In this document: positions 1 to 64,000 of the stretch, in pieces
Layout of the letters: each line of letters begins with the position of its first letter
How positions within the stretch are numbered: position 1 is the first letter of the stretch
Source: an uncultured Verrucomicrobiae bacterium
Lineage (GTDB): Bacteria > Verrucomicrobiota > Verrucomicrobiia > Palsa-1439
Length of the DNA stretch: 64,000 bases
Assembly (NCBI GenBank): GCA_963812605.1
Contig: CAWEWF010000004.1
Span: 1-64,000 of the forward strand
Direction of reading: 5' to 3'
Program-made: the position numbers and the translations under genes
Notes under the pieces: generated by a model
Told to the model about the DNA's origin: nothing
Database searches by the model: none
What the model saw: only the letters and a program-made list of their open reading frames with translations

Positions 1-485
1 GGTCGCCGCGCTGGCCCGTGCCAGTGGCCAGCTCCACTCATTTCGTTACGCTGCCTCTGGCACGCGCCGCGACGTTGCTGGTTCACCAGCGGTCCGTGCC
101 GTCTTCCGTCGCGTCCAGCGGGAACGGCTATGCGTGCGTTCCGCCTGCCGCTTCGTCCACCGGCACCGACCGCTTTTTGCACACCGGTTCGTGCTCACAT
201 CCGTTCGATCAGCAGCGAAGTCCGCTACCCGCTCTCAACGAAATGGGCGGCGTGCTTTTGCGCCTCAATTATATGGCTCCGCTCGCGCCGTCAAGGTAAG
301 AGCGTCCCTGTTGCCCTTACGCTTCCACCTGTGACCGCGCTCGTTTTGCCACCGGTTGGCGCTTAACATTTCACGCTCGCCCTCTCATCGCCTGCTTTGG
401 ACTGTCCACTATTTGCGCGTACCACGGTCGTTCCCGCCCGCTACTCGCTAACGCAGTCTGCCCCGGCCACCGTAATCTCCCGGTC

Positions 486-3227
486 ATGCTCGTGACCAAA
501 GCACAATACAGTTTGCAGGATGCCGAGCGGTATTTCCAAGAGCACCTCTCCGTTGGCGATTACTACTCGGAGAGCCAGGCCGTCGCGGGCCAGTGGATCG
601 GCAAAGGCGCGGAGGCGCTCGGATTGTCTGGAGACACCCACAAGGACGAGTTCGTGCGCCTGTGCGAGAATCTCCATCCGCAAACCGGCCAACGACTCAC
701 GTTGCGGCATAAAACCACCCGCCGCGAGGTTGGAGCGGATGGCGCCGAACATCAAAGCGCCAATCGTCGCGTGTTCTACGATTTCACATTCTCCCCGCCC
801 AAGTCTGTGTCCATCGCCGCCCTGGTCGGCCATGATCGGCGCATTGTCGAGGCGCACGAGCAAGCGGTGGCTGTCGCGGTCAGTCAATTGGAGTCGTTCG
901 CCGCCACGCGCGTGCGCAAGAACGGGCAGTGCACCGCCCGCACCTCGGGAAATATCGTCGCCGCCGTGTTCCGGCACGAGACCTCTCGCGCTCTGGACCC
1001 GCATTTGCACAGTCACTGCATCCTGTTCAATGCCACCCACGACCCGGTCGAGAACCAGTGGAAGGCCCTGGAGAATTACGAGATGTTGGTGGCCATCAAG
1101 TTCATCGAGGGTCTGTACTACCACGAGTTGGCCCGCGCGCTGCGCCGCTTTGGCTACGAGATCGACAACAAGCCCCGGGGGGATTTTGAAATCAAGGGGG
1201 TTGCCCCCTCATTGATCGAGAAGTTTTCCAAACGTCATCAGGAGATCGACCAGAAGACGCGCGAACTGTTGGAACGGGAACCGCAGAAGGCCAACGGCAA
1301 CATCGCGGCGATCCGCGAGCACATCGCCCACAAAGAGCGCGCCCGCAAGATTCACAACATCAGTCTGCCTGAACTCCAAGCCTCTTGGGACGTGCAATTG
1401 ACTCCAAGAGGAGAAAACATCCCTGCGTCATCTGACTACCGGACAAACCGCACCGACCATATCCAGCGAGATTCTCGCCAAGCAGGCCGTCTCCTGGGCT
1501 GAGGAACACTTGCTGGAACGCCGGTCAGTGGTGCATGAGCACGAACTGTGGCGGCACGCGCTGGAGCACGTGCGCGGGCAGAGCATCGGGCTGGCCGACG
1601 TTCAGGCCGTGACCCGTCAACGCGGCTATCTGCGCGATGAAAAGCATCCAGGGAAGGTCACAACGAAGGAACTGCTGCGCAGGGAATGGGACATTGTGTG
1701 CATGGCAAAGACGGCATTGGCCGGTTCGGCCCGTACTGCTCCGGCCATTCGATCCAGAATGCAAACCTGGATGCCGAGCAACGTCAAGCCGTCGAGCGAA
1801 TCCTCCGGTCGCGTGATTTTGTCACCCTGTTTCGCGGCGGGGCCGGCACGGGCAAGAGTTACACGTTGCGTGAAGTGTACGGCGCTCTTCAACAAGCCGG
1901 TCGCACGGTCACAGTCATCGCCCCGCAACGGCAACAGGTCATGGACCTGGAAAAGGACGGCTTTCGTGGTGCGCAGACTGTCAGTGCGATTTTTCGCGCG
2001 CGGAATCCTCTCCCGAGGCGGCGTGGTATTGGTCGATGAAGCCGGACAGATCGGTGGCCGGCAAATGCACCAACTCTTGAGCTTGGCGCAAGCCAACCAA
2101 GGACGGGTGATCCTCTCCGGCGACACCCGCCAGCACGGCGCGGTGGAAGCGTCGGATGCGTTGCGCGCGATCGAGAAGTATTCAACATTGCGGGCCATCG
2201 AACTCACCGAGATTCGGCGTCAGATCCGGCCCGGGCGAAGACACGCGCCGAACGCGAGCAGATTGCGCAGTACAAGGAAGCCGTCAAAGAAGCGTCGGCA
2301 GGCAACCTCGACGCATCATTCAATCGGTTGGATCGACAGGGAGCCATCGTGATGTGTTTGCCGTCCGACCAGGAACAGCGTCTTGCTCAGAGCTACCTTG
2401 CGTTGGCCGAGCAGCGTTCGTCCGTGGTCGTGGTCTCACAGACCTGGTCGGAGATCCACCGGGTCAATGAGCAAGTGCGCGCCGCGCTGAAATCGCGCGG
2501 CCTCCTCGGTGCCGAAGACCGGGCGGTGACCACGCTGGAGAGGGTCGATTTGACCGATGCCCAAAAACGGGATCGGCGGTTCTACAAAGAGGATACTGTG
2601 ATCGTGTTGAACCGCAGCGCAGCCGGATTGGACAGGGGCCAGGTTTGTCAACTCGTGGACATCACCGACAAGGGCTTTCTTCTGAAGAATGCGGACAAGA
2701 CTCGCACCGTCCCGTTCCGGTTTGTGGAGCGGCTCACCGTGTGCCAGCCCAAGCAACTCATGTTGGCGGCCGGCGACCGTCTGCAACTGAAGGCCAACGC
2801 GAAGACACGGGCAGGCCAGCGCCTTGCCAATGGCGAACTGGTCTCGGTGAAGAAGGTCGGCGACGACGGGCGAATCACACTGAGAGACGGACGGGTTCTA
2901 CAGAAGGATTACCGGCAATTCGTACGCGGCTTTGCCATCACGTCTTATGCGTCGCAGGGCAAAACGGTCGATCACGTCTTGTTCTCCGATTCGGCCATCA
3001 AGGCCGCCACGAACCAACAGCAATGGTATGTGACCATTTCCCGGGGGCGCAAAGGAATCACCATCTTCACCAGCGACAAGATCCAACTGCGCGAGAACAT
3101 CCTGCGTTCCGGGAACCGTGAATTGGCGATTGATCTGGCGAAGCAAGGCCAACTCCAAAGGCTCGACTGCTACGCCATGCTGCAAGGGCCGGGCGTGGAA
3201 CAACAAACCAGAGGGGTCAAGGTATGA
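486..3227 (+). CDS. MOBF/TrwC-family conjugative relaxase-helicase, broken by at least 4 frameshifts (ORF pieces 486-1502, 1510-, 1686-2039, 2328-3227)
   Basis: Catalytic Tyr region YFQEHLSVGDYY, DFTFSPPKSVS, HUH motif HETSRALDPHLHSH; helicase motifs GGAGTGKS, VDEAG, GDTRQH, YASQGKTV. Confidence 0.9.
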
Positions 3228-3592
3228 TTACGAAACCCGGCCACGACCAGAATCGTCCGAGCCGTCCTTGCTGGAATAAAGACTATCAGGCGCAGGCTCT
3301 GCGAGTGGAGTTGGCTGACGGAAACCTCTATGTGTTTCCTTACCGTCGTCTCGCCTTTGTACGATTCGAGTCCGGAAACGATCACGACGAGCTACACGTA
3401 GTCCTGGACACCCACCAAATTCACATAACCGGGAAACATCTACGGGAAGTGGCGTTGGCACTTCAGAAATCTGCCGTGGAATGGGTGAGGGAATTGCCCA
3501 GCCGCTACGGCTCACAGGCGGATGACGATCACGCTTGGATCACGAGCATCACTGTCAGCGAAGTGCAAGAGCGAAAATGCGTAATGGCATGA
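3224..3592 (+). CDS. Hypothetical protein of the mobile element
   Basis: 122-aa ORF with an ATGA overlap on the relaxase stop. Confidence 0.6.
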   Translation: MITKPGHDQNRPSRPCWNKDYQAQALRVELADGNLYVFPYRRLAFVRFESGNDHDELHVVLDTHQIHITGKHLREVALALQKSAVEWVRELPSRYGSQADDDHAWITSITVSEVQERKCVMA

Positions 3593-3873
3593 ATGGGCTG
3601 ACGACAATTGGCGACAAGGACATGGCGGCACCACTGCCGCGTTTGTATCTGCGCCCTGACGAAGCGGCACGCGTCATCGGGGTTTCGCGGCGCACGCTGG
3701 CGTCTTGGCAGGCCACCCGCGTCATCGGTTTCCGCCGCGTCGGCCGCACGATCCTTTTTTCTGTAGCGGACATCCAGGCGGCGCTTGACCGCTACCGCAT
3801 CGCGCCCATCAGCGAGGCACCAAAGCGTAAACATCGGATGCAGCGCATCACGCCGGAGCCAGTCACGAAGTAG
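3589..3873 (+). CDS. Helix-turn-helix excisionase-like DNA-binding protein (start uncertain, 3535-3622)
   Basis: YLRPDEAARVIGVSRRTLASW...IGFRRVGRTILF, typical HTH_17/Xis pattern; lies next to the att end. Confidence 0.8.
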   Translation: MNGLTTIGDKDMAAPLPRLYLRPDEAARVIGVSRRTLASWQATRVIGFRRVGRTILFSVADIQAALDRYRIAPISEAPKRKHRMQRITPEPVTK

Positions 3874-4006
3874 CTAACTCCACCGTCGGCCTCGCGTTGG
3901 CAGCAACACCGGCCAGTTGCAGCACGTCCACCAGGGCCGCTACACCGCATCGTATTGCTTCCCAGTAGCCCGCCAGTGCCATGATCACCGTCGAAGAAGT
4001 GCATCA

Positions 4007-4081
4007 TGCGTGACTGGAAATCACGCACGAATCGAGTCTGACCGAAAAAGCTGCTGCTGGCGTGCGTGACTTTGCGTGACT
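4007..4081. repeat. TGCGTGACT direct repeats, putative integrase arm-type binding sites
   Basis: Exact 9-mer at 4007, 4063 and 4073, inverted TCACGCA at 4021; 130-200 bp from the tRNA fragment. Confidence 0.55.
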
Positions 4082-4210
4082 TTTTATCTCAATTAGGCGC
4101 ATCTGCTTGCATCTTGTTGCATAGTTGCAAATATCGATTTACACCAATAAACACAAGGGTTTCAGAGTTGTCGTCAATGAAATCATGGGAAAACGAAAAG
4201 TGCCGAAAAA

Positions 4211-4251
4211 CAGCTTGGAAGGCTGGCGCATTACCACTATGCTACGCCCGC
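4211..4251 (-). tRNA. tRNA-Gly(TCC) 5' fragment only (att junction)
   Basis: GCGGGCG-TA-GCAT-AGTGGTA-ATGC-G-CCAGC-CT-TCC-AA-GCTG, then TTTTTCGG; no T-arm or 3' acceptor strand. Confidence 0.85.
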
Positions 4252-4351
4252 ATCGAATGCGCCGCCAAGCTACACCAGCCGTCGGTTGAGCGTCAAGAGC
4301 AAGCCCCGTGGGGCAGTGAGTCAGTTTGCCGCATCGCTCATCGTTCGTGTT

Positions 4352-4415
4352 TGTAGCCGAAGCGTAAGCTTCGGTGTTAGCAATGCGGATTCCCGAAGCT
4401 TACGCTTCGGCTACA
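4352..4415. repeat. GTAG-type REP doublet
   Basis: Perfect 23-bp inverted repeat TGTAGCCGAAGCGTAAGCTTCGG / CCGAAGCTTACGCTTCGGCTACA. Confidence 0.8.
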
Positions 4416-4483
4416 GTTGGCAGATGCAAATTAAGATACTACCCCCTGCGGACAAGCCAGCGACGTGCGGTCGAAGCGGAGCA

Positions 4484-5797
4484 TTACATCACGCGGCAGG
4501 GCGCCATGACGGCGTCGGGCATGCCGTGGAGGATTTTCTTATCGGCGGGACAAATGGTGGCGAGGATGCCGCCGAGCTTCGCGTCGTCGCCGACCACGAA
4601 GTAGTATGGGCAGAGGCGCACGCGCGCGCCAAAGGTGCGCAGCTCATTGGCCTCAAAATCGACGTACTGCGCCTCGAAGAGCTTCGACTTCTCGAAGCGC
4701 TGCAGGATGAAGGGGTGCGTCGCGAAGCCATTCAACGCCTGGTCGATGGCTTCGGCCCATTCGCCAGCGGGCAAATCGTGACCGACGTAGACGCCGCGGC
4801 TGCCCCAGGCGTGCTCGCTGAAGCCCGAGATTTTCAGGACCAGCTCGCGTTGCTTTTGCGAAAACCTGCCCATCTCGCGCCAGTCGTGGATGCCGAGTTC
4901 GGGAATCACCGCATGCGGCGGCAACGGCGTCGGGTCCATGATCCAGGTGTACGGAAAGAGTTGGCGCAAGGCGGTCAGTTTGTCCTCGCCGAGCTGTTCG
5001 CGCCAGAACGGCCGCAACTGTTCCATCCAGAGAAACGCGAACAACATTTTCTCTTCGAGTTGGGGCTTGAAGGGCGGCGTCACTGCCACCTGCGCATGGG
5101 CGGCGGCTTCCATGAGCGCGCTCGCGTTCGGAATGTTCGGCAAATCAAACAATTCGAAGAAGCGATAGACGACGGCGGTCTTGTCCAGGTTCGCCAATTC
5201 CTCCGGTCGCACGACGCGAAAGCCGATTTGCTGGCCGAGCCATTCCATTTCGGGTCGATACGCCGCCGCTTCCTCCGAAACCACGACGACCGCCAGCGGC
5301 TCCTCGCTTTTCGCTTCCGCGCGCAGTGCCGCGTCGAATCCTTCCATCATCCCGTGCGCGCCGCCGACGACGGTATCGCCCAGTTCCGTGTAGGTCTTGC
5401 CAAGCCAACCCGTCAGGCCGATGCCGCCGGGCACGGAATCGAGTTCGGTGATAAAGAAATGGTCATTGGAGAGAATCACGTCCGGACGAATCACGCGCGG
5501 GACGTGGCCCTTGAATCGGTCGCGCCGCGACAATTCGATGAGTTCCCTCGGCTTGCCGGCGTCGAGATACTCGGCGATCCAGCGTGGCAGCTTGCCCTGC
5601 ACGCTGTGGCGATACATCACATTGCAGGCGCGATAGAACGCCAGCAATTGCGGGCCGAGCGTTTCGAGTTTTGTGACGAGTTCGTGCGAAAGCGGGAAGG
5701 ACTCCGGCGAGACGCGCCACGTGGCGCCGGCAAAGAGACCGTGCGCCGGCATTTGGTCGCGGACGTAGCGGGCGCGGTCGACGGCGTCACGCAACAT
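4484..5797 (-). CDS. Conserved hypothetical protein, probable circularly permuted ATP-grasp (GspS-like) ligase
   Basis: IRPDVI, ITELDSVPGGIG, LVLKISG..WGSRGV and FILQRF resemble ATP-grasp motifs; downstream of proBA on the same strand. Confidence 0.55.
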   Translation of the reverse strand: MLRDAVDRARYVRDQMPAHGLFAGATWRVSPESFPLSHELVTKLETLGPQLLAFYRACNVMYRHSVQGKLPRWIAEYLDAGKPRELIELSRRDRFKGHVPRVIRPDVILSNDHFFITELDSVPGGIGLTGWLGKTYTELGDTVVGGAHGMMEGFDAALRAEAKSEEPLAVVVVSEEAAAYRPEMEWLGQQIGFRVVRPEELANLDKTAVVYRFFELFDLPNIPNASALMEAAAHAQVAVTPPFKPQLEEKMLFAFLWMEQLRPFWREQLGEDKLTALRQLFPYTWIMDPTPLPPHAVIPELGIHDWREMGRFSQKQRELVLKISGFSEHAWGSRGVYVGHDLPAGEWAEAIDQALNGFATHPFILQRFEKSKLFEAQYVDFEANELRTFGARVRLCPYYFVVGDDAKLGGILATICPADKKILHGMPDAVMAPCRVM

Positions 5798-5800
5798 GAT

Positions 5801-5858
5801 TGTAGCCGCGAATCGCATTCGCGGCCCTTCCCCGCCGCGAAAGAGTTTCGCGGCTACA
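5801..5858. repeat. GTAG-type REP doublet (same family as 22949 and 50593)
   Basis: TGTAGCCGCGAATCGCATTCGCGG...CCGCGAAAGAGTTTCGCGGCTACA. Confidence 0.8.
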
Positions 5859-5869
5859 GAGCACCAGCT

Positions 5870-7114
5870 TCACTCTCTCACCTGCCCCTCTCCCACCACC
5901 ACAAACTTATAGCTGGTCAATTCCTCCAGGCCCATGGGGCCGCGGGCGTGGAGTTTGTCGGTGGAAATGCCGATCTCGGCGCCGAAACCGTATTGGGCGC
6001 CGTCGGCGAGGCGGGTGCTGGCGTTCCAGAACACACTGGAACTGTCGACCTCGCGCAGGAATTTTTCCGCCGTTGTCTTATTGTCCGTGACGATGGCATC
6101 GCTGTGAGCGGAGCCGTATTTCGTGATGTGATCGACGGCCTCGTCCACGCCATTGATGACGCGCACAGCGAGGATGAGTTCAAGATATTCGGCGTACCAG
6201 TCGTCTTCCGTGGCCGGTTTGGCGGTGGGGACAAGCTGCCGTGTTCGTTCATCGCCGCGCAGTTCGACTTGCTTCTCGGCGAGAGCCTTGGCGATGCGCG
6301 GGAGGAATTGGTCGGCGATCTTCTGGTCGATGAGCAGTGTCTCGATGGCGTTGCAGACGCCGGGACGCTGGCACTTGGCGTTCACGACGATTTTTTCCGC
6401 CATGTCGAAATCGGCGTCGCGGTCGACGTACACGTGGCAGACGCCTTTGTAATGTTTGATGACGGGAACGCGCGATTTTTCCGCGACGGCGCGGATCAGC
6501 CCTTCCCCGCCGCGCGGGATGCAGAGATTGATCAAGTCGTCGAGTTGGAGCAATTCGTCGATGGCCGCGCGGTCGGTCGTGGGGACGACGGTGATGCTGT
6601 TCGGAGGCAGACCGGGGACGTTCATTGCCTCCGCGATGGCGAGATTACTATGGATGGCCTCCGAACCGCCGCGCAGGATTACAGCGTTGCCCGTCTTGAT
6701 GCAGAGGCAGCCGGCGTCCGCGGTGACGTTTGGGCGGGACTCGTAAATGATCAGGATAACACCGATGGGCACGCGCACTTTTTGGATGTGGATGCCGTTG
6801 GGACGCGTCCACTCGCTAATGACCTTACCCACCGGATCGTCCAGCTTGGCAACATTCTCAACACCCTCTGACATGTCCATGATCCGCTTGTCCGTGAGTG
6901 TCAATCGATCCAGCATCGCCGAAGACAATCCAGCTTGGCGGCCCGCTTCGATATCCTTGGCGTTGGCCTTCTTGATCGGGGCAATGTTGCGCTGAATGGC
7001 GTCCGCCATTTCCCACAGGTGGCCGTTCTTTTTTTCTGTATCGCGTTTCGCCAACGCCCGCGAGGCATCGCGCGAACGTTCGGCCAGCAATCGCATTTGT
7101 TTCTTTAAATCCAT
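5870..7114 (-). CDS. proA: Gamma-glutamyl phosphate reductase
   Basis: IYESRPNVT, LRGGSEA, CNAIETLL, GAEIGISTDKLHARGPMGL. Confidence 0.97.
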   Translation of the reverse strand: MDLKKQMRLLAERSRDASRALAKRDTEKKNGHLWEMADAIQRNIAPIKKANAKDIEAGRQAGLSSAMLDRLTLTDKRIMDMSEGVENVAKLDDPVGKVISEWTRPNGIHIQKVRVPIGVILIIYESRPNVTADAGCLCIKTGNAVILRGGSEAIHSNLAIAEAMNVPGLPPNSITVVPTTDRAAIDELLQLDDLINLCIPRGGEGLIRAVAEKSRVPVIKHYKGVCHVYVDRDADFDMAEKIVVNAKCQRPGVCNAIETLLIDQKIADQFLPRIAKALAEKQVELRGDERTRQLVPTAKPATEDDWYAEYLELILAVRVINGVDEAVDHITKYGSAHSDAIVTDNKTTAEKFLREVDSSSVFWNASTRLADGAQYGFGAEIGISTDKLHARGPMGLEELTSYKFVVVGEGQVRE

Positions 7115-7217
7115 TTTTCTTTGTCCGTCACCCTGAACGCGACGCGAGCCAGATTTGCCGCTAAACGACAAGCGGCCTCTCCGAGTTTCGCTTCGCTCAG
7201 AATGACAACCAATTAGC

Positions 7218-8285
7218 TTACAGAATCACCAAATCATCCCGATGAATCACCACACCGGTGGCTGTCTTGATTTGGATGCCGTCAAGCTTCGCCAAGCCGC
7301 GCGCAAATTCAACCTGATTTTTGTCGCAGATGCTGACGACGTCGCCTTTTGCGAACTTCCCCGCCGCGGAAACGATACCCTTGGCAAGGAGGCTTCTAGC
7401 GCTTGCGCAGAGCGCTTGCTTCGCCCCTTCATCCACAACCACCTTGCCTACAGGATGTTGGAAAAAGGCGATCCAGCGCTTACGGCTGGCCAACTTGTCC
7501 GTATGCGGCAGGAAGATCGTTCCGACTTCCTCACCCGCCAGCACGTCCCGCACGACATGCGCGCGGTTACCGTTGGCGATCACGAGCGGGATACCGGCGC
7601 GGGTGGCGATCTTCGCGGCATCGATTTTCGATTTCATGCCGCCGACACTTGTCAGACGGTCCGTGCCGCGCGCCAGCGATTCAACCTCATGTATTTCAGA
7701 GACAGTCCTGATGACGCGCTTTTGTTCGTCCAACAACCCGTCCACATGCGAGAGGATGATGAGCAGGTCCACGTCGATGAGGGTGGCGGTCAACGCGCCG
7801 AGCCGGTCGTTGTCGCCGAACTTGATTTCGTCCACTGCAACCGTGTCGTTCTCGTTGATGATGGGAACGGCGCCGCGGGCGAGCAAGGTGGCGAGGGTGT
7901 TGTGGGCGTTGAGGTGGCGGGTGCGGTTCTGCAAATCGTCGTGCGTGAGCAGCACTTGCGCGACGGTGATGCCGAAGTTGCCAAACAACCGGTCATAAAC
8001 TGCCATCAGCTTGCTCTGTCCGATGGCGGCCGCGGCCTGGAGTTCATCGAGGCGTTTCGGGCGCTGCTTGATTCCCAGTTCCGCCATGCCCGCGCCGATC
8101 GCGCCGGAGGTGACCACAATGATCTGCTTCTTCGCCGCATGGAGCGTGGCCAACTGCGCGACGATCGCTTCGATCTGCGGCAACGAAAGACGGTTCTGCG
8201 CGTCCGTGAGCAAACCCGTGCCGAGCTTGATCACGACGCGGCTGACCTTGCCAAGAATGTCCTTGCGGAGTTTCATAGGAGCCAT
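7218..8285 (-). CDS. proB: Glutamate 5-kinase
   Basis: VVIKLGT, TSGAI, INENDTV, FGDNDRL, GGMKSK, C-terminal PUA domain. Confidence 0.97.
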   Translation of the reverse strand: MAPMKLRKDILGKVSRVVIKLGTGLLTDAQNRLSLPQIEAIVAQLATLHAAKKQIIVVTSGAIGAGMAELGIKQRPKRLDELQAAAAIGQSKLMAVYDRLFGNFGITVAQVLLTHDDLQNRTRHLNAHNTLATLLARGAVPIINENDTVAVDEIKFGDNDRLGALTATLIDVDLLIILSHVDGLLDEQKRVIRTVSEIHEVESLARGTDRLTSVGGMKSKIDAAKIATRAGIPLVIANGNRAHVVRDVLAGEEVGTIFLPHTDKLASRKRWIAFFQHPVGKVVVDEGAKQALCASARSLLAKGIVSAAGKFAKGDVVSICDKNQVEFARGLAKLDGIQIKTATGVVIHRDDLVIL

Positions 8286-8475
8286 AATTGCTTACCAGAG
8301 TTTGGGGGACGTGTCGAGTAGCGGTGCGCGCCCTGCCAACGACACGCGTTGCGCTGAAAGCGGCATTGACAGAGGGGGCGGGTTTGCTAGACTTCGCGCG
8401 CGAAGTTTCCCCCGTTACTTGGCGATCAATTTCTGCCTTTGGGCGGGACAAAACCCTTGAGAGGATTTCATGCAC

Positions 8476-11232
8476 ATGGCTGCCAAAAAATTAAAGTCTT
8501 CAGGTAAGAAAGCGGCGAAGTACGTTTATTTATTCGGAAACGGCAAGGCGGATGGCGACGGCAAGATGAAGCCGTTGCTCGGTGGCAAGGGCGCGAACCT
8601 CGCGGAGATGACGCGCATCGGGTTGCCGGTGCCGCCGGGGTTCACGATCACCACGGAAGTCTGCACGTACTACTACGAGAACAAACAGACGTACCCGCAG
8701 GCGCTCGAGGCGCAGGTGAAAAACGGTGTCACCTTCCTCGAAAACGCGCTGGGCAAAAAGTTCAACAGCATGGACAAGCCGCTGCTGGTTTCCGTCCGCT
8801 CCGGCGCGCGCGATTCGATGCCGGGGATGATGGATACGATCCTCAACCTCGGCCTCAACGACCAGACGGTGCTGGCACTGGCCCACTACAGCAACAACGA
8901 GCGGTTTGCGTGGGACTGCTACCGGCGGTTCGTGCAGATGTACGGCGACGTGGTCATGGGCGTGCAGAAACGCGCCGGCGAGGACCACGAACCGTTTGAA
9001 GTGGTGATCGAGAAACTCAAGCACGAGCGTCATCACGCCGACATTGAAGACACGAAGTTGAGCGCGAATGACCTGAAAGAACTCGTTGCGCGATTCAAGA
9101 AACTGATCCACGAACGAACCGGCAAGGAGTTCCCACAAGACCCGTGGAAACAGTTGTGGGGCTCGGTCGGCGCGGTGTTCGGTTCGTGGATGAACGACCG
9201 CGCGATTGTTTATCGCCGCAAATACGGCATCCCGGCGGAATGGGGCACGGCGGTCAACGTGCAGGCGATGGTTTATGGCAATACCGGCGAGAAATCCGGC
9301 TCGGGCGTGGCGTTCACGCGCGACCCGGCCACGGGCGAAAAGGTTTTCTACGGCGAATTTCTCATCAACGCGCAGGGCGAAGACGTTGTCGCCGGCGTGC
9401 GCACGCCGGAGCCGGTGGCGCAATTGGCGAAGGAAATGCCCAAGGCGTACGCCGAATTGGAGGGGATTCGCCAGAAGCTCGAACGGCATTTCAAGGACGT
9501 GCAGGATTTTGAGTTTACCATCGAAGACGGCAAGGTGTTCATGCTCCAGACCCGCAACGGCAAACGCACGGGTATCGCGGCGGTCCGGTTCGCCATCGAG
9601 ATGGAGAAGGAAAAACTGATCGACTGGAAGACGGCCATCCAGCGCGTCCCCGCCGACCAGCTCGACCAGGTGCTCGCGCCAATCTTCGACCGCCAGGCGG
9701 TCAAGGCGGCGAAGTGCATTGCCAAGGGCCTGCCGGCGGGTCCCGGCGCGGCTTCCGGCAAGATTTACCTCAATGCCGAGCGCGTGGTGGAAGCCGCGGG
9801 GCGCGGCGAGAAGGTGCTGCTGGTCCGCAACGAAACTTCGCCCGAGGATTTGCGCGGGATGATTGCCGCGGAAGGAATTCTCACGGCGAAAGGGGGCGTG
9901 AGTTCGCACGCGGCGCTCGTGGCCCGGCAAATGGGCAAGGTCTGCGTGTGCGGCGCGGCAGCGTTGCAGATCGATTACGCGGCCAAGACGGTCACGGTGG
10001 ACGGCGCCACCTATCATGAGGGCGATTTCTTTTCGATTAATGGCACCGCGGGCGAAGTGTACGCGGGCCAGATCAAGACCGCGGCCTCGGAGGTCGTCCA
10101 GGTGTTGGTGGAGAAGTCGCTGGATGCAAAAGAGAGCCGGACCTTCCAGAACTTCAAGAAGTTGATGGACTGGTGCAGCAAGGTTGCCAAGTTGCAGGTG
10201 CGCACCAACGCCGACAACCCGGAACAAACGGCCAATGCCATCGCCTTCGGCGCGACGGGGATCGGTTTGTGCCGGACCGAGCATATGTTCTTCGAGGGCA
10301 ATCGCATTGACGCGATGCGCGAAATGATCCTCGCGAAGAACGTTGCGGACCGGAAGAAGGCGCTGGCGAAAATCCTGCCGTACCAGCGCGAGGACTTCAT
10401 TGGCATGTTCAAGGAACTGAAGGGCCACCCCGCAACGATCCGGTTTCTGGACCCACCCTTGCATGAATTCCTGCCTAATGATGACGCGGCGCAAAAGGAT
10501 CTCGCCAGCAAGATGGGCGTACCGGTCGAGCGGATCAAACAGCGGGTGAAGGAATTGCACGAGTTCAACCCGATGCTGGGCTTCCGTGGTTGCCGGTTGG
10601 GAATCGTGCACGAGGAGATCAGCGAGATGCAGTCGCGCGCGGTATTGGAGGCCGCCGCGGAAGTGCAGAAGCAGGGCATCAAAGTGAAACCCGAGATCAT
10701 GATTCCGCTGGTCGGTTTCAAGCGGGAACTGGACTTGCAAGTGGCGGTGGTCCATCGCGTCGCCGCCGAGGTCCAGGCGGAGAAGAAGGTGAAATTGAAT
10801 TATCTGGTCGGCACGATGATCGAGGTCCCGCGCGGAGCGCTCACCGCGGACGAAATCGCCGAGACGGCGCAGTTTTTCAGCTTCGGCACGAACGACCTGA
10901 CGCAGACGACGCTCGGCATGAGCCGGGACGACTCCGGCAGCTTCCTGCCGGCGTACCAGGAACTGGAAATCGTGAAGACGAATCCTTTTGCTTCCATCGA
11001 TCAGCGTGGCGTCGGCGAGTTGATGAAGATCGCCGTCGCGAAGGGCCGCCAAACGCGACCCGACATCAAGCTCGGCATCTGCGGCGAACACGGTGGCGAT
11101 CCGAGTTCGGTGGAGTTTTGCCATCGCCTCGGCCTCACGTACGTGAGTTGCAGCCCCTTCCGCGTTCCGATAGCGCGTCTGGCGGCGGCGCAGGCGGTTC
11201 TCAAAGAAGTGAAAAGCGGCAAGGGCCGCTAG
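8476..11232 (+). CDS. ppdK: Pyruvate, phosphate dikinase
   Basis: [44 protein letters not shown]. Confidence 0.98.
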
Positions 11233-11447
11233 AATAACGTTTGCAAAAATCACAAAATAATCGCACGGGGCAATCCTCGGCCCGGTTCTTTGTGGCCCGA
11301 CTACTGCTTTGAACCAAACACGCCCGTGAGACATCTAACATTCAGGTGGTGGATGCGGTTACGAGTCCGGCTTGAAAGTTCTTGCGTCGCGCAAAGTGAC
11401 CGCATAGTTTCGGTACGGGTCAAAAAGCCCCGGCAATTTTTAGCAGT

Positions 11448-12314
11448 GTGAGACGGATCATGGTAATCGACCGCAACCAGGAAAGTGAGAACGGGATCAA
11501 GATCTATCTGCGCGAGATCGGGCAGATTGCTCTGCTGACTCCCAAGGATGAGATCCGCCTGGCGGCACGCATCAAAAAGGGCGACAAGCAGGCGCGCGCG
11601 GACATGATCAAGGCCAATCTCCGCCTGGTCGTCAAGATCGCCCATGACTATTCGAATTACGGCCTGCCGTTGCTCGATCTCATCAGTGAAGGCAACATCG
11701 GCTTGATGAAAGCGGTCGAGCGCTTCGACCCCAAGAAAGGCGGCAAACTATCGACCTATGCCGCGTGGTGGATCAAGCAGTCGATCAAGCGCGCGCTGGC
11801 GAACCAATCGAAGACCATTCGCCTGCCGGTGCATCTGGTTGACAAGATCAGCAAGATGAAGCGGGCCGGCCACAAGCTCAGCGAACGGCTCGGGCGCGAG
11901 CCGACCGACCAGGAATTGGCCGACGTGCTCGGGATCCCGCGCGCGAAGGTTGCGCAGTTGCGAACCATCAGCATCCGCCCGGCCAGCCTCGATGCACCCA
12001 TCGGCGAGGATGACGCCACGGAATTCAGCGAAATCGTCGGCGATGAGAATGCCTTGAGCCCGTTTGAATTGCTGCGTGACAAGACGCTGCGGCAGGATGT
12101 GCGGGACATCCTGGAAGAACTCGAGAAGCGCGAGGCCGAAATCCTGACCCTGCGCTTTGGGCTCGATGGCAATAAACCGAAAACGCTTGAAGAAGTGGGT
12201 CGGAAGTTCAAGGTCACCCGCGAACGCGTGCGCCAGATCCAGAACATTGCCCTGACCAAGCTGCGTCGCGTAATGGAAAAACAGGATCGGCCAAAATCCG
12301 TTTCGCGGAATTAA
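11448..12314 (+). CDS. RpoD/SigA-family sigma-70 factor lacking region 1.1
   Basis: ANLRLVVKIA, DLISEGNIGLMKAVERFD, STYAAWWIKQ, TLEEVG..VTRERVRQI. Confidence 0.93.
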   Translation: MRRIMVIDRNQESENGIKIYLREIGQIALLTPKDEIRLAARIKKGDKQARADMIKANLRLVVKIAHDYSNYGLPLLDLISEGNIGLMKAVERFDPKKGGKLSTYAAWWIKQSIKRALANQSKTIRLPVHLVDKISKMKRAGHKLSERLGREPTDQELADVLGIPRAKVAQLRTISIRPASLDAPIGEDDATEFSEIVGDENALSPFELLRDKTLRQDVRDILEELEKREAEILTLRFGLDGNKPKTLEEVGRKFKVTRERVRQIQNIALTKLRRVMEKQDRPKSVSRN

Positions 12315-12330
12315 TCCGCAGTTCACCGCC

Positions 12331-12849
12331 ATGCATGACGAATTGAAAGCCGCCGTCCGCGACGTGCCAGACTTTCCGATCAAGGGAATCCTGTTCAAGG
12401 ACATCACTCCCATTTTGCGAGACGGTCGATTGTTTCGCATGGCTGTGGACTCGTTTGCGGACCGCCACATCGGCAAGAAGATTGATGCGGTCGTCGGCAT
12501 CGACGCGCGCGGGTTTATCTTCGCGGGCGCGGTCGCCTATAAGCTGGGGGTGGGTTTCGTGCCGGTTCGTAAAAAGGGGAAGCTTCCCTATAAAACGGTC
12601 GTCACCAGTTACACGCTCGAATACGGCAGCGAGACCAGCGAGATGCACATCGATTCCCTTAAGCCGGGCGATAACGTCATGATTGTCGACGATCTTCTGG
12701 CCACGGGAGGCACCGCGATGGCTGCCGCGACGCTGGTCAAACAATTGGGCGCTACGATAGTCGAGATCGATTTCCTGATTGAGTTGTCCTTCCTCAAAGG
12801 CCGCGAACGCCTGAAAGACCACCCGGTCTTCGCCACGATTGTTTACTGA
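12331..12849 (+). CDS. apt: Adenine phosphoribosyltransferase
   Basis: PDFPIKGILFKDI, VRKKGKLP, VDDLLATGGT. Confidence 0.97.
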   Translation: MHDELKAAVRDVPDFPIKGILFKDITPILRDGRLFRMAVDSFADRHIGKKIDAVVGIDARGFIFAGAVAYKLGVGFVPVRKKGKLPYKTVVTSYTLEYGSETSEMHIDSLKPGDNVMIVDDLLATGGTAMAAATLVKQLGATIVEIDFLIELSFLKGRERLKDHPVFATIVY

Positions 12850-12868
12850 GTTTATCCTGGCGGTCTTC

Positions 12869-13273
12869 TCAGGTAGCCATCGCTGACTTCAGCCAGCGGA
12901 TGTCCGTGACATGGAGTTCGCGGACCAGTGAGAGCGGATCGCGCCAAGCCTTTATTTCGGGCTCATCGATCAGCGCGTCAATCTCCGCCACGACATGCTC
13001 CTGGGTGGATTGGGCAAGGCCAAGACAGTCAATCAATGACTCGTCGGCAAGCTTCAGGGAAAAGCGCGCGCTGGGAATATCGGTCGGCCGACCGCCTAGG
13101 CCACGGATGATATTGGCGAGGCTGACGCAATTAATGCTACAATCTTTCCGCACGCGTTTGATCACTTCAAGTTGACCCGGATCATCGCAAACCGATTCGG
13201 CGCGACGCAGTGTGCGGACGCAGGCCCACTCGTCAGCCATGATCTCGTTGAGTTTGGCGACAAGCTCAGCCAT
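12869..13273 (-). CDS. Hypothetical protein, ferritin-like helical bundle
   Basis: 134 aa, LNEIMADE..., helical; overlaps the NUDIX gene stop. Confidence 0.55.
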   Translation of the reverse strand: MAELVAKLNEIMADEWACVRTLRRAESVCDDPGQLEVIKRVRKDCSINCVSLANIIRGLGGRPTDIPSARFSLKLADESLIDCLGLAQSTQEHVVAEIDALIDEPEIKAWRDPLSLVRELHVTDIRWLKSAMAT

Positions 13274-13826
13274 GTTCCTGACGGTACAGATTTAGCCAGT
13301 AAAATCCGCCAATTACGATCCCGTGGGTAATTTTCCCCTCCTGAATCATCTGGGGGATATTCGCCAGGGGCACCAATTTTACCACGACGTCTTCCGCCTG
13401 ATCGAGTTTCGGTTCGCCGACTTTGTGGCAGTCTTTGGCAAAAAGATAATACTGCAAGTTGTTTTGGATCGCGGGGTTGGGATGGATCATGCCCAGACGG
13501 ACGATGCTGCCCGCGTCGTACCCGGTCTCTTCCAGCAATTCACGCCGGGCGCACTGTTCCGGCGTTTCGCCGATGTCCATCAGGCCGCCGGGCGTCTCAA
13601 GATGGACCGAGCGCGTGCCGTGGCGCCATTGCTCGACCATGATAACCTGTCCGTCGGACGTGAGCGGGATGACGTTGACCCAGTTCGGCTGTTCGAGAAC
13701 GAACATGTCATGCGGCCGGCCCGTGCGCGGACTCACAACCACGTCCTTGCGCACTTTGAAAACACGGCAGTCAGCGAGAATCTCAGAAGACTGGATGGGC
13801 CAGGGTTGTGGCTGGCCCGGCGTCAC
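13266..13826 (-). CDS. NUDIX hydrolase
   Basis: Nudix box GGLMDIGETPEQCARRELLEETG. Confidence 0.92.
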   Translation of the reverse strand: MTPGQPQPWPIQSSEILADCRVFKVRKDVVVSPRTGRPHDMFVLEQPNWVNVIPLTSDGQVIMVEQWRHGTRSVHLETPGGLMDIGETPEQCARRELLEETGYDAGSIVRLGMIHPNPAIQNNLQYYLFAKDCHKVGEPKLDQAEDVVVKLVPLANIPQMIQEGKITHGIVIGGFYWLNLYRQEHG

Positions 13827-14245
13827 TTCTTCGTCGCTTGTTCGCTGATCTTGTTCAACTGTTCGAGAAATTGCGCGGCTGGCAAATAGCCATCGATCTC
13901 GGATACTTTCTTGCCATTGGCATCCACGAAGACGATGTGCGGATAACCCGTCGTTCCAAAATCCCTGGACAGCTTTGCATTCCGCTGGGTTTTTTCAGGA
14001 TTCAATTTGACCGCAACGAAATCCTTGGTCAGCTTGGCAGCGACATCCTTGTCACTGTACGTGTCCTTGTCCAGTTTCTTGCACCAGCCGCACCAGTCCG
14101 TGTACAGGTCCACCATCACCAGTTTCTTGTCCTTCGCCGCCGTCACCAGCGCTGCATCGTAGTCGTGGCCCCAGTCCACCTCCGCTGATGCACCGGCGCT
14201 GAGTGCCAGCAATCCCAGAATCGTGACTGTGATGAGTCTTTTCAT
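13823..14245 (-). CDS. Secreted thioredoxin-fold protein
   Basis: Signal peptide, WCGWC, GYP cis-Pro loop. Confidence 0.88.
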   Translation of the reverse strand: MKRLITVTILGLLALSAGASAEVDWGHDYDAALVTAAKDKKLVMVDLYTDWCGWCKKLDKDTYSDKDVAAKLTKDFVAVKLNPEKTQRNAKLSRDFGTTGYPHIVFVDANGKKVSEIDGYLPAAQFLEQLNKISEQATKK

Positions 14246-14257
14246 GACTTCCTTCTG

Positions 14258-16318
14258 TTAGCGCGCGTTGAGCGCAACTTCCTGCGGTTCTGCCTTTGCA
14301 GGCGGTTCGATCCACTTACCGTGCTCTTTGATGAGGGCAATCAATTCGTCCACCGCCTGTTCCTCGGGGATGTGTTGTTTGACCTGCGTCTTGCCCACCC
14401 ACAGCGAAATCCTGCCCGGAGCGGTGCCCACATAGCCGAAATCCGCGTCGGCCATCTCGCCGGGGCCGTTGACGATGCAACCCATCACGGCAATCTTGAC
14501 ACCCTTGAGATGCGCCGTGCGCGACTTGATCCCCGCCGTCACGGTCTGCAGGTCGAACAACGTTCGCCCGCAACTCGGACAGGCCACGTAATCGGTCTTG
14601 AAGGTCCGCGCCCCGGCACCTTGTAAAATGTTGTAGGCAAGTTTGACTGATTTCAGCAAATCGTCTTCTCCCATGACTTCCATCGCATCGCCAATACCAT
14701 CGCACAACAGCGCGCCAATGTGAGTGCTCGCGCGGATCAGCGCGCCCTGCTGCGCATGATGGGCAGGCCCGGAACTAACGCGGTCGCGTATCAAAATCGG
14801 CAGGTTCAACCCCTGATTGTCCAGGGTAGCCGCCAGAATACGGTACGCCGCAATCCCATCCAACCCTTCCGCGTGACCGACAGCGAGAATCACCTGATTC
14901 TTCCGGAACGTCTTCAACACGCCTGACAGTGAGGCACAGTTGTTGGCGAATTGCCCGGGCGAACCACCCTCGATATCGAACTGGACGGTTAGCCTGGCGG
15001 CGTCCGTCAATAATGCGGTGACATCCTCCCGGCCGTTATACGGGACGTTGATTTTCTCGGCGACATCGGTCACCGGCAGCGTCACTTCCGCGCTATCCAG
15101 TTTCACCGCAATCGGCGTGTGGATGTGCCGCTTGCGTAGTTCCGGTTTCAGCGCGGCGATTTTGCCAATATCCGCCATCGTCTTGACGTGAAATTGAAGA
15201 ATCTCCGCAAACGTATCCGGTTCCGCGGTCGTGACGCGCTGGATGTCGCCGATACGCGCGGTCAACGACACGGGTAGTTCGACGCGTTGTGGGTGGTCCT
15301 TGCCAAGGCGCAAACGCAAATCGCCGATGAAATACTCGGGGGTGGGCCGTCGCGTATACGTAAAAGGATCGCGCTTTTCGGTCACCGACAGGGACGCCGG
15401 GGACGCCAGCTTTCCCGCCCGCTGTTGCTCCCAGAGGTCGTTGTATTTTTTGACCAATTCCCGGCAAACCGGGATTTCGTGCACGCTGTCCTCGGTGAGG
15501 GAGACGCGCACCGTGTCGCCGATGCCGTCTTCGAGCAGCGCGCCGATGCCAATGGCGGACTTGATGCGACCGTCCTCCCCTTCCCCGGCTTCCGTGACGC
15601 CGAGATGCAAGGGATAATTCCAATCCGGGCCTTCTTCGTTCAATCGCGCGACGAGCAATCGATAGGCCTCGATCATCACCTTCGGATTGCTGGCCTTCAT
15701 GGAGAGAATGATTTCGTGATAGCCGCACTTGCGGCACAGGCGGACGAATTCCAGCGCGCTCTCGACCATGCCCAGTGGCGTGTCGCCGTAACGGTTCATG
15801 ATGCGGTCGGAGAGCGAACCGTGGTTCGTGCCGATGCGCAGGGCGCGGCCCAATTCCTTGCATTTGAGCACCAGCGGCGTGAAGGCCTTTTCCAGGCGCT
15901 CCAACTCGTCGGCGTACTGGTCGTCCGTATACTCGCGGGTGGCGAATTTCTTGCGGTCGGCGTAGTTGCCGGGATTGATGCGGATTTTCTCGCACCAGAG
16001 CGCCGCCTCCATCGCGGCTGATGGGACGAAATGAATGTCGGCGACAATCGGCGTGTGGTGGCCGCGCTTCCGAAGTTCGGCCACGATGTTCTTGAGGTTC
16101 TTCGCATCATTGATGCTCGGGGCGGTGATGCGAAGGATTTCGCAACCAGCCTCGATAATCGGGAGGGCTTCGTTGATGCAAGCCTCCGTTTTCATCGTGT
16201 CAGAGATCAGCATCGTTTGGACGCGGATCGGGTTGTCGCCACCGACACCGACCGGACCAACCTTCACTTCGCGCGTGATGCGCCGCTGCCAAAAAAAGGG
16301 ATTCGCGCAGTAGTTCAT
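14258..16318 (-). CDS. ispG: HMBPP synthase, long three-domain form
   Basis: VADIHF, RINPGN, RIGTNHGSLS, HLGVTEAG, CPSCGRT, AVMGCIVNGPGE. Confidence 0.96.
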   Translation of the reverse strand: MNYCANPFFWQRRITREVKVGPVGVGGDNPIRVQTMLISDTMKTEACINEALPIIEAGCEILRITAPSINDAKNLKNIVAELRKRGHHTPIVADIHFVPSAAMEAALWCEKIRINPGNYADRKKFATREYTDDQYADELERLEKAFTPLVLKCKELGRALRIGTNHGSLSDRIMNRYGDTPLGMVESALEFVRLCRKCGYHEIILSMKASNPKVMIEAYRLLVARLNEEGPDWNYPLHLGVTEAGEGEDGRIKSAIGIGALLEDGIGDTVRVSLTEDSVHEIPVCRELVKKYNDLWEQQRAGKLASPASLSVTEKRDPFTYTRRPTPEYFIGDLRLRLGKDHPQRVELPVSLTARIGDIQRVTTAEPDTFAEILQFHVKTMADIGKIAALKPELRKRHIHTPIAVKLDSAEVTLPVTDVAEKINVPYNGREDVTALLTDAARLTVQFDIEGGSPGQFANNCASLSGVLKTFRKNQVILAVGHAEGLDGIAAYRILAATLDNQGLNLPILIRDRVSSGPAHHAQQGALIRASTHIGALLCDGIGDAMEVMGEDDLLKSVKLAYNILQGAGARTFKTDYVACPSCGRTLFDLQTVTAGIKSRTAHLKGVKIAVMGCIVNGPGEMADADFGYVGTAPGRISLWVGKTQVKQHIPEEQAVDELIALIKEHGKWIEPPAKAEPQEVALNAR

Positions 16319-17721
16319 GGTGAGGTAACGGGTTCCGAGGCCGGCGCACTCTCTTTGGCGTCCGGCTTCGATGTGCCTTTCATCTTTCCGAAAGTGAACC
16401 TTTGAATATCGAAGTAGGTAACGTACAACATGAAAGTGATCAGGAGGACCGCAAACGTAATCGACGCTACGTGAACCAATCGCGCGCTCAATGGCTTCCG
16501 ACGAATGCCCTCGAGGGCGGCGAAAACAATGTGGCCGCCGTCCAGCACCGGAAACGGCAGAAGGTTGATGATGGCCAGGTTGATGTTCAGCAGCACGGCA
16601 ATGTGCAGTCCCTGGCGCCACCCGCCGCTGGCGATGGCCCACCACCAAATCCCCAGGATGCCCACCGGCCCACTCATGCTCTTGGGGCTCACACCGGTTT
16701 CTTTGGAATGGGCCAGTCCGGTAACCATACGGCCCATGGAAACCAGTATGTCCGTAAATTGTTCCACCGGCGTCGGACCGGGCTGGACGATTTCCATTTG
16801 ATCGCCAAGATTCACGCCAATGCGCGCCACTTTATCCTTGGCATCCAACTCGGGGACTACCGTCAGTATTTGCGCCACGCCATCGCGGAGTACCTTGATC
16901 TCCGTGGGCTGGTCAAGCCTCTTGCTGACCAACCCGATCACCTGTTCGGAGCTATAAATGGGGACACCCCCGATCGAAACAAACTGGTCCCCCGCCAGCA
17001 AGCCGGCGCGCTCCGCTGGCGAGTCCGTTGCGACTGCCTGGGCAAACGGGTGGCCGCGAGGCCACAAGTGTTCCAGCATCTTGACCCCAAATTGTTCGTT
17101 CACCTTGGTTTCCAGCAGGAATTCCTGCTCGGCGCCGTTTCGCTGGACTGTCACCCGCACCGTTGGCTCGCGGCTGAAGGCAACCACCTCCATAAACTGG
17201 GTCCAGGTCTTCACCTTCTGGTCGTTGATTTTCACGATGCGGTCGCCGGGGCGAACACCGGCCAGTTCTTCCGGACTGCCGGAATCAACCCAACCGACAA
17301 CCGCCAGATTCGTCGGCATGCCAACCCCCCAAAGGACCGTAGCCAGGACCGCAGCCAGGAGGATGTTCATCAAGGGGCCGGCAATTGCCACGAGAAACTT
17401 GGAACTCGGAGACACGGACGGAAGTTCATCCGCTTTCGTCTCGGTCTCCCCTTCGATCGTTTCCATCGGCGACATCTGCGGCAGAGCGACGTAACCGCCG
17501 AAGGGGAACCACGAAACCCGGTAGTCAATCCCATCCTTCTTGTAACCCCAAATCTTTGGGCCAAACCCGACGGAAAAGCGCTCGATCTTCATCCCGCGCC
17601 GCTTGGCCACCAGGAAATGCCCCAGTTCATGAATAAAAATCGTCAGCCCAAAAAAGAAGAGAACAAGGAGTGCGGGGTAGACTATCCCCGTGACGAAATT
17701 CAAGACTGTTTCAAACGGCAC
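16315..17721 (-). CDS. rseP: RIP metalloprotease
   Basis: HELGH, PDZ domains, NLLPFPVLDGG; GTG start inferred. Confidence 0.93.
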   Translation of the reverse strand: MPFETVLNFVTGIVYPALLVLFFFGLTIFIHELGHFLVAKRRGMKIERFSVGFGPKIWGYKKDGIDYRVSWFPFGGYVALPQMSPMETIEGETETKADELPSVSPSSKFLVAIAGPLMNILLAAVLATVLWGVGMPTNLAVVGWVDSGSPEELAGVRPGDRIVKINDQKVKTWTQFMEVVAFSREPTVRVTVQRNGAEQEFLLETKVNEQFGVKMLEHLWPRGHPFAQAVATDSPAERAGLLAGDQFVSIGGVPIYSSEQVIGLVSKRLDQPTEIKVLRDGVAQILTVVPELDAKDKVARIGVNLGDQMEIVQPGPTPVEQFTDILVSMGRMVTGLAHSKETGVSPKSMSGPVGILGIWWWAIASGGWRQGLHIAVLLNINLAIINLLPFPVLDGGHIVFAALEGIRRKPLSARLVHVASITFAVLLITFMLYVTYFDIQRFTFGKMKGTSKPDAKESAPASEPVTSP

Positions 17722-18901
17722 GTTTGGCTTCCTTTCTGGCCCAGAGGTCAGCTTCCAGTATAGCATCCAATGTGGGCGATGCAACCCATGAGGAGCCCTT
17801 CTCGCCACCTTTTTGGTGGGTCCGCATCACCTTCTCGACCGTCTCGAAAATCTGCAGGAAGCCGATCTGCCCATCCACAAACCTCGCTACCGCAACCTCA
17901 TTGGCGGCATTGAACACCGCCGGCATCGTCCCGCCTGCGTGTCCCGCTTCTTGCGCCAGCCGTAACGAAGGGAACTTCTCGCGATCAGGATTCTCGAAGG
18001 TCAGGGTGCCGATCCTGGCGAGATCCGTGGGCGGCATCGAATTCGGCAATCGCTGCGGCCACGTGAGCGCGTATTGGATCGGGTAACGCATGTCCGGCAC
18101 GCTCAACTGCGCCAGGATCGATCCGTCCGTGAACTCCACCATCGAATGCACGACGCTCTGCGGGTGGATTACCACGTCCACGCGATCCACCTCGACATCG
18201 AACAGCCACCGCGCCTCGATCATTTCCAGCCCCTTGTTGAACAACGTGGCTGAATCGATGGTGATCTTCTGGCCCATATTCCAACTCGGGTGCTTCAGCG
18301 CCTGCGCCACGGTGATCTTCGCGAACTCCTCGCGCGGCGTCTGCCGAAACGGTCCGCCCGAAGCGGTGAGGATCAGGCGCTTCACGTCCCGCGGCTCACG
18401 ACCTTCGAGGCACTGAAAAATCGCGCTGTGTTCGCTATCCACCGGCAGCACTTTGACGCCGTGCTTGCGCGCTTCGCTCATTACCAGTTCTCCCGCCATC
18501 ACCAGAATTTCCTTGGACGCGACCGCCAGGTCCTTTCCCGCCCGAATCGCGGCCAGCGCCGGCTCCAACCCCGCCGTGCCGACAATGGCCACCAACACAA
18601 CGTCCGCCTCGGGCATCGTCGCCAGCTCGATCAGCCCGCGCTCGCCCGCATGCACTGGCATGGTGGCACAGGCGTCCCTGCCTGTGGCCAACCGTTTCTT
18701 CAATTCCTTCGCTTTCGCGGGATCCGTCATCCCTACCGCGAGCGGCTTGAACTGGCGGATCGCTTCCTCCATCCCGTCCACATTCTCACGCGACGCCATC
18801 CCCACAATGCGAATCTGCTCCGGCAGGTCCGCCGCCACCTTCTGCGTCGAAACGCCGATGGACCCCGTACAACCGAGCAAAACGATGTTCTTTGTTTTCA
18901 T
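17711..18901 (-). CDS. dxr: DXP reductoisomerase
   Basis: LGCTGSIG, LPVDSEH, HPSWNMGQKITIDSAT, NKGLE. Confidence 0.97.
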   Translation of the reverse strand: MKTKNIVLLGCTGSIGVSTQKVAADLPEQIRIVGMASRENVDGMEEAIRQFKPLAVGMTDPAKAKELKKRLATGRDACATMPVHAGERGLIELATMPEADVVLVAIVGTAGLEPALAAIRAGKDLAVASKEILVMAGELVMSEARKHGVKVLPVDSEHSAIFQCLEGREPRDVKRLILTASGGPFRQTPREEFAKITVAQALKHPSWNMGQKITIDSATLFNKGLEMIEARWLFDVEVDRVDVVIHPQSVVHSMVEFTDGSILAQLSVPDMRYPIQYALTWPQRLPNSMPPTDLARIGTLTFENPDREKFPSLRLAQEAGHAGGTMPAVFNAANEVAVARFVDGQIGFLQIFETVEKVMRTHQKGGEKGSSWVASPTLDAILEADLWARKEAKRAV

Positions 18902-18994
18902 CGCTGAATAGGGCGATTGTAGGGCAGATGCGCCGCTTGCCGAAACAAAAAAGAATGGTCGATCAATGGTTGTCTGCGTAAAGTCTCGTTCAGA

Positions 18995-19924
18995 CTATCC
19001 GCGCAACACCAGCCGCATGTACACGTACAGCAGGGGTGCGGTGAAAAGCAGGCTGTCGATCATGTCGAGGCAGCCGCCGTGTCCGGGGAGGATTGTGCTG
19101 GAATCCTTGACGCCGGCTTCGCGCTTGATCAGCGACTCGGCCAGGTCGCCGATGACCGCCGCCACGCCCAGCAGCAGGCCGATGACCACGGCATGCAGAT
19201 TTGTCAGGGCGGCCATTTCGTTGGGCATGACCCAGCGGCAGAGAAAGACGCCGCCCACGGCGAAGGCAATCCCGCCGATGGTGCCTTCCCACGTTTTCTT
19301 CGGACTGATGCGCTCGATCATCTTGTGCCGGCCGATGGTGGAACCGACGAGATACGCGCCGATGTCGGTAAACTTGGTCGCGACGACGAGCAACATGACG
19401 AAGTAGCGTCCGTGGGGCGAGGCGAAGTTAATGCGCGTCATGAAGTTACCCAGCCAGGCAACATAGATCAGGCCGAACAACGTCACCGACATCGTTTCGA
19501 TCCCGTGGGGATTGAGTTTCTGTGGAAACTGGCGGATGAAAACCCCAAGCGCGAAGACGAGCAGGATCAGCACGTCGAAATCATAGGAAAGCTGCAGCCG
19601 CTCCGGTTGTCGGTAAAAAAACCAACTGCCGGAAATCAATGCCAGGGTGCCGATGACACCCCACACCTTGTACGTGCGCAGTCCTTTGGCCTCGCAAATG
19701 ACGTAGAACTCCCAGACGGAGCGGGCAATGACGAGATTCATGAAGAGGTACAGCCAGATCGGCCGTTTCAACCAAAAGATCACCGCCAACATGATCCCCC
19801 ACAGCACGATGGAGCTGATCAACCGCCATAGGAAACCGCTGCGCGAAGGCGGCAGCGTTGTCGCCGCCGTCCGGTCGGCTGGGAGGGGAGTTACCACTTC
19901 AGGATTGCCGGGCATCGAGCTCAC
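18995..19924 (-). CDS. cdsA: Phosphatidate cytidylyltransferase
   Basis: ISPKKTWEG, ESLIKR..GVKDS..LPGHGG. Confidence 0.95.
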   Translation of the reverse strand: MSSMPGNPEVVTPLPADRTAATTLPPSRSGFLWRLISSIVLWGIMLAVIFWLKRPIWLYLFMNLVIARSVWEFYVICEAKGLRTYKVWGVIGTLALISGSWFFYRQPERLQLSYDFDVLILLVFALGVFIRQFPQKLNPHGIETMSVTLFGLIYVAWLGNFMTRINFASPHGRYFVMLLVVATKFTDIGAYLVGSTIGRHKMIERISPKKTWEGTIGGIAFAVGGVFLCRWVMPNEMAALTNLHAVVIGLLLGVAAVIGDLAESLIKREAGVKDSSTILPGHGGCLDMIDSLLFTAPLLYVYMRLVLRG

Positions 19925-20649
19925 GTGGCTTCATTCGGGCTGACCAGGCCAAAACGACGGTTTCGGCCACTGTAATCTTCGAGCGCTTTCAGGTACGCAG
20001 CCTTCCGGAAATCAGGCCAAAGGGTTTCGGTGACATAAATCTCCGCGTAGGAAATCTGCCATAATAGAAAATTGCTCACCCGCATCTCGCCGCTGGTTCG
20101 AATCAACAAATCCGGGTCGGGTATGGAACGGGTGTATAGATGCTGCGAGATGACCTTCTCATCCACGCCCTGCGCATCAAGCCGCCCATCCTTCACCTCG
20201 CGGCAGATCGAACGCACGGCATCGACGATCTCCGCCCGACCGCCGTAACTCAACGCCAGCACAAGCGTCAGGCCCGTGTTCTTTTTCAGCGCGGCGATGG
20301 ACTTTTCAAGCTGCTTTTGCGCGCTGGCGGGTAACTCATGTACCCGCCCGATCGCCGCGAGCCGCACGTTGCTTTTGTCCAGTTCCGCAATCTCCTCCTT
20401 GAGATAAAACTCCAGCAACCGCATGAGCGCCGATACCTCGGGTTTTGGACGATTCCAGTTCTCGATGGAAAATGCGTATAGCGTCAGATATTCGACGCCC
20501 AGCTCGCCCGATACGCGGACAATCTCGCGGACGCTCTCCGCGCCGCGACGATGCCCCTCGATGCGGGGCAGTCCGCGCTCGCGGGCCCACCGCCCGTTGC
20601 CATCCATGATAATGGCCACGTGACGGGGAAGGTTTTTTATCTGTGTCAT
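19921..20649 (-). CDS. uppS: Undecaprenyl diphosphate synthase
   Basis: HVAIIMDGNGRWA, FSIENWNR, IRTSGEMRVSNF. Confidence 0.97.
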   Translation of the reverse strand: MTQIKNLPRHVAIIMDGNGRWARERGLPRIEGHRRGAESVREIVRVSGELGVEYLTLYAFSIENWNRPKPEVSALMRLLEFYLKEEIAELDKSNVRLAAIGRVHELPASAQKQLEKSIAALKKNTGLTLVLALSYGGRAEIVDAVRSICREVKDGRLDAQGVDEKVISQHLYTRSIPDPDLLIRTSGEMRVSNFLLWQISYAEIYVTETLWPDFRKAAYLKALEDYSGRNRRFGLVSPNEAT

Positions 20650-20653
20650 CTGT

Positions 20654-20701
20654 TGTAGCGCGGAGTCATTCCCGTTGGCGCTTCACAGAAGCGCCGCTAC
20701 A
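20654..20701. repeat. GTAG REP-like element; its right half recurs at about 57303-57327
   Basis: TGTAGCG...GGCGCTTCACAGAAGCGCCGCTACA. Confidence 0.6.
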
Positions 20702-20706
20702 CCGGC

Positions 20707-21978
20707 TTACAAAAACATCGTTTCTTCCCGTCGTGCGCCCACCGATACGATGCTGAGTTTTGCGCCGCTGAGTTGGGCGAGCTTTTGCAGGTAGACGCGC
20801 GCGCGTTTGGGCAATTGCTCGAAGTCCTGCGCCAGTTTCGTGGACGTTTGCCAGCCGTCGAACTCCTGATACATGGGCGTGCAGCGCTGCAACAGGTCGA
20901 TGTCGTTTGGCACAGTTTCGTAAACTTTCCCGCCTACTTTGTACGCGACACAGACTTTGATCTTCGGCAAGGCATCGAGCACGTCGAGTTTCGTGACCGC
21001 CAGTTCGTCAATGCCGTTGACCATGACCGAGTAGCGCGTCGCCACCGCATCGAACCAGCCGCAACGGCGCGGCCGGCCCGTGGTCGCGCCAAATTCACGG
21101 CCCGTCTCGCGAAGCAGGATCCCCTGGTCATCCAGCAACTCCGTCGGAAATGGCCCCTCGCCCACCCGCGTGGTGTACGCTTTCATGACACCAACCACAC
21201 GATCGATCTTGTGTGGCGGGACGCCCGTTCCCACGCAAGCGCCGCCCGCCGTGGCATTCGAGCTGGTCACGAATGGGTACGTCCCAAAATCAATATCCAG
21301 CAGCGTGCCTTGCGCGCCTTCGAAGAGGATGTTTTTGCCGTCACGCACCGCCCGATTCAGCAAGGTCACCGTGTCCGTAATAAATGGCCGCAGCTTTCGC
21401 CCGCAGTCCTGGTACTCATCATTGATCTTCGCGAAGCTCAACGGTTTCGCGCCCAACGCCTTGAAGATCCCGTTGTTTTCCTGGATCTTTCGACGCAGTT
21501 TCTCGGAAAACCGTTCAGTTGCCAGCAGGTCGACCAGCCGCAAACCGGTGCGGGCAACCTTATCAGCGTAGGCCGGCCCGATGCCCCGCTTGGTCGTGCC
21601 GATCTTGCGTTTGCCCTTCTGTTCCTCGCGAATTTCGTCGAGCAATTTGTGATACGGGAACACCAAGTGCGCCGTTTCGCTAACATACAGATTGCCGTCG
21701 ATGCTCACGCCGCGACCGCGCAGGTGCTCGATCTCGCCAAGGAGCGCGACGGGATCGACCACGACGCCGTTACCAATCACGCTGATCTTGCCGGGATGCA
21801 AGATACCCGACGGGATGAGATGCAACACATACTTCTGGTCGCCGACCTCGACCGTATGGCCCGCGTTGTTACCGCCCTGATACCGCACCACCACGTCGGC
21901 CTGTTCGGTCAGCACGTCAATGATCTTGCCCTTGCCCTCATCGCCCCATTGGGCACCTACTAAAATCGTCGTTGCCAT
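20707..21978 (-). CDS. purA: Adenylosuccinate synthetase
   Basis: QWGDEGKGK, GGNNAGHT, GTTKRGIGPAY, FEGAQG, GATTGRPRRCGW. Confidence 0.98.
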   Translation of the reverse strand: MATTILVGAQWGDEGKGKIIDVLTEQADVVVRYQGGNNAGHTVEVGDQKYVLHLIPSGILHPGKISVIGNGVVVDPVALLGEIEHLRGRGVSIDGNLYVSETAHLVFPYHKLLDEIREEQKGKRKIGTTKRGIGPAYADKVARTGLRLVDLLATERFSEKLRRKIQENNGIFKALGAKPLSFAKINDEYQDCGRKLRPFITDTVTLLNRAVRDGKNILFEGAQGTLLDIDFGTYPFVTSSNATAGGACVGTGVPPHKIDRVVGVMKAYTTRVGEGPFPTELLDDQGILLRETGREFGATTGRPRRCGWFDAVATRYSVMVNGIDELAVTKLDVLDALPKIKVCVAYKVGGKVYETVPNDIDLLQRCTPMYQEFDGWQTSTKLAQDFEQLPKRARVYLQKLAQLSGAKLSIVSVGARREETMFL

Positions 21979-22100
21979 AACCGTTTCACCATAACCGAAC
22001 CCCAAACCCGCGGCAAGACGGTACTGTCACGCTTTTGTGACGCTTCGATTGAGGCCAACAAACGCGATTCGTATTGTCACTTGTGCTACCATCTTTCACC

Positions 22101-22916
22101 ATGCCAAAACGAATAGAGCCGGCAGTCTTGGACGTTCTGAAGCTTCGCATTGAGCGGGGCGAGACTGTTATCCTTAATGACATCTCGTGGCGGGTGAAGC
22201 GGGGCGAACACTGGGCCATTCTTGGCGCTAACGGTTCGGGCAAGACATCGCTGCTCAGCGCGCTGACGGCTTATCTCTCGCCGACCGCCGGTACAATCGA
22301 GGTGCTCGGCGAGCGGTACGGGGAAAGCGACTGGCGTGAGTTGCGGAAGCATGTCGGGTTGGTCAGTTCGTCGGTTCGGCAGATGATGGCGGATGATGAG
22401 GCGGCGCTGGAAACGGTCGTGAGTGGGAAGTACGCGATGGTTGATTACTGGGGCGATCCATCGGTCGCCGACCGCAAGCGCGCCGCACAGATCCTCAAGA
22501 GCATTGAGTGCTCGCACCTCGCCAAGCGACCATGGCGCGTCCTGTCGCAAGGCGAGCGCCAGCGCGTGCTCATTGGCCGCGCGCTGATGGCGAATCCGCC
22601 GTTGCTGATCCTCGATGAACCGTGCGCCGGGCTCGATCCCGTGGCACGTGAACATTTTCTCCAGTTTCTGCAGAACCTCGGCGTCGGTAAGGGCGCGCCG
22701 ACGCTTATTCTTGTCACGCATCACGTCGAGGAAATTATGCCGGTATTTTCGCACGTGTTACTGCTGAAAGCCGGTTGCGTCCTCGCGCAGGGCAGTAAAG
22801 ACGGAGTGCTTACGTCAAAACTCCTCAGCCGTGCGTTCGGTTCACGCGTCCGTTTGAAGAGCGAGAATGGACGCTATGCGATGTCCGTCAGTTCCAACTC
22901 CCGCGTCGTCATGTGA
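22101..22916 (+). CDS. ABC transporter ATP-binding protein (ModF/YlmA-like)
   Basis: GANGSGKT, LSQGERQR, ILDEP. Confidence 0.9.
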   Translation: MPKRIEPAVLDVLKLRIERGETVILNDISWRVKRGEHWAILGANGSGKTSLLSALTAYLSPTAGTIEVLGERYGESDWRELRKHVGLVSSSVRQMMADDEAALETVVSGKYAMVDYWGDPSVADRKRAAQILKSIECSHLAKRPWRVLSQGERQRVLIGRALMANPPLLILDEPCAGLDPVAREHFLQFLQNLGVGKGAPTLILVTHHVEEIMPVFSHVLLLKAGCVLAQGSKDGVLTSKLLSRAFGSRVRLKSENGRYAMSVSSNSRVVM

Positions 22917-22948
22917 CGCCAGGTGGATCTTGATACTGTCGCCAGAAT

Positions 22949-23078
22949 TGTAGCCGCGAATCGTATTCGCGGTGTCTTCCTGCCGCGCCGCGAAAAAGTT
23001 TCGCGGCTACAAAACTGATGTAGTCGCCCCGCTCTGTCGGGGCGCTTCCCGGCACGGCGACAGAGCGCCGTAACTACA
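22949..23078. repeat. Two tandem GTAG REP doublets between convergent genes
   Basis: 22949-23011 (same family as 5801) and 23019-23078, TGTAG...CTACA with internal hairpins. Confidence 0.75.
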
Positions 23079-23108
23079 TCTCGCTCACGGCCTTAAACCA
23101 AACACGCG

Positions 23109-25464
23109 CTACTGCAATGTCAGGTTGGCGCGATTCGAACCCTGAAATGAAGCATCGACTGTCTTGGAGGCAACCGTTGTCAGCCGCTCGGGTGTGACCT
23201 TGCCACTCTGCAGCAGATAGCTCTGCACCGCCGCGGCGCGTTCATCCATGAGCTTTTTGAAATCGTCCGGAGTGATCTCGGTCAGTTCCAAGAGCTTGGC
23301 CTCCATATCGGCCAGGCTGACCGGGCCTTTGGGCGCTGCGTCCTTGGACTGATCTGCACTCCCGGTCTTGCGCAACGGTTCGAAATTTGTCCGGGTCGTC
23401 AAATGCGCCAGCACGGTTGACGCACCGGCGGCGGAAGCTTTGCTCGAAACGAGGCCCATCGCCTCGGCGTAGGCCAACTTCACCAACCGCTCGCGGTCCT
23501 CAGGCGCCAAGCGCACGGCATCCACTGACGTGACCTTCTGGCCGGCCGCCTGGAGTTCTTTGACGCGCAACTCGCCCAGTTTCCTCTCCAGTTTGAGTTT
23601 CGCCAGCGCCTCGCGGTCTTTGACGGGGTCGATCAAACCGGCGATGCCCAGCTTCAGCGCGGGGCGTTCGTAAAGCGCCGTGGCGAGCGTGTCGAGCTTG
23701 CTGACTTCACCCGCAGTGAAGTCCGCCTTGCCGGGATCGAACGCGATATGATCGAGATCTTCACCACCGCCGAAGACCGACCCGAGCAACGCAAACGGTT
23801 TCGTGATCGCCTTGGTGATGACATTCATGAATACCTGCGCGATCAGGGGGGCCAGCCGGAACTTCGGGTCGTCAAGGCGTCCGTGAAGAGGCACATCCAG
23901 CGCGATCACGCCGTGGCGATCCTGCAACAGCGCGATGCCAAGCTTCACAGGAAGTTTGATCGCGTCCGGACTGCCGCTGGGCTCGCCGAGTTGCAATTGA
24001 TCCACGCGCACCTTGTTCTCCGCCTTCAACTCGCGGCGGGTGACGTAATAGTGCAGGTCAAGGGACAGGGCACCTTTCTCCAGTGGATACCCAACATACT
24101 TGGCCGAGTAGCCGGAGCCGGGCAGTAATGCGTCGTCCTTCAATGAAATCGCCAGGTCGACGAACAAATCCGACGCCAGCGGGTTGATCTTGCCGCTAAT
24201 CGAAAACGGCGCATAATTGTTCACCTTGCCCTTGAAATCCACCGCGGCAACCGTGTCGAGATCGGAAGTGAGTCCCTTCACGCTCCCATTGAACTCCCCA
24301 ATCGTCGATTCTACGTGCGGTTCGACCGACTCGTCGATAAAATGAAAGGAGGCATTATCGAGGACAACCTCGCCGATCCTGATCTGGAAGTTGTTCGTCC
24401 GGGTCTCGGACGCTTTTGACTGAGTCGGGACCGGTGTTACGACCTCGGCGACGGCGGACGTGCTCGCGGCGCCGGGCAACAAGGTCACGCCGGTCTTGAG
24501 GTCAACCAAGCCGCACCTCCGCCACGTCGATGCTCTTCGCGGCGGTGTCGAGTTTCACTCCGCTGACGGAAAGATGAAGCTGGTCGACAAGAGCGCGTGC
24601 GGGTTTTGGCTGCGTCATCTCCACTTGTAGATCGGACAGATCCAATGTGACATTGGAGATGGCCAGGCTGGCCTCTTCGCCGGTCACATCAACACGGTAA
24701 TCCGTCTGCATGTCCATCTTGCCACTGACAATCTGAATGGGCGCGATGTCCTCAATGTACGTGGCGTATCTCGTGATCTGGAATCCTGTGAGCTTGAATG
24801 TGCCCGCAGAATGCAGCGGCGTGAGCGTGACATCGCCCGACCATGCAAACGTCCGCCCGTCTTCCGTGTTCACGACCACGGAATACGGACTGCCTTCCTT
24901 CGGGCGGGTGGTGAACTTCGTGAGGTTGATGTTGATCGGTCCCCATTGCCGATGGAACGGCTTCTTGCGATCCAGGTCTGTGAAGGAAAACTGGCCGTCT
25001 TCCACCTTCAATTCATCGATCATTATGAGTGGCAATTGTTGGCTGGTTTTGGGGGCGGCCCTTGCCGGCGCTGCGTTCGTCAATAGGTCGGCAAAGTTGA
25101 ACGTGCCATCCAGAAGGCGAACAACATTCGCCGAAGGTCTCTTGACACTGATTTCCTTGAAGACGAAACCGCGTTTCAGGAGTGAGACGGACTCAAAATT
25201 TACGTACAGCTCGCCGAGCGAAGCGAACTCATCGCCGTTCGTTTCCGTAAGGGAAAAACCGCGCAGCGTAAAGGACAGTGCATAGGGATTCAGCTTCACA
25301 TCCTGAATGGCGACACGCCGGTGCGTCAACGCGGGCAGCCGCTTGAGCATCTGCGACTTGATAATCGCCGGGAGAATAAAGAATCCGATCACGGTGTAGA
25401 GTCCGACGGCAATGCCCACGCCAATCGTCCATCTCTTCGCCCTACCTTGCCGTAGCGTTGCCAT
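23109..25464 (-). CDS. DUF748-like membrane-anchored protein, one frameshift near 24505
   Basis: N-terminal TM, LNPYALS, repeated beta-rich FIDES/FTD units, LPVKLGIALLQD, OmpA-like tail; two abutting ORFs. Confidence 0.75.
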
Positions 25465-25478
25465 GGGTACGACCGGAA

Positions 25479-26777
25479 TTACGCGTTCTTATTGCGTTGC
25501 TCGATGGGAACGTAGTGATGCTCGGTCGGACCGACGTAAACCTGGCGCGGACGGTAGATGCGGGTGGTGGCTTCGTCCATGATTTCCTTGTAGTTGGCGA
25601 TCCACCCGGGCATGCGGCCGATGGCGAAAATCACGGTGAACATCTCGATCGGGATGCCAATCGCGCGCATGATGATCCCGCTGTAGAAATCCACGTTTGG
25701 ATACAGTTTGCGCTCGACGAAATAGCTGTCATGCAAAGCTGCTTCCTCAAGTTTTTTCGCGATGTCCAACAACGGGTCGTTAATGTGCAGGGTCTCCAGG
25801 ATTTTGTCGCACTGTTCCTTGATAATCTTGGCACGCGGGTCGTAGTTTTTATACACGCGATGACCGAAGCCCATGAGTTTTCGCCCGCTCTTCTTGTCCT
25901 TCGCGGCCGCAATGAACTTCGAACCGTCGTCTCCCTCGCGGTGAATCTGCTCCAGCATCTCGATCACGGCCTGGTTCGCGCCGCCGTGGAGCGGCCCCCA
26001 GAGCGCGCATACCCCGCCCGCCGCACAGGCGAACAGGTTCGCGCGGCTGGAAGCAATCATGCGCACCGTCGAGGTGGAGCAATTCTGTTCGTGGTCCGCG
26101 TGCAGGAGGAAGATCAGGTCGAGCGCGCGCACGACCTCGGGCTTCAAATTGTAATCCTGATAAGGTTCCGAGAACATCATGTGCAGAAGATTGGCGGTGT
26201 ATTTGTAAATCGGCTTCGGGTAAATGATCGGCAGCCCGTGGGATTTGCGGTAGGCATACGCCGCGATCGTGCGAACCTTGGAAAGCAGGCGGGCGGACTG
26301 TAACTCGAAGTTGCCTGGCTGATAACCTTCCATCAAGCGCGGGTGAAAGCAGCTTGCGGCATTGATCATCGAGGACAGGATCGCCATCGGGTGCGCGTTG
26401 GGCGGGAAACCCTCGAAATGGAACTTCATGTCCTCGTGCAGCATTTCGTTTTGTGTCAGCAGGTCGGAGAAACGGCGAAAATCGACGCTTGTCGGCAAAT
26501 GGCCGTAAATGAGCAAGTACGCGCTCTCAATGAAGGTGGATTTCTCGGCGAGCTCCTCGATGGGAATGCCGCGATAACGCAGGATCCCTTTCTCGCCGTC
26601 GATGAAAGTAATCGCGCTGCTACAGGAGCCCGTGTTCGAATAGCCATCGTCGAGTGTGATGTACCCGGACTCCTGGCGCAACTTCGAGATGTCAACGGCG
26701 CGCTCGTTTTCCGTGCCGACCACAATGGGGAGTTGATAAACCTTGTCGCCGATTTGCAATTTCGCCTGCTCGCTCAT
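25479..26777 (-). CDS. gltA: Citrate synthase
   Basis: HADHEQNCST, GPLHGGAN, MGFGHRVYK, YPNVDFYSG. Confidence 0.97.
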   Translation of the reverse strand: MSEQAKLQIGDKVYQLPIVVGTENERAVDISKLRQESGYITLDDGYSNTGSCSSAITFIDGEKGILRYRGIPIEELAEKSTFIESAYLLIYGHLPTSVDFRRFSDLLTQNEMLHEDMKFHFEGFPPNAHPMAILSSMINAASCFHPRLMEGYQPGNFELQSARLLSKVRTIAAYAYRKSHGLPIIYPKPIYKYTANLLHMMFSEPYQDYNLKPEVVRALDLIFLLHADHEQNCSTSTVRMIASSRANLFACAAGGVCALWGPLHGGANQAVIEMLEQIHREGDDGSKFIAAAKDKKSGRKLMGFGHRVYKNYDPRAKIIKEQCDKILETLHINDPLLDIAKKLEEAALHDSYFVERKLYPNVDFYSGIIMRAIGIPIEMFTVIFAIGRMPGWIANYKEIMDEATTRIYRPRQVYVGPTEHHYVPIEQRNKNA

Positions 26778-26895
26778 AGACACCTCTGGGATGAAATGTT
26801 CACCCTTTTTACAGCGATTCAGTTCACTCCGCCACAAATTTTCGCGGCGAGTGAAAGGAAGACGGGGGTTGAAACGGAGAGCGGTTGAGAAGGTA

Positions 26896-27489
26896 TCAGT
26901 GCGCGGCGCTGTTCTTTTCAAACACGTCCACACGAGCGGGCGGTATGTTTGCCCAAACGACGGTCGTCCGGCACCGCTTGAAGCCGGAGAGGCGGGGATG
27001 AGTCCGCTTCCGAAGGTCGTACGTGTACTGGAGCAGTTTCCCGTGCGGGGGCAGAACCTGATAAATTTCTTGCAGAATGCTGATCACGACATTTTCCGGG
27101 AGCGACCGCAGCGGCAGGCTGGAGACGACGTAACTGACTTCAAGCGCGTCCTTGGGAAGCCACGTCTTGAGGAGGGAACGAAGTTCGGTAGCGTCCCCCT
27201 GGGCGATATTCAACGATGGGAAACGCCGCTTTAGTAATTTTACCATCGTCTCCGAGCGTTCGATTGGGAGAATGCGGTCCGCAGGGATTCCACGCTTTAG
27301 CAAGGCAGCGGTAATGGCCCCGGTGCCAGCCCCCAACTCCACCACGTATCCTTTCGGCGAGCGGGGAAGAAAACTGGCCATGCATCGCCCGAGAAAGCGG
27401 GAACTGGGTACCGCCGACCCGACGGGGCCCGGATTGTTGAGCAATTCGCCCCCAAAAGTGAAAAACGCCGAGACGGCTTCAAACGCCAT
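26896..27489 (-). CDS. Class I SAM-dependent methyltransferase (phospholipid N-methyltransferase-like)
   Basis: VGSAVPSSRFL, VVELGAGTG, VSSLPL, NIPPARV. Confidence 0.8.
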   Translation of the reverse strand: MAFEAVSAFFTFGGELLNNPGPVGSAVPSSRFLGRCMASFLPRSPKGYVVELGAGTGAITAALLKRGIPADRILPIERSETMVKLLKRRFPSLNIAQGDATELRSLLKTWLPKDALEVSYVVSSLPLRSLPENVVISILQEIYQVLPPHGKLLQYTYDLRKRTHPRLSGFKRCRTTVVWANIPPARVDVFEKNSAAH

Positions 27490-27727
27490 GAATTTTCGGG
27501 GACGACCTGCAGCCTGACCAACACTGGCGTGTGTGCCAGAGATTTTCCCGGAATATTCGGCTGACACGGCCCCCCTCCTTCGGGCTGACATGGTTAAAAC
27601 TATCCCTTATCTCGCAGAAAAAAGCCATAATCTTTTTTAGGGGCTGTTTCGTAGGATATCCATAGCTTAATTCTCACGCCTTTGCCGTTGGCTTGCAAAT
27701 TGTTGCAAAAACCCCTATGAATTATGG

Positions 27728-28819
27728 ATGCCGTTCGCCATCGGTCAACTGACGCTCGATTCAAATCTGTTTCTCTCTCCCCTAGCGGGTTATACCAACT
27801 TGCCCTTCCGCCTCGTTATCCGCGAAATCGGCGGTGTCGGGCTGTGCACCACCGACCTCGTCAACGCCCGCTCTTTGCTGGAGAAAAACCGCAAGGCGCT
27901 GCAACTTATCGCCACCCGGCCGCAAGATCGGCCGCTTGCGGTCCAGCTCTACGGCGCGATTCCCGAGGAAATGCGCGATGCGGCGGTGCTGCTCGAATCG
28001 CTCGGGGTGAGTTCGGTGGATATCAACATGGGTTGTCCCGTTCGCAAGATTTGCCGCAACGGCTGCGGCTCGAAACTGATGGGCGATCACGAGAAGGCCG
28101 CGCAGCTTGTCAGCCTGATGGTGAACGCGGTGAAGATTCCGGTAACTTGCAAAATGCGGCTGGGCTGGGACGATGAAAACCTGACCGCGCCCGATCTCGC
28201 AAGTGCGCTGGAGGATGCGGGCGTGGCCGCGATTGCCGTGCATGGCCGCACGAGGGAGCAGGGATTCAGTGGGTCGGTGAATCTTGCGGGCATCCGCGCC
28301 GTGGTCGAGGCGGTGCAACGTGTGCCGGTCATCGGCAACGGCGACATCACGACGCCGCAGACGGCCAAGATGATGTTCGAGGAAACCGGCTGCGCGGCGA
28401 TCAGCATCGGGCGCGGCGCGTTCTATAACCCGTGGATTTTTCGCCAGACCGCGCACTATCTCGCGACGGGCGAACTGCCGCCCGAACACGCCTTCGAGGA
28501 GCGCGTCGCCGTGATGAATCGTCACCTGGATTTGATGGTGGAGATCTTCGGCGAAAAAATGGGTTGTCTCATGTTCCGCAAGGTCGCGCTGCAATACTCG
28601 CGGACGTTCGGCCCGGCGAAAGAATTTCACAAACTCGTGATCCACCTAACCACCCGCGCCGATTTCGACGAAATTCTCGATGCCTATCGTAAGTGGCGCA
28701 TGCAATTCCTCGACGCGGACGGAGACCTGCTTCCGCACTACGAACCGCATCCGCTGGGCCTGGCCGCCGAGCCTGCTATTGCCGTCAAGGTGCCGGTGGG
28801 GCCGAATGAATTGTGGTAG
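27728..28819 (+). CDS. dusB: tRNA-dihydrouridine synthase B
   Basis: PLAGYTNLPFR, DINMGCP, KMRLGWD, VHGRT, GNGDI. Confidence 0.92.
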   Translation: MPFAIGQLTLDSNLFLSPLAGYTNLPFRLVIREIGGVGLCTTDLVNARSLLEKNRKALQLIATRPQDRPLAVQLYGAIPEEMRDAAVLLESLGVSSVDINMGCPVRKICRNGCGSKLMGDHEKAAQLVSLMVNAVKIPVTCKMRLGWDDENLTAPDLASALEDAGVAAIAVHGRTREQGFSGSVNLAGIRAVVEAVQRVPVIGNGDITTPQTAKMMFEETGCAAISIGRGAFYNPWIFRQTAHYLATGELPPEHAFEERVAVMNRHLDLMVEIFGEKMGCLMFRKVALQYSRTFGPAKEFHKLVIHLTTRADFDEILDAYRKWRMQFLDADGDLLPHYEPHPLGLAAEPAIAVKVPVGPNELW

Positions 28820-28848
28820 GTCGCTGTTTTTCTAATCAAAGCAATGTC

Positions 28849-29172
28849 ATGACCGCGGGAGAAAAGATAGGAGCAGTCCTCCGCCCCCTACCCGGCGAGA
28901 AATACCCTCTCTTCTCGAGATGGGACACCAACAACATCGAGCCGGGAAATTACCGTTACTGGAGCCATTTTCTGAAGGACGAAAAGTGCTGGACGCTTTT
29001 TCTGGAGACGAACGAACCATTGGGTGCAGGAGAGCCGGAGTTGCTCAAGGAATCATACGATTGCTTAGTCTACTTCCTTGCAGCGGAAGCACCGACGGAG
29101 GTTCTTTACTCCGGCAGTACATTGATTCTTTCTGTGGGGGAATGGAAAAAGGCAGCTCTGACAATCAAATAG
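28849..29172 (+). CDS. Hypothetical accessory protein, lower GC
   Basis: 107-aa ORF between dusB and the outermost helicase-tail copy. Confidence 0.5.
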   Translation: MTAGEKIGAVLRPLPGEKYPLFSRWDTNNIEPGNYRYWSHFLKDEKCWTLFLETNEPLGAGEPELLKESYDCLVYFLAAEAPTEVLYSGSTLILSVGEWKKAALTIK

Positions 29173-29202
29173 ATATGGTCATACCACCGAACGAAGCGAA
29201 CG

Positions 29203-29301
29203 CTACCGCCGCTTGCGGCTGGGGCTGAAGGAGTAACTTTTCATCGAACGGACGGCGCGGACGCTACGGCGGTGGTCGTAGATCGTCATTTCCTCGAACA
29301 G
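29203..29301 (-). repeat. Dead copy 1 of the DEAD-box helicase 3' end
   Basis: Encodes LFEEMTIYDHRRSVRAVRSMKSYSFSPSRKRR*; the live gene ends LFEEKQISGDRRSVRAVRTMKGYSFSPSRKRR*. Confidence 0.92.
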
Positions 29302-29341
29302 CACACTTGAAGCGGTAAGGGAAACCGAGTACAGTTTCGTC

Positions 29342-29515
29342 GTGAGACTAGCCGCAGTTCTGACACCAGACCCCAAGGGCGGTTTTGTTGCTTTCAATCC
29401 TGAAACCGGGACGACAACCCAGGGAGAAAGCATTGCGGAAGCGCTGGCCAATCTGAAAGAAGCCACCGAATTGTATTTGGAGTATGCCCTGACAGAGTAC
29501 TTTCCTCTCAGATAA
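29342..29515 (+). CDS. Orphan HicB-family antitoxin (57 aa, absent from the ORF track)
   Basis: MRLAAVLTPDPKGGFVAFNPETGTTTQGESIAEALANLKEATELYLE; TTGAAG-17-TACAGT promoter just upstream. Confidence 0.75.
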   Translation: MRLAAVLTPDPKGGFVAFNPETGTTTQGESIAEALANLKEATELYLEYALTEYFPLR

Positions 29516-29643
29516 ACAACGGTAATTACTGGTGAGTAACGGTCAGAAAGAGGGTTGCAAAAACGAGGCGACGATGGGCGATACTTTCCCATTTCGCGGA
29601 CAAAAAACAGGAAAAAGAGAGACTTTAGCGTCCGCCGGCGGAC

Positions 29644-29778
29644 ACTAGTGGTGCGACACGCTTCATTTGCAGGGTCGTTGGTAGGGACGGCTCGCCGAGC
29701 CGTCCGCGATTCCGCGCTGGCGCGGCGCGGTGGGCCACCGCGCTCTACCCATCGAATGAACTGTGTCGCAGCACTAGT
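29644..29778. mobile_element. MITE with 24-bp TIRs enclosing a GTAG REP doublet
   Basis: ACTAGTGGTGCGACACGCTTCATT ... AATGAACTGTGTCGCAGCACTAGT. Confidence 0.7.
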
Positions 29779-29993
29779 TTCACAAGAGAAGGTAACACGG
29801 CGGCAGTGATCGTTTTAAAATTGATCTCACCGTTTTTCGCTCGCAGAATCCTCCATCATAGTGCGTGGCAGCCATTTGAGGTGATAGTCGGATTTGGCAC
29901 ATTGTGCAGCCAGCCTGCCGACTTAATTCCTTTCTCAACCGAGTGGAAAGTACCTTGTCATCAAATGGGAAAGTTCCGCGTCGGCTTACACTA

Positions 29994-30093
29994 CTACCGT
30001 CGCTTGCGGCTCGGGCTGAAGAAATAACCTTTCATCGTGCGGACGGCGCAGATGCTGCGTGGGTCGTGGAGGTGGTTTTTCGAAGAACAGCGG
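29994..30093 (-). repeat. Dead copy 2 of the DEAD-box helicase 3' end
   Basis: PLFFEK/HLHDPRSICAVRTMKGYFFSPSRKRR* with a 1-bp frameshift. Confidence 0.9.
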
Positions 30094-30130
30094 GCTTGAA
30101 ATGATCCGCCGAACCGGTTAAGTTCTCAAC

Positions 30131-30316
30131 ATGTCCACGAAGGAAATCGCTCTGGCTTCCATTCAGGGGCTTCCCGACTCTGCCACTTGGGAAGAAATCG
30201 AGGAGCGCATCCGTTTTCTGGCAGCCATCGAGCGGGGACGCAAGGACATTCGGGAAGGCAAGGTTATTCCGCACGAGGACGTACGAAACCAGCTTGACCG
30301 ATGGCTTTCCAGGTAA
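30131..30316 (+). CDS. Type II TA antitoxin
   Basis: LPDSATWEEI..AIERG..IREGKVIPHE; overlaps the toxin gene. Confidence 0.8.
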   Translation: MSTKEIALASIQGLPDSATWEEIEERIRFLAAIERGRKDIREGKVIPHEDVRNQLDRWLSR

Positions 30317-30600
30317 TCTGGGCAGAGTCGGCGCTTGCCGATCTCGAACAAATCGTCCGTTACATCGCGGTCGAAGATCCCGGTGCCGCCAGACGACTTG
30401 GTCTGACGCTGATCAACCGTGCCGAAGAACTTGCCAGCTTCCCGCGTAAAGGCCGTATCGTACCGGAAAAAGGCGAGGAAGCCCTGCGCGAAATTATTGC
30501 GGTACCTTACCGGGTCGTCTATGAGGTTTTTGAATCTGACCACACGGTCTGCGTCCTTCGCATCTGGCATTCTGCCCGCGGTATCCCCGAGCTTAGATAG
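30301..30600 (+). CDS. RelE/ParE-family toxin
   Basis: VIWAESALADLEQI..FPRKGRIVPE..YRVVYEV..LRIWHSAR. Confidence 0.88.
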   Translation: MAFQVIWAESALADLEQIVRYIAVEDPGAARRLGLTLINRAEELASFPRKGRIVPEKGEEALREIIAVPYRVVYEVFESDHTVCVLRIWHSARGIPELR

Positions 30601-30664
30601 CGGGGTACCATCTATGCACGACCCAAACGGCGCGCCCGGTGGTCGCACCCTACCAACTATCTCC

Positions 30665-31888
30665 CTATCGTCGCTTCCGGCTCGGGCTAAAGGAATAACC
30701 CTTCATCGTGCGGACGGCGCGGACGCTGCGGCGGTCGCCGGAAATTTGTTTTTCTTCGAAAAGCGGAGTCAAAACGTAATCGAAGTTCTCCAGCTTGAGT
30801 TGCGGGATTTTCTGGCCGATGAAGCGTTCGATGGCGCGGAGGTATTCGAGTTCCTCGATGGTCACGAGCGTAAAGGCGTCGCCCACCTTCTGGGCGCGGC
30901 CTGTGCGCCCAATGCGATGGACGTAATCCTCGGGATGTTGCGGCACATCGTAGTTGATCACGTGCGTGACGCCCTCGACGTCGAGCCCGCGCGCGGCAAT
31001 GTCGGTCGCCACCATCACCTCGTATTTGCCGGACTTGAAGCCGTCGAGCGCCTCGACGCGTTCGCGTTGCGTGCGGTTCGAATGCAACGCTGCCACCGAG
31101 TGCCGCTCGGACCGCAACCGGGTCGCGATCTTGTCGGCACCGTGCTTGGTGCGCGAGAAGATGAGCACGCTATCGAAATTCGTGCGCTGCAGCAACGCGG
31201 AGAGCAATTGAAACTTCTGGCTGGTTGCGACAGGATAACAGGCGTGCGTGACCGTCTCGGCGGGCGAACGACTCGCGCCGATTTCGATCTTCTCGGGATT
31301 GTGCAGCACCCACGCGGCGAGTTGTCCGATCTCCGGTGGAACAGTCGCCGAGAACAGCAGCGTTTGCCGTTGCTTCGGACAACGGTCGATGATCTTGCGC
31401 ACGTCGGGCAGGAAACCCATGTCGAGCATGCGATCCACTTCGTCGAGCACCAACAAATTCACGTCGCGCAAATGCAGCGACCCCTGCCCCAACAGATCCA
31501 AGAGCCGCCCCGGCGTCGCGACCACAACGTCCACACCCTGTTGCAATTCCTGTTTCTGGTTGCCGTAACCGACCCCGCCGAAGATGACCGCCGTCTTCAT
31601 GTTGGTGAAGCGCCCATACTCGTGAAAAGCCGTCTCGACCTGCGCCGCCAACTCGCGTGTCGGCTCGAGCACGAGGCAACGGCATTTGCCGTGCGTCTTG
31701 AGCAGCGTAAGGATCGGCAGGGCGAACGCGGCGGTCTTGCCCGTGCCGGTTTGCGCCGCGCCGATAAGATCTTTGCCGGCCAGGATGACCGGGATGGCCC
31801 GTAGTTGAATCGGTGTCGGCACGACATAACCCGCGGCCTGCACGCCGCGCACGACCTCTTCAGAAAGTCCAAGTTGTTTGAAAGGCAT
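30665..31888 (-). CDS. DEAD/DEAH-box RNA helicase (RhlE-like)
   Basis: PTPIQ, AQTGTGKT, PTRELA, DEVD, SAT, HRIGRTGR. Confidence 0.95.
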   Translation of the reverse strand: MPFKQLGLSEEVVRGVQAAGYVVPTPIQLRAIPVILAGKDLIGAAQTGTGKTAAFALPILTLLKTHGKCRCLVLEPTRELAAQVETAFHEYGRFTNMKTAVIFGGVGYGNQKQELQQGVDVVVATPGRLLDLLGQGSLHLRDVNLLVLDEVDRMLDMGFLPDVRKIIDRCPKQRQTLLFSATVPPEIGQLAAWVLHNPEKIEIGASRSPAETVTHACYPVATSQKFQLLSALLQRTNFDSVLIFSRTKHGADKIATRLRSERHSVAALHSNRTQRERVEALDGFKSGKYEVMVATDIAARGLDVEGVTHVINYDVPQHPEDYVHRIGRTGRAQKVGDAFTLVTIEELEYLRAIERFIGQKIPQLKLENFDYVLTPLFEEKQISGDRRSVRAVRTMKGYSFSPSRKRR

Positions 31889-32032
31889 GACGTATGGTAG
31901 GTGCGGCTGGTCACTTTAACAAGACCCGATTTCGGCGTCTCCTTTGGTCTTCCGCGCCGGCAATACCACCGATCCCGGAAATGAAATGGAGGTTGATTGG
32001 CGCGAGGGATTGCCGTATAAGCGGGGCGCTTT

Positions 32033-32506
32033 ATGAGGCATACCCTTTCAGTCCTGGTCGAGAATAAATTCGGCGTGTTGACCCGCATCTCGGGGCTGTT
32101 CAGCGGCCGCGGGTTCAACATCGACACGCTCAACGTCGCCCCGACGCAGGACCCGACGCAGTCCCGCATGACCATCGTGGTCAAGGGCGATGACACCGTG
32201 CTCGAGCAGGTCACCAAACAGCTCAATAAACTCGTCAACGTCATCAAGGTGCAGGATTTCCCGGAAGGCGAATATGTCGACCGTGAGCTGGTACTGATCA
32301 AGGTCAATGCGGACAACAAGACGCGTTCCGAGATCATGCAGATCTGCGATATTTTCCGCGCGAAGATCGTCGACGTGGCGCACAAGGCCCTGACCATCGA
32401 GATCACGGGCAACGAATCGAAGGTCAGCAAGTTCTTGGACTTGATGGAACCGTTCGGCGTCCGCGACATCACGCGCACCGGCAAAGTGGCGATGCCCAGG
32501 AAATGA
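32033..32506 (+). CDS. ilvN: Acetolactate synthase small subunit
   Basis: VLVENKFGVLTRISGLFSGRGFNI, ACT domain. Confidence 0.93.
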   Translation: MRHTLSVLVENKFGVLTRISGLFSGRGFNIDTLNVAPTQDPTQSRMTIVVKGDDTVLEQVTKQLNKLVNVIKVQDFPEGEYVDRELVLIKVNADNKTRSEIMQICDIFRAKIVDVAHKALTIEITGNESKVSKFLDLMEPFGVRDITRTGKVAMPRK

Positions 32507-32566
32507 CACCGCCCCGCGGTGTCATCCTGAGCGAAGCAAAGGATTTCACACAAGTAAGGAAAAATC

Positions 32567-33592
32567 ATGGCAGCTAGAATCTATCACGACAAAGATGCGG
32601 ACCTGAAATATCTCAAGGGCAAGACCTGCGCCGTCATCGGTTACGGCTCGCAGGGCCACGCCCATGCGCTCAACCTCAAGGACAGCGGCGTGAAAGTCGT
32701 CGTGGGCCTCTACGAGGGCAGCAAATCCGCCGCCGTCGCCAAGAGCCAGGGTATCGAAGTTCTTTCCGTCGCCGACGCGGCAAAGGCGGCCGACGTGATC
32801 ATGATCACGATCCCCGACACGCGCCATGGCGAGACGTATCGCCGTGACATCGCGCCGCACCTGAAAAAAGGCAAGGCTCTCGGCGTTGCGCATGGGTTCT
32901 CGCTGCATTTCGGCCAGATCGTTCCGCCCGAGGACGTCGACGTATTTCTCGTCGCCCCGAAAGGGCCCGGCCACCTCGTTCGCCGCATGTACACCGAAGG
33001 CAAAGGTGTCCCCTCCCTGGTCGCGGTGCACCAGAATGCCACCGGCAAAGCCAAACAAATCGCGCTCGCGTGGGCCAAGGGCATCGGCGCGACCCGCGCC
33101 GCGGTGTTTGAGACGACGATTCGCGAAGAAACCGAAACGGATCTTTTCGGCGAGCAGGCCGTCCTTTGCGGCGGTTGCTCGGAATTGATCCTGGCGGGTT
33201 TCGAAACGCTCGTCGAGGCCGGTTACGCTCCTGAAATGGCCTATTTTGAATGTCTGCATGAAATGAAACTCATCGTCGATCTCATCTACGAAGCGGGCAT
33301 CAGCGGCATGCGGTTCTCGATCAGCGACACCGCGAAGTACGGCGACATCACGCGCGGCAAACGCATCATCACCGATAAAACCCGCGCCGAGATGAAGAAG
33401 ATTCTCGGCGAAATCCAAAGCGGCGTCTTTGCGAAGGAATGGATCACCGAAAACCAGGCGGGCCGTCCCGTGTACAACGCGCTCATGAAGCGCGGCGCCG
33501 AACATCCCATCGAGAAGCTCGGCGAGGAAATTCGCGCCAACTTCCCGTGGATGAAGAAACGCAAACTCGGCGGCGCGCAGGCCGCGTATTGA
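32567..33592 (+). CDS. ilvC: Ketol-acid reductoisomerase
   Basis: [34 protein letters not shown]. Confidence 0.97.
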
Positions 33593-33602
33593 GGAGGTTT
33601 CC

Positions 33603-33863
33603 ATGCGCAAGCGGATCAACATCATCGCGGTCGCCGTCGTGCTGGCGATTCTCAGCTTCGCCTACGCGCGCTACGACTATACCAACAATAACAGCACGAC
33701 CTTGACGAATCCCTTCGGCAACCACGAGAGCACCACCGTTGCCAATCCCTTTATGGACAAGTCGCTCTTTGGGGACTGGATGAAGAAGGAAGTGACTTTC
33801 TCGATGGTTGTACCCGCCGCGCTCATCGCCGTCGGGTTGGGGCTCGCCATCGGCAAGAAGTAG
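33603..33863 (+). CDS. Small membrane or secreted hypothetical protein
   Basis: GGAGG RBS, signal peptide, C-terminal TM. Confidence 0.6.
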   Translation: MRKRINIIAVAVVLAILSFAYARYDYTNNNSTTLTNPFGNHESTTVANPFMDKSLFGDWMKKEVTFSMVVPAALIAVGLGLAIGKK

Positions 33864-33900
33864 GCTCTTGCGGGTCAGGTCGTGGATCGGACGGGAGCGC

Positions 33901-34380
33901 ATGCGCAAAATTAACACGAAGGACATCGCTGAGGTGTCCTGGTCGTCGCCCAAGGGAAAGTTCGTCGGCGCTGGCAAGGAGGTCTCGGAGGAATTGGGCC
34001 GCAAACCGCAATCGACCGACCTCAAGGAGCGGCACCCTTTCGATGTCGAAATCTGCCGCATCCCGCCGGGCAAGACCCCCTACCCCTATCACTCCCACAG
34101 CGCGCAATGGGAGTTTTACCACGTGATCTCCGGCAAAGGCATCGTCCGCCACAAGGACGGAACGACCGCCATTGAAACCGGCGACGCTTTCCTCTTCCAC
34201 CCCGGCGAACCCCATCAGATTACCAATGACGGCTCCGAAGATCTCATCCTCTACGTCGTCGCGGACAATCCGATTGGCGAATCCTATTACTACCCCGACA
34301 GCAGGAAATGGAGCGTCGCTTCACCCGAGCGCCGAATCATCCGCTCCGATGCCCTCGACTACTACGACGGCGAGGAGTGA
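33901..34380 (+). CDS. Cupin-domain protein
   Basis: PYHSHSAQWEFYHVISG, PGEPHQ, YYPDS..DYYDGEE. Confidence 0.88.
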   Translation: MRKINTKDIAEVSWSSPKGKFVGAGKEVSEELGRKPQSTDLKERHPFDVEICRIPPGKTPYPYHSHSAQWEFYHVISGKGIVRHKDGTTAIETGDAFLFHPGEPHQITNDGSEDLILYVVADNPIGESYYYPDSRKWSVASPERRIIRSDALDYYDGEE

Positions 34381-34396
34381 GCCCGTCCCAACTTCT

Positions 34397-35707
34397 TCAG
34401 CGATACGCGATCGCAGCTTCCAGCGCCGGGTCGCGTCCCGCAAGCACGTTCTGCCACGAAGTCGGCGTCGCAATATCCGGCAGACGTGAAGGAGGGTCAT
34501 CCCCGGTGGTAATCTTGAAGTGTTTGGTGGAATAACGCACCTGCAACTTGGAATTCGGCAGTTCCAATACGCGAACGTCACCATAACCGTTGGGTTTGCC
34601 CCCGGTGGGTTCGCCAATCAGGATGGCCTGGAAATGGAACCGCTTCGCATCGTCGGCAAAACTGTTATGAAATTGCTCCGCCACCCATTCCCCGGAGGAA
34701 AAGGTCGACGGTCCAATCAGCACAAAGAGATGGCCGGTCGCATTAATGGCGGGATTGGATGAGACGGCTTCCAGCAACGGCCGCACAACGTCAGAGTTCC
34801 CTCCTCCGTTATAACGGACATCGATCACCAAACGGCCCACCGAGTGAGCGCCAATAAATGCAAACGTCTCTTTTACGAATTCCTGGAAAGACTGTTTCGG
34901 ATCGTCTTCGCACACGTTGTATTGAAGGAACAATGTCTGCGAATCCGGCAAATACTCGCGCCAGTAAAACGCTGTTGGATTACGGCGACTGAGCCGCGTC
35001 GGCAGCTCCAGGGCCTCTGTGACCGTGACTCGTCCGTTTGCGTTTGTGCTCGCGCTCCAGTCCGATGGCGAGACAGAAAGAGACCAGACATTGGTTCCCG
35101 CATCCGCAAAGGCAAGTTCGAGAGATCCATTCGACGCGGCCTGCAGGTGCTGCAATAATTCAGCCGACATCATGTACTCGGGACTTTGTTCCCGCAGCCA
35201 GGTTTCATTTTCATGTGCAATGTAGGGGGCAAGATTTGTCAGCAGTTGCTCCGGCGTCATTTTACCGATTCGAACCACGCGCTTCCCCAACGCCCGCCGA
35301 TACTCGGGCGCAGCAGCAATCACATAGCATCCGTCGGAATACCAGCGCAGCCACAATGGATACCGCTGAAAGGCGAGCGCGCCGGAGGTCGGCAGCGCGA
35401 GTCGCGTGTGCGAAACTCCGGCGGCCGCAACCAACCGTAGCAGGCGAATCACGATCTCCGTGTCGGAAAGTTGTGCGACAGAGTTTTTGATCTGCGCGAT
35501 CTCGCTCTGGAACGTTTCCTTCGGAACAAGCTTGTAAAAGTCCTTGTGCTTCTCCGGCAGGTTCGTCCCCAGGAAATCGAGGTCCTGACGCCAGTGCTCT
35601 TCGCGAACAGCGTTGTTCGTGTACGTTTGCGCTTGAATCAGTGGTCCCGAAACGCCAACGGCCGCAGAGACAACCAGAGGAATTAACTTTATGAATCTGG
35701 TTTGCAT
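34397..35707 (-). CDS. Secreted S41-family peptidase-like protein
   Basis: Signal peptide, IDVRYNGGG, TFSSG, GEPTGG, DPALE. Confidence 0.8.
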   Translation of the reverse strand: MQTRFIKLIPLVVSAAVGVSGPLIQAQTYTNNAVREEHWRQDLDFLGTNLPEKHKDFYKLVPKETFQSEIAQIKNSVAQLSDTEIVIRLLRLVAAAGVSHTRLALPTSGALAFQRYPLWLRWYSDGCYVIAAAPEYRRALGKRVVRIGKMTPEQLLTNLAPYIAHENETWLREQSPEYMMSAELLQHLQAASNGSLELAFADAGTNVWSLSVSPSDWSASTNANGRVTVTEALELPTRLSRRNPTAFYWREYLPDSQTLFLQYNVCEDDPKQSFQEFVKETFAFIGAHSVGRLVIDVRYNGGGNSDVVRPLLEAVSSNPAINATGHLFVLIGPSTFSSGEWVAEQFHNSFADDAKRFHFQAILIGEPTGGKPNGYGDVRVLELPNSKLQVRYSTKHFKITTGDDPPSRLPDIATPTSWQNVLAGRDPALEAAIAYR

Positions 35708-35802
35708 AAGCCAAGTGCCTCCGAATTAGCCGGGCGAGTGCGGCGATTCAAGACTAATCTGGGAAACGGCTTGCACTTCCTTTGCTCTGCTGACAGCAAC
35801 AA

Positions 35803-35844
35803 ATCCGCTCCAACGCCCTCGACTATTACGACGGCGAAGAGTGA
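35803..35844 (+). repeat. Dead copy of the cupin gene 3' end
   Basis: 38/42 nt identical to 34339-34380; RSNALDYYDGEE* versus RSDALDYYDGEE*. Confidence 0.92.
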
Positions 35845-36048
35845 ACAGGCTCCGTAGTTTATCACTAATTGGAGGGCGAGCCTCTCGGCAAGCCGCACCT
35901 CTCGATAATTTCCTCTCCCCATTTCCAAGCCGATTGTAGGGCGAGCGCGTCGCTTGCCGTCATTCGCGTCGCTCTTTTATGCTTTCCTCGCGGTTCCGTC
36001 AGGGGTTTAATTACAAGGAGGTATTTGGATCACCATCCAGTGATATTT

Positions 36049-36579
36049 ATGAAAGCTCCCAAGCCAGAGAAACCAAATGGTGCACCCGAAGGCACAATCT
36101 GGTTTGGTGGCCCCATCGCATGGTTTAGCATCGACTTGAGGATCTTCGGTGAACATCTGAATCCCGAGGAGGTCAGCGCCATTTTGGGATGCCAGCCGAC
36201 CAGTTTCGAGCGTAAGGGACAGCCTGTTTTGCGACCCGATGGAACTGTCGCTCGCATTGGAAGGACCGGTGCGTGGCGCCTGCAATTAAGTCCAGCCGAC
36301 ACTGACGAATGGGACTGCGGCGAGGCCATGATGGTGTTGATGTCGCGTTTGCCGGCGAAGGTAGAGATATGGAAGAGCCTGACCAAGCGGTTCAGGGTCG
36401 ATTTCTCCGTCGCGTTATCGATGGAGTCGCGGAATAAGGGCTTCTGCTTGTCCCCAGAGATCATGAGCTATCTTGGCGAGCGAGGTATTAACGTGGGGTT
36501 TGACGTTTATTACGAAGACGAAGCTAAGGCCGAACCATCCGCTGGAGGAAACACTACTCTTCCCCCTTCCTCAGCATGA
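36049..36579 (+). CDS. DUF4279-like protein
   Basis: LRIFGEHLNPEEVSAILGCQPT..G.W.L pattern. Confidence 0.7.
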   Translation: MKAPKPEKPNGAPEGTIWFGGPIAWFSIDLRIFGEHLNPEEVSAILGCQPTSFERKGQPVLRPDGTVARIGRTGAWRLQLSPADTDEWDCGEAMMVLMSRLPAKVEIWKSLTKRFRVDFSVALSMESRNKGFCLSPEIMSYLGERGINVGFDVYYEDEAKAEPSAGGNTTLPPSSA

Positions 36580-36623
36580 TCGCCGTGGTCAGATCCAGAC
36601 GCTACCCCATTTACGATCTCAGC

Positions 36624-37100
36624 ATGAGCGGGCTCATCATTCCGGAATTCGGGCGGGGATATTGGCAGCGTTTCCCAGCGGCGGCACTGCTGGTTACGGG
36701 CGTCGGCCTGCTGGTCTGGGTGCACTGCCACGCCGCCCATGTCTCCGCTTGGGTCGTCGTCCTGGACATCTTCGTTCCCTTTCTGTCGATAATCGCAGGA
36801 CTGCTGATGGCCCGCCAAGGGGTCGGTCTCTTGGATTTCAGTTGCGCCATTGCGGTCGGTGGATTGGGCATCTTCGGGATGGGCCTGCAGGGATTGCGGC
36901 GGGGCTATATCGCGCCTTCACGAGGACCCTATGGTTCTGGCCGATATTACAGTTTGTATCCGCCGGAGTTTTGGGAAACCGCGAAGCACTACATTTCGAA
37001 ACCAGAAGCCTGGGATTTAATCCTCTACGGCTGCGCGATCTTCGCTCTCGGGCTGTCGCTCGCTCTTATAGCTTGGATTCGACAGAGGGAAGCCATCTAA
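36624..37100 (+). CDS. Hypothetical membrane protein
   Basis: Several hydrophobic segments. Confidence 0.55.
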   Translation: MSGLIIPEFGRGYWQRFPAAALLVTGVGLLVWVHCHAAHVSAWVVVLDIFVPFLSIIAGLLMARQGVGLLDFSCAIAVGGLGIFGMGLQGLRRGYIAPSRGPYGSGRYYSLYPPEFWETAKHYISKPEAWDLILYGCAIFALGLSLALIAWIRQREAI

Positions 37101-37202
37101 TAAGCCATCCCCCACATCCGGCCAAGCCTGCGGTTCTTCTTCTACAGGCTTGCTTTTTACTGCCTCGCAGGGTAGTCTCAGCACCCTAGGCGCATCCGTA
37201 CC

Positions 37203-37496
37203 ATGAACACGTTCGCTCTCTACGCAACCCTCAGCCCATTGGTCTGCGCTTTTGTTGGCGCCGGCGTGGCCCATAGCCAAAGCGCCGGGCCCTGGACAGT
37301 CATCCTGTTTGCGATCATCGGCTTGGTCTTCGGTGGGATTGCGGGCGCTTATTCGCTGGGAATTGAGAAGTGGCTCATCAAATCGAAGCGGGTGACTTCA
37401 TCGAAATGGGCCCTGACTTATCCGGTATTCTCATTCTTGGGGGTAACGTTGCTGACCGGTTTGCTGACGTTTTGGCTCGTCGGGCTCACGCTCTGA
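37203..37496 (+). CDS. Hypothetical membrane protein
   Basis: 97 aa with three hydrophobic segments. Confidence 0.55.
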   Translation: MNTFALYATLSPLVCAFVGAGVAHSQSAGPWTVILFAIIGLVFGGIAGAYSLGIEKWLIKSKRVTSSKWALTYPVFSFLGVTLLTGLLTFWLVGLTL

Positions 37497-37568
37497 GTGA
37501 CGGGTCGATTACCGGAAGTCATCGACATCCAAGCCGCTACACGATCGCGTACCGCGCCGTAAGCCGCG

Positions 37569-38270
37569 TCAGTGTGCTGGCAGTGGCACGACCGATTTGT
37601 TGGTGGTTGTTTGCTCATTCCCCGGTTCGATGGCTTTCAGGGTCGCGCCCACGAACGGAGCAATTGCTTCCGCCGTCTTCTTAAACTGAAGAAACTCTCT
37701 TGCGGATACCGGCTGCAACAAACCGTCAGCATCTCTTTGAAAACACTCCACAAATTCCCCGTCATCTTTCATCAATAAAAGCTCGTCAAACTTGCCGTCT
37801 GCATTTTTGCTGATAAATGTGACAGAGATATTCGGCACACCAGGTGTAAATACCGAGCTTTTAGGTTCCTTGCCAGTTTTGGCACTGCTCCTCGTTAAAG
37901 CCGCACAAACCTTTTTGTCCGCACGAAACATTTCCATGTACAGATCAATCTGGCCGTCATTGTCAGTGTCTCGTTCGATATACTCTTTGATCTCCCGATC
38001 TCCGCGAAATGTTCTGTAGGAAATCATTTTGATCTTACCGGTCTTCTCCGACATGGTTACGTGTTTCTCGACACGAATCACATTTCCAGTAAGCTCCGCC
38101 GGAGTCGGCTCATAATTCTGCAAATCCTCGATTTGCCCCATCGTTTGGGTGTGAGCTTTCACGATTTCCTTGAGTCGGTCATCTGTTTTGGGGTTGTCCG
38201 CAGCCGCACAAATGCTCGTAACCATGCTGAGAATGATCAGGCCCGCGAAACGGGAACGGGTATTGCGCAT
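37569..38270 (-). CDS. Secreted hypothetical protein, lower GC
   Basis: AGGAG RBS, signal peptide, DTDNDGQID motif. Confidence 0.65.
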   Translation of the reverse strand: MRNTRSRFAGLIILSMVTSICAAADNPKTDDRLKEIVKAHTQTMGQIEDLQNYEPTPAELTGNVIRVEKHVTMSEKTGKIKMISYRTFRGDREIKEYIERDTDNDGQIDLYMEMFRADKKVCAALTRSSAKTGKEPKSSVFTPGVPNISVTFISKNADGKFDELLLMKDDGEFVECFQRDADGLLQPVSAREFLQFKKTAEAIAPFVGATLKAIEPGNEQTTTNKSVVPLPAH

Positions 38271-38374
38271 ATTTCTCCTAATACCGAGAACTCAGCCACG
38301 GTGGAGTTGTGATGTCAATCGCCGAATAGCTCCCCCTTGACTTCCGGCCCGGCCCCTGCTACAGATACCCCGTA

Positions 38375-38443
38375 ATGAATTGCAACCTCGGTCTATCACT
38401 GGCTCTGCTGGCTCTCCGATTCGCGTCGGAGACGGTGGGCTGA
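38375..38443 (+). CDS. leu operon leader peptide
   Basis: MNCNLGLSLALLALRFASETVG*, 6 of 22 residues Leu, directly upstream of a terminator and leuA. Confidence 0.75.
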   Translation: MNCNLGLSLALLALRFASETVG

Positions 38444-38463
38444 GGTCTAGACACAGAACTTCG

Positions 38464-38499
38464 AACCCATCCCGGCGCGAGCGTCGGGGTGGGTTTTTT
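38464..38499 (+). terminator. Attenuator terminator of leuA
   Basis: AACCCATCCCGGCGC-GA-GCGTCGGGGTGGGTT followed by a T-run. Confidence 0.8.
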
Positions 38500-38538
38500 A
38501 TTTTCCCGCCGCCCCGTTTGCGTTAGAAATGTACAGTC

Positions 38539-40116
38539 ATGAGTGAGCACATATTGATATTCGACACGACGTTGCGCGACGGCGAGCAATGCCCCGGCGC
38601 GTCGATGAACATCCGCGAGAAACTCGAGGTCGCGCGGCAGTTGGCGCGCTTGCGCGTGGACATCATCGAAGCGGGCTTTCCCATTGCCAGCGATGGCGAT
38701 TTCGAGGCCGTCAAGGCTATTGCCGCCGAGGTGCAAGGCCCGCGTATTGCCGGCTTGGCCCGTTGTGTCGACAAGGACATCGACCGCGCCGCGGAAGCCG
38801 TGAAGCCGGCGGGCGACCGCGCCCGCATTCACGTTTTTCTCGCCACCAGCGCCATCCATCGCGAGCACAAGCTCAAGATGGCCCAGAGCGAGATCCTCAA
38901 GCGCAGCGTGGAAGGCGTGAAACGCGCGCTCGGCCACTGCCCGGACGTGGAGTTTTCGCCCGAAGACGCCTCGCGCACGGAACCCGAGTTTTTGGCCGAG
39001 GTGACGCACGCGGTCATCGAGGCGGGCGCGCGGACGGTCAATATCCCAGACACGGTCGGCTATGCCGCGCCACACCAGTTCGGCGCGCTCATCAACCACC
39101 TCTTCAACCACGTGCCCAACATTCACGACGCCGTTATCAGCGTGCATTGCCACAACGACCTCGGCCTCGCGGTCGCCAACTCCCTCGCCGCGATCCAGAA
39201 TGGCGCCCGGCAGATCGAGTGCACCATCAATGGCATCGGCGAACGCGCGGGCAATGCGTCGCTTGAAGAAATCGTCATGGCACTCAAGGTGCGCCAAGAT
39301 GCGTACAGTGGTTATCAGACGAACATCGACAGCGCGCAGATCTACCGCAGCAGCCGTCTCGTTTCGCACATGACCGGCATGATCGTCCAGCGCAACAAGG
39401 CCATCGTCGGGGACAACGCCTTCGCCCACGAAGCCGGCATCCACCAGCACGGCATGATGGCCAACCGCGAAACCTACGAGATCATGCGTGCCGAGGACGT
39501 GGGCCGCTCCAGCGAACTCACCTGGGGCAAACACATGGGCCACCATGCCGTTGGCAAAAAGCTCGAGGAGATGGGCTATAAACTCAGCGAAGAGGAAGTC
39601 CGCCGCGTCACCGACCAGATCAAGACGCTCGCCGACAAAAAGAAGCAGGTGTACGATGAGGACGTGACCGCCATCGTCGAAGGCCAGTTCAGCGAAGTGC
39701 CGCAGGTCTGGAAGCTCGGTTACCTCAGCGTCATGACCGGCGAAATCCCGACTGCCTCGGTGCGTCTCATCAACGCCGACAAGAAGGAGCCCATTGCCGA
39801 CGCCGGTACCGGCGATGGCCCGATTGACGCGATGCTCAAGACCATCGACCGCATCACCGGCCTCCGCGGCAGTCTCGTCGATTACAGCGTCAACAGCGTC
39901 ACGCGCGGCAAGGACGCCATCGGCGAGGTTACCGTCCGCGTCACGTTCAATAGCCGGGCGGGCGTCTCTCCCGCCGAGGGCGAAAGCAAGATCGTCACCG
40001 GCAAAGGCGCCTCGACCGACATCATCGAAGCCAGCGCCCTCGCCTACCTGAATGCGCTCAACCGGAATCTCTACGAACACCGCCGCATCATCGAGGCCGA
40101 AAGCCCGACGTTGTGA
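38539..40116 (+). CDS. leuA: 2-isopropylmalate synthase
   Basis: [31 protein letters not shown]-terminal regulatory domain. Confidence 0.97.
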
Positions 40117-40325
40117 AAAGGTCGCGCGCCAATGATCGTCCGCAGGCCGCCTTTGCAGCGAAGGATGACGCGTGGGCTGCTGCCGCCGCCTACGGCTGCG
40201 ACACGAGCCTGCTGGAAGCCAGCCTGCGCCGAACACCTGCGGAACGGGTCCGTGTTCATCGCAGTGCGCTCGCGCTCTTCGAGGCCCTGCAAGGGGCCGG
40301 CAAGCGGCTCTATGGCAAACCTTGA
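40113..40325 (+). CDS. Small protein, putative partner of the nucleotidyltransferase
   Basis: GCDTSLLEASLRRTPAER motif; overlaps the next gene. Confidence 0.6.
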   Translation: MKRSRANDRPQAAFAAKDDAWAAAAAYGCDTSLLEASLRRTPAERVRVHRSALALFEALQGAGKRLYGKP

Positions 40326-40818
40326 AGCGTTGCTCGGGCGATTAGTGAAGCATGACGTCGACTTCGTCATTATCGGCGCCTATGCCTCGGTGGTGCACGG
40401 CGCGACTTTGGTTACGCATGACGTGGACATTTGTTGCTCGTTCACTTCTCGAAATCTCCTGAAGTTGCAAAACGCGATGGCCGGCTTGCATCCGGTTCAC
40501 CGGCTCACGCCGAAACGTCTGCCGTTGCAACTTACGCCCGCGCACTGTCGCGGCTTAAAGAACCTTTACTTGGAAACCGACCTGGGAGTCATTGATTGTC
40601 TCGGTGAAGTGCTCGGCTTGGGGGGTTTTCCAGTCGTGAAAAGACAGAGCGTAATCATCAATCTGGACTTCGGCAAATGTCGCGTCTTGGGACTCGAAGC
40701 GCTCATCAAGGCAAAACGGGCCATGAACCGTCCACGAGATCGCGAAGCGATCGTTCAACTGGAAGCTTTGCGCGTTCGCCAGCGCCGCAACGCCCAAAAA
40801 AAGAAACCAATGGTGTAG
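40312..40818 (+). CDS. Nucleotidyltransferase-family protein (TA-like)
   Basis: FVIIGAYASVVHG..THDVD, LIKAKRAMNRPRD. Confidence 0.75.
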   Translation: MANLEALLGRLVKHDVDFVIIGAYASVVHGATLVTHDVDICCSFTSRNLLKLQNAMAGLHPVHRLTPKRLPLQLTPAHCRGLKNLYLETDLGVIDCLGEVLGLGGFPVVKRQSVIINLDFGKCRVLGLEALIKAKRAMNRPRDREAIVQLEALRVRQRRNAQKKKPMV

Positions 40819-40833
40819 AAAGTCGGCAAATCC

Positions 40834-42390
40834 ATGAAGCGGTTCGGAATAGCTTTGCTGATTCTGCTTGCCTTGGGCTCGCTGCCAAACGGCCAGGCGC
40901 AAGTCAGCGTGCTGACGTATCACAATGACAATTTCCGCACGGGCGCGAATACCAACGAAACGATTCTCACGCCGGCCAACGTCAGCTCGAATATCTTCGG
41001 GCGGCTGTTCACACGCAGTGTGGATGGGTATGTGTATGCGCAGCCGCTTGTGGCTGCGGGCGTCAATGTCCCGCGCTTCGGCCCGCGCAACGTCGTCTAT
41101 GTCGCCACCGAGCACGATAGCGTGTACGCGTTCGACGCGGACACCGGCCACAGTTACTGGCACGCCAAACTGCTCCCCAAGCACGGCAAACCTGTGTCGT
41201 CAGTCAAGGACGCAAATTGCACCGACCTTATCCCCGAGATCGGCGTCACCAGCACGCCGGTGATCGATCCATCCACGAGCACGATTTACGTCGTGGAGAA
41301 GGGCAAGACCAATACGGTCTTCTTCCAGCGCCTCCACGCGCTCGACCTCGCTACCGGAGCGGAAAAATTCGGCGGCCCGGTCAACGTGACGGCCAGCGTG
41401 CCGGGCAGCGGTGGGGACAACGTCAACGGCACCATTACTTACAATGCGCTCAGCCAGAACCAACGCCCCGCTCTCCTGCTGCTCAATGGCGTGGTTTACA
41501 TCGCCTCGGCCTCGCATTGCGACAACGACCCCTACCACGGCTGGCTCCTGGGCTACAGCGCCTCCGATCTCGCGCAGGTCGCCGTCTTCAATGCCACGCC
41601 CAACGGCGCGCGCGGCGGCTTCTGGATGTCCGGGTGCGGAGCGGCCGCGGACGCGAGTAACAACATTTACATCAGCACCGGCAATGGCGATTTCGATGCC
41701 GATACGGGCGGCAGCGACTACGGCGACACCACCCTTAAACTCAGCACCAGCAGCGGCCTCGTTGTGACCGATTATTTCACGCCGTTTGACCAGGCCACTC
41801 TTGACGTCAACGACAACGACCACGGCGCCGGCGGAGTTCTCTTGTTGCCCGACCAGCCCGGAGCGCACACGCACCTCGCGATTCAGGGCAGCAAGGAAGG
41901 GAGCCTCTACGTCATGGATCGCGACAATCTGGGGCACTTCCAAAGCGGCAGCGACACCCAGATCGTTCAATCGTTGCCCACCATCATCACCTCCATCTTT
42001 TGCACGCCCGCGTATTTCAACGGGAATATTTACCTCAACGGGATCAATGACGCGCTCAAGGAGTTTGCCCTCACCAATGGCCTGCTTTCCAGCAGCCCCG
42101 TCTCGCAGTCCACCAACAGCATTGGCTTCCCCGGCGCCACGCCCAGCGTCTCCGCCAACGGCATCAGTAATGCCATTGTGTGGACGTTGGACACGCGCGC
42201 TTCCAAGGTGGTGAATGGCCAGGCGGTTCTCTATGCCTACGACGCCACGGACCTGACGCATCAACTCTACAGCAGCGCCGTCAGCCGCCAACCGCCGGGG
42301 CCCGCCGTAAAATTCGCCGTGCCCACGATCGTCAACGGCAAGGTTTATGTGGGCGCCGTCCGCCGCCTGGCCGTGTATGGGCTGCGCTAG
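40834..42390 (+). CDS. Secreted PQQ-like beta-propeller protein
   Basis: VLTYHNDNFRTG..ETILTP, YAQPL, KFAVPTIVNGKVYVG. Confidence 0.8.
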   Translation: MKRFGIALLILLALGSLPNGQAQVSVLTYHNDNFRTGANTNETILTPANVSSNIFGRLFTRSVDGYVYAQPLVAAGVNVPRFGPRNVVYVATEHDSVYAFDADTGHSYWHAKLLPKHGKPVSSVKDANCTDLIPEIGVTSTPVIDPSTSTIYVVEKGKTNTVFFQRLHALDLATGAEKFGGPVNVTASVPGSGGDNVNGTITYNALSQNQRPALLLLNGVVYIASASHCDNDPYHGWLLGYSASDLAQVAVFNATPNGARGGFWMSGCGAAADASNNIYISTGNGDFDADTGGSDYGDTTLKLSTSSGLVVTDYFTPFDQATLDVNDNDHGAGGVLLLPDQPGAHTHLAIQGSKEGSLYVMDRDNLGHFQSGSDTQIVQSLPTIITSIFCTPAYFNGNIYLNGINDALKEFALTNGLLSSSPVSQSTNSIGFPGATPSVSANGISNAIVWTLDTRASKVVNGQAVLYAYDATDLTHQLYSSAVSRQPPGPAVKFAVPTIVNGKVYVGAVRRLAVYGLR

Positions 42391-42432
42391 CATCACGTAG
42401 AACGGGCGAGACGCCCATTCTACTTTCCGGCG

Positions 42433-43224
42433 CTATCCGCGAGCCGCTTTAACAAGCGCGGCCACCCGCCGCGGATCCACCGGGTGAAAGAGTCTGCCGC
42501 CCTTTTTCAATGATGTCCCGACGATCACCCCATCGGCGTGGCGGAGAAACTCGCGGACGTTGCCAAGGGTAATGCCGCTGCCCAGGAGAATCTTCGCATT
42601 CGGACAAGCGCGCCGCACCCGCTGCACGTCGCTAATGTTCGCCGCGACGCCGGTGCCGGTTCCCGAAATAATGAGTGCGTCAGCCAAGCCCCGTTCCAGC
42701 GTGTCGTGGGCCGAGTCTTCGATCTCGAAATTCCCCAGCGGCACCGCGTGCTTCACGTGCACATCGGCAAAAATGGACACGGCGGGGCAAATCCGTTCAC
42801 GATAGCGGACTGTTTCGTACGCGTTGCCCTCGATGATGCCCTGGTCGGTGAGCATTGCGCCGGTGTGGACGTTGACGCGGATAAAGCTGCCGCCACACGC
42901 CGCGCAAAGCGCCAGCGCGGCCCGGGCATCGTTGCGGAGAACATTGAAGCCCAAGGGCAGATCGATGGCGGCGCGCACGGAGGAACCCGCCGCCGACATC
43001 GTGGCGATCGTCTCGGGGTCGACACCGGCCTTGGTGAAAGGCGCATCGCCGAAATTCTCCACGATGACCGCATCCACCCCGCCGCGTTCATAGGCCCTAG
43101 CGTCGATAAGAGCGTGGTCGATGACCGACTTGAGGTTGCCGCCCCATCGGGGCGAGCCGGGGAGGGGCTGAAGATGGATGACACCGATGACCAGCTTGTG
43201 TTTGGGACGAAAAGGCGCGCTCAT
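42433..43224 (-). CDS. BtpA/SgcQ-family protein
   Basis: IGVIHLQPLPGSP, VENFGDAPF, GFNVLRND, DVHVKH. Confidence 0.9.
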   Translation of the reverse strand: MSAPFRPKHKLVIGVIHLQPLPGSPRWGGNLKSVIDHALIDARAYERGGVDAVIVENFGDAPFTKAGVDPETIATMSAAGSSVRAAIDLPLGFNVLRNDARAALALCAACGGSFIRVNVHTGAMLTDQGIIEGNAYETVRYRERICPAVSIFADVHVKHAVPLGNFEIEDSAHDTLERGLADALIISGTGTGVAANISDVQRVRRACPNAKILLGSGITLGNVREFLRHADGVIVGTSLKKGGRLFHPVDPRRVAALVKAARG

Positions 43225-43318
43225 TTATGCGCCAGTGTGTCAAAAATGAGCGCGAAAGGGCAGGTTTTTTTACAAAACCGAGAGCGCCGTGTAGGCGTAT
43301 GGTCAACCCGTCAGTTGT

Positions 43319-43501
43319 CTACTCTACGACAACGTGATGTCCGTGGAACTCCCCTTCCAGACGTACTTTACGTGAATTGATGAGGTCGGCCACGATGTAC
43401 GCGCCGAGCTGCTCGTCACGCGTCAATTCGTTGACTGTGGAGATCAATTCCGCCAGTGTTGGAGGGCTCTTACGGGTGGACTTCGTTCCATTCTGTTTCA
43501 T
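43319..43501 (-). CDS. Small hypothetical protein
   Basis: 60 aa, TLAELISTV..VADLINSRKVRL. Confidence 0.5.
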   Translation of the reverse strand: MKQNGTKSTRKSPPTLAELISTVNELTRDEQLGAYIVADLINSRKVRLEGEFHGHHVVVE

Positions 43502-43628
43502 GCGTGAGTATTTAGCAGGCGACGTGCCATGTCCCGTTCTCGGGGCTCCGAGCACGGAGTTGCGAGGGACGGGCTTGGTAGCTTGACTCAGGGGGGTATT
43601 TTTGGAATGGTTCCGCTGCACAACGGCT

Positions 43629-43704
43629 GGGGATGTAGCTCAATTGGTAGAGCGCCTCGTTCGCAACGAGGAGGTCAGGGGTTCGAATCCCCTCATCTCC
43701 ACCA
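43629..43704 (+). tRNA. tRNA-Ala(CGC)
   Basis: Complete cloverleaf, G3:U70, CCA end. Confidence 0.97.
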
Positions 43705-43721
43705 GTCCTTTTATCCATGAC

Positions 43722-44658
43722 ATGGGCGACACTTCACTTCTGCCTTCGTCGGACACCGACGCGCTGTTGCGCACGATTGGCAACACGCCGCTCATCCCGC
43801 TCCTGCGCATCGGCCGGGAATTCCCCGGCGTCCGCATTTTCGCCAAGGCCGAGTGGTTTAATCCCGGCGGCTCGGTGAAAGACCGCGCGGCTTACCGCAT
43901 GATTCGCGCCGCCGAGTTGTCGGGCCGGCTCACGCCGGGCAGAATCATCCTCGACGCCACGAGCGGCAATACCGGTATCGCCTACGCGATGATCGCCGCG
44001 CGGCGCGGGTACCGCTGCAAATTACTGATGCCCGCCAATGCCAGCACCGAACGCAAGAAACTCCTCCAGGCGTATGGCGCTGAGGTTGTTCTCACGGACC
44101 CCAGCGAAGGCAGCGACGGCGCGTTCTTCGCAGGCGCAGCGTCTTTACAAGGAGCAACCGGATCTCTACGTGTATCCCGACCAGTACGGGAACACTGAAA
44201 ACCCGCGCGCTCACTACGAAACCACCGGCCCCGAGATCATCGAGCAGACCGCCGGCAAGATTACGCATTTCCTCGCCGGTCTCGGCACGAGCGGTACCAT
44301 GATGGGCACGGGGAAGCGGCTCCGCGAGTTTAACCGCGACATCAAGCTCGTTGCCGTCCAGCCCGATGGCCCGTTTCACGGACTCGAAGGACTCAAGCAC
44401 ATGGAAACGACGTCGCACATCCCCGATTTATACGACGCCAAAGTTCCCGACCAAATCGTCGGTATCTCCACGGAAGCCGCGCAGCAAATGGCCAAACGCC
44501 TGACCCACGAAGAGGGCCTTTATGTCGGCGTGAGCGCCGGCGCCGCCATTTGCGCCGCGCTGAAGATCGCGGCCACGATTCAGGAAGGCGCGCTCGTCGC
44601 CATTTGTCCCGACGCCGGCAACCGTTACCAAAGCGAGAAATTCTGGGAGACTGCATGA
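43722..44658 (+). CDS. cysM: Cysteine synthase (CysM/CysK family), one frameshift near 44130
   Basis: IGNTPL, NPGGSVKDR, TSGNTG, GLGTSGT. Confidence 0.85.
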
Positions 44659-44673
44659 ACGCACACAGTCAAG

Positions 44674-44768
44674 CCCCTCACCCTAACCCTCTCCCTCAAG
44701 GGGAGAGGGGACCGGCGAGCAGACAGCAGTTTCCTCTCCCCTCCGGGGGAGAGGATCAAGGTGAGGGG
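44674..44768. repeat. CCCCTCACCCTAACCCTCTCCC-type palindromic repeat doublet
   Basis: CCCTCTCCC..GGGAGAGGG hairpins in inverted arrangement. Confidence 0.7.
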
Positions 44769-44788
44769 GGCGGAGCGGTTCGTTGCAC

Positions 44789-45193
44789 ATGAAACTCTCT
44801 CAACAACTCCTGCATCAAATCCGCCAACACCTCGAAGCGGGGTATCCGAACGAGGCTTGCGGCGTGATGCTGGGGCAAAATGGGATCGTCAGCGAAGTGG
44901 TTTCCGCGGACAATCAGCGCACCGATAGCGCCCGCAATAGGTATCTCATCGATCCGCTGATCTACCTGAAGATCGAGCGGGAGGCCGACAAGCGCGGGTT
45001 GCAAGTGCTCGGCATTTATCATTCGCATCCCGATGTCGCGGCCCGGCCATCGCAGTTTGACCTCGATCACGCGTGGCCCGATTTTTCGTACCTGATCATT
45101 TCGGTCGTCAAAGGCAAAGCGATGGAATCGAATTCCTGGCGGTTGCGGGACGACCGTTCGGCCTTCGACCAGGAGAACATCGAAGTTTTATAA
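44789..45193 (+). CDS. JAB/Mov34 (Mec-like) metallopeptidase
   Basis: YPNEACG, YHSHPD..PS..D. Confidence 0.92.
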   Translation: MKLSQQLLHQIRQHLEAGYPNEACGVMLGQNGIVSEVVSADNQRTDSARNRYLIDPLIYLKIEREADKRGLQVLGIYHSHPDVAARPSQFDLDHAWPDFSYLIISVVKGKAMESNSWRLRDDRSAFDQENIEVL

Positions 45194-45210
45194 AGGCAAC
45201 AGCCGTCTCA

Positions 45211-46269
45211 ATGAGATCTATGGGCAACCACGCGTCCGGTTTTGATTGGGCTGACGGGCTGCACCGATTCAAATTATTCAAACGGCGTTTTGGTCACGGC
45301 CGGGTGCCTGCATACTGGGAAGACGACCCTATTCTGGCCTGGTGGGCAGCCAGGCTGCGCACGCGTTTGGATCGCTTGACACAGGAACAGATCAGGCAAT
45401 TGTATGGCCTAGGTTTTTATTTTGGGTCGGTGCTGACGGCGTGGGTGGGACGTTACTTGGATTTGGCCAAATACCGGACCAGGAACGGTCATTGCAACGT
45501 GACCGAAAGAGTAGACATGTCCCTAGGGCGCTGGGTGCAACATCAACGTGCCCTCAAACATCGCCTGGATGCGCAACGTCTCAAACTGCTAAACCGCCTC
45601 GGATTCGACTGGTCTCCCATCAACACGCTTTGGGGAGAGAGGGTGGCAGAGCTACACACATTTAAGCAAGGACATGGCCATTGCCGCGTGCCACACCATT
45701 ACCCGGAGTATCCCCATCTGGGAATTTGGGTGAGCAACGTGCGCAGGAAGCGCGATAAGCTTTCTCCGCTACGCCGCCGCCAACTGGATCGGATGGGCCT
45801 AAACTGGGCGCCGCTCGCCTCCTCGTGGGAGGCGCGGGTTCAGGAAGCGGTAATGTGGCGAAAGCTTCACGGCAACTGCCAACCACCGTTCGAGTCTCCA
45901 TTAGGGCGCTGGCTGGCCAAGCGACGGGCAGCCTTTGCGGCCGGGAAGCTCAGTCAGCAGCGCAAGCGGCGATTGGAAAAGCTGGGGGTTGAGCTTAGAC
46001 CATTCCAGTCAAGGTGGGAAAGGCGGTTTACAGAACTCAAAGCCTACAGGGCGCGCCATGGTCACTGCAATGTGCCCCGATCCTGCCCAAAGAATCCTGC
46101 TTTGGGTTTTTGGGTAAGCAAGCAACGCTACTTCAAAGATCGTCTCACTCGCAAGCAGATCGTCCGCCTCAACCAACTCGGCTTCCGCTGGCGGATCCGC
46201 CCGCCGAGACCGCCGCGCGGCCGTCACAGTTCGACCTCGGTCACGCGTGGCCCGATTTTTCGTACCTGA
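45211..46269 (+). CDS. Helicase-associated (HA) repeat protein
   Basis: Repeated W...HGHCxVP...LGxWVxxQR...LxxLGFxW units; its stop lies inside the JAB tail copy. Confidence 0.8.
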   Translation: MRSMGNHASGFDWADGLHRFKLFKRRFGHGRVPAYWEDDPILAWWAARLRTRLDRLTQEQIRQLYGLGFYFGSVLTAWVGRYLDLAKYRTRNGHCNVTERVDMSLGRWVQHQRALKHRLDAQRLKLLNRLGFDWSPINTLWGERVAELHTFKQGHGHCRVPHHYPEYPHLGIWVSNVRRKRDKLSPLRRRQLDRMGLNWAPLASSWEARVQEAVMWRKLHGNCQPPFESPLGRWLAKRRAAFAAGKLSQQRKRRLEKLGVELRPFQSRWERRFTELKAYRARHGHCNVPRSCPKNPALGFWVSKQRYFKDRLTRKQIVRLNQLGFRWRIRPPRPPRGRHSSTSVTRGPIFRT

Positions 46270-46370
46270 TCATTTCAGTCGTCAAGGGCAAGGCTGTGGA
46301 GTCGAATTCCTGGCGGCTGCGGGACGACCGTTCGGCGTTCGACCAAGAGGCTGTTGAAATTCTCGCGTAG
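46212..46370 (+). repeat. Dead copy 1 of the JAB gene 3' end
   Basis: AARPSQFDLGHAWPDFSYLIISVVKGKAVESNSWRLRDDRSAFDQEAVEILA* versus live 45038-45193. Confidence 0.95.
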
Positions 46371-46408
46371 ATTATCACCAGCGCCTACGTAGATCCGTGC
46401 GGCGATTA

Positions 46409-46635
46409 TCAACGCAGATTCCGGGAAAATTCCTCCGGGGACAGTCGGATATCCTTGATAATCTGTCGGAGAAGAAACGGCGAAACGTCTCGACCCGCAT
46501 GAAAGGGAACAGTCGTTCCGCGACCGTCAGCATGACGATACTGCTTGTGCGAACCGCGCTGACGGACCTCGACGAACCCAAGTCTTTCAGGACCTTTTCC
46601 ACCTCACGCGCCTTCAGTACCGGGAGCCGGGCCAT
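46409..46635 (-). CDS. HicA-family toxin, 1-bp frameshift near 46577
   Basis: Reconstructed LG/FVEVRQRGSHKQYRHADGRGTTVPFH. Confidence 0.82.
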
Positions 46636-46641
46636 GCATGC

Positions 46642-46848
46642 CTAGACGCTGATGGCTTGCGTTCCGATGAACTCAGCTTCGAGCTGCGGCTCGCCGTCCT
46701 CCAGAAGCATCCCAACAACCTCCTTCAGATTGTCACGCAACTCTTCAAGTGTCGCGCCCTGAGAGTGTGCACCGGGAAACCCGGGAATATATCCCACGAA
46801 CAGGTTCGTCTCCGGGTCACGTTCGACAACGGCGGTGAAGTTTCTCAT
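46642..46848 (-). CDS. HicB-family antitoxin
   Basis: FTAVVERD..PGFPGAHSQGATLEEL; TTGACG-17-TACTTT promoter, leaderless start. Confidence 0.88.
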   Translation of the reverse strand: MRNFTAVVERDPETNLFVGYIPGFPGAHSQGATLEELRDNLKEVVGMLLEDGEPQLEAEFIGTQAISV

Positions 46849-46899
46849 GCCCAGAAAGTACCGTTCCACAAGGGAAACGTCAACCCCACCGCCAAGTTA

Positions 46900-46928
46900 A
46901 AGAGGCTGTTGAAATTCTGGGGCGATAG
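46900..46928 (+). repeat. Probable dead copy 2 of the JAB gene 3' end
   Basis: AAGAGGCTGTTGAAATTCT identical to 46345-46363; reads EAVEILGR*. Confidence 0.65.
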
Positions 46929-46959
46929 GCTAGACTGGGTCTTGCGGGTAATAGCGAAT

Positions 46960-47020
46960 TGTAGGGCAAGCGGCCCGCTTGCCACTTATTAATAGCGCCA
47001 ACCGGGCCGGTTGGCCTACA
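46960..47020. repeat. GTAG REP doublet
   Basis: TGTAGGGCAAGCGGCCCGCTTGCC...GCCAACCGGGCCGGTTGGCCTACA. Confidence 0.7.
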
Positions 47021-47049
47021 AATCGTGTTTGCAAAAAATGGAGAGAACG

Positions 47050-48537
47050 ATGGCTATTAAAGTCACAATTCCAACGGCCTTGCGTCGCTTTGCCAACGGA
47101 CAGACGACGGTCGAGGTGGCCGGCGTAACGATCAACGAGGTGCTCGGCAACCTGACCGCAGAGCATGCCCAGTTGCGGCCCCATCTCTACAGCGAGGACG
47201 GCAAGCTGCGGAATTTCGTGCGCGTGTACGTCAATGACGAGGACATTCGCGCCCGGGGCGACAATGCGCCCGTCAACGAAGGCGACGAGATTTCCATCGT
47301 GCCGTCGATTGCGGGTGGCAACCTTGCCAAACTTGAGCCGATCATCAAAGATCGCGCGAAGCTGACCAATGACGATATCAAGCGGTATTCGCGACACCTG
47401 ATCCTGCCGGAAGTCGGCGTCGAGGGCCAGGAGCGGCTCAAGGCGGCGAAAGTATTGCTCATCGGCTCGGGTGGACTTGGTTCGCCGATCGCGCTATATC
47501 TGACGGCGGCGGGAATTGGGACGATTGGGATGGTCGAGTTCGACACGGTCGATTTCAGCAATCTCCAGCGGCAGATCATTCATTTCACGGGCGACGTGGG
47601 GAAACACAAGCTCCAGAGCGCCGAGGAAAAACTCAAGGCGATCAACCCGAACCTCAATTTCATCCCCCACCCCGTCAAGCTGACGAGCGAGAACGCGCTC
47701 GACATTATCAAGGACTATGACCTCGTCCTCGACGGCACGGACAACTTCCCGACGCGTTATTTGGTCAATGACGCGTGCGTGATGCTCAAAAAGCCGAATG
47801 TGTACGGCTCGATCTTCCGCTGGGAAGGCATGGCCAGCGTGTTCGCGCCGCACCTGGGTGGTCCCTGCTATCGTTGCTGGTATCCCGAACCGCCGCCGCC
47901 GGGGCTCGTTCCGAGTTGCGCGGAGGGCGGCGTGCTCGGCGTCATCTGCGGCATCATTGGCAACATCCAGGCGAACGAAGCCGTCAAGCTCATCATCGGC
48001 AAGGGCAAACCGCTCATGGGCCGGTTGCTGCGGTTTGACGCGATGGACATGAGCTTCCGCGAGTACAAAATTCCGCGCGACCCGAATTGTCCCGTGTGCG
48101 GCAAGAATCCGACCGTAACCGAACTAATTGACTACAACCAATTCTGCGGCATCGGCCGCGGAGAGGACGAAGGTTCCTCAGGAGATTCCATCGTGGAAAA
48201 AGTTGACACGGGCCTCGGCCCCGACGATATCAGCGTCGAGACGCTCAAACAAATGCGCGACCGCAAAGACGATTTTGTCCTCGTCGATGTCCGCAATCCC
48301 GACGAGTTCGAGATTTGCGTCATCGACGGTTCGGTGAAACTTCCCTTACCGGAGTTGCCGCAGCGGTTTCAGGAACTGCCGAAGGACAAGCTCGTGGTCC
48401 TGCACTGCAAGTCCGGTGGCCGTAGCGGCCGCGCGGTGAAATTCCTCAAGACGCAGGGCTACAGTAAGGTCAAGAACGTCGCCGGCGGCATCAATGCCTG
48501 GGCCGAACGCATCGACCCGGACGTGCCGCAGTATTAA
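47050..48537 (+). CDS. moeB: MoaD/CysO-MoeB(ThiF)-rhodanese fusion (MoeZ-like)
   Basis: Ubiquitin-like domain ending VPSIAGG; RYSRHL, GSGGLG, SNLQRQ, CYRC, CPVC; rhodanese HCKSGGRS. Confidence 0.93.
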   Translation: MAIKVTIPTALRRFANGQTTVEVAGVTINEVLGNLTAEHAQLRPHLYSEDGKLRNFVRVYVNDEDIRARGDNAPVNEGDEISIVPSIAGGNLAKLEPIIKDRAKLTNDDIKRYSRHLILPEVGVEGQERLKAAKVLLIGSGGLGSPIALYLTAAGIGTIGMVEFDTVDFSNLQRQIIHFTGDVGKHKLQSAEEKLKAINPNLNFIPHPVKLTSENALDIIKDYDLVLDGTDNFPTRYLVNDACVMLKKPNVYGSIFRWEGMASVFAPHLGGPCYRCWYPEPPPPGLVPSCAEGGVLGVICGIIGNIQANEAVKLIIGKGKPLMGRLLRFDAMDMSFREYKIPRDPNCPVCGKNPTVTELIDYNQFCGIGRGEDEGSSGDSIVEKVDTGLGPDDISVETLKQMRDRKDDFVLVDVRNPDEFEICVIDGSVKLPLPELPQRFQELPKDKLVVLHCKSGGRSGRAVKFLKTQGYSKVKNVAGGINAWAERIDPDVPQY

Positions 48538-48619
48538 GCGGCGGTTCAGGGTTCTCGGTTCTAGGTTGTAGAATCCTACGACGTACTTCCGGTCAATGGC
48601 CTCTGGGAGCGCGGACGAT

Positions 48620-49303
48620 TTAATCTCTAGCTGTTTTGATCAATTTCTTAAGCCACCATGGTGACCACAATGTCCAATTGGAACGCCCAAGAAGAAGCCC
48701 CGTGATGATGAAAATCATCCAGTTCGCGTAAAACGCCCACCACGAAAGATCCAGCCGATCGCTGAGGAAAAACCCTGTATCGCTTCTGTGAAACACAAAC
48801 AGACGGACCAACTTCACCATGATTGTGCCAATTAAACCAAGGCTGCTGATCCATAACAAAGTCCATTTGGTATGCCAACGGGCAAAGCCAATAACAAGGC
48901 CACTGATGGTAAAAGTCGTAAAAGTAACGTAATTCGGAAGCCAGACCGCCCGCGACGGATGTGAAAGCGAATCCAAGCCGCTCGTATGCCAGATGAATGA
49001 CGTGCCCAAGCTCAACATCGGTGTCATCACCAAACCGAGGACGCCCGTCCAAAACAACGACCATTGGGGTAATACACACGCCATTCCGCAGATTTTCTTG
49101 AACTCGACCTTGAGTTCGTCGGCATGACCCATTCGCTGAACCGAATTCTCAAAGGCTTGTGGCGGATTTGTCCCCGCTTTCATCTGAAGCTCAATTTCTT
49201 CCCGCAAATGAATTTCCAGTTCTTCCAGCGGCACGGGCGTTTTGATTCCGGCGGCGAGCATTTGTTTTCGCCAATCAGCAATTGATTGTTCGAGATCAAA
49301 CAT
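48620..49303 (-). CDS. Permease-prefix-domain-1 membrane protein
   Basis: MFDLEQSIADWR..ELEIHLREE plus TM segments; downstream of PadR. Confidence 0.75.
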   Translation of the reverse strand: MFDLEQSIADWRKQMLAAGIKTPVPLEELEIHLREEIELQMKAGTNPPQAFENSVQRMGHADELKVEFKKICGMACVLPQWSLFWTGVLGLVMTPMLSLGTSFIWHTSGLDSLSHPSRAVWLPNYVTFTTFTISGLVIGFARWHTKWTLLWISSLGLIGTIMVKLVRLFVFHRSDTGFFLSDRLDLSWWAFYANWMIFIITGLLLGRSNWTLWSPWWLKKLIKTARD

Positions 49304-49628
49304 ATTGCTCCTTTTTCAAGCCGGCCAAAACGGAATGCACCAGCGACCATTGTTCGTGATGCTTGGCCATCGCCGTTTTGCCGTCCTTTTTGAGCAAGTA
49401 ATATTTCCGCTTCCGCCCGGTCTCGCTTTCCGCCCATCGCGACTTGATCAAGCCCCGGTGTTCCATGCGGTGCAGCACCGGGTACAGCATGCCGTCCGTC
49501 CAGTTTAGTTTGCCATCCGAGCGCTCTTTGACTTCTTGAATGATGGCGTAACCGTAACTCTCGCCCTTGGCGAGCAGCGACAAAATCAGCGGTTCAGCCG
49601 ATGCGGCGACCAGTTCTTTGCGAATCAT
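49296..49628 (-). CDS. PadR-family transcriptional regulator
   Basis: ESYGYAI, GMLYPVLHRME, RKRKYY. Confidence 0.92.
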   Translation of the reverse strand: MIRKELVAASAEPLILSLLAKGESYGYAIIQEVKERSDGKLNWTDGMLYPVLHRMEHRGLIKSRWAESETGRKRKYYLLKKDGKTAMAKHHEQWSLVHSVLAGLKKEQYV

Positions 49629-49634
49629 AGAGAC

Positions 49635-49663
49635 ACGATACATAGACGTTATATGTATGTCAA
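49635..49663 (-). promoter_or_regulatory. Sigma70 promoter (leaderless) with an overlapping putative PadR operator
   Basis: TTGACA-17-TATCGT, 6 nt before ATG; ATACATA-N7-TATGTAT palindrome. Confidence 0.7.
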
Positions 49664-49676
49664 GCGGGAAAAATGA

Positions 49677-49718
49677 GGCTCGGTGAAACTCCTGTTACCG
49701 GAGTTGCCACAGTACTAG
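49677..49718 (+). repeat. Dead moeB 3'-end copy A (internally deleted)
   Basis: GSVKLLLPELPQY* joins live 48328-48363 (GSVKLPLPELPQ) to the terminal PQY*. Confidence 0.85.
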
Positions 49719-49760
49719 AAGTCGGCAGGTTGTGTAGCGGCCAGCGACACCGCTCCGCGA

Positions 49761-50393
49761 CTACACGGGCTGCGGGGTGTAGCGAAGATACGGCTTCACT
49801 TTGCGAACGCCTTTGGGAAATAATTTCTCCGCATCCGTGTCGGACACCGCTGTCACGACGATGCAGTCCTGCCCTTGTTTCCAGTCCGCCGGCGTGGCCA
49901 GCTTGTGACGAGCCGTTAATTGCAGCGAATCGATCACCCGCAGGATTTCGGCAAAATTGCGGCCCGTGCTGGCCGGGTACGTCAGGGTCAATTTGATCTT
50001 CTTGTCGGGGCCAATGACAAACACCGACCGCACCGTGGCCTTGTCGTCCGCGTTCGGATGAATCATGTCATACGCCGTCGCGACCTGGCGTTTTTCATCC
50101 GCGATCACCGGGAAGTTCATCGTGCAGGCTTGCGTTTCATTGATGTCCTCGATCCAGTCGTGGTGCTTTTCCAGCGGGTCCACGCTGACCGCCATCACCT
50201 TGACATTCCGCTTTTCAAATTCGGTCTTGATCTTGGCCACCGTTCCGAGTTCGGTGGTGCAAACGGGAGTGAAATCGGCCGGATGCGAGAACAGGACGCC
50301 CCAGGAATCGCCCAGCCATCGGTGAAACTCAATCATCCCTTCGGTGGTGGGGGCTATAAAATTGGGAGCAACATCGCCTAATCGTAATGCCAT
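49761..50393 (-). CDS. 1-Cys peroxiredoxin (Prx6)
   Basis: FSHPADFTPVCTTE, YPASTGRNF, ATPADW. Confidence 0.95.
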   Translation of the reverse strand: MALRLGDVAPNFIAPTTEGMIEFHRWLGDSWGVLFSHPADFTPVCTTELGTVAKIKTEFEKRNVKVMAVSVDPLEKHHDWIEDINETQACTMNFPVIADEKRQVATAYDMIHPNADDKATVRSVFVIGPDKKIKLTLTYPASTGRNFAEILRVIDSLQLTARHKLATPADWKQGQDCIVVTAVSDTDAEKLFPKGVRKVKPYLRYTPQPV

Positions 50394-50500
50394 AGTGGTA
50401 CCCTTCTCTTGTCGGACATTTCTGGATTGCTTACGTCCCGCGACTCTCGCTCGCCACATAGTATCCCCTCGCACAGTGCTTTCAAGTTTTTTGTGGGCCA

Positions 50501-50553
50501 CCGAAAGACATGCTCGTGGTCCTGCACTGCCATTCTGGTGACCGCAGTACTAG
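50501..50553 (+). repeat. Dead moeB 3'-end copy B (internally deleted)
   Basis: PKDMLVVLHCHSGDRS versus live PKDKLVVLHCKSGGRS (48379-48426); ends CCGCAGTACTAG. Confidence 0.85.
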
Positions 50554-50592
50554 GGCACGGTTTTGGGTTCGCGGTTCACGGTTCACGATCAT

Positions 50593-50621
50593 TGTAGCCG
50601 CGAATCGCATTCGCGGCTACA
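50593..50621. repeat. Single GTAG REP hairpin preceded by GGTTCAC-like heptamers
   Basis: TGTAGCCGCGAATCGCATTCGCGGCTACA. Confidence 0.75.
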
Positions 50622-50726
50622 AACGGCGGCTGGCTCGTCAATGGCCGTGTCCAGATGCGCCCGCATGTTCCTGCCACGATTCTGTGCGCTTGCCGGCATC
50701 TGGCCGCGTTGGCATACTCCGCGTCA

Positions 50727-51305
50727 ATGGCTTCGGAGAAAGACTTGGCGATTTCGGTTGAACGGCTCGGCGGTCTCATCTACGAGATTCGCGGCCAGAA
50801 GGTGATGCTTGACCGCGATTTGGCGATCGTCTATGGCGTCGCAACCCGAGATCTGAATAAGGCCGTGAAACGCAACCGCGACCGGTTCCCGGCGGATTTC
50901 GCATTTCAGCTTACCCGGCAAGAGGTTGCAGACTTGAAGTTCCAAATTGGAACATCAAGTTCGCAGCACGGTGGCCGGCGCAAACCGCCATGGGCGTTCA
51001 CCGAGCACGGCGCGATCATGGCCGCCAACGTGCTCAACAGCCCACGCGCCGCGCAGATGAGCGTCTTCGTAGTCCGCGCGTTCGTGAAGATGCGCGCGGT
51101 GCTATCAGACAACCGGGAACTCGCCGGCAAACTCGCTGCCTTGGAGAAGGAGCTTAAGGACCGCCTCGGCGTTCACGAAGCCGCCATCGTCACGATTCTC
51201 CAGCGCGTCATGGACATCATCGACCCGCCCGCCTTGCCGGAGCCGCCGAAGAAGGGCATCGGATTTCAGGTGAAGCAAGCCAAAACACGCTATCTGGTCC
51301 GCTAG
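50727..51305 (+). CDS. ORF6N-domain DNA-binding protein
   Basis: IRGQKVMLDRDLA..AVKRN..RFPADF..AFTEHG. Confidence 0.9.
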   Translation: MASEKDLAISVERLGGLIYEIRGQKVMLDRDLAIVYGVATRDLNKAVKRNRDRFPADFAFQLTRQEVADLKFQIGTSSSQHGGRRKPPWAFTEHGAIMAANVLNSPRAAQMSVFVVRAFVKMRAVLSDNRELAGKLAALEKELKDRLGVHEAAIVTILQRVMDIIDPPALPEPPKKGIGFQVKQAKTRYLVR

Positions 51306-51322
51306 CACGACTCGGGGCAAGT

Positions 51323-51379
51323 ACCGGGGGAATCGACGCCTGGGCCGAACGCATCGACCCGAACGTCCCGCAGTACTGA
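51323..51379 (+). repeat. Dead moeB 3'-end copy C
   Basis: 48/57 nt identical to 48481-48537; TGGIDAWAERIDPNVPQY*. Confidence 0.92.
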
Positions 51380-51415
51380 GGCGGTTGCAGGAAACATGGT
51401 GCACCTTAACAATAT

Positions 51416-52030
51416 ATGAAACTGGCTAAGCTGCAAGAAACCAAGTCCACGATTCGCTTCCGTGCCAAGTTGTTTCGGCCCAAGGCAACCGAAAAGATTG
51501 GATCGTGGACCCTGCTAACTCTGCCCAAGAACGCGAGTGCGAAGCTTCCATCACGAGGCATGACGATGGTTGAGGGAACTATCAATGGCTTTCCTTTTCG
51601 AGCCGCTCTCGAACCAGACGGGAAAGGAAGTCACCGGCTCAGGGTTAACAAAGCCATGCACGATGCTGCAGACGCAGACGCTGGAGACACGGTAACGGTG
51701 GAGATTACGCGGGCCGGGGAAGAACCGGAGATCCGGGTGCCAATGGATCTACGCCAAGCCCTGGCAGCTGCCCCGCTGGCGCAGGCAGGGTGGGAGGACA
51801 TCACACCCATGGCGCGCCGGGACTGGATTTTCTCGATAAGCTCAGCCAAGCAACCGGAAACGCGTCGGCGCCGGATCGAGAAAGCGTGCGACATGCTGGC
51901 CTCTGGAAAGCGACGATTATGTTGTTTTCCCGGTATAAAGTGGCTTATGAAAAAAAACGCAAAATCATGCGGAATGTGGCTTCCCTTGCCGAACTCAAAA
52001 AATCGTTTTTCGTCGAGATCGACAAAGTAG
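51416..52030 (+). CDS. DUF1905 plus YdeI/OmpD-associated domain protein
   Basis: LPSRGMTMVEGTING, VPMDL..AL, ARRDW..AKQPETRRRRIEK. Confidence 0.85.
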   Translation: MKLAKLQETKSTIRFRAKLFRPKATEKIGSWTLLTLPKNASAKLPSRGMTMVEGTINGFPFRAALEPDGKGSHRLRVNKAMHDAADADAGDTVTVEITRAGEEPEIRVPMDLRQALAAAPLAQAGWEDITPMARRDWIFSISSAKQPETRRRRIEKACDMLASGKRRLCCFPGIKWLMKKNAKSCGMWLPLPNSKNRFSSRSTK

Positions 52031-52099
52031 AAAACCGCCAAGATTTGGAGAAACTGCGCGTGAAGTATTTGAGTCATTGGTCACTGGGTCAACCCAGTA

Positions 52100-52240
52100 G
52101 AGGCCGTTGAAAAACCAATGAATCTTTGCCTCCGGTTGTAGGCCGACTCTGTGAGTCGGCGATTTCTTTAAGGATTTCGCCGCTTCGCAGAAGCGGCCTA
52201 CAGGCCGGGCGGTCGGAATGTGACATTTTTCAACAGCCTC
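52100..52240. mobile_element. MITE with 15-bp TIRs and AGTA target duplication, enclosing a REP doublet
   Basis: GAGGCCGTTGAAAAA / TTTTTCAACAGCCTC; AGTA on both flanks; TGTAGGCCG...CGGCCTACA inside. Confidence 0.75.
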
Positions 52241-52446
52241 AGTACACTGGGCAGTTGACGTAACTGGGACCCGCGCCCCTACAGGAAACTGACCGATTGC
52301 CGCAAAGCCGAGTCCGCGAGACCTGCGCAGCAAAACCATATTGTGGCGAGTCGTGCCGCGAATGTTGCGCTCCGATATCGTAAACCGATAATTTTGCTGG
52401 ACAGCGTGTTGGGGGATGGATATAGTCGGGGAACCGGGAACAAATG

Positions 52447-52820
52447 AACGCTCAACTTCCAACGCTCAACGCCCAATTTTCATGGGACCGGGGTAAAGGC
52501 GTCCGACTTCGCGAGGGCAGCAAATACCCCTCACCTCAATCCTTTTCCGTACACGACAACGGGTTTGCCGCGGAAGCACAACGTGCGGCGTCTCGCGGAC
52601 TCGGCTCGTCCAACTCGGCTCCCCCAAGAGGAGAGACAGGAGGCGAGCGGAGCGGCAAAGCTGCGACAAGTCGCAGCACTCCAAAGGGGGACGCCGGGCC
52701 GACCCGAAAGGCTACAGGCGGGACGCCTGTTCAACTCGAAAACGGAAGGACACGGGCGGGACGCCCGCGCCACTATCAGAGGGGAAGAGCCCCCCTATAT
52801 GTTTTTGCGAAACGAACCCA
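52447..52820. repeat. Cluster of short palindromic and heptamer repeat remnants
   Basis: AACGCTC tandem, GCTGCGACAAGTCGCAGC, ACAGGCGGGACGCCTGT, CGGGCGGGACGCCCG. Confidence 0.55.
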
Positions 52821-53015
52821 CCGGGAGGGGGTTTTGAGGGTCCTTTTTAATGAAAAGTGGATTTGTTTACGAAGAATAAAGCCATGTCGCGGGTACAAAG
52901 GACGGTGTTCGCGGAACGCCAACAGTCTTGTGATTCTGTGGCGCTCTCGGTAATGTCTGGCGAACCGATGGCGGCGATCCATCGGGTTCGAAACGCAATT
53001 AACGAGGATTCCATC

Positions 53016-54509
53016 ATGATCGACCAACCCATGACCCGTCGTGAAGCGTTGAAGACGGCGACTGCCATCGGCGTTTCTGCGGCGCTGTCTCCCCTGGCCG
53101 CGCTGGCGGACGCGGCCACGACCGAACCGGCGGTCCGCAGGGCCGCCACCATCTCCATTGCGACGAGCCCGGCTCCGTTTGCGCGCCAGGACGTCGGCAA
53201 GCTGCTCGACGACCTCCAACAACGGGCGGGCGTGAATGTGATCCTCCCGTTCATGTATACCCACGGAGCGGTGCGGGCGGGTCTGCCGGCGGAGGGATTT
53301 CGCGGCGGAAATTTCGCCATCCCGCACATGGAATATTACAAGGACACGGGCCTCACGTACGACGATATGCGCGGCACGGAATTTGGCGATGTGGATGTGT
53401 TCGCCCGCCTGATTCCCGCGGCCCACAAACGCGGCATCAAGACTTTCGGGTGGATCATCGAGGACAACCGACGCCCCGCCATCCCGCATTGGGAACCGCT
53501 GTACGAGGTTGATTTCTATGGCCGGCGCGCGGAAAGCCATCCCGGCGGCCCGTGCTACAATAATCCCCGCTATCGCGCCTGGCTTCTGGGACTCGTGGAA
53601 GATTACGCCCATTCCTATGAAATCGATGGCATCATGTGGGGATCGGAACGGCAGGGCGCATTCTTCAATGCGCTCGGCGCCCAGCTTGATGGCGCAAAGA
53701 CCGATCCCGGCAAGGTCACCTGCTTCTGCATATACTGTGTGAAGAAAGCCGAGGGCCTGGGGATCGACGTTGAGCGGGCGCGGCGCGGGTTCGGGGAACT
53801 GGAAACGTTCGTCCGCAACGGCCGGGCCAATCAGCGTCCCCGGGACGGATACTTTGTCGTTTTCTGGCGGCTGTTGCTAAAGTACCCCGAACTGCTGGCG
53901 TGGGACAACCTGTGGGTCACCAGCCGTCATGAAATGCAACGCGATCTTTACCAGAAGATCAAATCGATCAAGCCGTCGCTCATCGTCGGCTGGCACTTGT
54001 GGCACAATTTGTCGTTCAGCCCATTTCACCGGGCGGAAGAAGACTACGCGGAGATGACCGGCTGGTCTGATTTCATCCGGCCCGCGCTGTATAGCAATTG
54101 CGCCGGCGAACGCATGCGCAGCTTCGTGGACAGCACGCATGGCAACGTCTTTGGCGACGTGCCTCCCGGCCAAACGCTCGATCTGCTGTACCGGGTGCTC
54201 GATTACCAGGAAGCACCGTACGACAAGGTGACGTCCACGGGGTTCACTGCCGACTATGTTCTGCGGGAAACCCGGCGTACGCTGGAAGGCGTCGCCGGCA
54301 CGTCGACGCAGGTCTGGCCGGGGATCGACATCGACGTACCCGTGCACGCTGGTACCAGCCAATGCACGCCGGAGAGCGTCAAACAGGAAGTGCTCGCCGT
54401 CTTCAAGGCCGGCGCCCAGGGAATCATGCTCTCACGCAACTATGTTGAGATGAAACCCGAGAACCTCGCCGGTGCCGGCGCCGCATTGCGGGAACTCGGA
54501 CTGCGTTGA
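53016..54509 (+). CDS. Tat-exported protein, probable glycoside-hydrolase-like TIM barrel
   Basis: TRREALK Tat motif, GAGGA RBS, CYNNP.YR, IDGIMWGSE, CFC..C. Confidence 0.7.
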   Translation: MIDQPMTRREALKTATAIGVSAALSPLAALADAATTEPAVRRAATISIATSPAPFARQDVGKLLDDLQQRAGVNVILPFMYTHGAVRAGLPAEGFRGGNFAIPHMEYYKDTGLTYDDMRGTEFGDVDVFARLIPAAHKRGIKTFGWIIEDNRRPAIPHWEPLYEVDFYGRRAESHPGGPCYNNPRYRAWLLGLVEDYAHSYEIDGIMWGSERQGAFFNALGAQLDGAKTDPGKVTCFCIYCVKKAEGLGIDVERARRGFGELETFVRNGRANQRPRDGYFVVFWRLLLKYPELLAWDNLWVTSRHEMQRDLYQKIKSIKPSLIVGWHLWHNLSFSPFHRAEEDYAEMTGWSDFIRPALYSNCAGERMRSFVDSTHGNVFGDVPPGQTLDLLYRVLDYQEAPYDKVTSTGFTADYVLRETRRTLEGVAGTSTQVWPGIDIDVPVHAGTSQCTPESVKQEVLAVFKAGAQGIMLSRNYVEMKPENLAGAGAALRELGLR

Positions 54510-54525
54510 CCACGAGGAGAATTGT

Positions 54526-55509
54526 ATGCGCTATCGGAATTTGGGGCGGACAGGTTGGAAAGTTTCTGAAATCAGCTTCGGCGCTTGGGCCATCGGCGGA
54601 ACCTGGGGAGCTGTCGACGACCAGGAATCGATTGCGGCGCTTCATCGCGCAATCGATCTGGGCATAAACTTCATCGACACCGCTGACGTGTACGGCGACG
54701 GGCGTAGCGAGCGGCTTGTCGGCAAAGTGGTCCGGGAACGTTCCGAGAAGATCATCGTGGCGACAAAAGCGGGCCGGCGTCTTTCGCCACACACTGCGGA
54801 CGGCTACAACAAGCGCAATCTCACCGGCTTCATCGAACGCAGCCTGCGGAATCTCGGCACCGATTGTCTCGACCTGCTGCAATTGCACTGTCCGCCAACG
54901 GAAGTGTATTACCGGCCGGAAGTTTTCGAGGCATTGGACGACATCGCGAAGGCCGGCAAGATCCATCATTACGGCGTCAGCGTCGCGACCGTGGAAGAAG
55001 GACTGAAAGCCATCGATTACCCGCATGTCCAGAGCGTGCAGATTATCTTCAACATGTTCCGGCATCGTCCCGCCGAATTGTTCTTCGCGGAGGCCAAACG
55101 CCGCAAGGTCGGCATTTTAGCGCGTGTCCCGCTCGCGAGCGGTTTGCTGACCGGTAAGATGACGCGGCAAACAAAATTCAGCGCGGACGATCACCGGAAG
55201 TTTAATCGTCACGGCGAAGCTTTCGACCGCGGCGAAACTTTCTCCGGCGTGGACTACGAGACCGGATTGAAAGCCGTGGAAGAACTGAAACGGCTCACCC
55301 CGAAAGGCGCGACCCTCGCACAATTCGCGCTGCGTTGGATTCTCATGTTCGACGCCGTAACCTGCGCCATCCCCGGCGCCAAACGTCCCGACCAAGCCGA
55401 GCAAAACATCCGCGCCTCTTCACTTCCCCGCCTGAACCGCGCCACGATGCTGAAAGTCGAGGCCATCTACAACAAATACATTCGCCCCCAAGTGCATCAT
55501 CGATGGTAA
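54526..55509 (+). CDS. Aldo/keto reductase
   Basis: LGRTGWKVSEISFG, DTADVYG, LQLHCP, IPGAK. Confidence 0.93.
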   Translation: MRYRNLGRTGWKVSEISFGAWAIGGTWGAVDDQESIAALHRAIDLGINFIDTADVYGDGRSERLVGKVVRERSEKIIVATKAGRRLSPHTADGYNKRNLTGFIERSLRNLGTDCLDLLQLHCPPTEVYYRPEVFEALDDIAKAGKIHHYGVSVATVEEGLKAIDYPHVQSVQIIFNMFRHRPAELFFAEAKRRKVGILARVPLASGLLTGKMTRQTKFSADDHRKFNRHGEAFDRGETFSGVDYETGLKAVEELKRLTPKGATLAQFALRWILMFDAVTCAIPGAKRPDQAEQNIRASSLPRLNRATMLKVEAIYNKYIRPQVHHRW

Positions 55510-55514
55510 GGGAC

Positions 55515-55832
55515 TCACAACTCCGTGGCAAAGCGGAGCGCCAGCTTGATCTTGGCAAGCAAGTCCGGGCTCAGCGTGCCGATCTTACGTTCCAGTCGCA
55601 CGGTAGGCACCGAGCCGATGCCCTGCACGTTGGCCACCGTTTTTTCTTTCAGGAAAGTCTGATCACCGAGAACGACTTCGTAAGAGCTGTCGCGATTTTG
55701 CGTCGTGAGAGGGACATAAATGACCAGAGCACGCGGAGCCTGGGGATCGTAACGGGAAAGAATGACAACAGGGCGGGTCTTCGCAGCCAAGCCGAGATCG
55801 GCCATCCAGACTTCACCGGGTTTCGCGTTCAT
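55515..55832 (-). CDS. PemK/MazF-family toxin
   Basis: GEVWMADLG..KTRPVVILS..VPLTT. Confidence 0.88.
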   Translation of the reverse strand: MNAKPGEVWMADLGLAAKTRPVVILSRYDPQAPRALVIYVPLTTQNRDSSYEVVLGDQTFLKEKTVANVQGIGSVPTVRLERKIGTLSPDLLAKIKLALRFATEL

Positions 55833-55998
55833 CGAGAATATTGAGCACGTCTTGCTCGGCTTCCCGCGAGCGCGCCACATCCAGCGCATCGCGATCAGCC
55901 AACTCTATGATCTCGGCGACGCGACGCTCCACTTCCTTGGCGGTCTGTGGCTGCCATTGCTTCAGCTTGTCGTCGAGCTTTTGGGCGATTGCCGTCAT
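55813..55998 (-). CDS. Putative antitoxin
   Basis: 61 aa, upstream of and overlapping the toxin gene. Confidence 0.65.
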   Translation of the reverse strand: MTAIAQKLDDKLKQWQPQTAKEVERRVAEIIELADRDALDVARSREAEQDVLNILDERETR

Positions 55999-56048
55999 GC
56001 GCCTGTAAGATTAGTCCGTATTCCATCCAACGTTAATCCGCGCTACGA

Positions 56049-57248
56049 CTACTCTTTTGCCCCGTGTTGGCGCAACAAATCGACTGCGTCCATCCGTTTG
56101 ATTTGCAGGGCAAATTGCAGCGGCGTTTTGCCATCCGGCCCCTTGGCGTTTGGATCAGCGCCGGCCTGCAAGAGGTAGGCAAGATTTTCGGCCGTTCGCT
56201 GTCCCGCGGCTCTCATCAACGCAGTCTGCCCGCGCCCGTCGGCCGCATTGACATTGCCACCGGCCTGCACGAAAGCCCGGAGCCAATCGAGGTCGGCCAT
56301 GGCGGCGTGCACGGTGACTTGATCCAGCAATTGCGGTGCAGCCGTGGCCACCAGACCGGCCAGTTCCGCGGGTCCTTTGTCCGCCGCCGCCAGTAGCGCT
56401 TCACCCGACGGCCATTGCGGGGCGGCACATTGCTTGACCATCCTCTTAATCGATGAGTCCATCTTCTTTCGCACCTGGGCCAGAACGGCCTGGCTATTGG
56501 CACCCGGTATCGCCGCCAGACCGGCGGCAAGAGCGTGCGAACTCCGGGCCGACATCATCATTCCGATGGCCAGACAATAAAGCTCTGCCGTTGCTGGGCT
56601 TTTCGCCGCGGGGGGAGCGGCTGCGGCGGCCTCCGCAATTCTCTCCTGATCGTCAACTCGCTCCGCTTCCGTAATGCCCTTGCCAACGAGGCGGAACGTT
56701 TGCGCGTCTTCCAGGCTTTCGGCTCCTTCCTCCTTGAAGTATTTGAAGCCCAAGTGAAGCCGCGCCTGGTCCATGCCCAGCAGCGGCGCGAGGTCCACCA
56801 GGATCTCCTCGGCAAACCCGTATTCGTCCGGACGATGAAGTATCTTGTCAACGTCTTCGAGCCGCGTGCCGCTGACGCAATGGTTCAGAATCGCCTGCGG
56901 GTTGCCACGACACCGTTTCCGCGTCTTCTCATTCGCGGGTTCAAAATAATCCGGATTCGAATTATATTCGTCCGCAATCTCACCCCGCTCATAAAGGTAA
57001 TAAATCAGGATGTCGCTATCGTGGTCGAGAAAGGCGAAGACCGTCGTGGAAAGCTCCTTGGAAATGACCTTGGCGAGACGTTGCAGCTCTCGCTCGTCCT
57101 GGTCGTCGGAAGTCTCGTCATAGACGGTCACCCAGCCATCTTTTGGAGGGGAAACATAGGCGCGCGTCTTTACTGAACGAGCCACGACATCCATCACCTT
57201 TTCCGCCGAATCGGAACGCACCTGATAATTTGTGAAGAATGCACCCAT
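56049..57248 (-). CDS. Ankyrin-repeat-containing protein
   Basis: C-terminal GQTALMRAA, GADPN, GKTPLQFA. Confidence 0.8.
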   Translation of the reverse strand: MGAFFTNYQVRSDSAEKVMDVVARSVKTRAYVSPPKDGWVTVYDETSDDQDERELQRLAKVISKELSTTVFAFLDHDSDILIYYLYERGEIADEYNSNPDYFEPANEKTRKRCRGNPQAILNHCVSGTRLEDVDKILHRPDEYGFAEEILVDLAPLLGMDQARLHLGFKYFKEEGAESLEDAQTFRLVGKGITEAERVDDQERIAEAAAAAPPAAKSPATAELYCLAIGMMMSARSSHALAAGLAAIPGANSQAVLAQVRKKMDSSIKRMVKQCAAPQWPSGEALLAAADKGPAELAGLVATAAPQLLDQVTVHAAMADLDWLRAFVQAGGNVNAADGRGQTALMRAAGQRTAENLAYLLQAGADPNAKGPDGKTPLQFALQIKRMDAVDLLRQHGAKE

Positions 57249-57343
57249 GGTTGCCGGTAGAAGTTTAAGACAGCGAACGCCTCGAAGGTCAACGGCAGAT
57301 TCGGCGCTTCACAGAACCGCCGCTACAACAGTATATTGCCAAC

Positions 57344-58129
57344 ATGTCCATTCATCCGACAGCCATCATCAGCAAGACGGCGGAACTCGATTCGTCGGTT
57401 GACGTGGGAGCGAATGCGATCATCGAGGAGCACGTGAAGATTGGCGCGGGGACGCGGATTTGGGCGAATGCGTATCTCACGGGACACACGGAGATCGGGC
57501 GGGACAATGAAATCCACATGGGCGCGGTGATCGGGCATGAACCGCAGGATTTGAAATTCGACCGCACATGCCGCAGTTATTTGAAGATCGGCGACCGCAA
57601 CGTATTTCGCGAATATTGCACGGTGCATCGCGGGACGGAGCCGGAGAGCGCGACGGTCATCGGCAACGAGTGCTACCTGATGGCGACGGCGCATGTCGGC
57701 CACAATTGCGTCATCGGCAACCACGTGATCATCTGCAATTGCGCCTTGGTCGCGGGGCATGTCCATATCGGCGACCGCGCGTTCATTTCCGGCGGTGTGG
57801 TGATTCACCAATTCACGCGTGTGGGACGCCTGGCGATGTTTTCGGGCAACGCGCGCGTCTCGATGGACGTGCCGCCGTTCACACTGGCGGCGGAGCGAAA
57901 CGAGATTCACGCGCTGAACCTGGTGGGCCTGCGGCGGATGAAAATCTCTCGCGAAGCAATTGCGGAATTGAAGCAACTTTACCAGTTGTTCTATCTATCA
58001 GGTTCAAACGGCACACAAGCCTTGAAGGAAGCATCGGCGGATGGCGCGTACAAAACAACCGAGGCCCGGGAATTCATCGAGTTCGTGCGCCACTCGCCGA
58101 ACGGGATTTGTCCACCGCCGCGGACGTAA
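57344..58129 (+). CDS. lpxA: UDP-N-acetylglucosamine acyltransferase
   Basis: IHPTAII, hexapeptide repeats, PQDLK, VHRGT, HVGHNC, IHQF. Confidence 0.9.
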   Translation: MSIHPTAIISKTAELDSSVDVGANAIIEEHVKIGAGTRIWANAYLTGHTEIGRDNEIHMGAVIGHEPQDLKFDRTCRSYLKIGDRNVFREYCTVHRGTEPESATVIGNECYLMATAHVGHNCVIGNHVIICNCALVAGHVHIGDRAFISGGVVIHQFTRVGRLAMFSGNARVSMDVPPFTLAAERNEIHALNLVGLRRMKISREAIAELKQLYQLFYLSGSNGTQALKEASADGAYKTTEAREFIEFVRHSPNGICPPPRT

Positions 58130-58195
58130 GTTGGCTTGTAAGAAACGGGCGCCACACCGACACGCAAGCCAATTATTATACGGATTGCATGGATA

Positions 58196-58840
58196 TTAGT
58201 TGATTTTTGATTTCTCCTCCAGGAACTGTCTTGTGCGGGGCTTGCGACCCAGCTCCGCATCCCAAAGCCCCCACATAACCTGCTGACCCGCGATGATTTG
58301 TTCGCCGCTTAAGCGGACGCGCTCGGCTCCTTTCAGTGATGCGCCCGCCAATGAACGAAGCACTTTGCTTACTCCCGCTGCTGCCTCCCATTTGGGCGCC
58401 CAACCCGCAGCGGACAACAACTGAATTTCGAACCAGATCAATAAAACCGCATTGGTTCGCCGTTCCAGCGCATCCAGGATTGCCGCTAATAGCAAATAGA
58501 TCCTCACGTTCGGATCTTCGCGTTCCGTCGCCATTTCGACCAGTTCGCAGGCATAAGACGCGGCGGCCAATGACTCGACCGACTCTCGCAATCGCCTATG
58601 CGGCTCTTCCAGGAAGCAATCGTGCAAGAGATGTAAATCGCTTCGCCGGCTCGGCAAAAAAACAATCTCATCGCAGTAGAACAGATCGATCTTTCCCTGA
58701 AACGGCCCTTTCGGTCGACGAGCGCCTTTCGCCAGCGTCTTCAGTTTGCCAAATTCCCGCGTGTACCACGTGACAATCAGGCTGGACTCCGTGACGGATT
58801 GACGACGCAAGACGATCCCTTCGGCGCGCTCAGTATCCAT
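58196..58840 (-). CDS. recO: DNA repair protein RecO
   Basis: GIVLR..ESSLIVTWYTREFGK..AKGARR. Confidence 0.88.
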   Translation of the reverse strand: MDTERAEGIVLRRQSVTESSLIVTWYTREFGKLKTLAKGARRPKGPFQGKIDLFYCDEIVFLPSRRSDLHLLHDCFLEEPHRRLRESVESLAAASYACELVEMATEREDPNVRIYLLLAAILDALERRTNAVLLIWFEIQLLSAAGWAPKWEAAAGVSKVLRSLAGASLKGAERVRLSGEQIIAGQQVMWGLWDAELGRKPRTRQFLEEKSKIN

Positions 58841-58847
58841 GCGCGGG

Positions 58848-59490
58848 TTACCGCACCAACGGCGCAACCGCTGGTTGTGTCTTCGGCATGTACGGCGGCA
58901 TGACTGAACCGCACGAAATGATCATTTTCATGCCCTCCGCCACGCTCATATGCAACTCGATCAACTCCGCGCGCGGGATGAAAAGCAGAATGCCGCTCGT
59001 GGGGTTCGGCGTCGCCGGCACAAACACATTGACCAGCGTTTCGCGCATCTTCTCCTGGACCTCGCCGCCCGTCTCGCTCGTCACGAAACCGATCGTATAC
59101 ATGCCCGGCCCGCGGAAATTCCACCAGTACCACGCGCTGGAACATCGTCTTTTTCCCGGAAAGCAGCGTCTGGCTGATTTCCTTCATGAACCCATACGTC
59201 TTGTTCAGCAAAGGCACGTGCGTGATGAGCGATTCGGTGGCCGACACGATCCGCTTGCCCATCACCAAACGCGTCACCCGCCCCACAAAAATCGTGAACA
59301 CCACAAACAGGACCAGCGCGATGATTCGATACAGCGGCGTCAACATCTGCCTGTGCAAGAACTCGGGCAGCATGAAATCGGTCACCCAGGTGAAGATCCC
59401 GAGGAGAATGAGCACCGAGGCAGCCACCGGCACGACGACGAGCAAACCCGCAAAGAAGGAATTCCGCAGATTCTTGAGCGTCTCGTTCAT
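58848..59490 (-). CDS. DUF502 membrane protein, one frameshift near 59105
   Basis: FFAGLLVVVP, VVLVEFPR/IGFVT, FVPATPNPTSG. Confidence 0.85.
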
Positions 59491-59538
59491 GTCCCCGCCA
59501 TCGTAAACGCCGACGGCAGCGCTGTCAACGCGCGGAAC

Positions 59539-62500
59539 TCAGGGTTGAAGACGAATGCGGTAATAACGCGACGGGACATTGGTGGCGGCACCGCTATCGA
59601 GATAGTTGGTGGTGGCGTCGCCGCTGCCTGAGATGATAATCAACGGGCTCAGATCCAGGAAGTTCGTCGCATAGGAACCGTCCGGCAGACCGGTGGCTGC
59701 CTGCACCACGTTGGTGTGCCCGCCGGCCGTTGTCCAGGTTACCAGCACGTCGCTGCTCTGCTGCACCACCGAGGTAACCCGGAACGCCGAGGCCGGGTTG
59801 GTTGGGTTGATGCCCGCCAAGAACTGGTTGAGGTTATCCATCCCTTTGCCCAACGGATCAGCGTTCGCCGCTGCGGCCGGATTGGTGGTGCTGCCGAAAT
59901 ACTGTACCTGCCAGGCCTGGAATGGCGTCCATACCGTGACGCAATTCACCTGCGTGTTGGTGCCCGATCCGGCGGGTCCGCTGACGATTTCCATCACGCT
60001 ATAGACGCCGGCGGCGTTGTAGGTGTAGAGCACGCTGTTGGTCGCGATATTGGTCGTGCCGCCATCGCCAAAACTCCAGAACCAATTGGTGACACTGCCG
60101 GTTGAGGTGTCGGTGAACGTTACGGCCAGGGGGACAACGCCGCTGGCCGGATTGTTGGTGAAACTCGCCACGGGCGGCGAAGTCGACACCGTGATGTAAT
60201 TCGCCTGCGTATTGGTGCTCGATCCGCCAGGACCGCTGACGATTTCCTGCACGCTGTAGACTCCGGCGGCGTTGTAGGTATAGAGCACGGTGTTCGTCGC
60301 AAGATTGGTCGTGCCGCCATCGCCAAAGCTCCAGAACCAATTGGTGATGGTGCCGGCTGATGTGTCGTTGAACGTCACGGCCAGCGGGGAAACGCCGTTG
60401 GTCGGGCTTCCGCTGAAACTGGCCACGGGCGTACCGAGCAAATCGTTATAAACGGTCCCGAAGTTGTCCCCGACGACGACTTTGCCGATCAGGCCGCCGG
60501 CGCTGGGGATCGTGCCGCTGTCCAACTGGGAGATCGCGATGGAACCCACCGAGGAGGCCGCGCCGCTCGTGATGATGTTCTTGGCATACGGCGTCTGGTT
60601 TCCGATGTTCCCGCTGGTTGGATTCACGAACGCGATCACATTGGTGAAACCCGCCACCGCCTCGACGATCACGCGATACTGGACCCCGTAGCTAAGGCCA
60701 GTGGTGCCAAAAGTGTAGCCGTCTGTCGGAGCGGGCGTGATACGGACACCCAGCACGTAATTCGTTTTGGCCGCATTGGGTGACTCGGCGGCCAGACGGA
60801 ACTCGGCGGTACCGGTGCCGTTGCCGCTCGTATACAGCGCCACGAAGTACGGAACACCGTTGGTGTTCGGCGCGTTGGTCACGATCAGGGTCAGGCCATA
60901 GAACACGGCTTCGTTGGTCAGCGTGAAGTTTTTGTACGGGGTTTGGTTATTGGCGGTCAGCCCGCCGGTAAATCCCGCCTGGCCTCCGCTGATCTGCACC
61001 GGCACACTGGATATCGCACCCAATTGGGTCCAGCTTTGTTGGCCGACGAGATTACCGGAAGCTGAACGTGCTGAAGTTGTCGTAGAACCCGAAGTTACCG
61101 ATGTTGAGAGACACAGCGCGCGTCGTATTGCCAGCGCCGTTGGTGGTGTTGGTAAATCCAATCGTGTCGGAGTAGCCCCCGGTCGCCAGGCTGTTGGCGT
61201 TGGCGTTGAGAGAGGCGGTGACGTTTATGCCAGTATCCGAGGCCAACGTCCCATTTGTGGCGGAAAGCGTCAACCAGGTGGAAGAGTTGTTTGCCGTCCA
61301 GTTCACCGACGCTCCTCCCGCATTGCTTACCGCGTAGGTCTGGCTGATCGGGTTGAAGGGTCCGCCCGGCGGACCCCCGGAGCTGAATCCTCCCGTAGGA
61401 GCGACGATCAACTGCCCGGACGCGTTGCTGATGTTCAGATTGACAGGTTCCGTCGTGTTGCCGGAGCCATTGGATGTGGCAAACACAACCGTGTCCGAAT
61501 AAGAGCCACTCAGCAGTGTATTCGCGTTGGCATTGAGAGAAACGGTGATGTTGGTGGTAGCGGTTGGCGCCAGTGTGCCGCTGGTCGCGGAAATAGTCAG
61601 CCAGTTGAAGGTGTTGGTCACCGACCAAACCATTGTCACGCCACCCGTATTGCTCAGTGTATATGTCTGGCTGGTAGGACTAAATGGTCCGCCCGCGCCA
61701 CCGCTGGAGCTAAATCCGGACGCCGGGCTGACAACGAGTTGCGCCCCGAAGATGAATAGATCGCTGAGATCAGTCGCGTTGATCGCATCACCCAGCGCGG
61801 CCCCACGTTGAAAATCTCCTGCATCGTCAGCAAGGTGGAGCTGTGCGTGTAGTGGAGGGTATTGGAATAGCCGCCGCCCTTGGCCAGTGGCGACATCACG
61901 ATCATGCCGATCGGACCGTCCTCGCCCTCTCCTTCATCCCATGTGACAAAGATAACGCCGTTATTGCTGTACGCCTGGGAACCCACGATCTCGGCGACCG
62001 TGTTGGAGAGCCAGGTGTCACCCGCCGTCAGCAGCGCATTGCCGGTGAGGCATCCCGTATTGCCGTGCATGTCGTCGCAGAGGTTCGGGGTGATCCAAAC
62101 ATACCGCGCAACCGTGTTGCTCTGGAGATCCCCCGCCAATTCGGTAAACGGTCGCACATCGGAGATGCAGTACGTCGAGCCGGTGTTGTTCGTGTTCGTG
62201 ACGTCATCGAAATGCACCATGGGATTGTGCTTCGCCACGTATTGGCCGCTATCCGTAAGTGGGCACGTGGTTCCAGTGATGCCCTCTTGGAAGGAAGTCC
62301 AGGAGATTCCGGCGTTCTTGAGCAGCGTGACCAGGTGGTTGGTGGTGCTCTCGTGGTAGGTCAAGGCGTCGCCATCAGCGAGGATGCCAAAGTTCGTGCC
62401 CGCCTCCAGCCACAGGTAGTTCGGCAAACTCGGGTGGTTGCCCGGAGGATTGTAATACTGCAAGGTATACGAGGACTTCGGTAGCAGCCCGTTGTTGATG

Positions 62501-63825
62501 TACGGGCACGCCGCATTGCCGCTGATCGAAGCCCAGTTCTGGTTTTCCTCCAGGATGATGAAGACGGTTTGGATGCTTTGCGCCGCCTGTACGACGTTGT
62601 AATCCCCGACGATAGGATAATGATCGCTCCCGTTGAAGCTGTTGCCGCTGCCGGTTTCTACCAGATCGGTATTAACGGTCGCGGCGCTCGGGACCGTGTT
62701 GGTGAGATCATCCAGGGAGTGGTTGCTGGGACTCGTTGGCTCACCGCCCAACGGTGTCGTACCGTTGTTGCCAAAGACCTCGAACGCATACGGATATTGC
62801 GCCGACGGAAAGTTTGAGCTGTCAAACGGGTCTGACCTGTCCGGCGCGAGTTGCACTCCGCCCTGGCTGTTGTAAGCGCCGAACATCGGGGCATTGGGCA
62901 GTTGAATGTCAATGCGCGAGCTCATCGCGAAGGATCCTTCCGTCGCATCGTCATAGAGATAGGGGGCATTGTCCCCTGAAACGTTAGCCCAAGTAGTGGT
63001 GGTCGGCGGCGTGGTCTTTGACGTGGGATCGTATCCCTGCGTCTGGTTGGTGTTGGCCCAGATCGCGCTGGTGTCACTCCAGTTGATGCCATCGGAGGTG
63101 GTCTGCCCCGTGAGGCATTTGTAGGCGTTCTCCCCGCTCCCGTTGAACAGATTCCAATCCCCGCCATAAAGTATATGCGCCCCGGCTGGCAGGTTGTATT
63201 TCGCGTCGCTGCGAACTTCCTGCGCCTCGGCGTAGCGCGCGTCTCCGACCGAGTCGTCGCTCGTGCTCCGCGCGTGGCTGACGTAAAAGTAAAAATCGTC
63301 GTTCGTCCCGAGGCCGACGGGCCGGAGACGATACACCATCGGCGCGCGGTCGGGGCCGTTCACTCCGCCACCGGGGGAATGGGCCGCCGTGTAACTGCCG
63401 TTCGACTGCAAGAGCACGTTCTGCCCGGTCAGCAGCGCCCGCGCCGACACGACCTGCACCGTGTTCGTCCGGTAAATCAACCCGTCGGGCCCGCCGCCGG
63501 TATTTGGATCAGTAGTCGGATCGAACGCGTAAGTTCCTGCGCCGTAAATAGCGTTGAGCTGCGCGACAAAGTTTGCCAGCGTCGTCGAATTCAACTCTTC
63601 ACAGCTCATCACATCAACGGGCTGCGCGTTGCTGCCAATATGGTGCAGTCCGATCCCTTGAACCACCGTCGGCAAGCTATGCGCTGCGCCGGTGATGTTG
63701 TTGTCGCTGCTCTGGTCGGCGCAATCGATATTATAGGAGACAATGCGAAGCGTCCGGCCCCACGCTCCGGAGGCACAAACCCCGATTCCCAACAAAACCG
63801 CACTGATGCATCGTCTTGAATACAT
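59539..63825 (-). CDS. Large secreted multidomain protein (EEP-like + phosphoesterase + BACON-like + PKD + C-terminal tail), frameshifts near 61795 and 61060
   Basis: SYNI..GDWN..SDHYP; IILEEN..HPSLPNY..KHNP..TWDE; WFWSFGDG repeats; YYRIRLQP end. Confidence 0.75.
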
Positions 63826-64000
63826 TGATACTTACCCTCATTCCCTACTAACAGTTTATACCTGGCAAACAGAGTTTGACGCGACGTTCTGATATTATTG
63901 GCAGACACCCCAAAAAAAGTCAAGCTATCTGAGTCGGGGGTAGTGCATTCGTGCGGTTTCCGGTGACCGCGGTGACGCGGCAATCGCCTCGTCTTTAGTG

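Follow-up and report, generated by a model that had tools for sequence, protein, structure and literature searches.

Stacked accessory units separated by displaced gene 3′ ends in a Verrucomicrobiae genome: probable footprints of integrase-free acquisition from congeners

Site-specific integration into gene ends classically replaces the 3′ end of the gene with one carried by the element and displaces the original, and tandem integration of this kind (genomic-island accretion) leaves arrays of partial tRNA or gene ends. Homology-facilitated illegitimate recombination has reportedly been described in transformable bacteria by de Vries and Wackernagel in 2002, Prudhomme et al. in 2002 and Meier and Wackernagel in 2003, and Rhs C-terminal displacement is said to have been described by Jackson et al. 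in 2009. RM genes have been found as ‘insertions with long target duplication’, which have no mobility gene, are bounded by direct target repeats of >30 bp and correspond to an empty site in relatives; in the portions of that study drawn on here, the repeats frequently extend across a translation stop or start, leaving the target gene intact, and the species are mostly naturally competent (Furuta, Abe and Kobayashi 2010, PMC2853133). In T6SS effector-immunity arrays, the 3′ part of the gene gives way to an incoming module and the old end is shifted outward together with its neighbour, giving an ordered array, and the sections of that report used here propose homology-facilitated illegitimate recombination as the route, with no integrase (Kirchberger et al. 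2017, PMC5361080). RM long target duplications and Rhs/T6SS displacement arrays are close published precedents for the arrays that we describe.

We analysed a 64,000-nt stretch of DNA (the window) from an uncultured Verrucomicrobiae soil bacterium (genome G000), in which four unrelated genes had been predicted to be followed by diverged ‘dead’ copies of their own tails with cargo between them. A repeat search and a self-BLAST of the window independently located such copies behind the helicase, cupin, JAB and moeB fusion genes where the original prediction had placed them, with small corrections (Table 1). Three pieces do lie downstream of moeB, but they represent different parts of the tail rather than three copies of it, and stop codons vary as claimed at JAB and moeB only, all three helicase copies (the live tail, T1 and T2) ending in TAG. 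Pfam recognises the ParE, Peptidase_S41, HA, HicB-like, PadR, AhpC/1-Cys Prx and ORF6N cargo, but the scan gave no match for the ParE partner ORF (30131-30316) or for the 86-aa ORF at 46375-46635 supposed to be HicA. The ‘HicB’ of the helicase array is sub-threshold in Pfam (DUF7387, 1e-5; HicB_lk, 0.029), although its protein is conserved in three relatives (77-82% amino-acid identity in G011, G014 and G012). The MITE-like element at 29644-29780 also has other copies. At the JAB locus, the last 6 codons of the live gene come from the insert, the junction lying 18 nt inside the gene, and in an alignment with 13 relatives the live C-terminus is aberrant while that of the dead copy is genus-typical. 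The HA ORF (45073-46269) extends into the dead JAB tail in a different frame; D2 with its spacer matches the JAB end plus spacer of G012 at 77% over 56 nt, and piece B carries an internal deletion of ~100 nt. The true start of the moeB fusion is probably the ATG at 47050, similarity to relatives beginning at ~47040.

Table 1. Anchors, cargo units and displaced tails in the window
Feature	Coordinates	Strand	Remarks
DEAD-box helicase, anchor	30665-31888	-	live tail 30665-30764; reference copy, repeat family D1; Pfam DEAD 4.6e-50, Helicase_C 6.8e-33
Cargo unit 1, innermost, helicase array	30094-30664	+	ParE toxin 30301-30600 (Pfam ParE_toxin 3.6e-21); small upstream ORF 30131-30316
Dead helicase tail T1	29994-30093	-	88% identity to live tail over 73 nt; differences per codon position 2/2/5
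Cargo unit 2, helicase array	29303-29993	+	HicB-like small gene 29342-29515; 135-bp MITE-like element 29644-29780
Dead helicase tail T2, outermost	29203-29302	-	78% identity to live tail over 100 nt; differences per codon position 4/4/14
Cupin gene, anchor	33808-34380	+	live tail 34339-34380; Pfam Cupin_2 4e-16
Peptidase S41-domain protein, cupin cargo	34397-35707	-	Pfam Peptidase_S41 7e-8
Dead cupin tail	35803-35844	+	90% identity to last 42 nt of cupin
Prok-JAB peptidase, anchor	44783-45193	+	live tail 45021-45175; Pfam Prok-JAB 1.4e-25
HA-domain repeat protein, JAB cargo	45176-46194	+	Pfam HA 1.2e-71, 5 repeats
Dead JAB tail D1	46195-46369 (repeat 46195-46349)	+	89% identity over 139 nt; own TAG stop; differences per codon position from live tail 2/1/12
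HicB-like antitoxin cargo	46642-46869 within 46375-46869	-	Pfam UPF0150 1.2e-6, HicB_lk 7.8e-5
Dead JAB tail D2	46900-46954	+	~20 nt (46900-46919), then ancestral JAB-moeB spacer
ThiS-ThiF/MoeB-rhodanese fusion (moeB), anchor	47011-48537	+	Pfam ThiF 5.2e-79, Rhodanese 1.4e-20, ThiS 1.1e-12
PadR regulator (49296-49643) and 227-aa ORF, innermost moeB cargo	48620-49643	-	Pfam PadR 2.3e-23
Dead moeB piece A	49677-49712	+	corresponds to 48328-48363; 86% identity over 36 nt
1-Cys peroxiredoxin, moeB cargo	49761-50501	-	Pfam AhpC-TSA 8.4e-31
Dead moeB piece B	50501-50583	+	corresponds to 48379-48425 plus 48526-48567; blastn, tblastx
ORF6N-domain protein, moeB cargo	50655-51305	+	Pfam ORF6N 6.7e-32
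Dead moeB piece C	51324-51391	+	corresponds to 48482-48550; final 57 nt of gene plus 13 nt; 86% identity
DUF1905/OmdA gene, further insert	51416-52030	+	Pfam; no dead tail downstream
Ancestral downstream neighbour of moeB	52857-54509	+	~70-170 nt behind moeB in G001, G016

The substitution pattern supports the proposal that dead tails are former functional alleles. Third codon positions hold 181 of the 258 live-dead differences (70%), in excess (p = 2.5e-17) of the ~44% given by a rough calculation for one constrained and one neutral copy, with 81% as the baseline between moeB orthologues. Codon changes comprise 157 synonymous and 72 non-synonymous cases, with a single in-frame stop in 24 ungapped pairs. 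Along the repeats, the differences are distributed evenly (56/44/60/54/52) as far as both junctions, and the substitution spectrum is symmetric. At the 3′ end, the median identical run is 7 nt, where the mean spacing to be expected is 11 nt. Since a third-position excess is combined with an even spread to both junctions, live and dead copies are alleles with a history as coding sequence in different lineages and not decayed local duplications. At JAB and PheA, approximately equal distances separate the live tail, the dead tail and the corresponding tails in the nearest relatives.

Comparison with genus relatives agrees with the view that the units are insertions, short or empty sites being found at the corresponding positions. 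The gap between JAB and moeB is 46-84 nt in 13 of 14 relatives versus 1.86 kb in G000, that between moeB and its downstream neighbour is 70-170 nt in G001 and G016 versus 4.3 kb, and 7 relatives have an empty helicase site (45-270 nt). The idea of an ordered record of acquisitions also fits, as outer units are shared with relatives and inner units (PadR, ParE, HA) occur in G000 only. The unit of ORF6N and piece C, as well as T2, is common to G012 with identical junctions: ORF6N there lies directly behind moeB (90% identity), with a dead tail again 18 nt further on, and its T2 copy (87% identical) follows the same end of cargo unit 2. G012 has the outer helicase unit only and lacks cargo unit 1, a relative of which (77% DNA identity) is present at the same site in G013. 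The peroxiredoxin and piece B unit is common to G006, where it stands behind moeB (91% identity) with the same junction and an identical left boundary of piece B. The PadR unit is at the moeB locus of no relative, the S41 cargo protein has no counterpart in 17 genus relatives, and no donor was found: the best relative of the HA cargo is 41% identical among 400 class genomes, with none >39% in a metagenome scan. The cupin anchor is itself accessory in the genus: among the relatives, G006 and G014 alone carry it here, most lack it at this position, and in G002, G005 and G007 it sits on a different contig. Genes 89-94% identical to the DUF1905/OmdA insert occur in 7 relatives, away from the moeB contig. 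Dead tails of moeB were found in G000, G006, G012 and G005 and at one further locus, and those of PheA in G000 and at least 4 of 16 relatives; in five species, the PheA dead tails measure 186, 90, 72, 91, 81 and 61 nt and have differing left boundaries. In G006, a further unit adjoins PheA, and a dead tail precedes the G000-like cargo. The dead tail is missing from 4 of the 6 genomes that carry helicase-site inserts. G012 contains the same TA cargo (91% identical) behind a different gene and without a repeat, so cargo also moves between loci by a route outside the model proposed below.

After curation, 25 unrelated genes in the 4.17 Mb genome are followed by one or more copies of their own 3′ end, which are 35-233 nt long, 78-99% identical with a median of 88%, and 275-2773 nt away. 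Of 35 repeat rows, 28 were kept and 7 removed, these being tails of paralogues or a C-terminal motif of 25 nt that genes share. Among the 10 anchors scanned outside the window are PheA, LpxC-FabZ, a dehydrogenase of isocitrate type, an ABC transporter and a ComM-like protein; one of the ten has no Pfam match. The enrichment at 3′ ends anticipated for the whole genome was recovered: in 34 of 654 short direct-repeat pairs one copy abuts a gene stop and its partner lies downstream, compared with 8, 9 and 16 for the other three direct-repeat geometries and 2-5 per class for inverted pairs, and a symmetric definition gave 44 tails with a partner downstream versus 19, 16 and 6. At least one mirror-image ‘dead head’ exists. 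The 3′ bias exceeds the expectation of a neutral recombination process, and a selection argument is needed in addition. The cargo is rich in TA-type pairs, comprising ParE, HicA/HicB, DUF433+DUF5615/PIN (twice), DUF4926(+DUF6883), DUF2442+DUF4160 and Gp49+HTH, among which we take the DUF433+DUF5615/PIN, DUF4926(+DUF6883) and DUF2442+DUF4160 pairs to be toxin-antitoxin systems. Orientation in the window is mixed, with ParE, S41, HicB, PadR and Prx opposite to their anchors and HA and ORF6N co-directional. As predicted, neither integrase nor transposase accompanies the cargo: contig C4 has no matches to PF00589, PF00239, PF01797, PF00665 or PF01609, the scanned cargo ORFs have no recombinase matches in Pfam, and no candidate enzyme gene recurs in the scanned units. 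Terminal inverted repeats were not found, and k-mer sharing between junctions is no greater than in shuffles, with no common att motif. ComEC and DprA are present but little informative, because they also match in 10-11 of 14 control genomes.

These arrays resemble island accretion in that displaced 3′ ends delimit stacked units behind a conserved gene, but accretion requires an integrase as well as a fixed att core, neither of which was found when looked for here. The one-sided anchor and illegitimate distal joint of homology-facilitated illegitimate recombination would account for allelic tails, variable boundaries and the absence of a motif, although that process was reportedly demonstrated by experiment, at low frequency and in cultured species. 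As with the RM insertions, in the parts of that study considered here, a small addictive unit without a mobility gene is bounded by target direct repeats and corresponds to an empty site in relatives (PMC2853133). In contrast to the published cases (44/46 and 47/47 identical positions), the repeats here are 78-99% identical with coding-type substitutions and hence represent two alleles, not a duplication; moreover, the cargo consists of TA pairs and assorted genes instead of RM systems, the units form stacked arrays, and a single genome has at least 25 affected genes. The likeness to T6SS/Rhs arrays, as far as the sections used here describe them, is that the 3′ part is replaced and the old end displaced outward in an ordered, integrase-free manner. 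There, however, variable toxin domains with immunity genes make up the displaced ends, and diversity itself is under selection, whereas here ordinary housekeeping genes serve as anchors, their tails code for the same protein sequence, and cargo and anchor are unrelated.

The recombination model originally suggested, in which incoming DNA from relatives displaces the old tail, is supported, and we lean towards homology-anchored, illegitimately resolved acquisition from congeners. A donor fragment would comprise the end of a conserved gene and whatever adjoins it downstream in the donor; homologous recombination within the conserved gene would anchor it, and an illegitimate joint would connect its far end to a point within the resident 3′ end or, in a variant that would leave no footprint, within the spacer. 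The product would be a live gene with one tail allele, then cargo, then the stranded second allele leading into the original downstream DNA, and repeats of the process would stack units with the newest adjoining the gene. In addition to this recombination route, we infer the route of DNA entry and a survivor bias, and either copy may be the imported one.

The same product (allelic direct repeats flanking cargo, with no integrase) could arise if a tail segment and its cargo were looped out by recombination between flanking repeats, reached a related cell as a circle and entered through a single RecA crossover in the 3′ end (Campbell-type insertion-duplication). Each unit would then be a host-recombination-dependent cassette addressed to one gene, in keeping with the repeated hits on PheA and moeB across species, and a comparable life cycle was proposed for long-repeat-flanked RM units in the portions of the RM study used here (PMC2853133). 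A circulating circle would nevertheless keep a fixed boundary, while the PheA left boundaries vary between species, and the dead tail is missing at most of the helicase-site inserts; we regard this route as unlikely. Public contigs contain no circular or empty-site junctions, at a depth of only 2-4x that is too shallow to tell. It is quite unlikely, in our view, that dedicated machinery of an unknown kind places cargo at gene 3′ ends, even though the 3′-end excess is strong, the 25 genes hit include 4 in a 22-kb part of the window and the pattern extends across the genus. The ‘candidate new system’ of the original prediction is not needed, given footprint-free inserts at the same helicase site, varying boundaries with junctions that share no motif, mixed cargo orientation in the window, a mirror-image dead head, no candidate enzyme gene recurring in the scanned units, the repeat-free TA cargo behind a different gene in G012 and the precedents published in the parts of PMC2853133 and PMC5361080 drawn on here.

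In-situ insertion accompanied by a long duplication of the target, giving identical repeats at first, followed by exchange of the live gene for diverged alleles through homologous recombination, would share its geometry with the published RM cases, which in the text considered here lack mobility genes and have long, variable repeats across stop sites (PMC2853133). An allele swap from a cargo-free donor must end inside the live tail, and the cargo-proximal part of the repeat would consequently match the dead copy; instead, the differences run evenly to the junction (the 7 nt versus 11 nt given above), and the median of 88% contrasts with the near-identity of the published repeats, making this very unlikely. 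Decayed site-specific elements stacked at att sites overlapping gene 3′ ends, their integrase lost or acting in trans, would reproduce the classical outcome of gene-end integration, and ~10 tyrosine and 2 serine recombinase genes lie elsewhere in the genome. Set against this are the lack of a recombinase gene on contig C4, the 25 unrelated targets, which would demand as many specificities, the absence of a common core, with boundaries that vary even at one gene (PheA), and units of 0.3-2.8 kb without an element backbone, and we find it highly improbable. That strain variants of a mixed population were joined in series during assembly is scarcely credible: the assembly is of metagenome type (15 contigs, 90% complete) and the public data covering the genome are low-depth soil contigs only, but the same junctions recur in separately assembled relatives (ORF6N-tail and T2 in G012, Prx-tail in G006), and short public contigs, which may derive from the source sample, span 51084-51430 (0 mismatches), 46291-46466 (0) and 35709-35987 (2).

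Under homology-anchored, illegitimately resolved acquisition, the observed arrays would be a survivor set biased toward addiction modules and diverged repeats: repeats diverged by ~10% would be poor substrates for deletion, and TA pairs would penalise their own loss. The arrays are probably the footprints of repeated, integrase-free uptake of small accessory units from diverged donors of the same genus.

Repeat searching and sensitive self-BLAST of the window (C4:1-64000 of a 4.17-Mb genome, G000, in 15 contigs at 58% G+C) recovered the gene-end repeats that the original prediction had described behind four genes, namely those encoding a DEAD-box helicase, a cupin, a Prok-JAB peptidase (JAB) and a ThiS-MoeB-rhodanese fusion (moeB). 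Soil metagenomes are the only public runs that contain window sequence. We refer to the gene heading such an array as the anchor, to its own end as the live tail, to the stranded, diverged copy as the dead tail and to the unit in between as cargo. The three copies predicted behind moeB are present as three pieces, but these are successive, non-overlapping parts of the tail that start at different positions; piece B carries an internal deletion of ~100 nt, after which it picks up again with the stop codon and the 30 nt that follow. The dead JAB copy retains the genus-typical C-terminus, the live JAB ends with six foreign codons from the insert, and a second JAB tail (20 nt) at 46900 runs on into the ancestral JAB-moeB spacer. 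Pfam bore out the names given to the anchors and to most of the cargo, although not those of HicA and the ParE partner. The 'HicB' of the helicase array (29342-29515) falls below the Pfam threshold, yet three relatives conserve it; it is the real gene at this position, on the strand opposite to a 129-aa ORF (29203-29592) that appeared to fuse cargo to T2, the outer of the two dead helicase tails, and whose frame is not conserved, with stops in relatives. For the moeB fusion, the longest ORF opens with TTG at 47011 and relatives show similarity from about 47040; GGAGAG-ATG at 47050 is probably the real start. The DUF1905/OmdA gene of the moeB array is 89-94% identical to genes off the moeB contig in seven relatives and no second copy is among G000's own matches listed in the search, so that it resembles a core-like gene that was moved into the array. 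The two tandem direct repeats are probably repeated domains within a gene.

Gene-end repeats and other sequence features of the window and of the G000 genome (positions without a contig are those of the window)
Feature	Position	Description	Basis
DEAD-box helicase		last 73-100 nt recurs twice downstream	repeat search and self-BLAST
Cupin gene		one copy of last 42 nt, 1.4 kb downstream	repeat search and self-BLAST
JAB gene		139-155-nt end copy, 1.0 kb downstream	repeat search and self-BLAST
ThiS-MoeB-rhodanese gene		three end pieces, 1.1-2.8 kb downstream	repeat search and self-BLAST
ComM-like dead head	G000:C6:202082-202363 and 204467-204752	first 234 coding nt and 48 upstream nt, 83% identity	
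DUF1905/OmdA gene	51416-52030	in moeB array	
MITE-like element	29644-29780	135 bp, roughly 16-bp terminal inverted repeats (ACTAGTG.TGCGACAC)	
REP-like hairpin family	5801-5858, 35928-35958, 46955-47025, 50592-50622, 52705-52774	stems TTGTAG...CTACAA	
Dispersed repeat	44675-44775	~100-130 nt, many genus copies	
Dispersed repeat	L037 1276-1407 (G000:C5:260275-260406)	~100-130 nt, many genus copies	
Tandem direct repeat	59927-60431	255 nt, 84% identical	
Tandem direct repeat	61094-61717	~300 nt, 67% identical	
Split short-chain dehydrogenase	G000:C8:33871-34712	cargo gene in two ORFs (adh_short, then C-terminal adh_short_C2)	
Proteins with shared C-terminal motif	G000:C6:214083-221623, C7:12248-12364, C10:21698-21722	several large proteins, ..QRFYRV..P	

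The whole genome was self-BLASTed in 24-kb windows, with genes called from codon usage as learned on the long ORFs of the genome, a crude procedure that misses small foreign genes. Among 654 direct, non-tandem repeat pairs of at most 400 nt, 34 placed one copy directly at a called gene's stop and the other downstream, compared with 8 for gene tails with the partner upstream, 9 for gene heads with the partner upstream and 16 for heads with the partner downstream; a symmetric, looser definition gave 44 stop/downstream pairs versus 19, 16 and 6. The expected enrichment at 3′ ends over control geometries thus holds genome-wide. Inverted pairs numbered 2-5 per geometry class, and 'internal' pairs, mostly paralogues, ~180 per direction. 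Curation of 35 rows (33 unique plus two extra moeB pieces) removed seven in which the partner was another gene's tail or a 25-nt shared C-terminal motif, leaving 28 rows at 25 genes, with repeats of 35-233 nt (median 76), identities of 78-98.7% (median 88%) and live-to-dead spacings of 275-2773 nt (median 794). Four of the 25 anchors fall within a 22-kb stretch of the window. Ten anchors scanned outside the window are unrelated ordinary genes, nine with a Pfam match, and include genes for chorismate mutase/prephenate dehydratase (PheA), LpxC-FabZ, cytochrome c peroxidase, an isocitrate-type dehydrogenase, an OYE oxidoreductase, an ABC transporter, a ComM-like ATPase and a Zn-dehydrogenase. A 678-nt candidate (C6 216581/221128) and the 25-nt case on C10 proved to be paralogous C-terminal motifs ('FYRV..P') and not dead tails; the motif shared by several large proteins, possibly a sorting signal, accounts for false 'tail repeat' matches. 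At least one clean mirror image exists, a 'dead head' 2.1 kb upstream of the ComM-like gene, with coding differences of 2/1/23 by codon position, a bias absent from the other control rows. Two genes lie between its copies, and the same gene has a dead tail too. A gene-call-free scan of control taxa (~0.42 Mb each; noisy and small) returned 4 raw matches for 37 Verrucomicrobiia and 10 for 39 other moeB loci, mostly dispersed hairpin repeats of 23-38 nt and one real case.

In 24 ungapped clean pairs of live and dead tails, 258 differences fell 48, 29 and 181 at first, second and third positions (70% third), with 157 synonymous and 72 non-synonymous codon changes and an in-frame stop in only one dead tail; by way of baseline, 81% of the differences between moeB and its orthologues in four relatives are at third positions. 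If a constrained copy is paired with an equally old one that decays freely, a rough calculation puts ~44% of the differences at third positions, a model that the data reject (p = 2.5e-17). Differences are even along the repeats (56/44/60/54/52 by fifths) and reach both junctions, and the spectrum of substitutions, in which transitions predominate, is symmetric (A>G 51, G>A 39, C>T 41, T>C 37). These results agree with the prediction that dead tails are former functional alleles, and to judge from them the live and dead copies are alleles from different lineages, not decayed duplicates. Since two copies in one genome cannot both be the working gene end, one of each pair must have evolved in that role in another lineage, at roughly sister-species distance. 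In their identities to the tails of relatives, the live and dead tails of JAB and PheA form a star, and the helicase tails behave alike.

Comparison with 17 other species-level genomes of the genus revealed empty but otherwise collinear sites at three of the arrays. The JAB-moeB gap is 46-84 nt in 13 of the 14 relatives examined and 1.86 kb in G000; the remaining relative, G014, has a gap of ~1.7 kb without a dead tail. From moeB to the gene at 52857 the distance is 70-170 nt in G001 and G016, 0.5-3.7 kb in others and 4.3 kb in G000, and the site downstream of the helicase is empty (45-270 nt) in seven relatives. Occupied sites retain parts of the G000 arrangement. Downstream of moeB, G012 carries ORF6N (90% identity) and then a dead tail, joined by the 18-nt junction known from G000; G006 carries 1.2 kb of sequence, the peroxiredoxin gene (91% identity) and a dead tail whose left boundary matches that of G000; and G005 carries both a dead tail and a relative of ORF6N. 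Of 34 additional moeB loci from Verrucomicrobiia whose downstream sequence was long enough, 3 also have a dead tail. At the helicase, G012 has only the outer unit and T2 in common with G000, while G008, G016, G013 and G014 carry inserts of 1.0-2.75 kb with no detectable dead tail, that of G013 containing a ParDE relative. Dead tails of PheA measure 90 nt in G006, 72 and 91 in G014, 81 in G002, 61 in G011 and 186 in G000; in G006 a new unit adjoins the gene and the G000-like cargo sits behind the dead tail. The fragmented relative G004, in which the ABC-transporter unit was ambiguous, was left out. It follows that outer units are the older ones, common to relatives, and inner units private, that the boundaries of dead tails are not fixed and that the footprint itself is optional. 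The junctions kept in separately assembled genomes argue against an assembly artefact, as do short public contigs bridging three junctions, though these perhaps come from the source sample; public coverage consists of low-depth Logan contigs only (best share of words 0.43), which showed neither joints nor long pieces and whose gaps are uninformative.

The cargo is enriched in two-gene addiction-type modules, including ParE, HicA/HicB, DUF433 with DUF5615/PIN (twice), DUF4926 with DUF6883, DUF2442 with DUF4160, and Gp49 with HTH; the DUF pairs we take to be toxin-antitoxin (TA) systems. The rest comprises assorted single genes and several small ORFs without matches. One of the TA units has a 91% identical counterpart in G012, behind another gene and with no repeat, and HicB-like and ORF6N genes are dispersed across relatives, which indicates that cargo also moves between loci. 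Searches for a donor of the HA cargo found none, yielding only four loci at 29-39% identity in a metagenome scan and a best match of 41% in 400 genomes of the class. The split of the cargo short-chain dehydrogenase suggests a frameshifted, decaying gene. Several kinds of dispersed element also occur. The MITE-like element occurs 12 times in the genome at near-full length and 88-100% identity, always between called genes and in three instances in or adjoining a cargo unit; one of the REP-like hairpins interrupts the ancestral JAB-moeB spacer; 4-5 Y1_Tnp genes, possibly RAYT-like, are present in the genome, none of them on contig C4; and the dispersed repeat in L037 makes up much of one 448-nt 'cargo' without a good ORF.

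As had been claimed, no integrase, transposase or shared att motif accompanies the arrays. Pfam found no tyrosine or serine recombinase on contig C4 (genome-wide, 12 matches to PF00589 and two to PF00239) and no Y1, rve or DDE_Tnp_1 transposase there; the cargo ORFs scanned contained no recombinase or transposase domain, and no reverse transcriptase was seen among them. Self-BLAST detected no long-range inverted repeats around the window units, the junctions of 29 cases shared no k-mers beyond shuffle expectation, and no fixed att core was found across the copies at a gene, as PheA tails vary in length and moeB pieces start apart. The arrays therefore differ from site-specific integrative elements and accretion arrays, which would have a nearby tyrosine or serine recombinase and a fixed att core, and from integrons, given that the contig has no integrase, the junctions share no k-mers and cargo lies inconsistently on both strands. 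Unlike diversity-generating retroelements, they show no adenine-specific mismatches in their symmetric spectrum, and unlike loci of polymorphic-toxin C-terminal displacement, they have housekeeping anchors whose tails encode nearly the same peptide rather than toxin domains with immunity genes. A close likeness is to insertion with long target duplication (Kobayashi group), for which PMC2853133 describes cases mostly from competent species, without mobility genes and with nearly identical repeats that often span stop or start sites. Here too the insert is missing from the collinear empty site in relatives and is flanked, without mobility genes, by direct repeats >30 bp (35-233 nt); the repeats are, however, not near-identical, with a median of 88% and 70% of differences at third positions. 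Kirchberger et al. (PMC5361080) ascribe T6SS effector-immunity arrays to sequential displacement via homology-facilitated illegitimate recombination (HFIR) and cite the same idea for Rhs loci. Keyword searches of open-access main texts turned up no account of such allelic tails stranded behind housekeeping anchors together with TA cargo; the supplementary cases of PMC2853133 (figures 7a-m) may include diverged repeats.

The pattern is real and well delimited. Its simplest account is the recombination model put forward originally, which is supported by the allelic tails, the empty sites and the contrast between common outer and private inner units. A fragment from a congener would anchor by homology in the conserved gene, bringing the donor's gene end and its downstream neighbour; the far end would be resolved by an illegitimate joint within the resident gene end, which would be left stranded, and repeated events would stack units outward. 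HFIR predicts a one-sided anchor and a variable joint, and the left boundaries do vary and lack a motif; the anchor crossover was not located for JAB and PheA. ComEC and DprA are present in the genome, but as common genes they are uninformative on DNA uptake.

Alternatively, circles bearing a gene tail might insert behind the gene in a Campbell-type variant, or a dedicated factor might place units behind genes. The bias to 3′ ends, the short tails and the abundance of TA modules could be taken for the work of such a device, but they can be explained by selection and survival, because a stranded promoter-bearing head or an interrupted gene would be costly and because diverged repeats and addictive cargo would resist deletion. 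The variable boundaries, the optional footprint and the lack of a shared motif do not support the label of a new system. We regard as rather unlikely the broader proposal that gene-addressed cassettes circulate between the species of this peat and soil genus, each carrying the 3′ piece of a conserved gene and inserted either by an unrecognised factor or by nothing more than host recombination, so as to form integron-like ordered arrays without integrase or att site and a general route for the spread of TA systems.

The pattern's chief value is as a tally of gene flow without integrases. The movement of TA pairs and single-gene units between chromosomes without mobility genes is poorly understood, and the footprints capture such an event directly, in that they keep the anchor gene, the stranded allele and the sequence in which units were acquired. 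With them, gene flow between species of an uncultured soil lineage could be counted using genome sequence alone. Should their density prove unusual, this would be a sign of very active acquisition through recombination in these bacteria; should it prove common, dead gene tails would be a cheap and overlooked marker of integrase-free insertion in any genome.

Follow-up and report, generated by a model that had tools for sequence, protein, structure and literature searches.

The window analysed here is a 64,000-nucleotide stretch of DNA from an uncultured Verrucomicrobiae bacterium, and the operon under study runs cysM - JAB (Mec-like peptidase) - cysO/moeZ. The first gene of the operon (43722-44658, plus strand) encodes a cysM-like cysteine synthase, and the Pfam domain PALP was found on both halves of its ORF. 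A 1-nt insertion near 44150, an extra base compared with two related loci (L001 and L002), places the halves in two frames; if this frameshift is real, the operon may be under relaxed selection. The second gene (44789-45193, plus strand) encodes the live JAB/Mov34 peptidase of 134 aa, which matches Prok-JAB (PF14464, E 1.3e-25), shows the metal-site motif H-x-H-x7-S-x2-D as HSHPDVAARPSQFD by direct reading, and has 1094 homologues at E <= 0.001. Its neighbours by Pfam are PALP on one side and ThiS-ThiF-Rhodanese on the other; the fold, the metal site, and the carrier and activator neighbours are all those of a Prok-JAB/Mec-like JAMM peptidase. The native follower of JAB is the cysO-moeZ fusion (ThiS, ThiF and Rhodanese; 47050-48537, plus strand), which is 86-93% identical to its relatives. 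Mec, CysO, CysM and MoeZ make up the mycobacterial cysteine pathway. The operon has the same components, namely a PLP cysteine synthase, a JAMM peptidase, a ThiS-like carrier and a ThiF-rhodanese activator, but its carrier and activator form a single fusion (ThiS-ThiF-rhodanese, in which ...SIAGG is internal) and the genes lie in one tight cluster.

The JAB gene is located 8-100 nt before cysO-moeZ in seven of the nine Verrucomicrobiia loci holding both genes. In the window, two inserts of 1.2 kb and 0.5 kb lie between them, and their only genes are an HA-repeat gene and hicBA, respectively. The G+C content of the inserts (57-58%, against 58.5% for the window) is uninformative. A pair of REP-like hairpins (TGTAGG...CCTACA, 46956-47025), belonging to a repeat family, is also inserted in the spacer before cysO-moeZ, and the spacers of the relatives are free of them. 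An Rfam scan of 43500-48600 gave a tRNA as the sole hit above threshold; sub-threshold matches of miRNA type fell on a hairpin at 44674-44768.

The JAB 3' end is found three times in series. The first copy, R1 (45038-45193, plus strand), is the live tail with the last 51 codons and the stop, and reads ...FDQENIEVL before the TAA at 45191-45193. The second copy, R2 (46212-46370, plus strand), which retains a weak Prok-JAB match, reads AARPSQFDLGHAW...FDQEAVEILA before its stop. The third, R3 (46900-46928, plus strand), is only nine codons long and reads EAVEILGR in frame, with the TAG at 46926-46928. The repeat search detected a direct repeat of 155 nt between 45021-45175 and 46195-46349 with 86% identity; over the 138 gap-free coding nucleotides, R1 and R2 are 89% identical, and their list of differences leaves an exact run of 36 nt. 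Two exact copies of the 19-mer AAGAGGCTGTTGAAATTCT are present, one at 46345-46363 and one at 46900-46918; 0.02 matches with up to three mismatches were expected from shuffles, and two matches appeared in none of 100 shuffles. Chance is thus far from accounting for the repeats. R2 and R3 thus agree at 19 of 19 positions, as against about 11 of 19 for R1 and R2 by alignment reading. Beyond the 19 nt, R2 (CGCGTAG) and R3 (GGGGCGATAG) diverge sharply, including a 3-nt length difference. Translation and the repeat search therefore agree with the initial annotation, which placed three JAB ends here and noted that the two outer copies resemble each other more than the live gene.

The three tips, ENIEVL, EAVEILA and EAVEILGR, are homologous variants of 6-8 residues. 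Among the 120 JAB homologues listed, the ENIEVL end was seen in one only (P0001), EAVEILG in four and EAVEILR in one. Since EAVEIL-type ends are typical of the JAB family, the 19-mer is JAB coding sequence.

The insert between R1 and R2 carries a 3'-truncated ORF with five helicase-associated domain repeats (45211-46269, plus strand; Pfam HA PF03457, E 5e-72, five stretches). This ORF has no stop of its own and ends 58 nt into R2, out of the JAB frame. Its nearest homologues are 36-40% identical, 487-494 aa long and hold seven repeats, two more than the ORF, which aligns to their repeats 1-5 with the break at the junction. These findings confirmed the imprecise junction that had been suspected from the missing stop. 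JAB similarity starts at about 46212, and at the right joint (46211/46212) the matches are patchy (10/17, alignment reading); the left sides are in-frame JAB sequence. The joint, apparently an illegitimate one, coincides with a quasi-palindrome centred on GGATCC (46179-46212), an inverted repeat whose 20-nt arms are 80% complementary.

The hicBA cassette sits between R2 and R3, and is older than the arrival of R1 and the HA gene. The hicA toxin gene (46375-46635, minus strand) was recognised by three-frame translation; HicA_toxin (PF07927, E 1.4e-16, on 46412-46603) was found only across a 1-nt frameshift, which could be a sequencing error. The hicB-like antitoxin gene (46642-46848, minus strand) is intact, and its protein scored 29.1 bits with UPF0150, above the cut-off, and 23.7 bits with HicB_lk_antitox, below the cut-off of 27. 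The pair is flanked by the 19-nt exact core. The initial annotation proposed a search for relatives in which a live end EAVEILA is followed by hicAB, and none was present among the 120 JAB homologues listed. Queries with HA, HicB, membrane/PadR and ORF6N gave no match in the 80 loci compared, and the donor state, a JAB gene ending in ENIEVL followed by a full HA gene, was found neither among those 120 homologues nor in the 80 loci. The closest relatives, with 87-92% identical JAB proteins (P0002-P0009), are on metagenome contigs, and the locus comparison covers other relatives; one of these close proteins, P0005, has the end ENIEFL.

The comparison of R1 and R2 indicated that both tails have been under purifying selection. 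They differ at 15 of 138 nt, of which 13 differences are synonymous and two non-synonymous, giving a dS of 0.57, a dN of 0.019 and a dN/dS of about 0.03; this was the check proposed along with the initial annotation. When polarised against 10 relatives, the R2 branch showed about five synonymous changes and one non-synonymous change, a pattern with p about 0.004 if R2 had been non-coding throughout (hand binomial, non-synonymous site fraction 0.76). The non-synonymous change turned an Asp, conserved in all 10 relatives and in 12 of 12 proteins compared, into Gly. The low dN/dS suggested that R1 and R2 were both live ends in separate lineages and that R1 is an imported allele; together with the mostly synonymous R2 branch, it points to lateral acquisition of the tips rather than divergence in place. 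R2 itself appears to have been the live end until recently. In the nearest-relative test for the native tail, R1 and R2 were compared with the loci of the relatives, and they were 89% alike, while each was at most 85.5% alike to any relative compared. As neither tail comes as close to any compared genome as it does to the other tail, the outgroups polarise single sites only.

Six relatives (L001-L004, L008 and L011) have a native JAB end and spacer with which R3 and the roughly 45 nt that follow are colinear, so R3 is the original JAB end in its native place and not a solo IS end. The initial annotation had raised that possibility from a resemblance to the inverted repeat of a MITE. The resemblance is real over 13 nt, as the 13-mer GAGGCTGTTGAAA has a match in each inverted repeat of the 141-nt element (52100-52240; 0.04 expected), and we treat it as a coincidence; the 13-mer is present in one of the 80 loci compared, at an unrelated place in L012. 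A MITE or IS origin of the 19-mer was rejected because in relatives this motif belongs to the ancestral JAB coding sequence, and the R3 flank, aligned to the element, shared nothing beyond generic REP hairpins. With R3 in its native context, R2 probably live until recently and R1 imported, the newest copy is the one nearest the gene, as had been proposed.

A promoter-like site, TTGAAA-16-TAGACT, lies upstream of cysO-moeZ at 46909-46936 on the plus strand, with its -35 hexamer within R3, and is the only such plus-strand match in 44600-47200. The form TTGAA[AT]-16-TA[GC]ACT is found upstream of cysO in eight of nine relatives and in the window. In all three insertion-bearing genomes (the window, L005 and L007) it is located in the remnant, and it is in none of the four live or intermediate copies (R1, R2, and the live copies of L005 and L007). 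From this consensus match, and assuming sigma-70-type promoter use in the host, we infer a cysO-moeZ promoter here. The TTGAAA also encodes Val-Glu-Ile in live JAB genes. R3 has probably been kept because the -35 box of this putative promoter falls within the last JAB codons.

The same spot between JAB and cysO has been hit in other genomes. L005 and L007 harbor independent insertions of 1742 and 1762 nt with different minus-strand cargo, and each retains a remnant with the promoter-like site. The JAB-end remnant upstream of cysO in L005 scored 25 against a null maximum of 17, and the weaker one in L007 scored 14 against its own live tail, which is not significant (null 95th percentile, 15). 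The L005 pair, of about 57 nt, is about 75-80% alike, and its live copy has lost the promoter spacing that the remnant keeps. The right-hand junctions of the window, L005 and L007 are within about 12 nt of each other, and direct reading of the cargo boundaries found no common motif. No significant tail remnant was found in the non-verrucomicrobial loci with large JAB-cysO gaps (L041, L039 and L032). Within the window, a strong downstream copy of the last 48 nt was detected for three of 45 genes, namely JAB, moeZ and a cupin, and an upstream copy for none of the 45.

Taken together, the data suggest, with moderate confidence on our part, that foreign DNA was inserted twice into the 3' end of JAB, with sequential C-terminal displacement by homology-anchored recombination. 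In the ancestral state, JAB would have ended in EAVEILGR (R3), about 50 nt before cysO-moeZ. In the first event, a 0.5-kb hicB-hicA cassette would have entered the last codons of JAB, so that the gene then ended in EAVEILA (R2) and a stretch of the old end, its final 19 nt or more, moved downstream as R3. In the second event, DNA from a related bacterium, carrying its own tail R1 and then the HA-repeat gene, may have recombined into JAB by homology on the left side and by illegitimate joining at JAB codon 84 on the right, where the end of the HA gene was cut off; R1 thereby would have become the live end and R2 a fossil. The route was presumably one-sided; a circularised fragment may have entered by a single crossover, or the recombination may have been of the homology-facilitated illegitimate type. 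Each insertion brought a replacement gene end, and hence two older JAB ends survive downstream as fossils. An insertion may be tolerated here only when the overlap stretch is doubled, with one copy finishing JAB and the other driving cysO-moeZ. The two-insertion model needs a cargo already placed beside the JAB tail in the donor, which leaves the very first insertion unexplained.

There are well-known integrative elements, integrase-less cis-mobilizable kinds included, that insert at the 3' end of a gene, provide it with a new end and leave attL/attR repeats. The JAB 3' end could accordingly serve a tyrosine or serine recombinase as its attB, with the direct repeats as attL/attR and with hicBA and the HA gene as remnants of small integrative or cis-mobilizable elements, which we regard as unlikely. 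As in those elements, the insert lies between direct repeats of the gene 3' end, the gene is left intact, and successive insertions form tandem arrays with the newest beside the gene. The flanking repeats hold exact cores of 19 nt (hicBA) and 36 nt (R1/R2), which ordinary homology explains equally well, and the close right-hand junctions of the three genomes could equally indicate a site-specific mechanism. Unlike those elements, the inserts are of only 0.5 and 1.2 kb with one or two genes each, and in the Pfam scan neither they nor any of the 55 window ORFs of at least 115 aa showed an integrase or transposase domain. At their cargo boundaries, the three genomes have no ends in common. The HA gene is cut at its junction, which a random break fits better than an element end, and this junction lies 155 nt away from the others.

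Target duplication in place, by a long staggered cut or by landing in a small tandem duplication, with the copies diverging afterwards, is in our view quite unlikely. The exact 19-mer pair looks like a recent target duplication, and the L005 pair shows complementary decay, with the promoter spacing kept in the remnant only. For R1 and R2 this origin was rejected, as a non-coding copy would show neither 13 synonymous differences out of 15 nor the roughly 5:1 ratio on the R2 branch. The divergence of R2 and R3 after 19 nt fits two alleles better than uniform decay, and neither insert has terminal inverted repeats.

A wider reading, to which we likewise give little credence, is that this Verrucomicrobiia lineage has an active, integrase-independent way to place new genes behind resident ones, at their 3' ends. 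Each incoming cassette would bring the target gene a short new tail, with the old one staying behind, and overlapping gene-end and promoter signals would force each event to duplicate the overlap; the traces would be the three of 45 window genes together with the two independent hits at the JAB/cysO junction in other species.

A working array, with stored cassettes that the cell would exchange as JAB tails, is very improbable: three in-frame tails with stops do lie in series, as the term alternative C-termini in the initial annotation implied, but they encode almost the same peptide (two differences in 46 residues, apart from the final 6-8 residues), direct repeats, as all of these are, would let recombination cause deletions only, the 55 window ORFs include no recombinase or invertase, R2 has lost the invariant Asp, and R3 has only nine codons. 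There is no sign of switching; the locus is not a switching system, and the tails are by-products of two insertions. Equally hard to credit is an assembly artefact with the haplotypes of two co-occurring strains stitched in tandem; the source is evidently a metagenome-assembled genome, R1/R2 at 89% resembles two populations, and at least two 1-nt frameshifts occur in the contig, but an identical 352-aa HA protein including the read-through into R2 is recorded on two contigs, as are HicB and MoeZ, a JAB protein with one residue different is on a further, 213-kb contig, the HA/R2 joint has no shared repeat able to mislead an assembler, and the same architecture recurs in L005 and L007 from other assemblies.

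The displacement by two insertions that we favour has its closest parallels in polymorphic toxin loci. Jackson et al. (2009, PMC2935791) for rhs loci and Kirchberger et al. (2017, PMC5361080) for T6SS effector loci reported the displaced-tail architecture and proposed either homology-facilitated illegitimate recombination or circular intermediates that recombine homologously. As those reports outline for rhs/CDI/T6SS arrays, a live gene is followed by direct-repeat fragments of the conserved region with their own ends, and the newest tip is on the gene while older ones are pushed downstream and decay; R2 and R3 are such direct repeats. The difference is that the arrays outlined there hold unrelated toxin tips with cognate immunity genes, whose diversity is selected, whereas here near-identical, homologous tails belong to a housekeeping peptidase gene of a cysteine-synthesis operon, the HA-repeat gene and hicBA cargo has no evident link to the tail, and a putative promoter seems to be the reason why the oldest remnant persists. 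Homology-facilitated illegitimate recombination in transformable bacteria (PMC3240628, cited in PMC5361080) is, in these sources, likewise a homologous anchor on one side with an illegitimate joint on the other that brings in DNA foreign to the recipient; it is known from laboratory selections, whereas at the JAB gene it is proposed from the sequence only. Among the matches listed under C-terminal displacement, the literature concerned toxin or secretion loci or unrelated topics, and none dealt with housekeeping genes.

The JAB locus reveals no new molecular machine. What it offers is a clean record, open to dating, of how a tightly packed biosynthetic operon gained genes twice, and it suggests that tail displacement, so far described for polymorphic toxin loci, also occurs at ordinary genes. 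A simple rule is also suggested: where a gene end and the promoter of the following gene overlap, an insertion survives only if it doubles the shared stretch, and the copies then divide the two jobs. Such tail fossils could mark one-sided recombination genome-wide in uncultured bacteria.

The Mec-like JAB/JAMM peptidase gene (JAB; 134 aa, 44789–45193) ends in a coding tail that occurs three times in the region, named here R1 (the live end), R2 and R3 from 5′ to 3′. R1 (45038–45193) reads ...FDQENIEVL before its stop codon, R2 (46212–46370) reads ...FDQEAVEILA and R3 (46900–46928) reads EAVEILGR. The repeat search recovered a direct repeat of 45021–45175 and 46195–46349 (86% identity over 155 nt) and an exact 19-mer shared by 46345–46363 and 46900–46918, for which shuffles gave a chance expectation of 0.02 matches with three mismatches allowed. 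These results place all three tails where the initial annotation had put them, but its reading of them as alternative C-termini was unsupported.

Between JAB and its native neighbor cysO-moeZ (47050–48537) lie an ORF with five helicase-associated (HA) repeats (45211–46269), R2, the minus-strand genes hicA (46375–46635) and hicB (46642–46848), the 19-nt copy of the JAB end (46900–46918) and two REP-like hairpins (46956–47025). Upstream are a tRNA-Ala gene (43629–43704) and a cysM-like gene of PLP cysteine synthase (about 43722–44658). The latter has one extra base at about 44150 compared with L001 and L002, two JAB-holding loci of related genomes, which splits it into two frames; this marks a genuine pseudogene or else a sequencing error. 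The spacer between cysM and JAB is filled by a 22-nt inverted repeat (44674–44768, 86% complementary), whose Rfam hits were sub-threshold and of miRNA type only. In cysO-moeZ, a ThiS-like sulfur carrier ending in SIAGG (47050–47340) is fused in frame with the ThiF-rhodanese activator, and this fusion is conserved among Verrucomicrobiia relatives. Release of the fused carrier by the JAB peptidase would require cleavage after GG.

A MITE-like element at 52100–52240 (141 nt, with 15-nt inverted repeats GAGGCYGTTGAAAAA, two internal REP-like hairpins and an apparent AGTA target duplication) has 13 nt of its inverted repeats in common with the 19-mer; the initial annotation had named a solo element end at R3 as the case that would refute its reading. 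This candidate was ruled out by three observations. Among the 120 homologues listed, EAVEILG ends were found in four and EAVEILR in one, showing that EAVEIL-type ends are normal for the JAB family. R3 and the next ~45 nt align with the native JAB end and spacer in six related genomes (e.g. GAGGCAGTTGAAATTTCC...GATAGACT), and the 13-nt motif recurs at a single unrelated site in the fetched loci (1/80). The 13-nt match was judged coincidental. Because family ends, colinearity and motif rarity all reject an insertion sequence end, R3 is the ancestral JAB terminus with the native spacer still attached.

R1 and R2 differ by 15 nt over 46 gap-free codons, 13 of the differences being synonymous and two non-synonymous (dS 0.57, dN 0.019), and the dN/dS proposed as a check in the initial annotation is about 0.03. 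When the differences were polarised against ten relatives, about six changes fell on the R2 branch (five synonymous, one non-synonymous) and about five on the R1 branch (four and one), while four were ambiguous. If R2 had been non-coding while it diverged, one or fewer non-synonymous changes of six would have a probability of about 0.004 (calculated by hand, taking 0.76 of sites as non-synonymous). Therefore, R2 served as a working gene end nearly throughout its separate history. The only residue replaced in R2 is a D of FDLDHAW, now G, which is D in all ten relatives and in 12/12 inspected close proteins; the change resembles decay of a tail already displaced. Identity between R1 and R2 is 89%, whereas neither exceeds 85.5% identity to any fetched relative, and hence R1 is derived from a fairly close relative rather than by divergence in place. 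ENIEVL-type ends are rare, occurring among the 120 homologues listed only in the JAB proteins P0001 (99% identical) and P0005 (ENIEFL).

The HA-repeat ORF carries five HA repeats by Pfam, and its best homologues apart from itself are 36–40% identical and 487–494 aa long. It aligns with their first five repeats and ends at a repeat boundary, precisely at the start of R2, which indicates that the HA gene was truncated at the HA/R2 junction. Translation confirmed that this ORF lacks a stop codon of its own, terminating within R2 in another frame. The joint sits within a quasi-palindrome (46179–46212), and immediately to its left the alignment shows patchy JAB matches (10/17). In the hicBA insert hicB is intact and hicA can be identified only by reading through a 1-nt frameshift, a deletion at about 46575 (GGTTCGTC; the frame-keeping form is GGTTTCGTC); the toxin may be inactivated, or the frameshift may be a sequencing error. 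The exact HA protein with its read-through into R2 is on record for two contigs, as are HicB and MoeZ, and a JAB protein with one residue changed is on a separate 213-kb contig. The repeat search found no terminal inverted repeats on either insert, and no integrase or transposase domains were present in 55 ORFs of the window. Two adjacent ORFs with TrwC relaxase and AAA_30 domains (486–2349), 43 kb from the JAB tails, may be the remnant of a conjugative element.

A JAB protein scan of genome contigs gave 600 matched stretches, of which 546 were confirmed and 80 kept as loci; eleven are from Verrucomicrobiota (72–84% identity), and the window's own genome does not occur among them. In 69 of the 80 loci cysO or cysO-moeZ lies downstream of JAB on the same strand, and the gap exceeds 300 nt in just five of these. 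Nine of the eleven Verrucomicrobiota loci contain both JAB and cysO-moeZ; the gap is 8–100 nt in seven, 1742 nt in L005 and 1762 nt in L007. In each long gap there is a single gene, on the minus strand, whose product looks secreted; this protein matched Laminin_G_3 in L007 and gave no match in the Pfam search in L005. Immediately upstream of cysO, L005 has a diverged second copy of the JAB end and spacer start (score 25, against a maximum of 17 in 300 shuffles). The L007 remnant is weaker and falls short of significance when compared with the live tail of L007 (score 14, null 95th percentile 15), and it aligns with the family's native JAB-cysO junction. With these gaps and remnants beside the case in the window, the junction has been struck independently at least three times. 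In L004, a 42-residue fragment (11142–11267) of the native post-moeZ gene (52857–54506 in the window) precedes the full gene (13854–15356) by 2.6 kb and may be a displaced gene start.

The retention of R3 may be connected with a promoter. TTGAAA-16-TAGACT (46909–46936) is the sole plus-strand promoter-like site by consensus match in 44600–47200, and its −35 hexamer lies within R3. In L002 this site and the JAB stop overlap, in L005 the site falls inside the remnant, and its positions are the invariant columns in the junction alignment. A pattern search found TTGAA[AT]-16-TA[GC]ACT upstream of cysO in eight of nine relatives, the exception being L010 with a JAB-cysO spacing of 8 nt, and did not find it in R1, R2 or the live ends of L005 and L007. 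We infer that the JAB end and a putative cysO-moeZ promoter overlap. In that case an insertion between the two genes would be survivable only if the overlap was doubled, so that one copy could retain the coding function and the other the promoter. On the minus strand, a promoter-like GTGGCA-16-TACAAT (46958–46985) is directed at hicB and lies in the REP hairpin region, beyond the 555-nt hicBA insert.

C-terminal displacement is the simplest common account. The incoming DNA would consist of a JAB tail and the donor's adjacent downstream DNA; on the left the tail would pair with the resident gene, and on the right an illegitimate joint would form upstream of the resident JAB end. Displacement has been proposed for rhs loci via circular intermediates (PMC2935791) and for T6SS effector arrays via homology-facilitated illegitimate recombination (PMC5361080), and the model put forward in these reports is the one adopted here for the JAB tails. 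It explains the truncation of the HA gene as well as how abruptly R2 begins, the divergence of R1 and R2 at synonymous sites, the marked contrast of R2 with R3 straight after the common 19 nt, and the order with the newest copy nearest the gene, which the initial annotation had already suggested and which was borne out. It does not explain how the cargo was first placed beside a donor JAB tail; no donor was found in the 80 kept loci or among the ends of the 120 listed homologues, the closest JAB relatives (87–92% identical) being covered as proteins. In the junction alignment the three right-hand joints cluster within about 12 nt, and this clustering can be read as a site-specific mechanism. 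It can also be read as selection, with the −35 kept and the repeat short enough for stability.

Tail copies were also observed at other genes. When the last 48 nt of 45 window genes were scanned for strong copies within 6 kb, three genes (JAB, moeZ and a cupin gene) had a downstream copy and none had an upstream copy, and the mid-gene control gave 1/45, explained by tandem PKD repeats inside one gene. The moeZ tail (48328–48551) has three downstream fragments of about 85% identity (49677–49712, 50501–50547 and 51324–51391), set apart by PadR/membrane, peroxiredoxin and ORF6N genes. The cysO-moeZ 3′ end is thus displaced as well, and every fragment terminates in CAGTACT(A/G), the last codons of the gene, as though a short CCGCAG repeat had been the joining point. 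The cupin tail (34339–34380, the last 42 nt with the stop) recurs at 35803–35844 with 90% identity, and the copies flank a minus-strand gene of 436 aa (34397–35707) in the same layout of tail, cargo and remnant. REP-like TGTAG...CTACA hairpin families (5799–5858, 18914–18942, 22943–23017, 35931–35959, 46956–47025 and 50589–50631) frequently lie immediately 3′ of gene ends and adjoin tail remnants. A 100-nt sequence in three copies (29203–29302, 29994–30093 and 30665–30764; 67–78% identical, spaced 791 and 671 nt) probably corresponds to the conserved beginnings of paralogous genes arranged in tandem on the minus strand.

Since moeZ and the cupin gene also have tail copies, the JAB array exemplifies a process that recurs in this genome. 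In the three JAB tails two nested insertions are preserved in fossil form, both made into a gene end that overlaps with a putative promoter, and the structure is a varied form of a known evolutionary pattern, here in an unusual place.

Follow-up and report, generated by a model that had tools for sequence, protein, structure and literature searches.

Downstream of its stop codon, the live moeB gene is followed by three partial copies of its own 3′ end (A, B and C) interleaved with small cargo genes, and similar scars of displaced gene ends mark other integrase-free hotspots of this genome. The reading we favour, with slightly better than even confidence, is serial Campbell-type accretion, in which each arrival would displace the prior gene end and slippage deletions would later shorten the displaced tails. 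These tails are proposed, from sequence, to be scars of insertion. All positions (Table 1) refer to the analysed stretch of 64,000 nt (the window), and tail coordinates such as −209 are counted from the end of the moeB stop codon.

The live moeB end and its dead copies

The moeB gene, a sulfur-carrier gene of a soil-type Verrucomicrobium, encodes a protein with 83–93% identity to those at Verrucomicrobiia MAG loci, terminating in ..DPDVPQY before a TAA stop (live end sequence CAGTATTAA). Whole-window self-BLAST recovered A, B and C with E-values of 5.5e-4, 3.0e-7 and 1.1e-12, respectively. When positions 48561–57343 were shuffled 400 times with dinucleotide content kept, the top shuffled score against the tail of moeB had a mean of 22.5 bits (maximum 32.2), and the real scores of 34.2 (A), 44.1 (B) and 60.0 bits (C) were reached by 0/400 shuffles. 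The 12-nt motif CCRCAGTAYTRR occurs four times in the 64 kb, always on the + strand (48526, 49707, 50542 and 51368), against an expected count of 0.03 and with at least four occurrences in 0/100 shuffles; these sites are the ends of the live gene, A, B and C, and lie nowhere else in the window. The original prediction, made from the sequence alone, that the copies are real is thus upheld. Its description of four PQY-stop ends needs correcting: the live end is CAGTATTAA, C stops at TGA, and the PQY-stop of B is out of frame.

In the repeat search, A (49677–49712) aligned with moeB positions 48328–48363 over 36 nt (86%), B (50501–50547) with 48379–48425 over 47 nt (85%), and C (51324–51380) with 48482–48538 over 57 nt (86%), the last uninterrupted, as predicted. 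The longest exact matches to live moeB are 14, 19 and 24 nt. The starts of A at −209 and B at −158, and their lengths of 42 and 53 bp, also agree with the earlier description (starts of about 210 and 160 bp before the stop). Copy C encodes GGIDAWAERIDPNVPQY followed by a stop, with five synonymous and two non-synonymous codon changes relative to the live gene.

Both A and B consist of an internal moeB segment joined at a CCGCAG repeat to the terminal sequence CAGTACTAG, which occurs after these two copies only in the 64-kb window. This jump at microhomology had been predicted, and the detail bears it out. The 8-mer TGCCGCAG, one of only two repeated 8-mers in the final 216 nt of the live gene, is present in two copies 168 nt apart whose ends, at −174 and −6, coincide precisely with the borders of the gap in A. 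At the junction in B the live allele reads CCGTAG, while CGCAG is found in 6/9 relatives, so that a donor allele would have the 6-nt CCGCAG repeat. The implied gap of 168 nt in A keeps the reading frame (four codons differ from live moeB, 3/4 synonymously), whereas that of 106 nt in B shifts it, which places the terminal PQY-stop out of frame with its upstream part. The junctions support the view that A and B are longer tails that would have lost an internal piece between CCGCAG repeats.

The differences between live and dead sequence speak to the origin of the tails. Across eight live/dead pairs, there are 14, 11 and 48 differences at codon positions one, two and three, and 44 of the codon changes are synonymous against 21 non-synonymous; the third-position excess is significant against both 1/3 (p = 1.5e-8) and 0.45 (p = 2.8e-4). 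Variants in A, B and C recur in live moeB genes of relatives; for instance, the variant active-site loop (CH..) of B is also found in relative L003. Because the differences are mostly synonymous, the dead copies are, on this substitution evidence, foreign or older alleles that diverged while coding, and local duplication of the moeB end is rejected on the same ground.

A shared post-stop sequence (GCGGTT..CAGG) had been attributed to the live gene and C; it is indeed common to both, but flank homology is not limited to C, given that the flank of B aligns with that of live moeB through its GGTTC repeats. The same flank type recurs 3′ of moeB in relative L002. An inverted-repeat scan at the boundaries detected nothing beyond a REP hairpin after B, of a type spread genome-wide; REP hairpins were noted after live moeB and both A and B, as well as at other positions. 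Such elements have GTAG on their 5′ side and are mobilised by RAYTs; no Y1 (IS200-like) transposase family was found in the window ORFs scanned. Further downstream, the two arms of a REP-pair element may be two further, weaker moeB-end relics by their resemblance to the moeB end and C-type flank, the inverted arm scoring 26 (attained by 9/500 shuffles) and the direct arm 20 (attained by 171/500, and alone not significant).

Table 1. Features of the moeB region and the neighbouring JAB array.
Feature	Position	Strand	Details
JAB array	44783..46370	+	Live JAB 44783-45193, helicase-associated-domain (HA) cargo gene, dead JAB tail 46195-46370
Live moeB	47011..48537	+	ThiS-ThiF-rhodanese fusion; ThiF 5.2e-79, Rhodanese 1.4e-20, ThiS 1.1e-12
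TGCCGCAG, left copy of 8-nt direct repeat	48356..48363	+	Inside moeB; right copy 48524-48531
Mosaic live moeB end	48448..48537	+	Allelic affinity unlike remainder of moeB
Native post-stop flank of moeB	48538..48580	+	GGTTC repeats at ~7 nt spacing, then short TGTAG hairpin
Cargo unit 1	48538-49676 (genes 48620..49643)	-	1139 bp; membrane protein 48620-49303 (no family) and PadR regulator 49296-49643 (match 2.3e-23)
Copy A	49677..49718	+	42 bp; moeB -209..-174 joined at CCACAG to TACTAG
Cargo unit 2	49719-50500 (gene 49761..50393)	-	782 bp; 1-Cys peroxiredoxin: AhpC-TSA 8.4e-31, 1-cysPrx_C 3.7e-08
Copy B	50501..50553	+	53 bp; moeB -158..-112 joined at CCGCAG to TACTAG
Cargo unit 3	50554-51323 (gene 50655..51305)	+	770 bp; ORF6N-domain protein, match 6.7e-32
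Post-stop flank of B	50554..50622	+	GGTTC repeats, perfect 14-bp-stem REP hairpin; REP families D4 and D5
Copy C	51324..51391	+	Uninterrupted moeB tail, -55 to TGA stop, plus 12 nt of flank common to live gene
Cargo unit 4	gene 51416..52030	+	DUF1905 + OmdA (YdeI-like): OmdA 8.3e-22, DUF1905 6.6e-20
Palindromic REP-pair element	52088..52259	.	Arms 52088-52115 (+) and 52217-52259 (-) resemble moeB end + C-type flank
550-aa protein	52857..54509	+	No family; 158-nt piece of 5′ part directly after moeB in L001, 79-nt piece in L027
lpxA-like acyltransferase	57344..58129	+	Hexapep, Acetyltransf_11; conserved right flank of hotspot

Cargo, the moeB–lpxA interval and other scars

Family searches confirmed the order of genes and the family assignments in the original prediction: moeB, PadR operon, A, peroxiredoxin, B, ORF6N, C, DUF1905. 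The first unit has a GC content of 0.48–0.50, compared to 0.57–0.61 in moeB. Promoter-like sites abut copy A (TTGACA-17-TATCGT, 49663–49635, unit 1) and copy B (TTGAAA-16-TACTAT, 50485–50458, unit 2), and both units stop 13–15 nt past their own −35 boxes, which fits the deletional erosion of everything non-functional.

This arrangement bears on whether the array is an assembly artefact, in which contigs of co-occurring related strains, each ending within conserved moeB, were wrongly concatenated. In favour of this, the near relatives in the collection are without exception metagenome bins, co-occurring species would carry allelic variants like these tails, and a neighbouring cysteine synthase gene carries a +1 frameshift that hints at some sequence error. 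However, joins at 6–8-nt repeats are far below any assembler's overlap, units 1 and 2 are each predicted to be a complete transcription unit ending just past its promoter-like site, the same structure recurs, with four cases in the window and others in the assemblies of L001 and L010, and there are neither Ns nor abrupt coverage proxies. We therefore regard an artefact as very improbable.

The distance between moeB and lpxA is 13 bp in relative L008, 0.4–2.9 kb in six other relatives and 8.8 kb here, and, a fragment of the 550-aa gene apart, these intervals have no cargo in common; this gene is probably, from its position in relatives, the older neighbour of moeB. Judged by its gene content, the moeB-to-lpxA interval is a variable insertion hotspot. 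No moeB tail copy was found in the close relatives (0/9) or across the loci of other genomes as a whole (0/64), nor any intermediate state, which counts against the favoured reading. Family scans of 21, 60 and 20 window ORFs (101 in total, the set of 60 being drawn from 139 listed window ORFs of at least 125 aa) returned no integrase, resolvase or transposase family, and the same was true of 31 ORFs in the relatives' gaps. An integron cassette array was rejected, given no integrase family in the scanned window ORFs and an array that begins at the moeB stop codon, as were attC sites, since the boundaries are moeB coding homology and the inverted-repeat scan found no palindrome at A or C.

Scars of the same type were noted in the window at the JAB, DEAD-box helicase and cupin genes as well as at moeB, and leuA carries one in L001. 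The dead tails measure about 155–176 nt at JAB, about 100 nt (twice) at the helicase and 42 nt at cupin, with 114 nt in one relative; the original prediction of long tails being trimmed to about 50 bp is therefore not a rule, as dead tails in the window span 42–176 nt. Trimming, in that prediction, would stabilise cargo against loss by recombination; yet the dead moeB tails, at 85–86% identity and with short exact matches, would recombine poorly with the live gene even if undeleted. In the JAB array the dead tail matches close relatives at 124–125/150 positions and the live tail at 114–120/150, so the clade-typical end is dead and the odd one live, which argues that incoming DNA supplied the new live end.

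How the array may have formed

The live moeB tail is, by its allelic affinities, a mosaic with a breakpoint near −90. The 184 informative sites divide 128:42 between the L010/L001 type and the L004/L006 type on the left of the −96/−89 breakpoint, and 4:10 on its right (Fisher 6e-4; statistic attained in 33/5000 permutations), and L004 shares 89% identity with live moeB over the final 90 nt, compared to 79% overall. Unrelated allelic exchange could also be the source of this mosaic.

In the favoured reading, no fewer than four small units (membrane protein + PadR, peroxiredoxin, ORF6N and DUF1905/OmdA) would have been added between moeB and lpxA, each by recombination within the final 50–210 nt of moeB. 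The incoming DNA would bring its own allelic moeB end (stop and post-stop flank), which would become the new live gene end, while the earlier end would be pushed downstream as a 5′-truncated dead tail; C, B and A would then be three successive former moeB ends, oldest to newest. Replication slippage or microhomology-mediated deletion between direct CCGCAG repeats would later have removed 168 nt from copy A and 106 nt from copy B. Entry may have been as a Campbell-type circle, or by double crossover with a donor dead tail serving as a portable right-hand homology arm. Within this overall reading we lean, with moderate confidence, towards a homology-guided agent over a dedicated integrase, and this is its least secure part. 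The live breakpoint at −96/−89 matches no dead-tail start (−209, −158 and −55), as predicted by crossover anywhere in shared homology and not by a fixed att core. Against the favoured reading, the recombining tails differ by 10–22% with longest exact matches of 11–36 nt, which makes them a poor substrate for RecA-type recombination. The TACTAG ending of A and B is absent from the nine relatives, so two separate donors would both need to have had it. Moreover, the three copies are collinear along moeB without any overlap, and dead tails become shorter with distance from the gene; under independent events this needs chance (1 in 6 for such an order) or age-related erosion.

Site-specific accretion by a trans-acting recombinase would accommodate several of these features. 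Integrase-less cassettes (like CIMEs or pseudo-SCC) would be added at a CCGCAG/TAC core at the moeB stop, with A and B made by the same enzyme joining the terminal core to look-alike cores in a longer tail. One 12-nt stop motif is common to all four ends, 13/15 positions agree between the internal site at −174 and the terminal one (CCGGAnnTGCCGCAG), the gaps in A and B share an identical right end, and there are known parallels in e14/icd, partial-tRNA arrays and SCC composite islands at rlmH. Self-BLAST found no duplicated gene heads in the window, only tails, a polarity that integrase systems produce by design and a homology mechanism only via selection. Dead 3′ ends of tRNA-Ala in L005 and L010 point to integrase-type events in the clade, a dead tRNA 3′ end being a classic integrase scar, and a TrwC relaxase remnant lies at 486–1502. 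On the other hand, the 101 window scans and 31 gap ORFs of relatives held no recombinase family, the dead tails begin at three positions, none of which equals the live breakpoint, and four unrelated target genes in 64 kb would need several specificities; by eye, the boundaries of the different arrays had no motif in common. The common right gap end is also predicted by the limited set of direct repeats. On balance, we consider this mechanism unlikely.

The collinearity of the copies also fits the alternative offered by the original prediction, that the deletion jump was part of the insertion. One displaced tail (−209 to stop) would then have been split twice. The peroxiredoxin and ORF6N segments, each with a donor moeB end (TACTAG and flank), would have inserted at internal CCGCAG sites by illegitimate, microhomology-mediated joining with small target deletions. 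The pieces lie in gene order (A −209..−174, B −158..−112, C −55..0), show nearly the same identity to the live gene (86, 85 and 86%), and both inserted segments start with an identical CAGTACTAG. However, the tail is not resumed at the right-hand junctions of the inserts: the 15 nt before B mismatch CGGTTTCAGGAACTG, which is near-invariant in nine relatives, and 56 nt are missing before C, so that two extra deletions would be needed anyway. A donor moeB end should also pair with the true end and not with a 6–8-nt internal match, and C stops at TGA, compared to TAG on both inserts. We thus hold a split tail to be distinctly doubtful.

Comparison with known systems

Homology-facilitated illegitimate recombination would pair a junction inside a homologous anchor with a second at a 3–8-nt microhomology, and CCGCAG junctions are present in A and B. 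One-sided microhomology joints, which would favour the split tail, are described as its signature (PMC3240628).

According to the report on Prochlorococcus tycheposon islands, successive integrations at a single site push older elements inward, separated only by partial target-gene copies, and degenerate remnants persist (bioRxiv 10.1101/2020.12.28.424599). Tycheposons, as described there, have tRNA targets and tyrosine recombinases, whereas here the targets are protein-coding, the tail starts are variable and no integrase was found in the scanned ORFs.

In cassettes of the SCC and ssrA type, a repeat of the target gene's end borders each cassette, and here A, B and C follow units 1–3, all four ends bearing CCRCAGTAYTRR. 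Tandem cassettes at the end of a single housekeeping gene are described for the rlmH 3′ end in staphylococci, some without their own recombinase (bioRxiv 10.1101/336396, PMC13739063), and for the ssrA islands of Dehalococcoides (PMC3146451). The repeats of those systems are short cores of constant sequence, on which dedicated serine recombinases encoded by one or more of the cassettes act; those of the moeB array are stretches of diverged coding sequence, now 36–57 nt and originally from 56 to at least 210 nt long, with constant right ends (the stop motif) and left ends at −209, −158 and −55, and the scanned window ORFs contained no tyrosine or serine recombinase family in a unit or beside the array.

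Mobile-element-free hotspots, as characterised in a 2017 study, combine variable content between core genes, an absence of mobility genes and a recombination signal in the flanking core gene (PMC5635113). The moeB–lpxA locus shares these three traits, with no mobility genes found among the scanned ORFs. A flank double crossover replaces content and leaves no duplicated ends, whereas the dead tails here would need a Campbell-type or a one-gene, two-arm event.

The favoured reading would repeat in series the topology of e14 in icd of E. coli K-12. The 15-kb prophage e14 has inserted once and brings a site-specific system of its own, while the moeB array has at least four units in series, of 0.7–1.1 kb, no recombinase gene found in the scanned ORFs and two internally deleted tails. 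For e14, the gene is completed by an alternative 3′ end borne on the incoming DNA, and the original C-terminal fragment persists beyond the insert as a pseudogene (icdC) with mostly conservative changes (PMC13626634). The live moeB end is mosaic, and it is the JAB tails that display an insert supplying the live end and a displaced native one, exactly the polarity described for e14/icd.

Tail copies downstream of moeB

The nearest proteins to MoeB in the genome collection, all from metagenome bins of soil and peat, show 83–93% identity, and the source genome of the window is itself Verrucomicrobiia-like. On the 3′ side of moeB lie, in order, a membrane protein gene and PadR (both on the minus strand), copy A, a gene for a 1-Cys peroxiredoxin (also minus strand), copy B, ORF6N, copy C, and DUF1905/OmdA, where A, B, and C are partial copies of the moeB 3′ end. 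Gene calls and family matches bore out this order, which had been read from the sequence in the original prediction. The reality of the copies was likewise upheld, as none of 400 dinucleotide-preserving shuffles of the downstream region (48561–57343), each scored for its best match to the moeB tail (mean 22.5 bits, maximum 32.2), equalled any copy. The motif CCRCAGTAYTRR, expected 0.03 times in 64 kb, occurs four times and is confined to the four moeB ends. Taken with self-BLAST, the shuffles and the motif count rule out chance similarity.

Features of the tail arrays and associated elements (positions in the window unless a related locus is named)
Feature	Position	Strand	Remarks
moeB	47011-48537	+	ThiS-ThiF-rhodanese fusion
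Copy A	49677-49712		vs moeB 48328-48363; 36 nt, 86%; self-BLAST E 5.5e-4, 34.2 bits
Copy B	50501-50547		vs moeB 48379-48425; 47 nt, 85%; self-BLAST E 3.0e-7, 44.1 bits
Copy C	51324-51380		vs moeB 48482-48538; 57 nt, 86%; self-BLAST E 1.1e-12, 60.0 bits
JAB array	44783-46370		upstream of moeB; live JAB (Mov34/MPN), HA-domain cargo gene, 155-176-nt dead JAB tail
DEAD-box helicase gene	30665-31888	minus	array 29203-30764; its last ~100 nt recur as dead copies, 29994-30093 and 29203-29302
Cupin gene end	34339-34380 and 35803-35844		42 nt, 90% identity, 1464 nt apart; both end TGA
leuA end	L001 2443-2479 and 3189-3225		37 nt
Dead tRNA-Ala 3′ ends	L005 7435-7466; L010 7570-7608		~335 nt downstream of tRNA
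tRNA-Ala(CGC)	43629-43704
550-aa protein gene	52857-54509
GGTTC runs	48541-48570; 50558-50590; L002 11489-11540		after the live gene, copy B, and moeB of L002
REP-like hairpins	5799-5858, 22947-23011, 35928-35958, 46953-46983, 50591-50622, 52137-52202		start TTGTAG
Palindromic element	52088-52259		around a REP pair
ParE-family toxin ORF	30301-30600
HicB-like ORF and small partner	46375-46869
PemK/MazF-like ORF	55515-55889
TrwC relaxase fragments	486-2352

Short repeats were also noted around these ends. The GGTTC runs, with a spacing of ~7 nt, stand directly 3′ of the moeB stop, and the REP-like family is scattered in intergenic DNA, including after three moeB ends, with no Y1 transposase seen in the window. 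In the palindromic element, the arms look like the terminal bases of moeB joined to the copy C flank; the inverted arm was marginally significant (9/500 shuffles) and the direct arm was not significant.

Allelic differences and shortening of the tails

Live genes and their dead tails (displaced, 5′-truncated gene ends) were compared in eight pairs, comprising copies A, B, and C, JAB, cupin, two DEAD-box helicase tails, and one leuA tail from the related moeB locus L001. Differences numbered 14, 11, and 48 at the three codon positions (third-position excess vs one third, p = 1.5e-8), codon changes were 44 synonymous and 21 non-synonymous, and the retained segments of the dead tails held no stops or frameshifts. 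Variants of the dead copies, including CH in the rhodanese loop and ID and PN near the end, were also found in live genes of relatives. Together, the excess and the shared variants indicate that the live and the dead version of each tail diverged as coding sequences and were united by transfer. Local duplication followed by decay is ruled out, since third-position and synonymous differences are in excess. Identity to nine alleles was uninformative for the donor lineage of A, B, and C, with a spread of 1–5 nt only.

The dead JAB tail matches close relatives at 124–125 of 150 positions and the live tail at 114–120, making the dead tail the clade-typical allele. The insert therefore supplied a different end to the gene and pushed the original beyond itself, the arrangement known from e14 and icd. 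The HA (helicase-associated-domain) ORF extends into the dead tail, which it reads in a different frame, and the HicB-like ORF with its small partner, a toxin-antitoxin-like cargo, lies between that tail and moeB. Upstream of JAB, the cysteine synthase (PALP) gene, a single ORF in L001, is split into two frames by an apparent extra base (about 44100–44135), reflecting either a pseudogene or a sequencing error.

Gapped alignment placed copy A at moeB −209 to −174 and copy B at −158 to −112 (counted from the end of the stop codon), each running straight into TACTAG, the terminal Tyr codon and stop of the gene. Within the final 216 nt of live moeB, only two 8-mers are duplicated; one of them, TGCCGCAG, has copies ending at −174 and −6, which form both edges of the 168-nt gap in A, and the frame is kept. 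At the B junction the live allele reads CCGTAG, while 6 of 9 relatives carry CGCAG, so that in a donor allele a second CCGCAG would have been available, 106 nt away from the terminal copy. The 106-nt gap in B breaks the frame, and the homology of B, tested against the relatives' sequence, does not extend back to the CCGCAG site. That both gaps stop at the same right edge can be explained by the few direct repeats of the tail, with no need of a special site. The predicted collapse of both copies at microhomologies is supported: it fits A exactly, and for B the repeat is found in the alleles of relatives and not in the live one. Trimming to about 50 bp as a rule, also proposed, is contradicted by nearby tails of 100–176 nt, and a stabilisation of cargo by trimming is weakened because homology is already poor (exact matches of 14–24 nt). 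Cargo units 1 (membrane protein and PadR) and 2 (peroxiredoxin) end 13–15 nt past their own promoter-like −35 boxes, which suggests that deletion has removed whatever was not needed.

The collinearity of A, B, and C would also fit a single tail split by two microhomology-mediated insertions; however, as the tail does not resume where expected, two further deletions are needed, and we regard this as improbable. We lean towards serial Campbell-type accretion, in which C, B, and A would be successive former ends of moeB, with slippage deletions afterwards shortening the two longer tails, A and B.

Tail scars and cargo across the window and related loci

Bacterial gene gain occurs mostly at a few hotspots, many without a recognisable mobile element, and to our knowledge how hotspot genes get added, rather than swapped, is poorly understood. 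The distance from moeB to lpxA, the conserved right flank, is 13 bp in L008, 0.4–2.9 kb in six other relatives, and 8.8 kb in the window. No cargo of the window recurs in the relatives except the 550-aa protein of no family, which is complete here and persists as remnants directly after moeB in L001 (158 nt) and L027 (79 nt). L002 looks like a near-empty site, where GGTTC repeats and a TGTAG hairpin come directly after moeB; in the window, such a flank is present behind both the live gene and copy B. The PemK/MazF-like ORF, between an aldo-keto reductase and an ankyrin gene, is a further toxin-antitoxin-like cargo.

Self-comparison of the window gave direct repeats of three kinds only, namely intragenic domain repeats, REP hairpins, and gene tails (moeB three times, JAB once, DEAD-box helicase twice, cupin once), and no duplicated gene heads. 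The cargo between the DEAD-box helicase tails includes the ParE-family toxin ORF, and a peptidase-S41-like gene lies on the other strand between the cupin copies. By eye, no motif was shared by the boundaries of different arrays. The repeated leuA end of L001 follows a 228-aa gene of no family, which also stands after leuA in the window (region 38539–40818; the gene is 62.5% identical), is absent from L002, L004, and L005, and in the window is followed by no dead leuA tail that we could find. L010 carries a 114-nt dead tail.

The window's moeB tail matched nothing beyond the live genes in 12 close loci, and the moeB tails of nine relatives, each compared with its own locus, gave nothing longer than 14–15-nt matches. 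Among 64 loci in which the moeB 3′ end is complete and the downstream sequence runs to 1.5 kb or more, no tail copy was present; three exact matches of 14–15 nt in L038 and L061 (E 0.002–0.01) were judged chance. An automated census, deliberately strict in allowing only about 10 nt between the end of the repeat and the stop, missed four known window copies (JAB and the three of moeB). It gave 3 matches in the window, 3 in 10 close loci (206,787 nt), and 8 in 70 loci from other phyla (1,113,387 nt), the high density in the window being partly selection, since the window was chosen because of the finding. One of the close-loci matches was a tRNA-Ala end read as an ORF, and several matches in other phyla were not tail scars. 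The 21 ORFs followed up within matches outside the window included an IS1595 transposase (L013) and housekeeping genes (L035), and no such match enclosed an integrase.

No integrase or transposase family was found in 31 ORFs from the gaps of relatives (31 of the 56 listed), and no recombinase family in the window among the 21, 60, and 20 ORFs scanned, where the only mobility genes are the TrwC fragments. These, with AAA_30 helicase-like fragments, span several ORFs (486–3227) and look like a decayed conjugative element. A dead tRNA 3′ end is a classic integrase-type scar; dead tRNA-Ala ends occur in L005 and L010, and ~1 kb that follows tRNA-Ala(CGC) in relatives is absent from the window. Rfam matches were to tRNA-Ala only.

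The recombining agent and known systems

The live moeB end is a mosaic. Over 184 sites separating the L010/L001 type from the L004/L006 type, counts were 128:42 left of −96/−89 and 4:10 right of it (Fisher 6e-4), a statistic reached in 33/5000 permutations; in sliding identities, L004 is 89% identical over the last 90 nt and 79% overall. In L010, the moeB end (11470–11506) reads past the usual stop after two apparent single-base insertions, and moeB and JAB are split into several frames, probably by long-read indel errors.

The breakpoint matches no dead-tail start. Were the left edge of the newest tail a fixed attachment core, the two positions should coincide; crossover anywhere in shared homology carries no such expectation. 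A site-specific system acting in trans would account for the strict 3′ polarity and the tRNA-Ala scars of the clade, and is a serious rival even if we think it unlikely. Within the accretion reading, homology-guided recombination is probably the agent, although the partners are 10–22% diverged and the same polarity and integrase-type tRNA scars speak against it.

A bolder and rather doubtful extension is that of "tail-flanked cassettes", cargo held between two 3′ ends of one conserved gene and needing no recombinase of its own. The upstream gene would provide the left arm of homology, and the dead tail would act as a portable right arm, such that ordinary RecA recombination could add cargo behind that gene in any relative, whatever is downstream, with nothing replaced. 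Accretion would enlarge the arrays, and divergence together with deletions in the tails would make them stable.

The architecture is already known, with a recombinase, at tRNA, tmRNA, and a few protein-coding genes: e14 displaces the end of icd (PMC13626634), and like arrangements are seen in the partial-tRNA arrays of Prochlorococcus (bioRxiv 10.1101/2020.12.28.424599), the SCC islands at rlmH (bioRxiv 10.1101/336396, PMC13739063), and the ssrA islands of Dehalococcoides (PMC3146451). Also described are hotspots that lack mobile elements and whose flanks recombine (PMC5635113); that model replaces content and leaves no duplicated ends, whereas the moeB array has them. Word searches of the open-access literature brought up no account of protein-gene tails arrayed without an integrase. 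The present case differs in its combination of features: the targets are several protein-coding genes, the allelic tails are long and start at different places, the cargo is tiny, and no recombinase is in sight.

Displaced gene ends offer a readable record of each event (order, crossover point, and donor allele). With several such scars at protein-coding genes in 64 kb and no integrases, the lineage provides a direct test of whether plain homologous recombination can build cassette arrays, and of the way in which direct repeats that flank cargo lose their activity afterwards. As ordinary integrase footprints, the scars would be of smaller value, adding a list of new attachment sites for an uncultured phylum of the soil; as tail-flanked cassettes, they would be counterparts of integron or SCC cassettes that work without an integrase, at many housekeeping genes of this Verrucomicrobial lineage.
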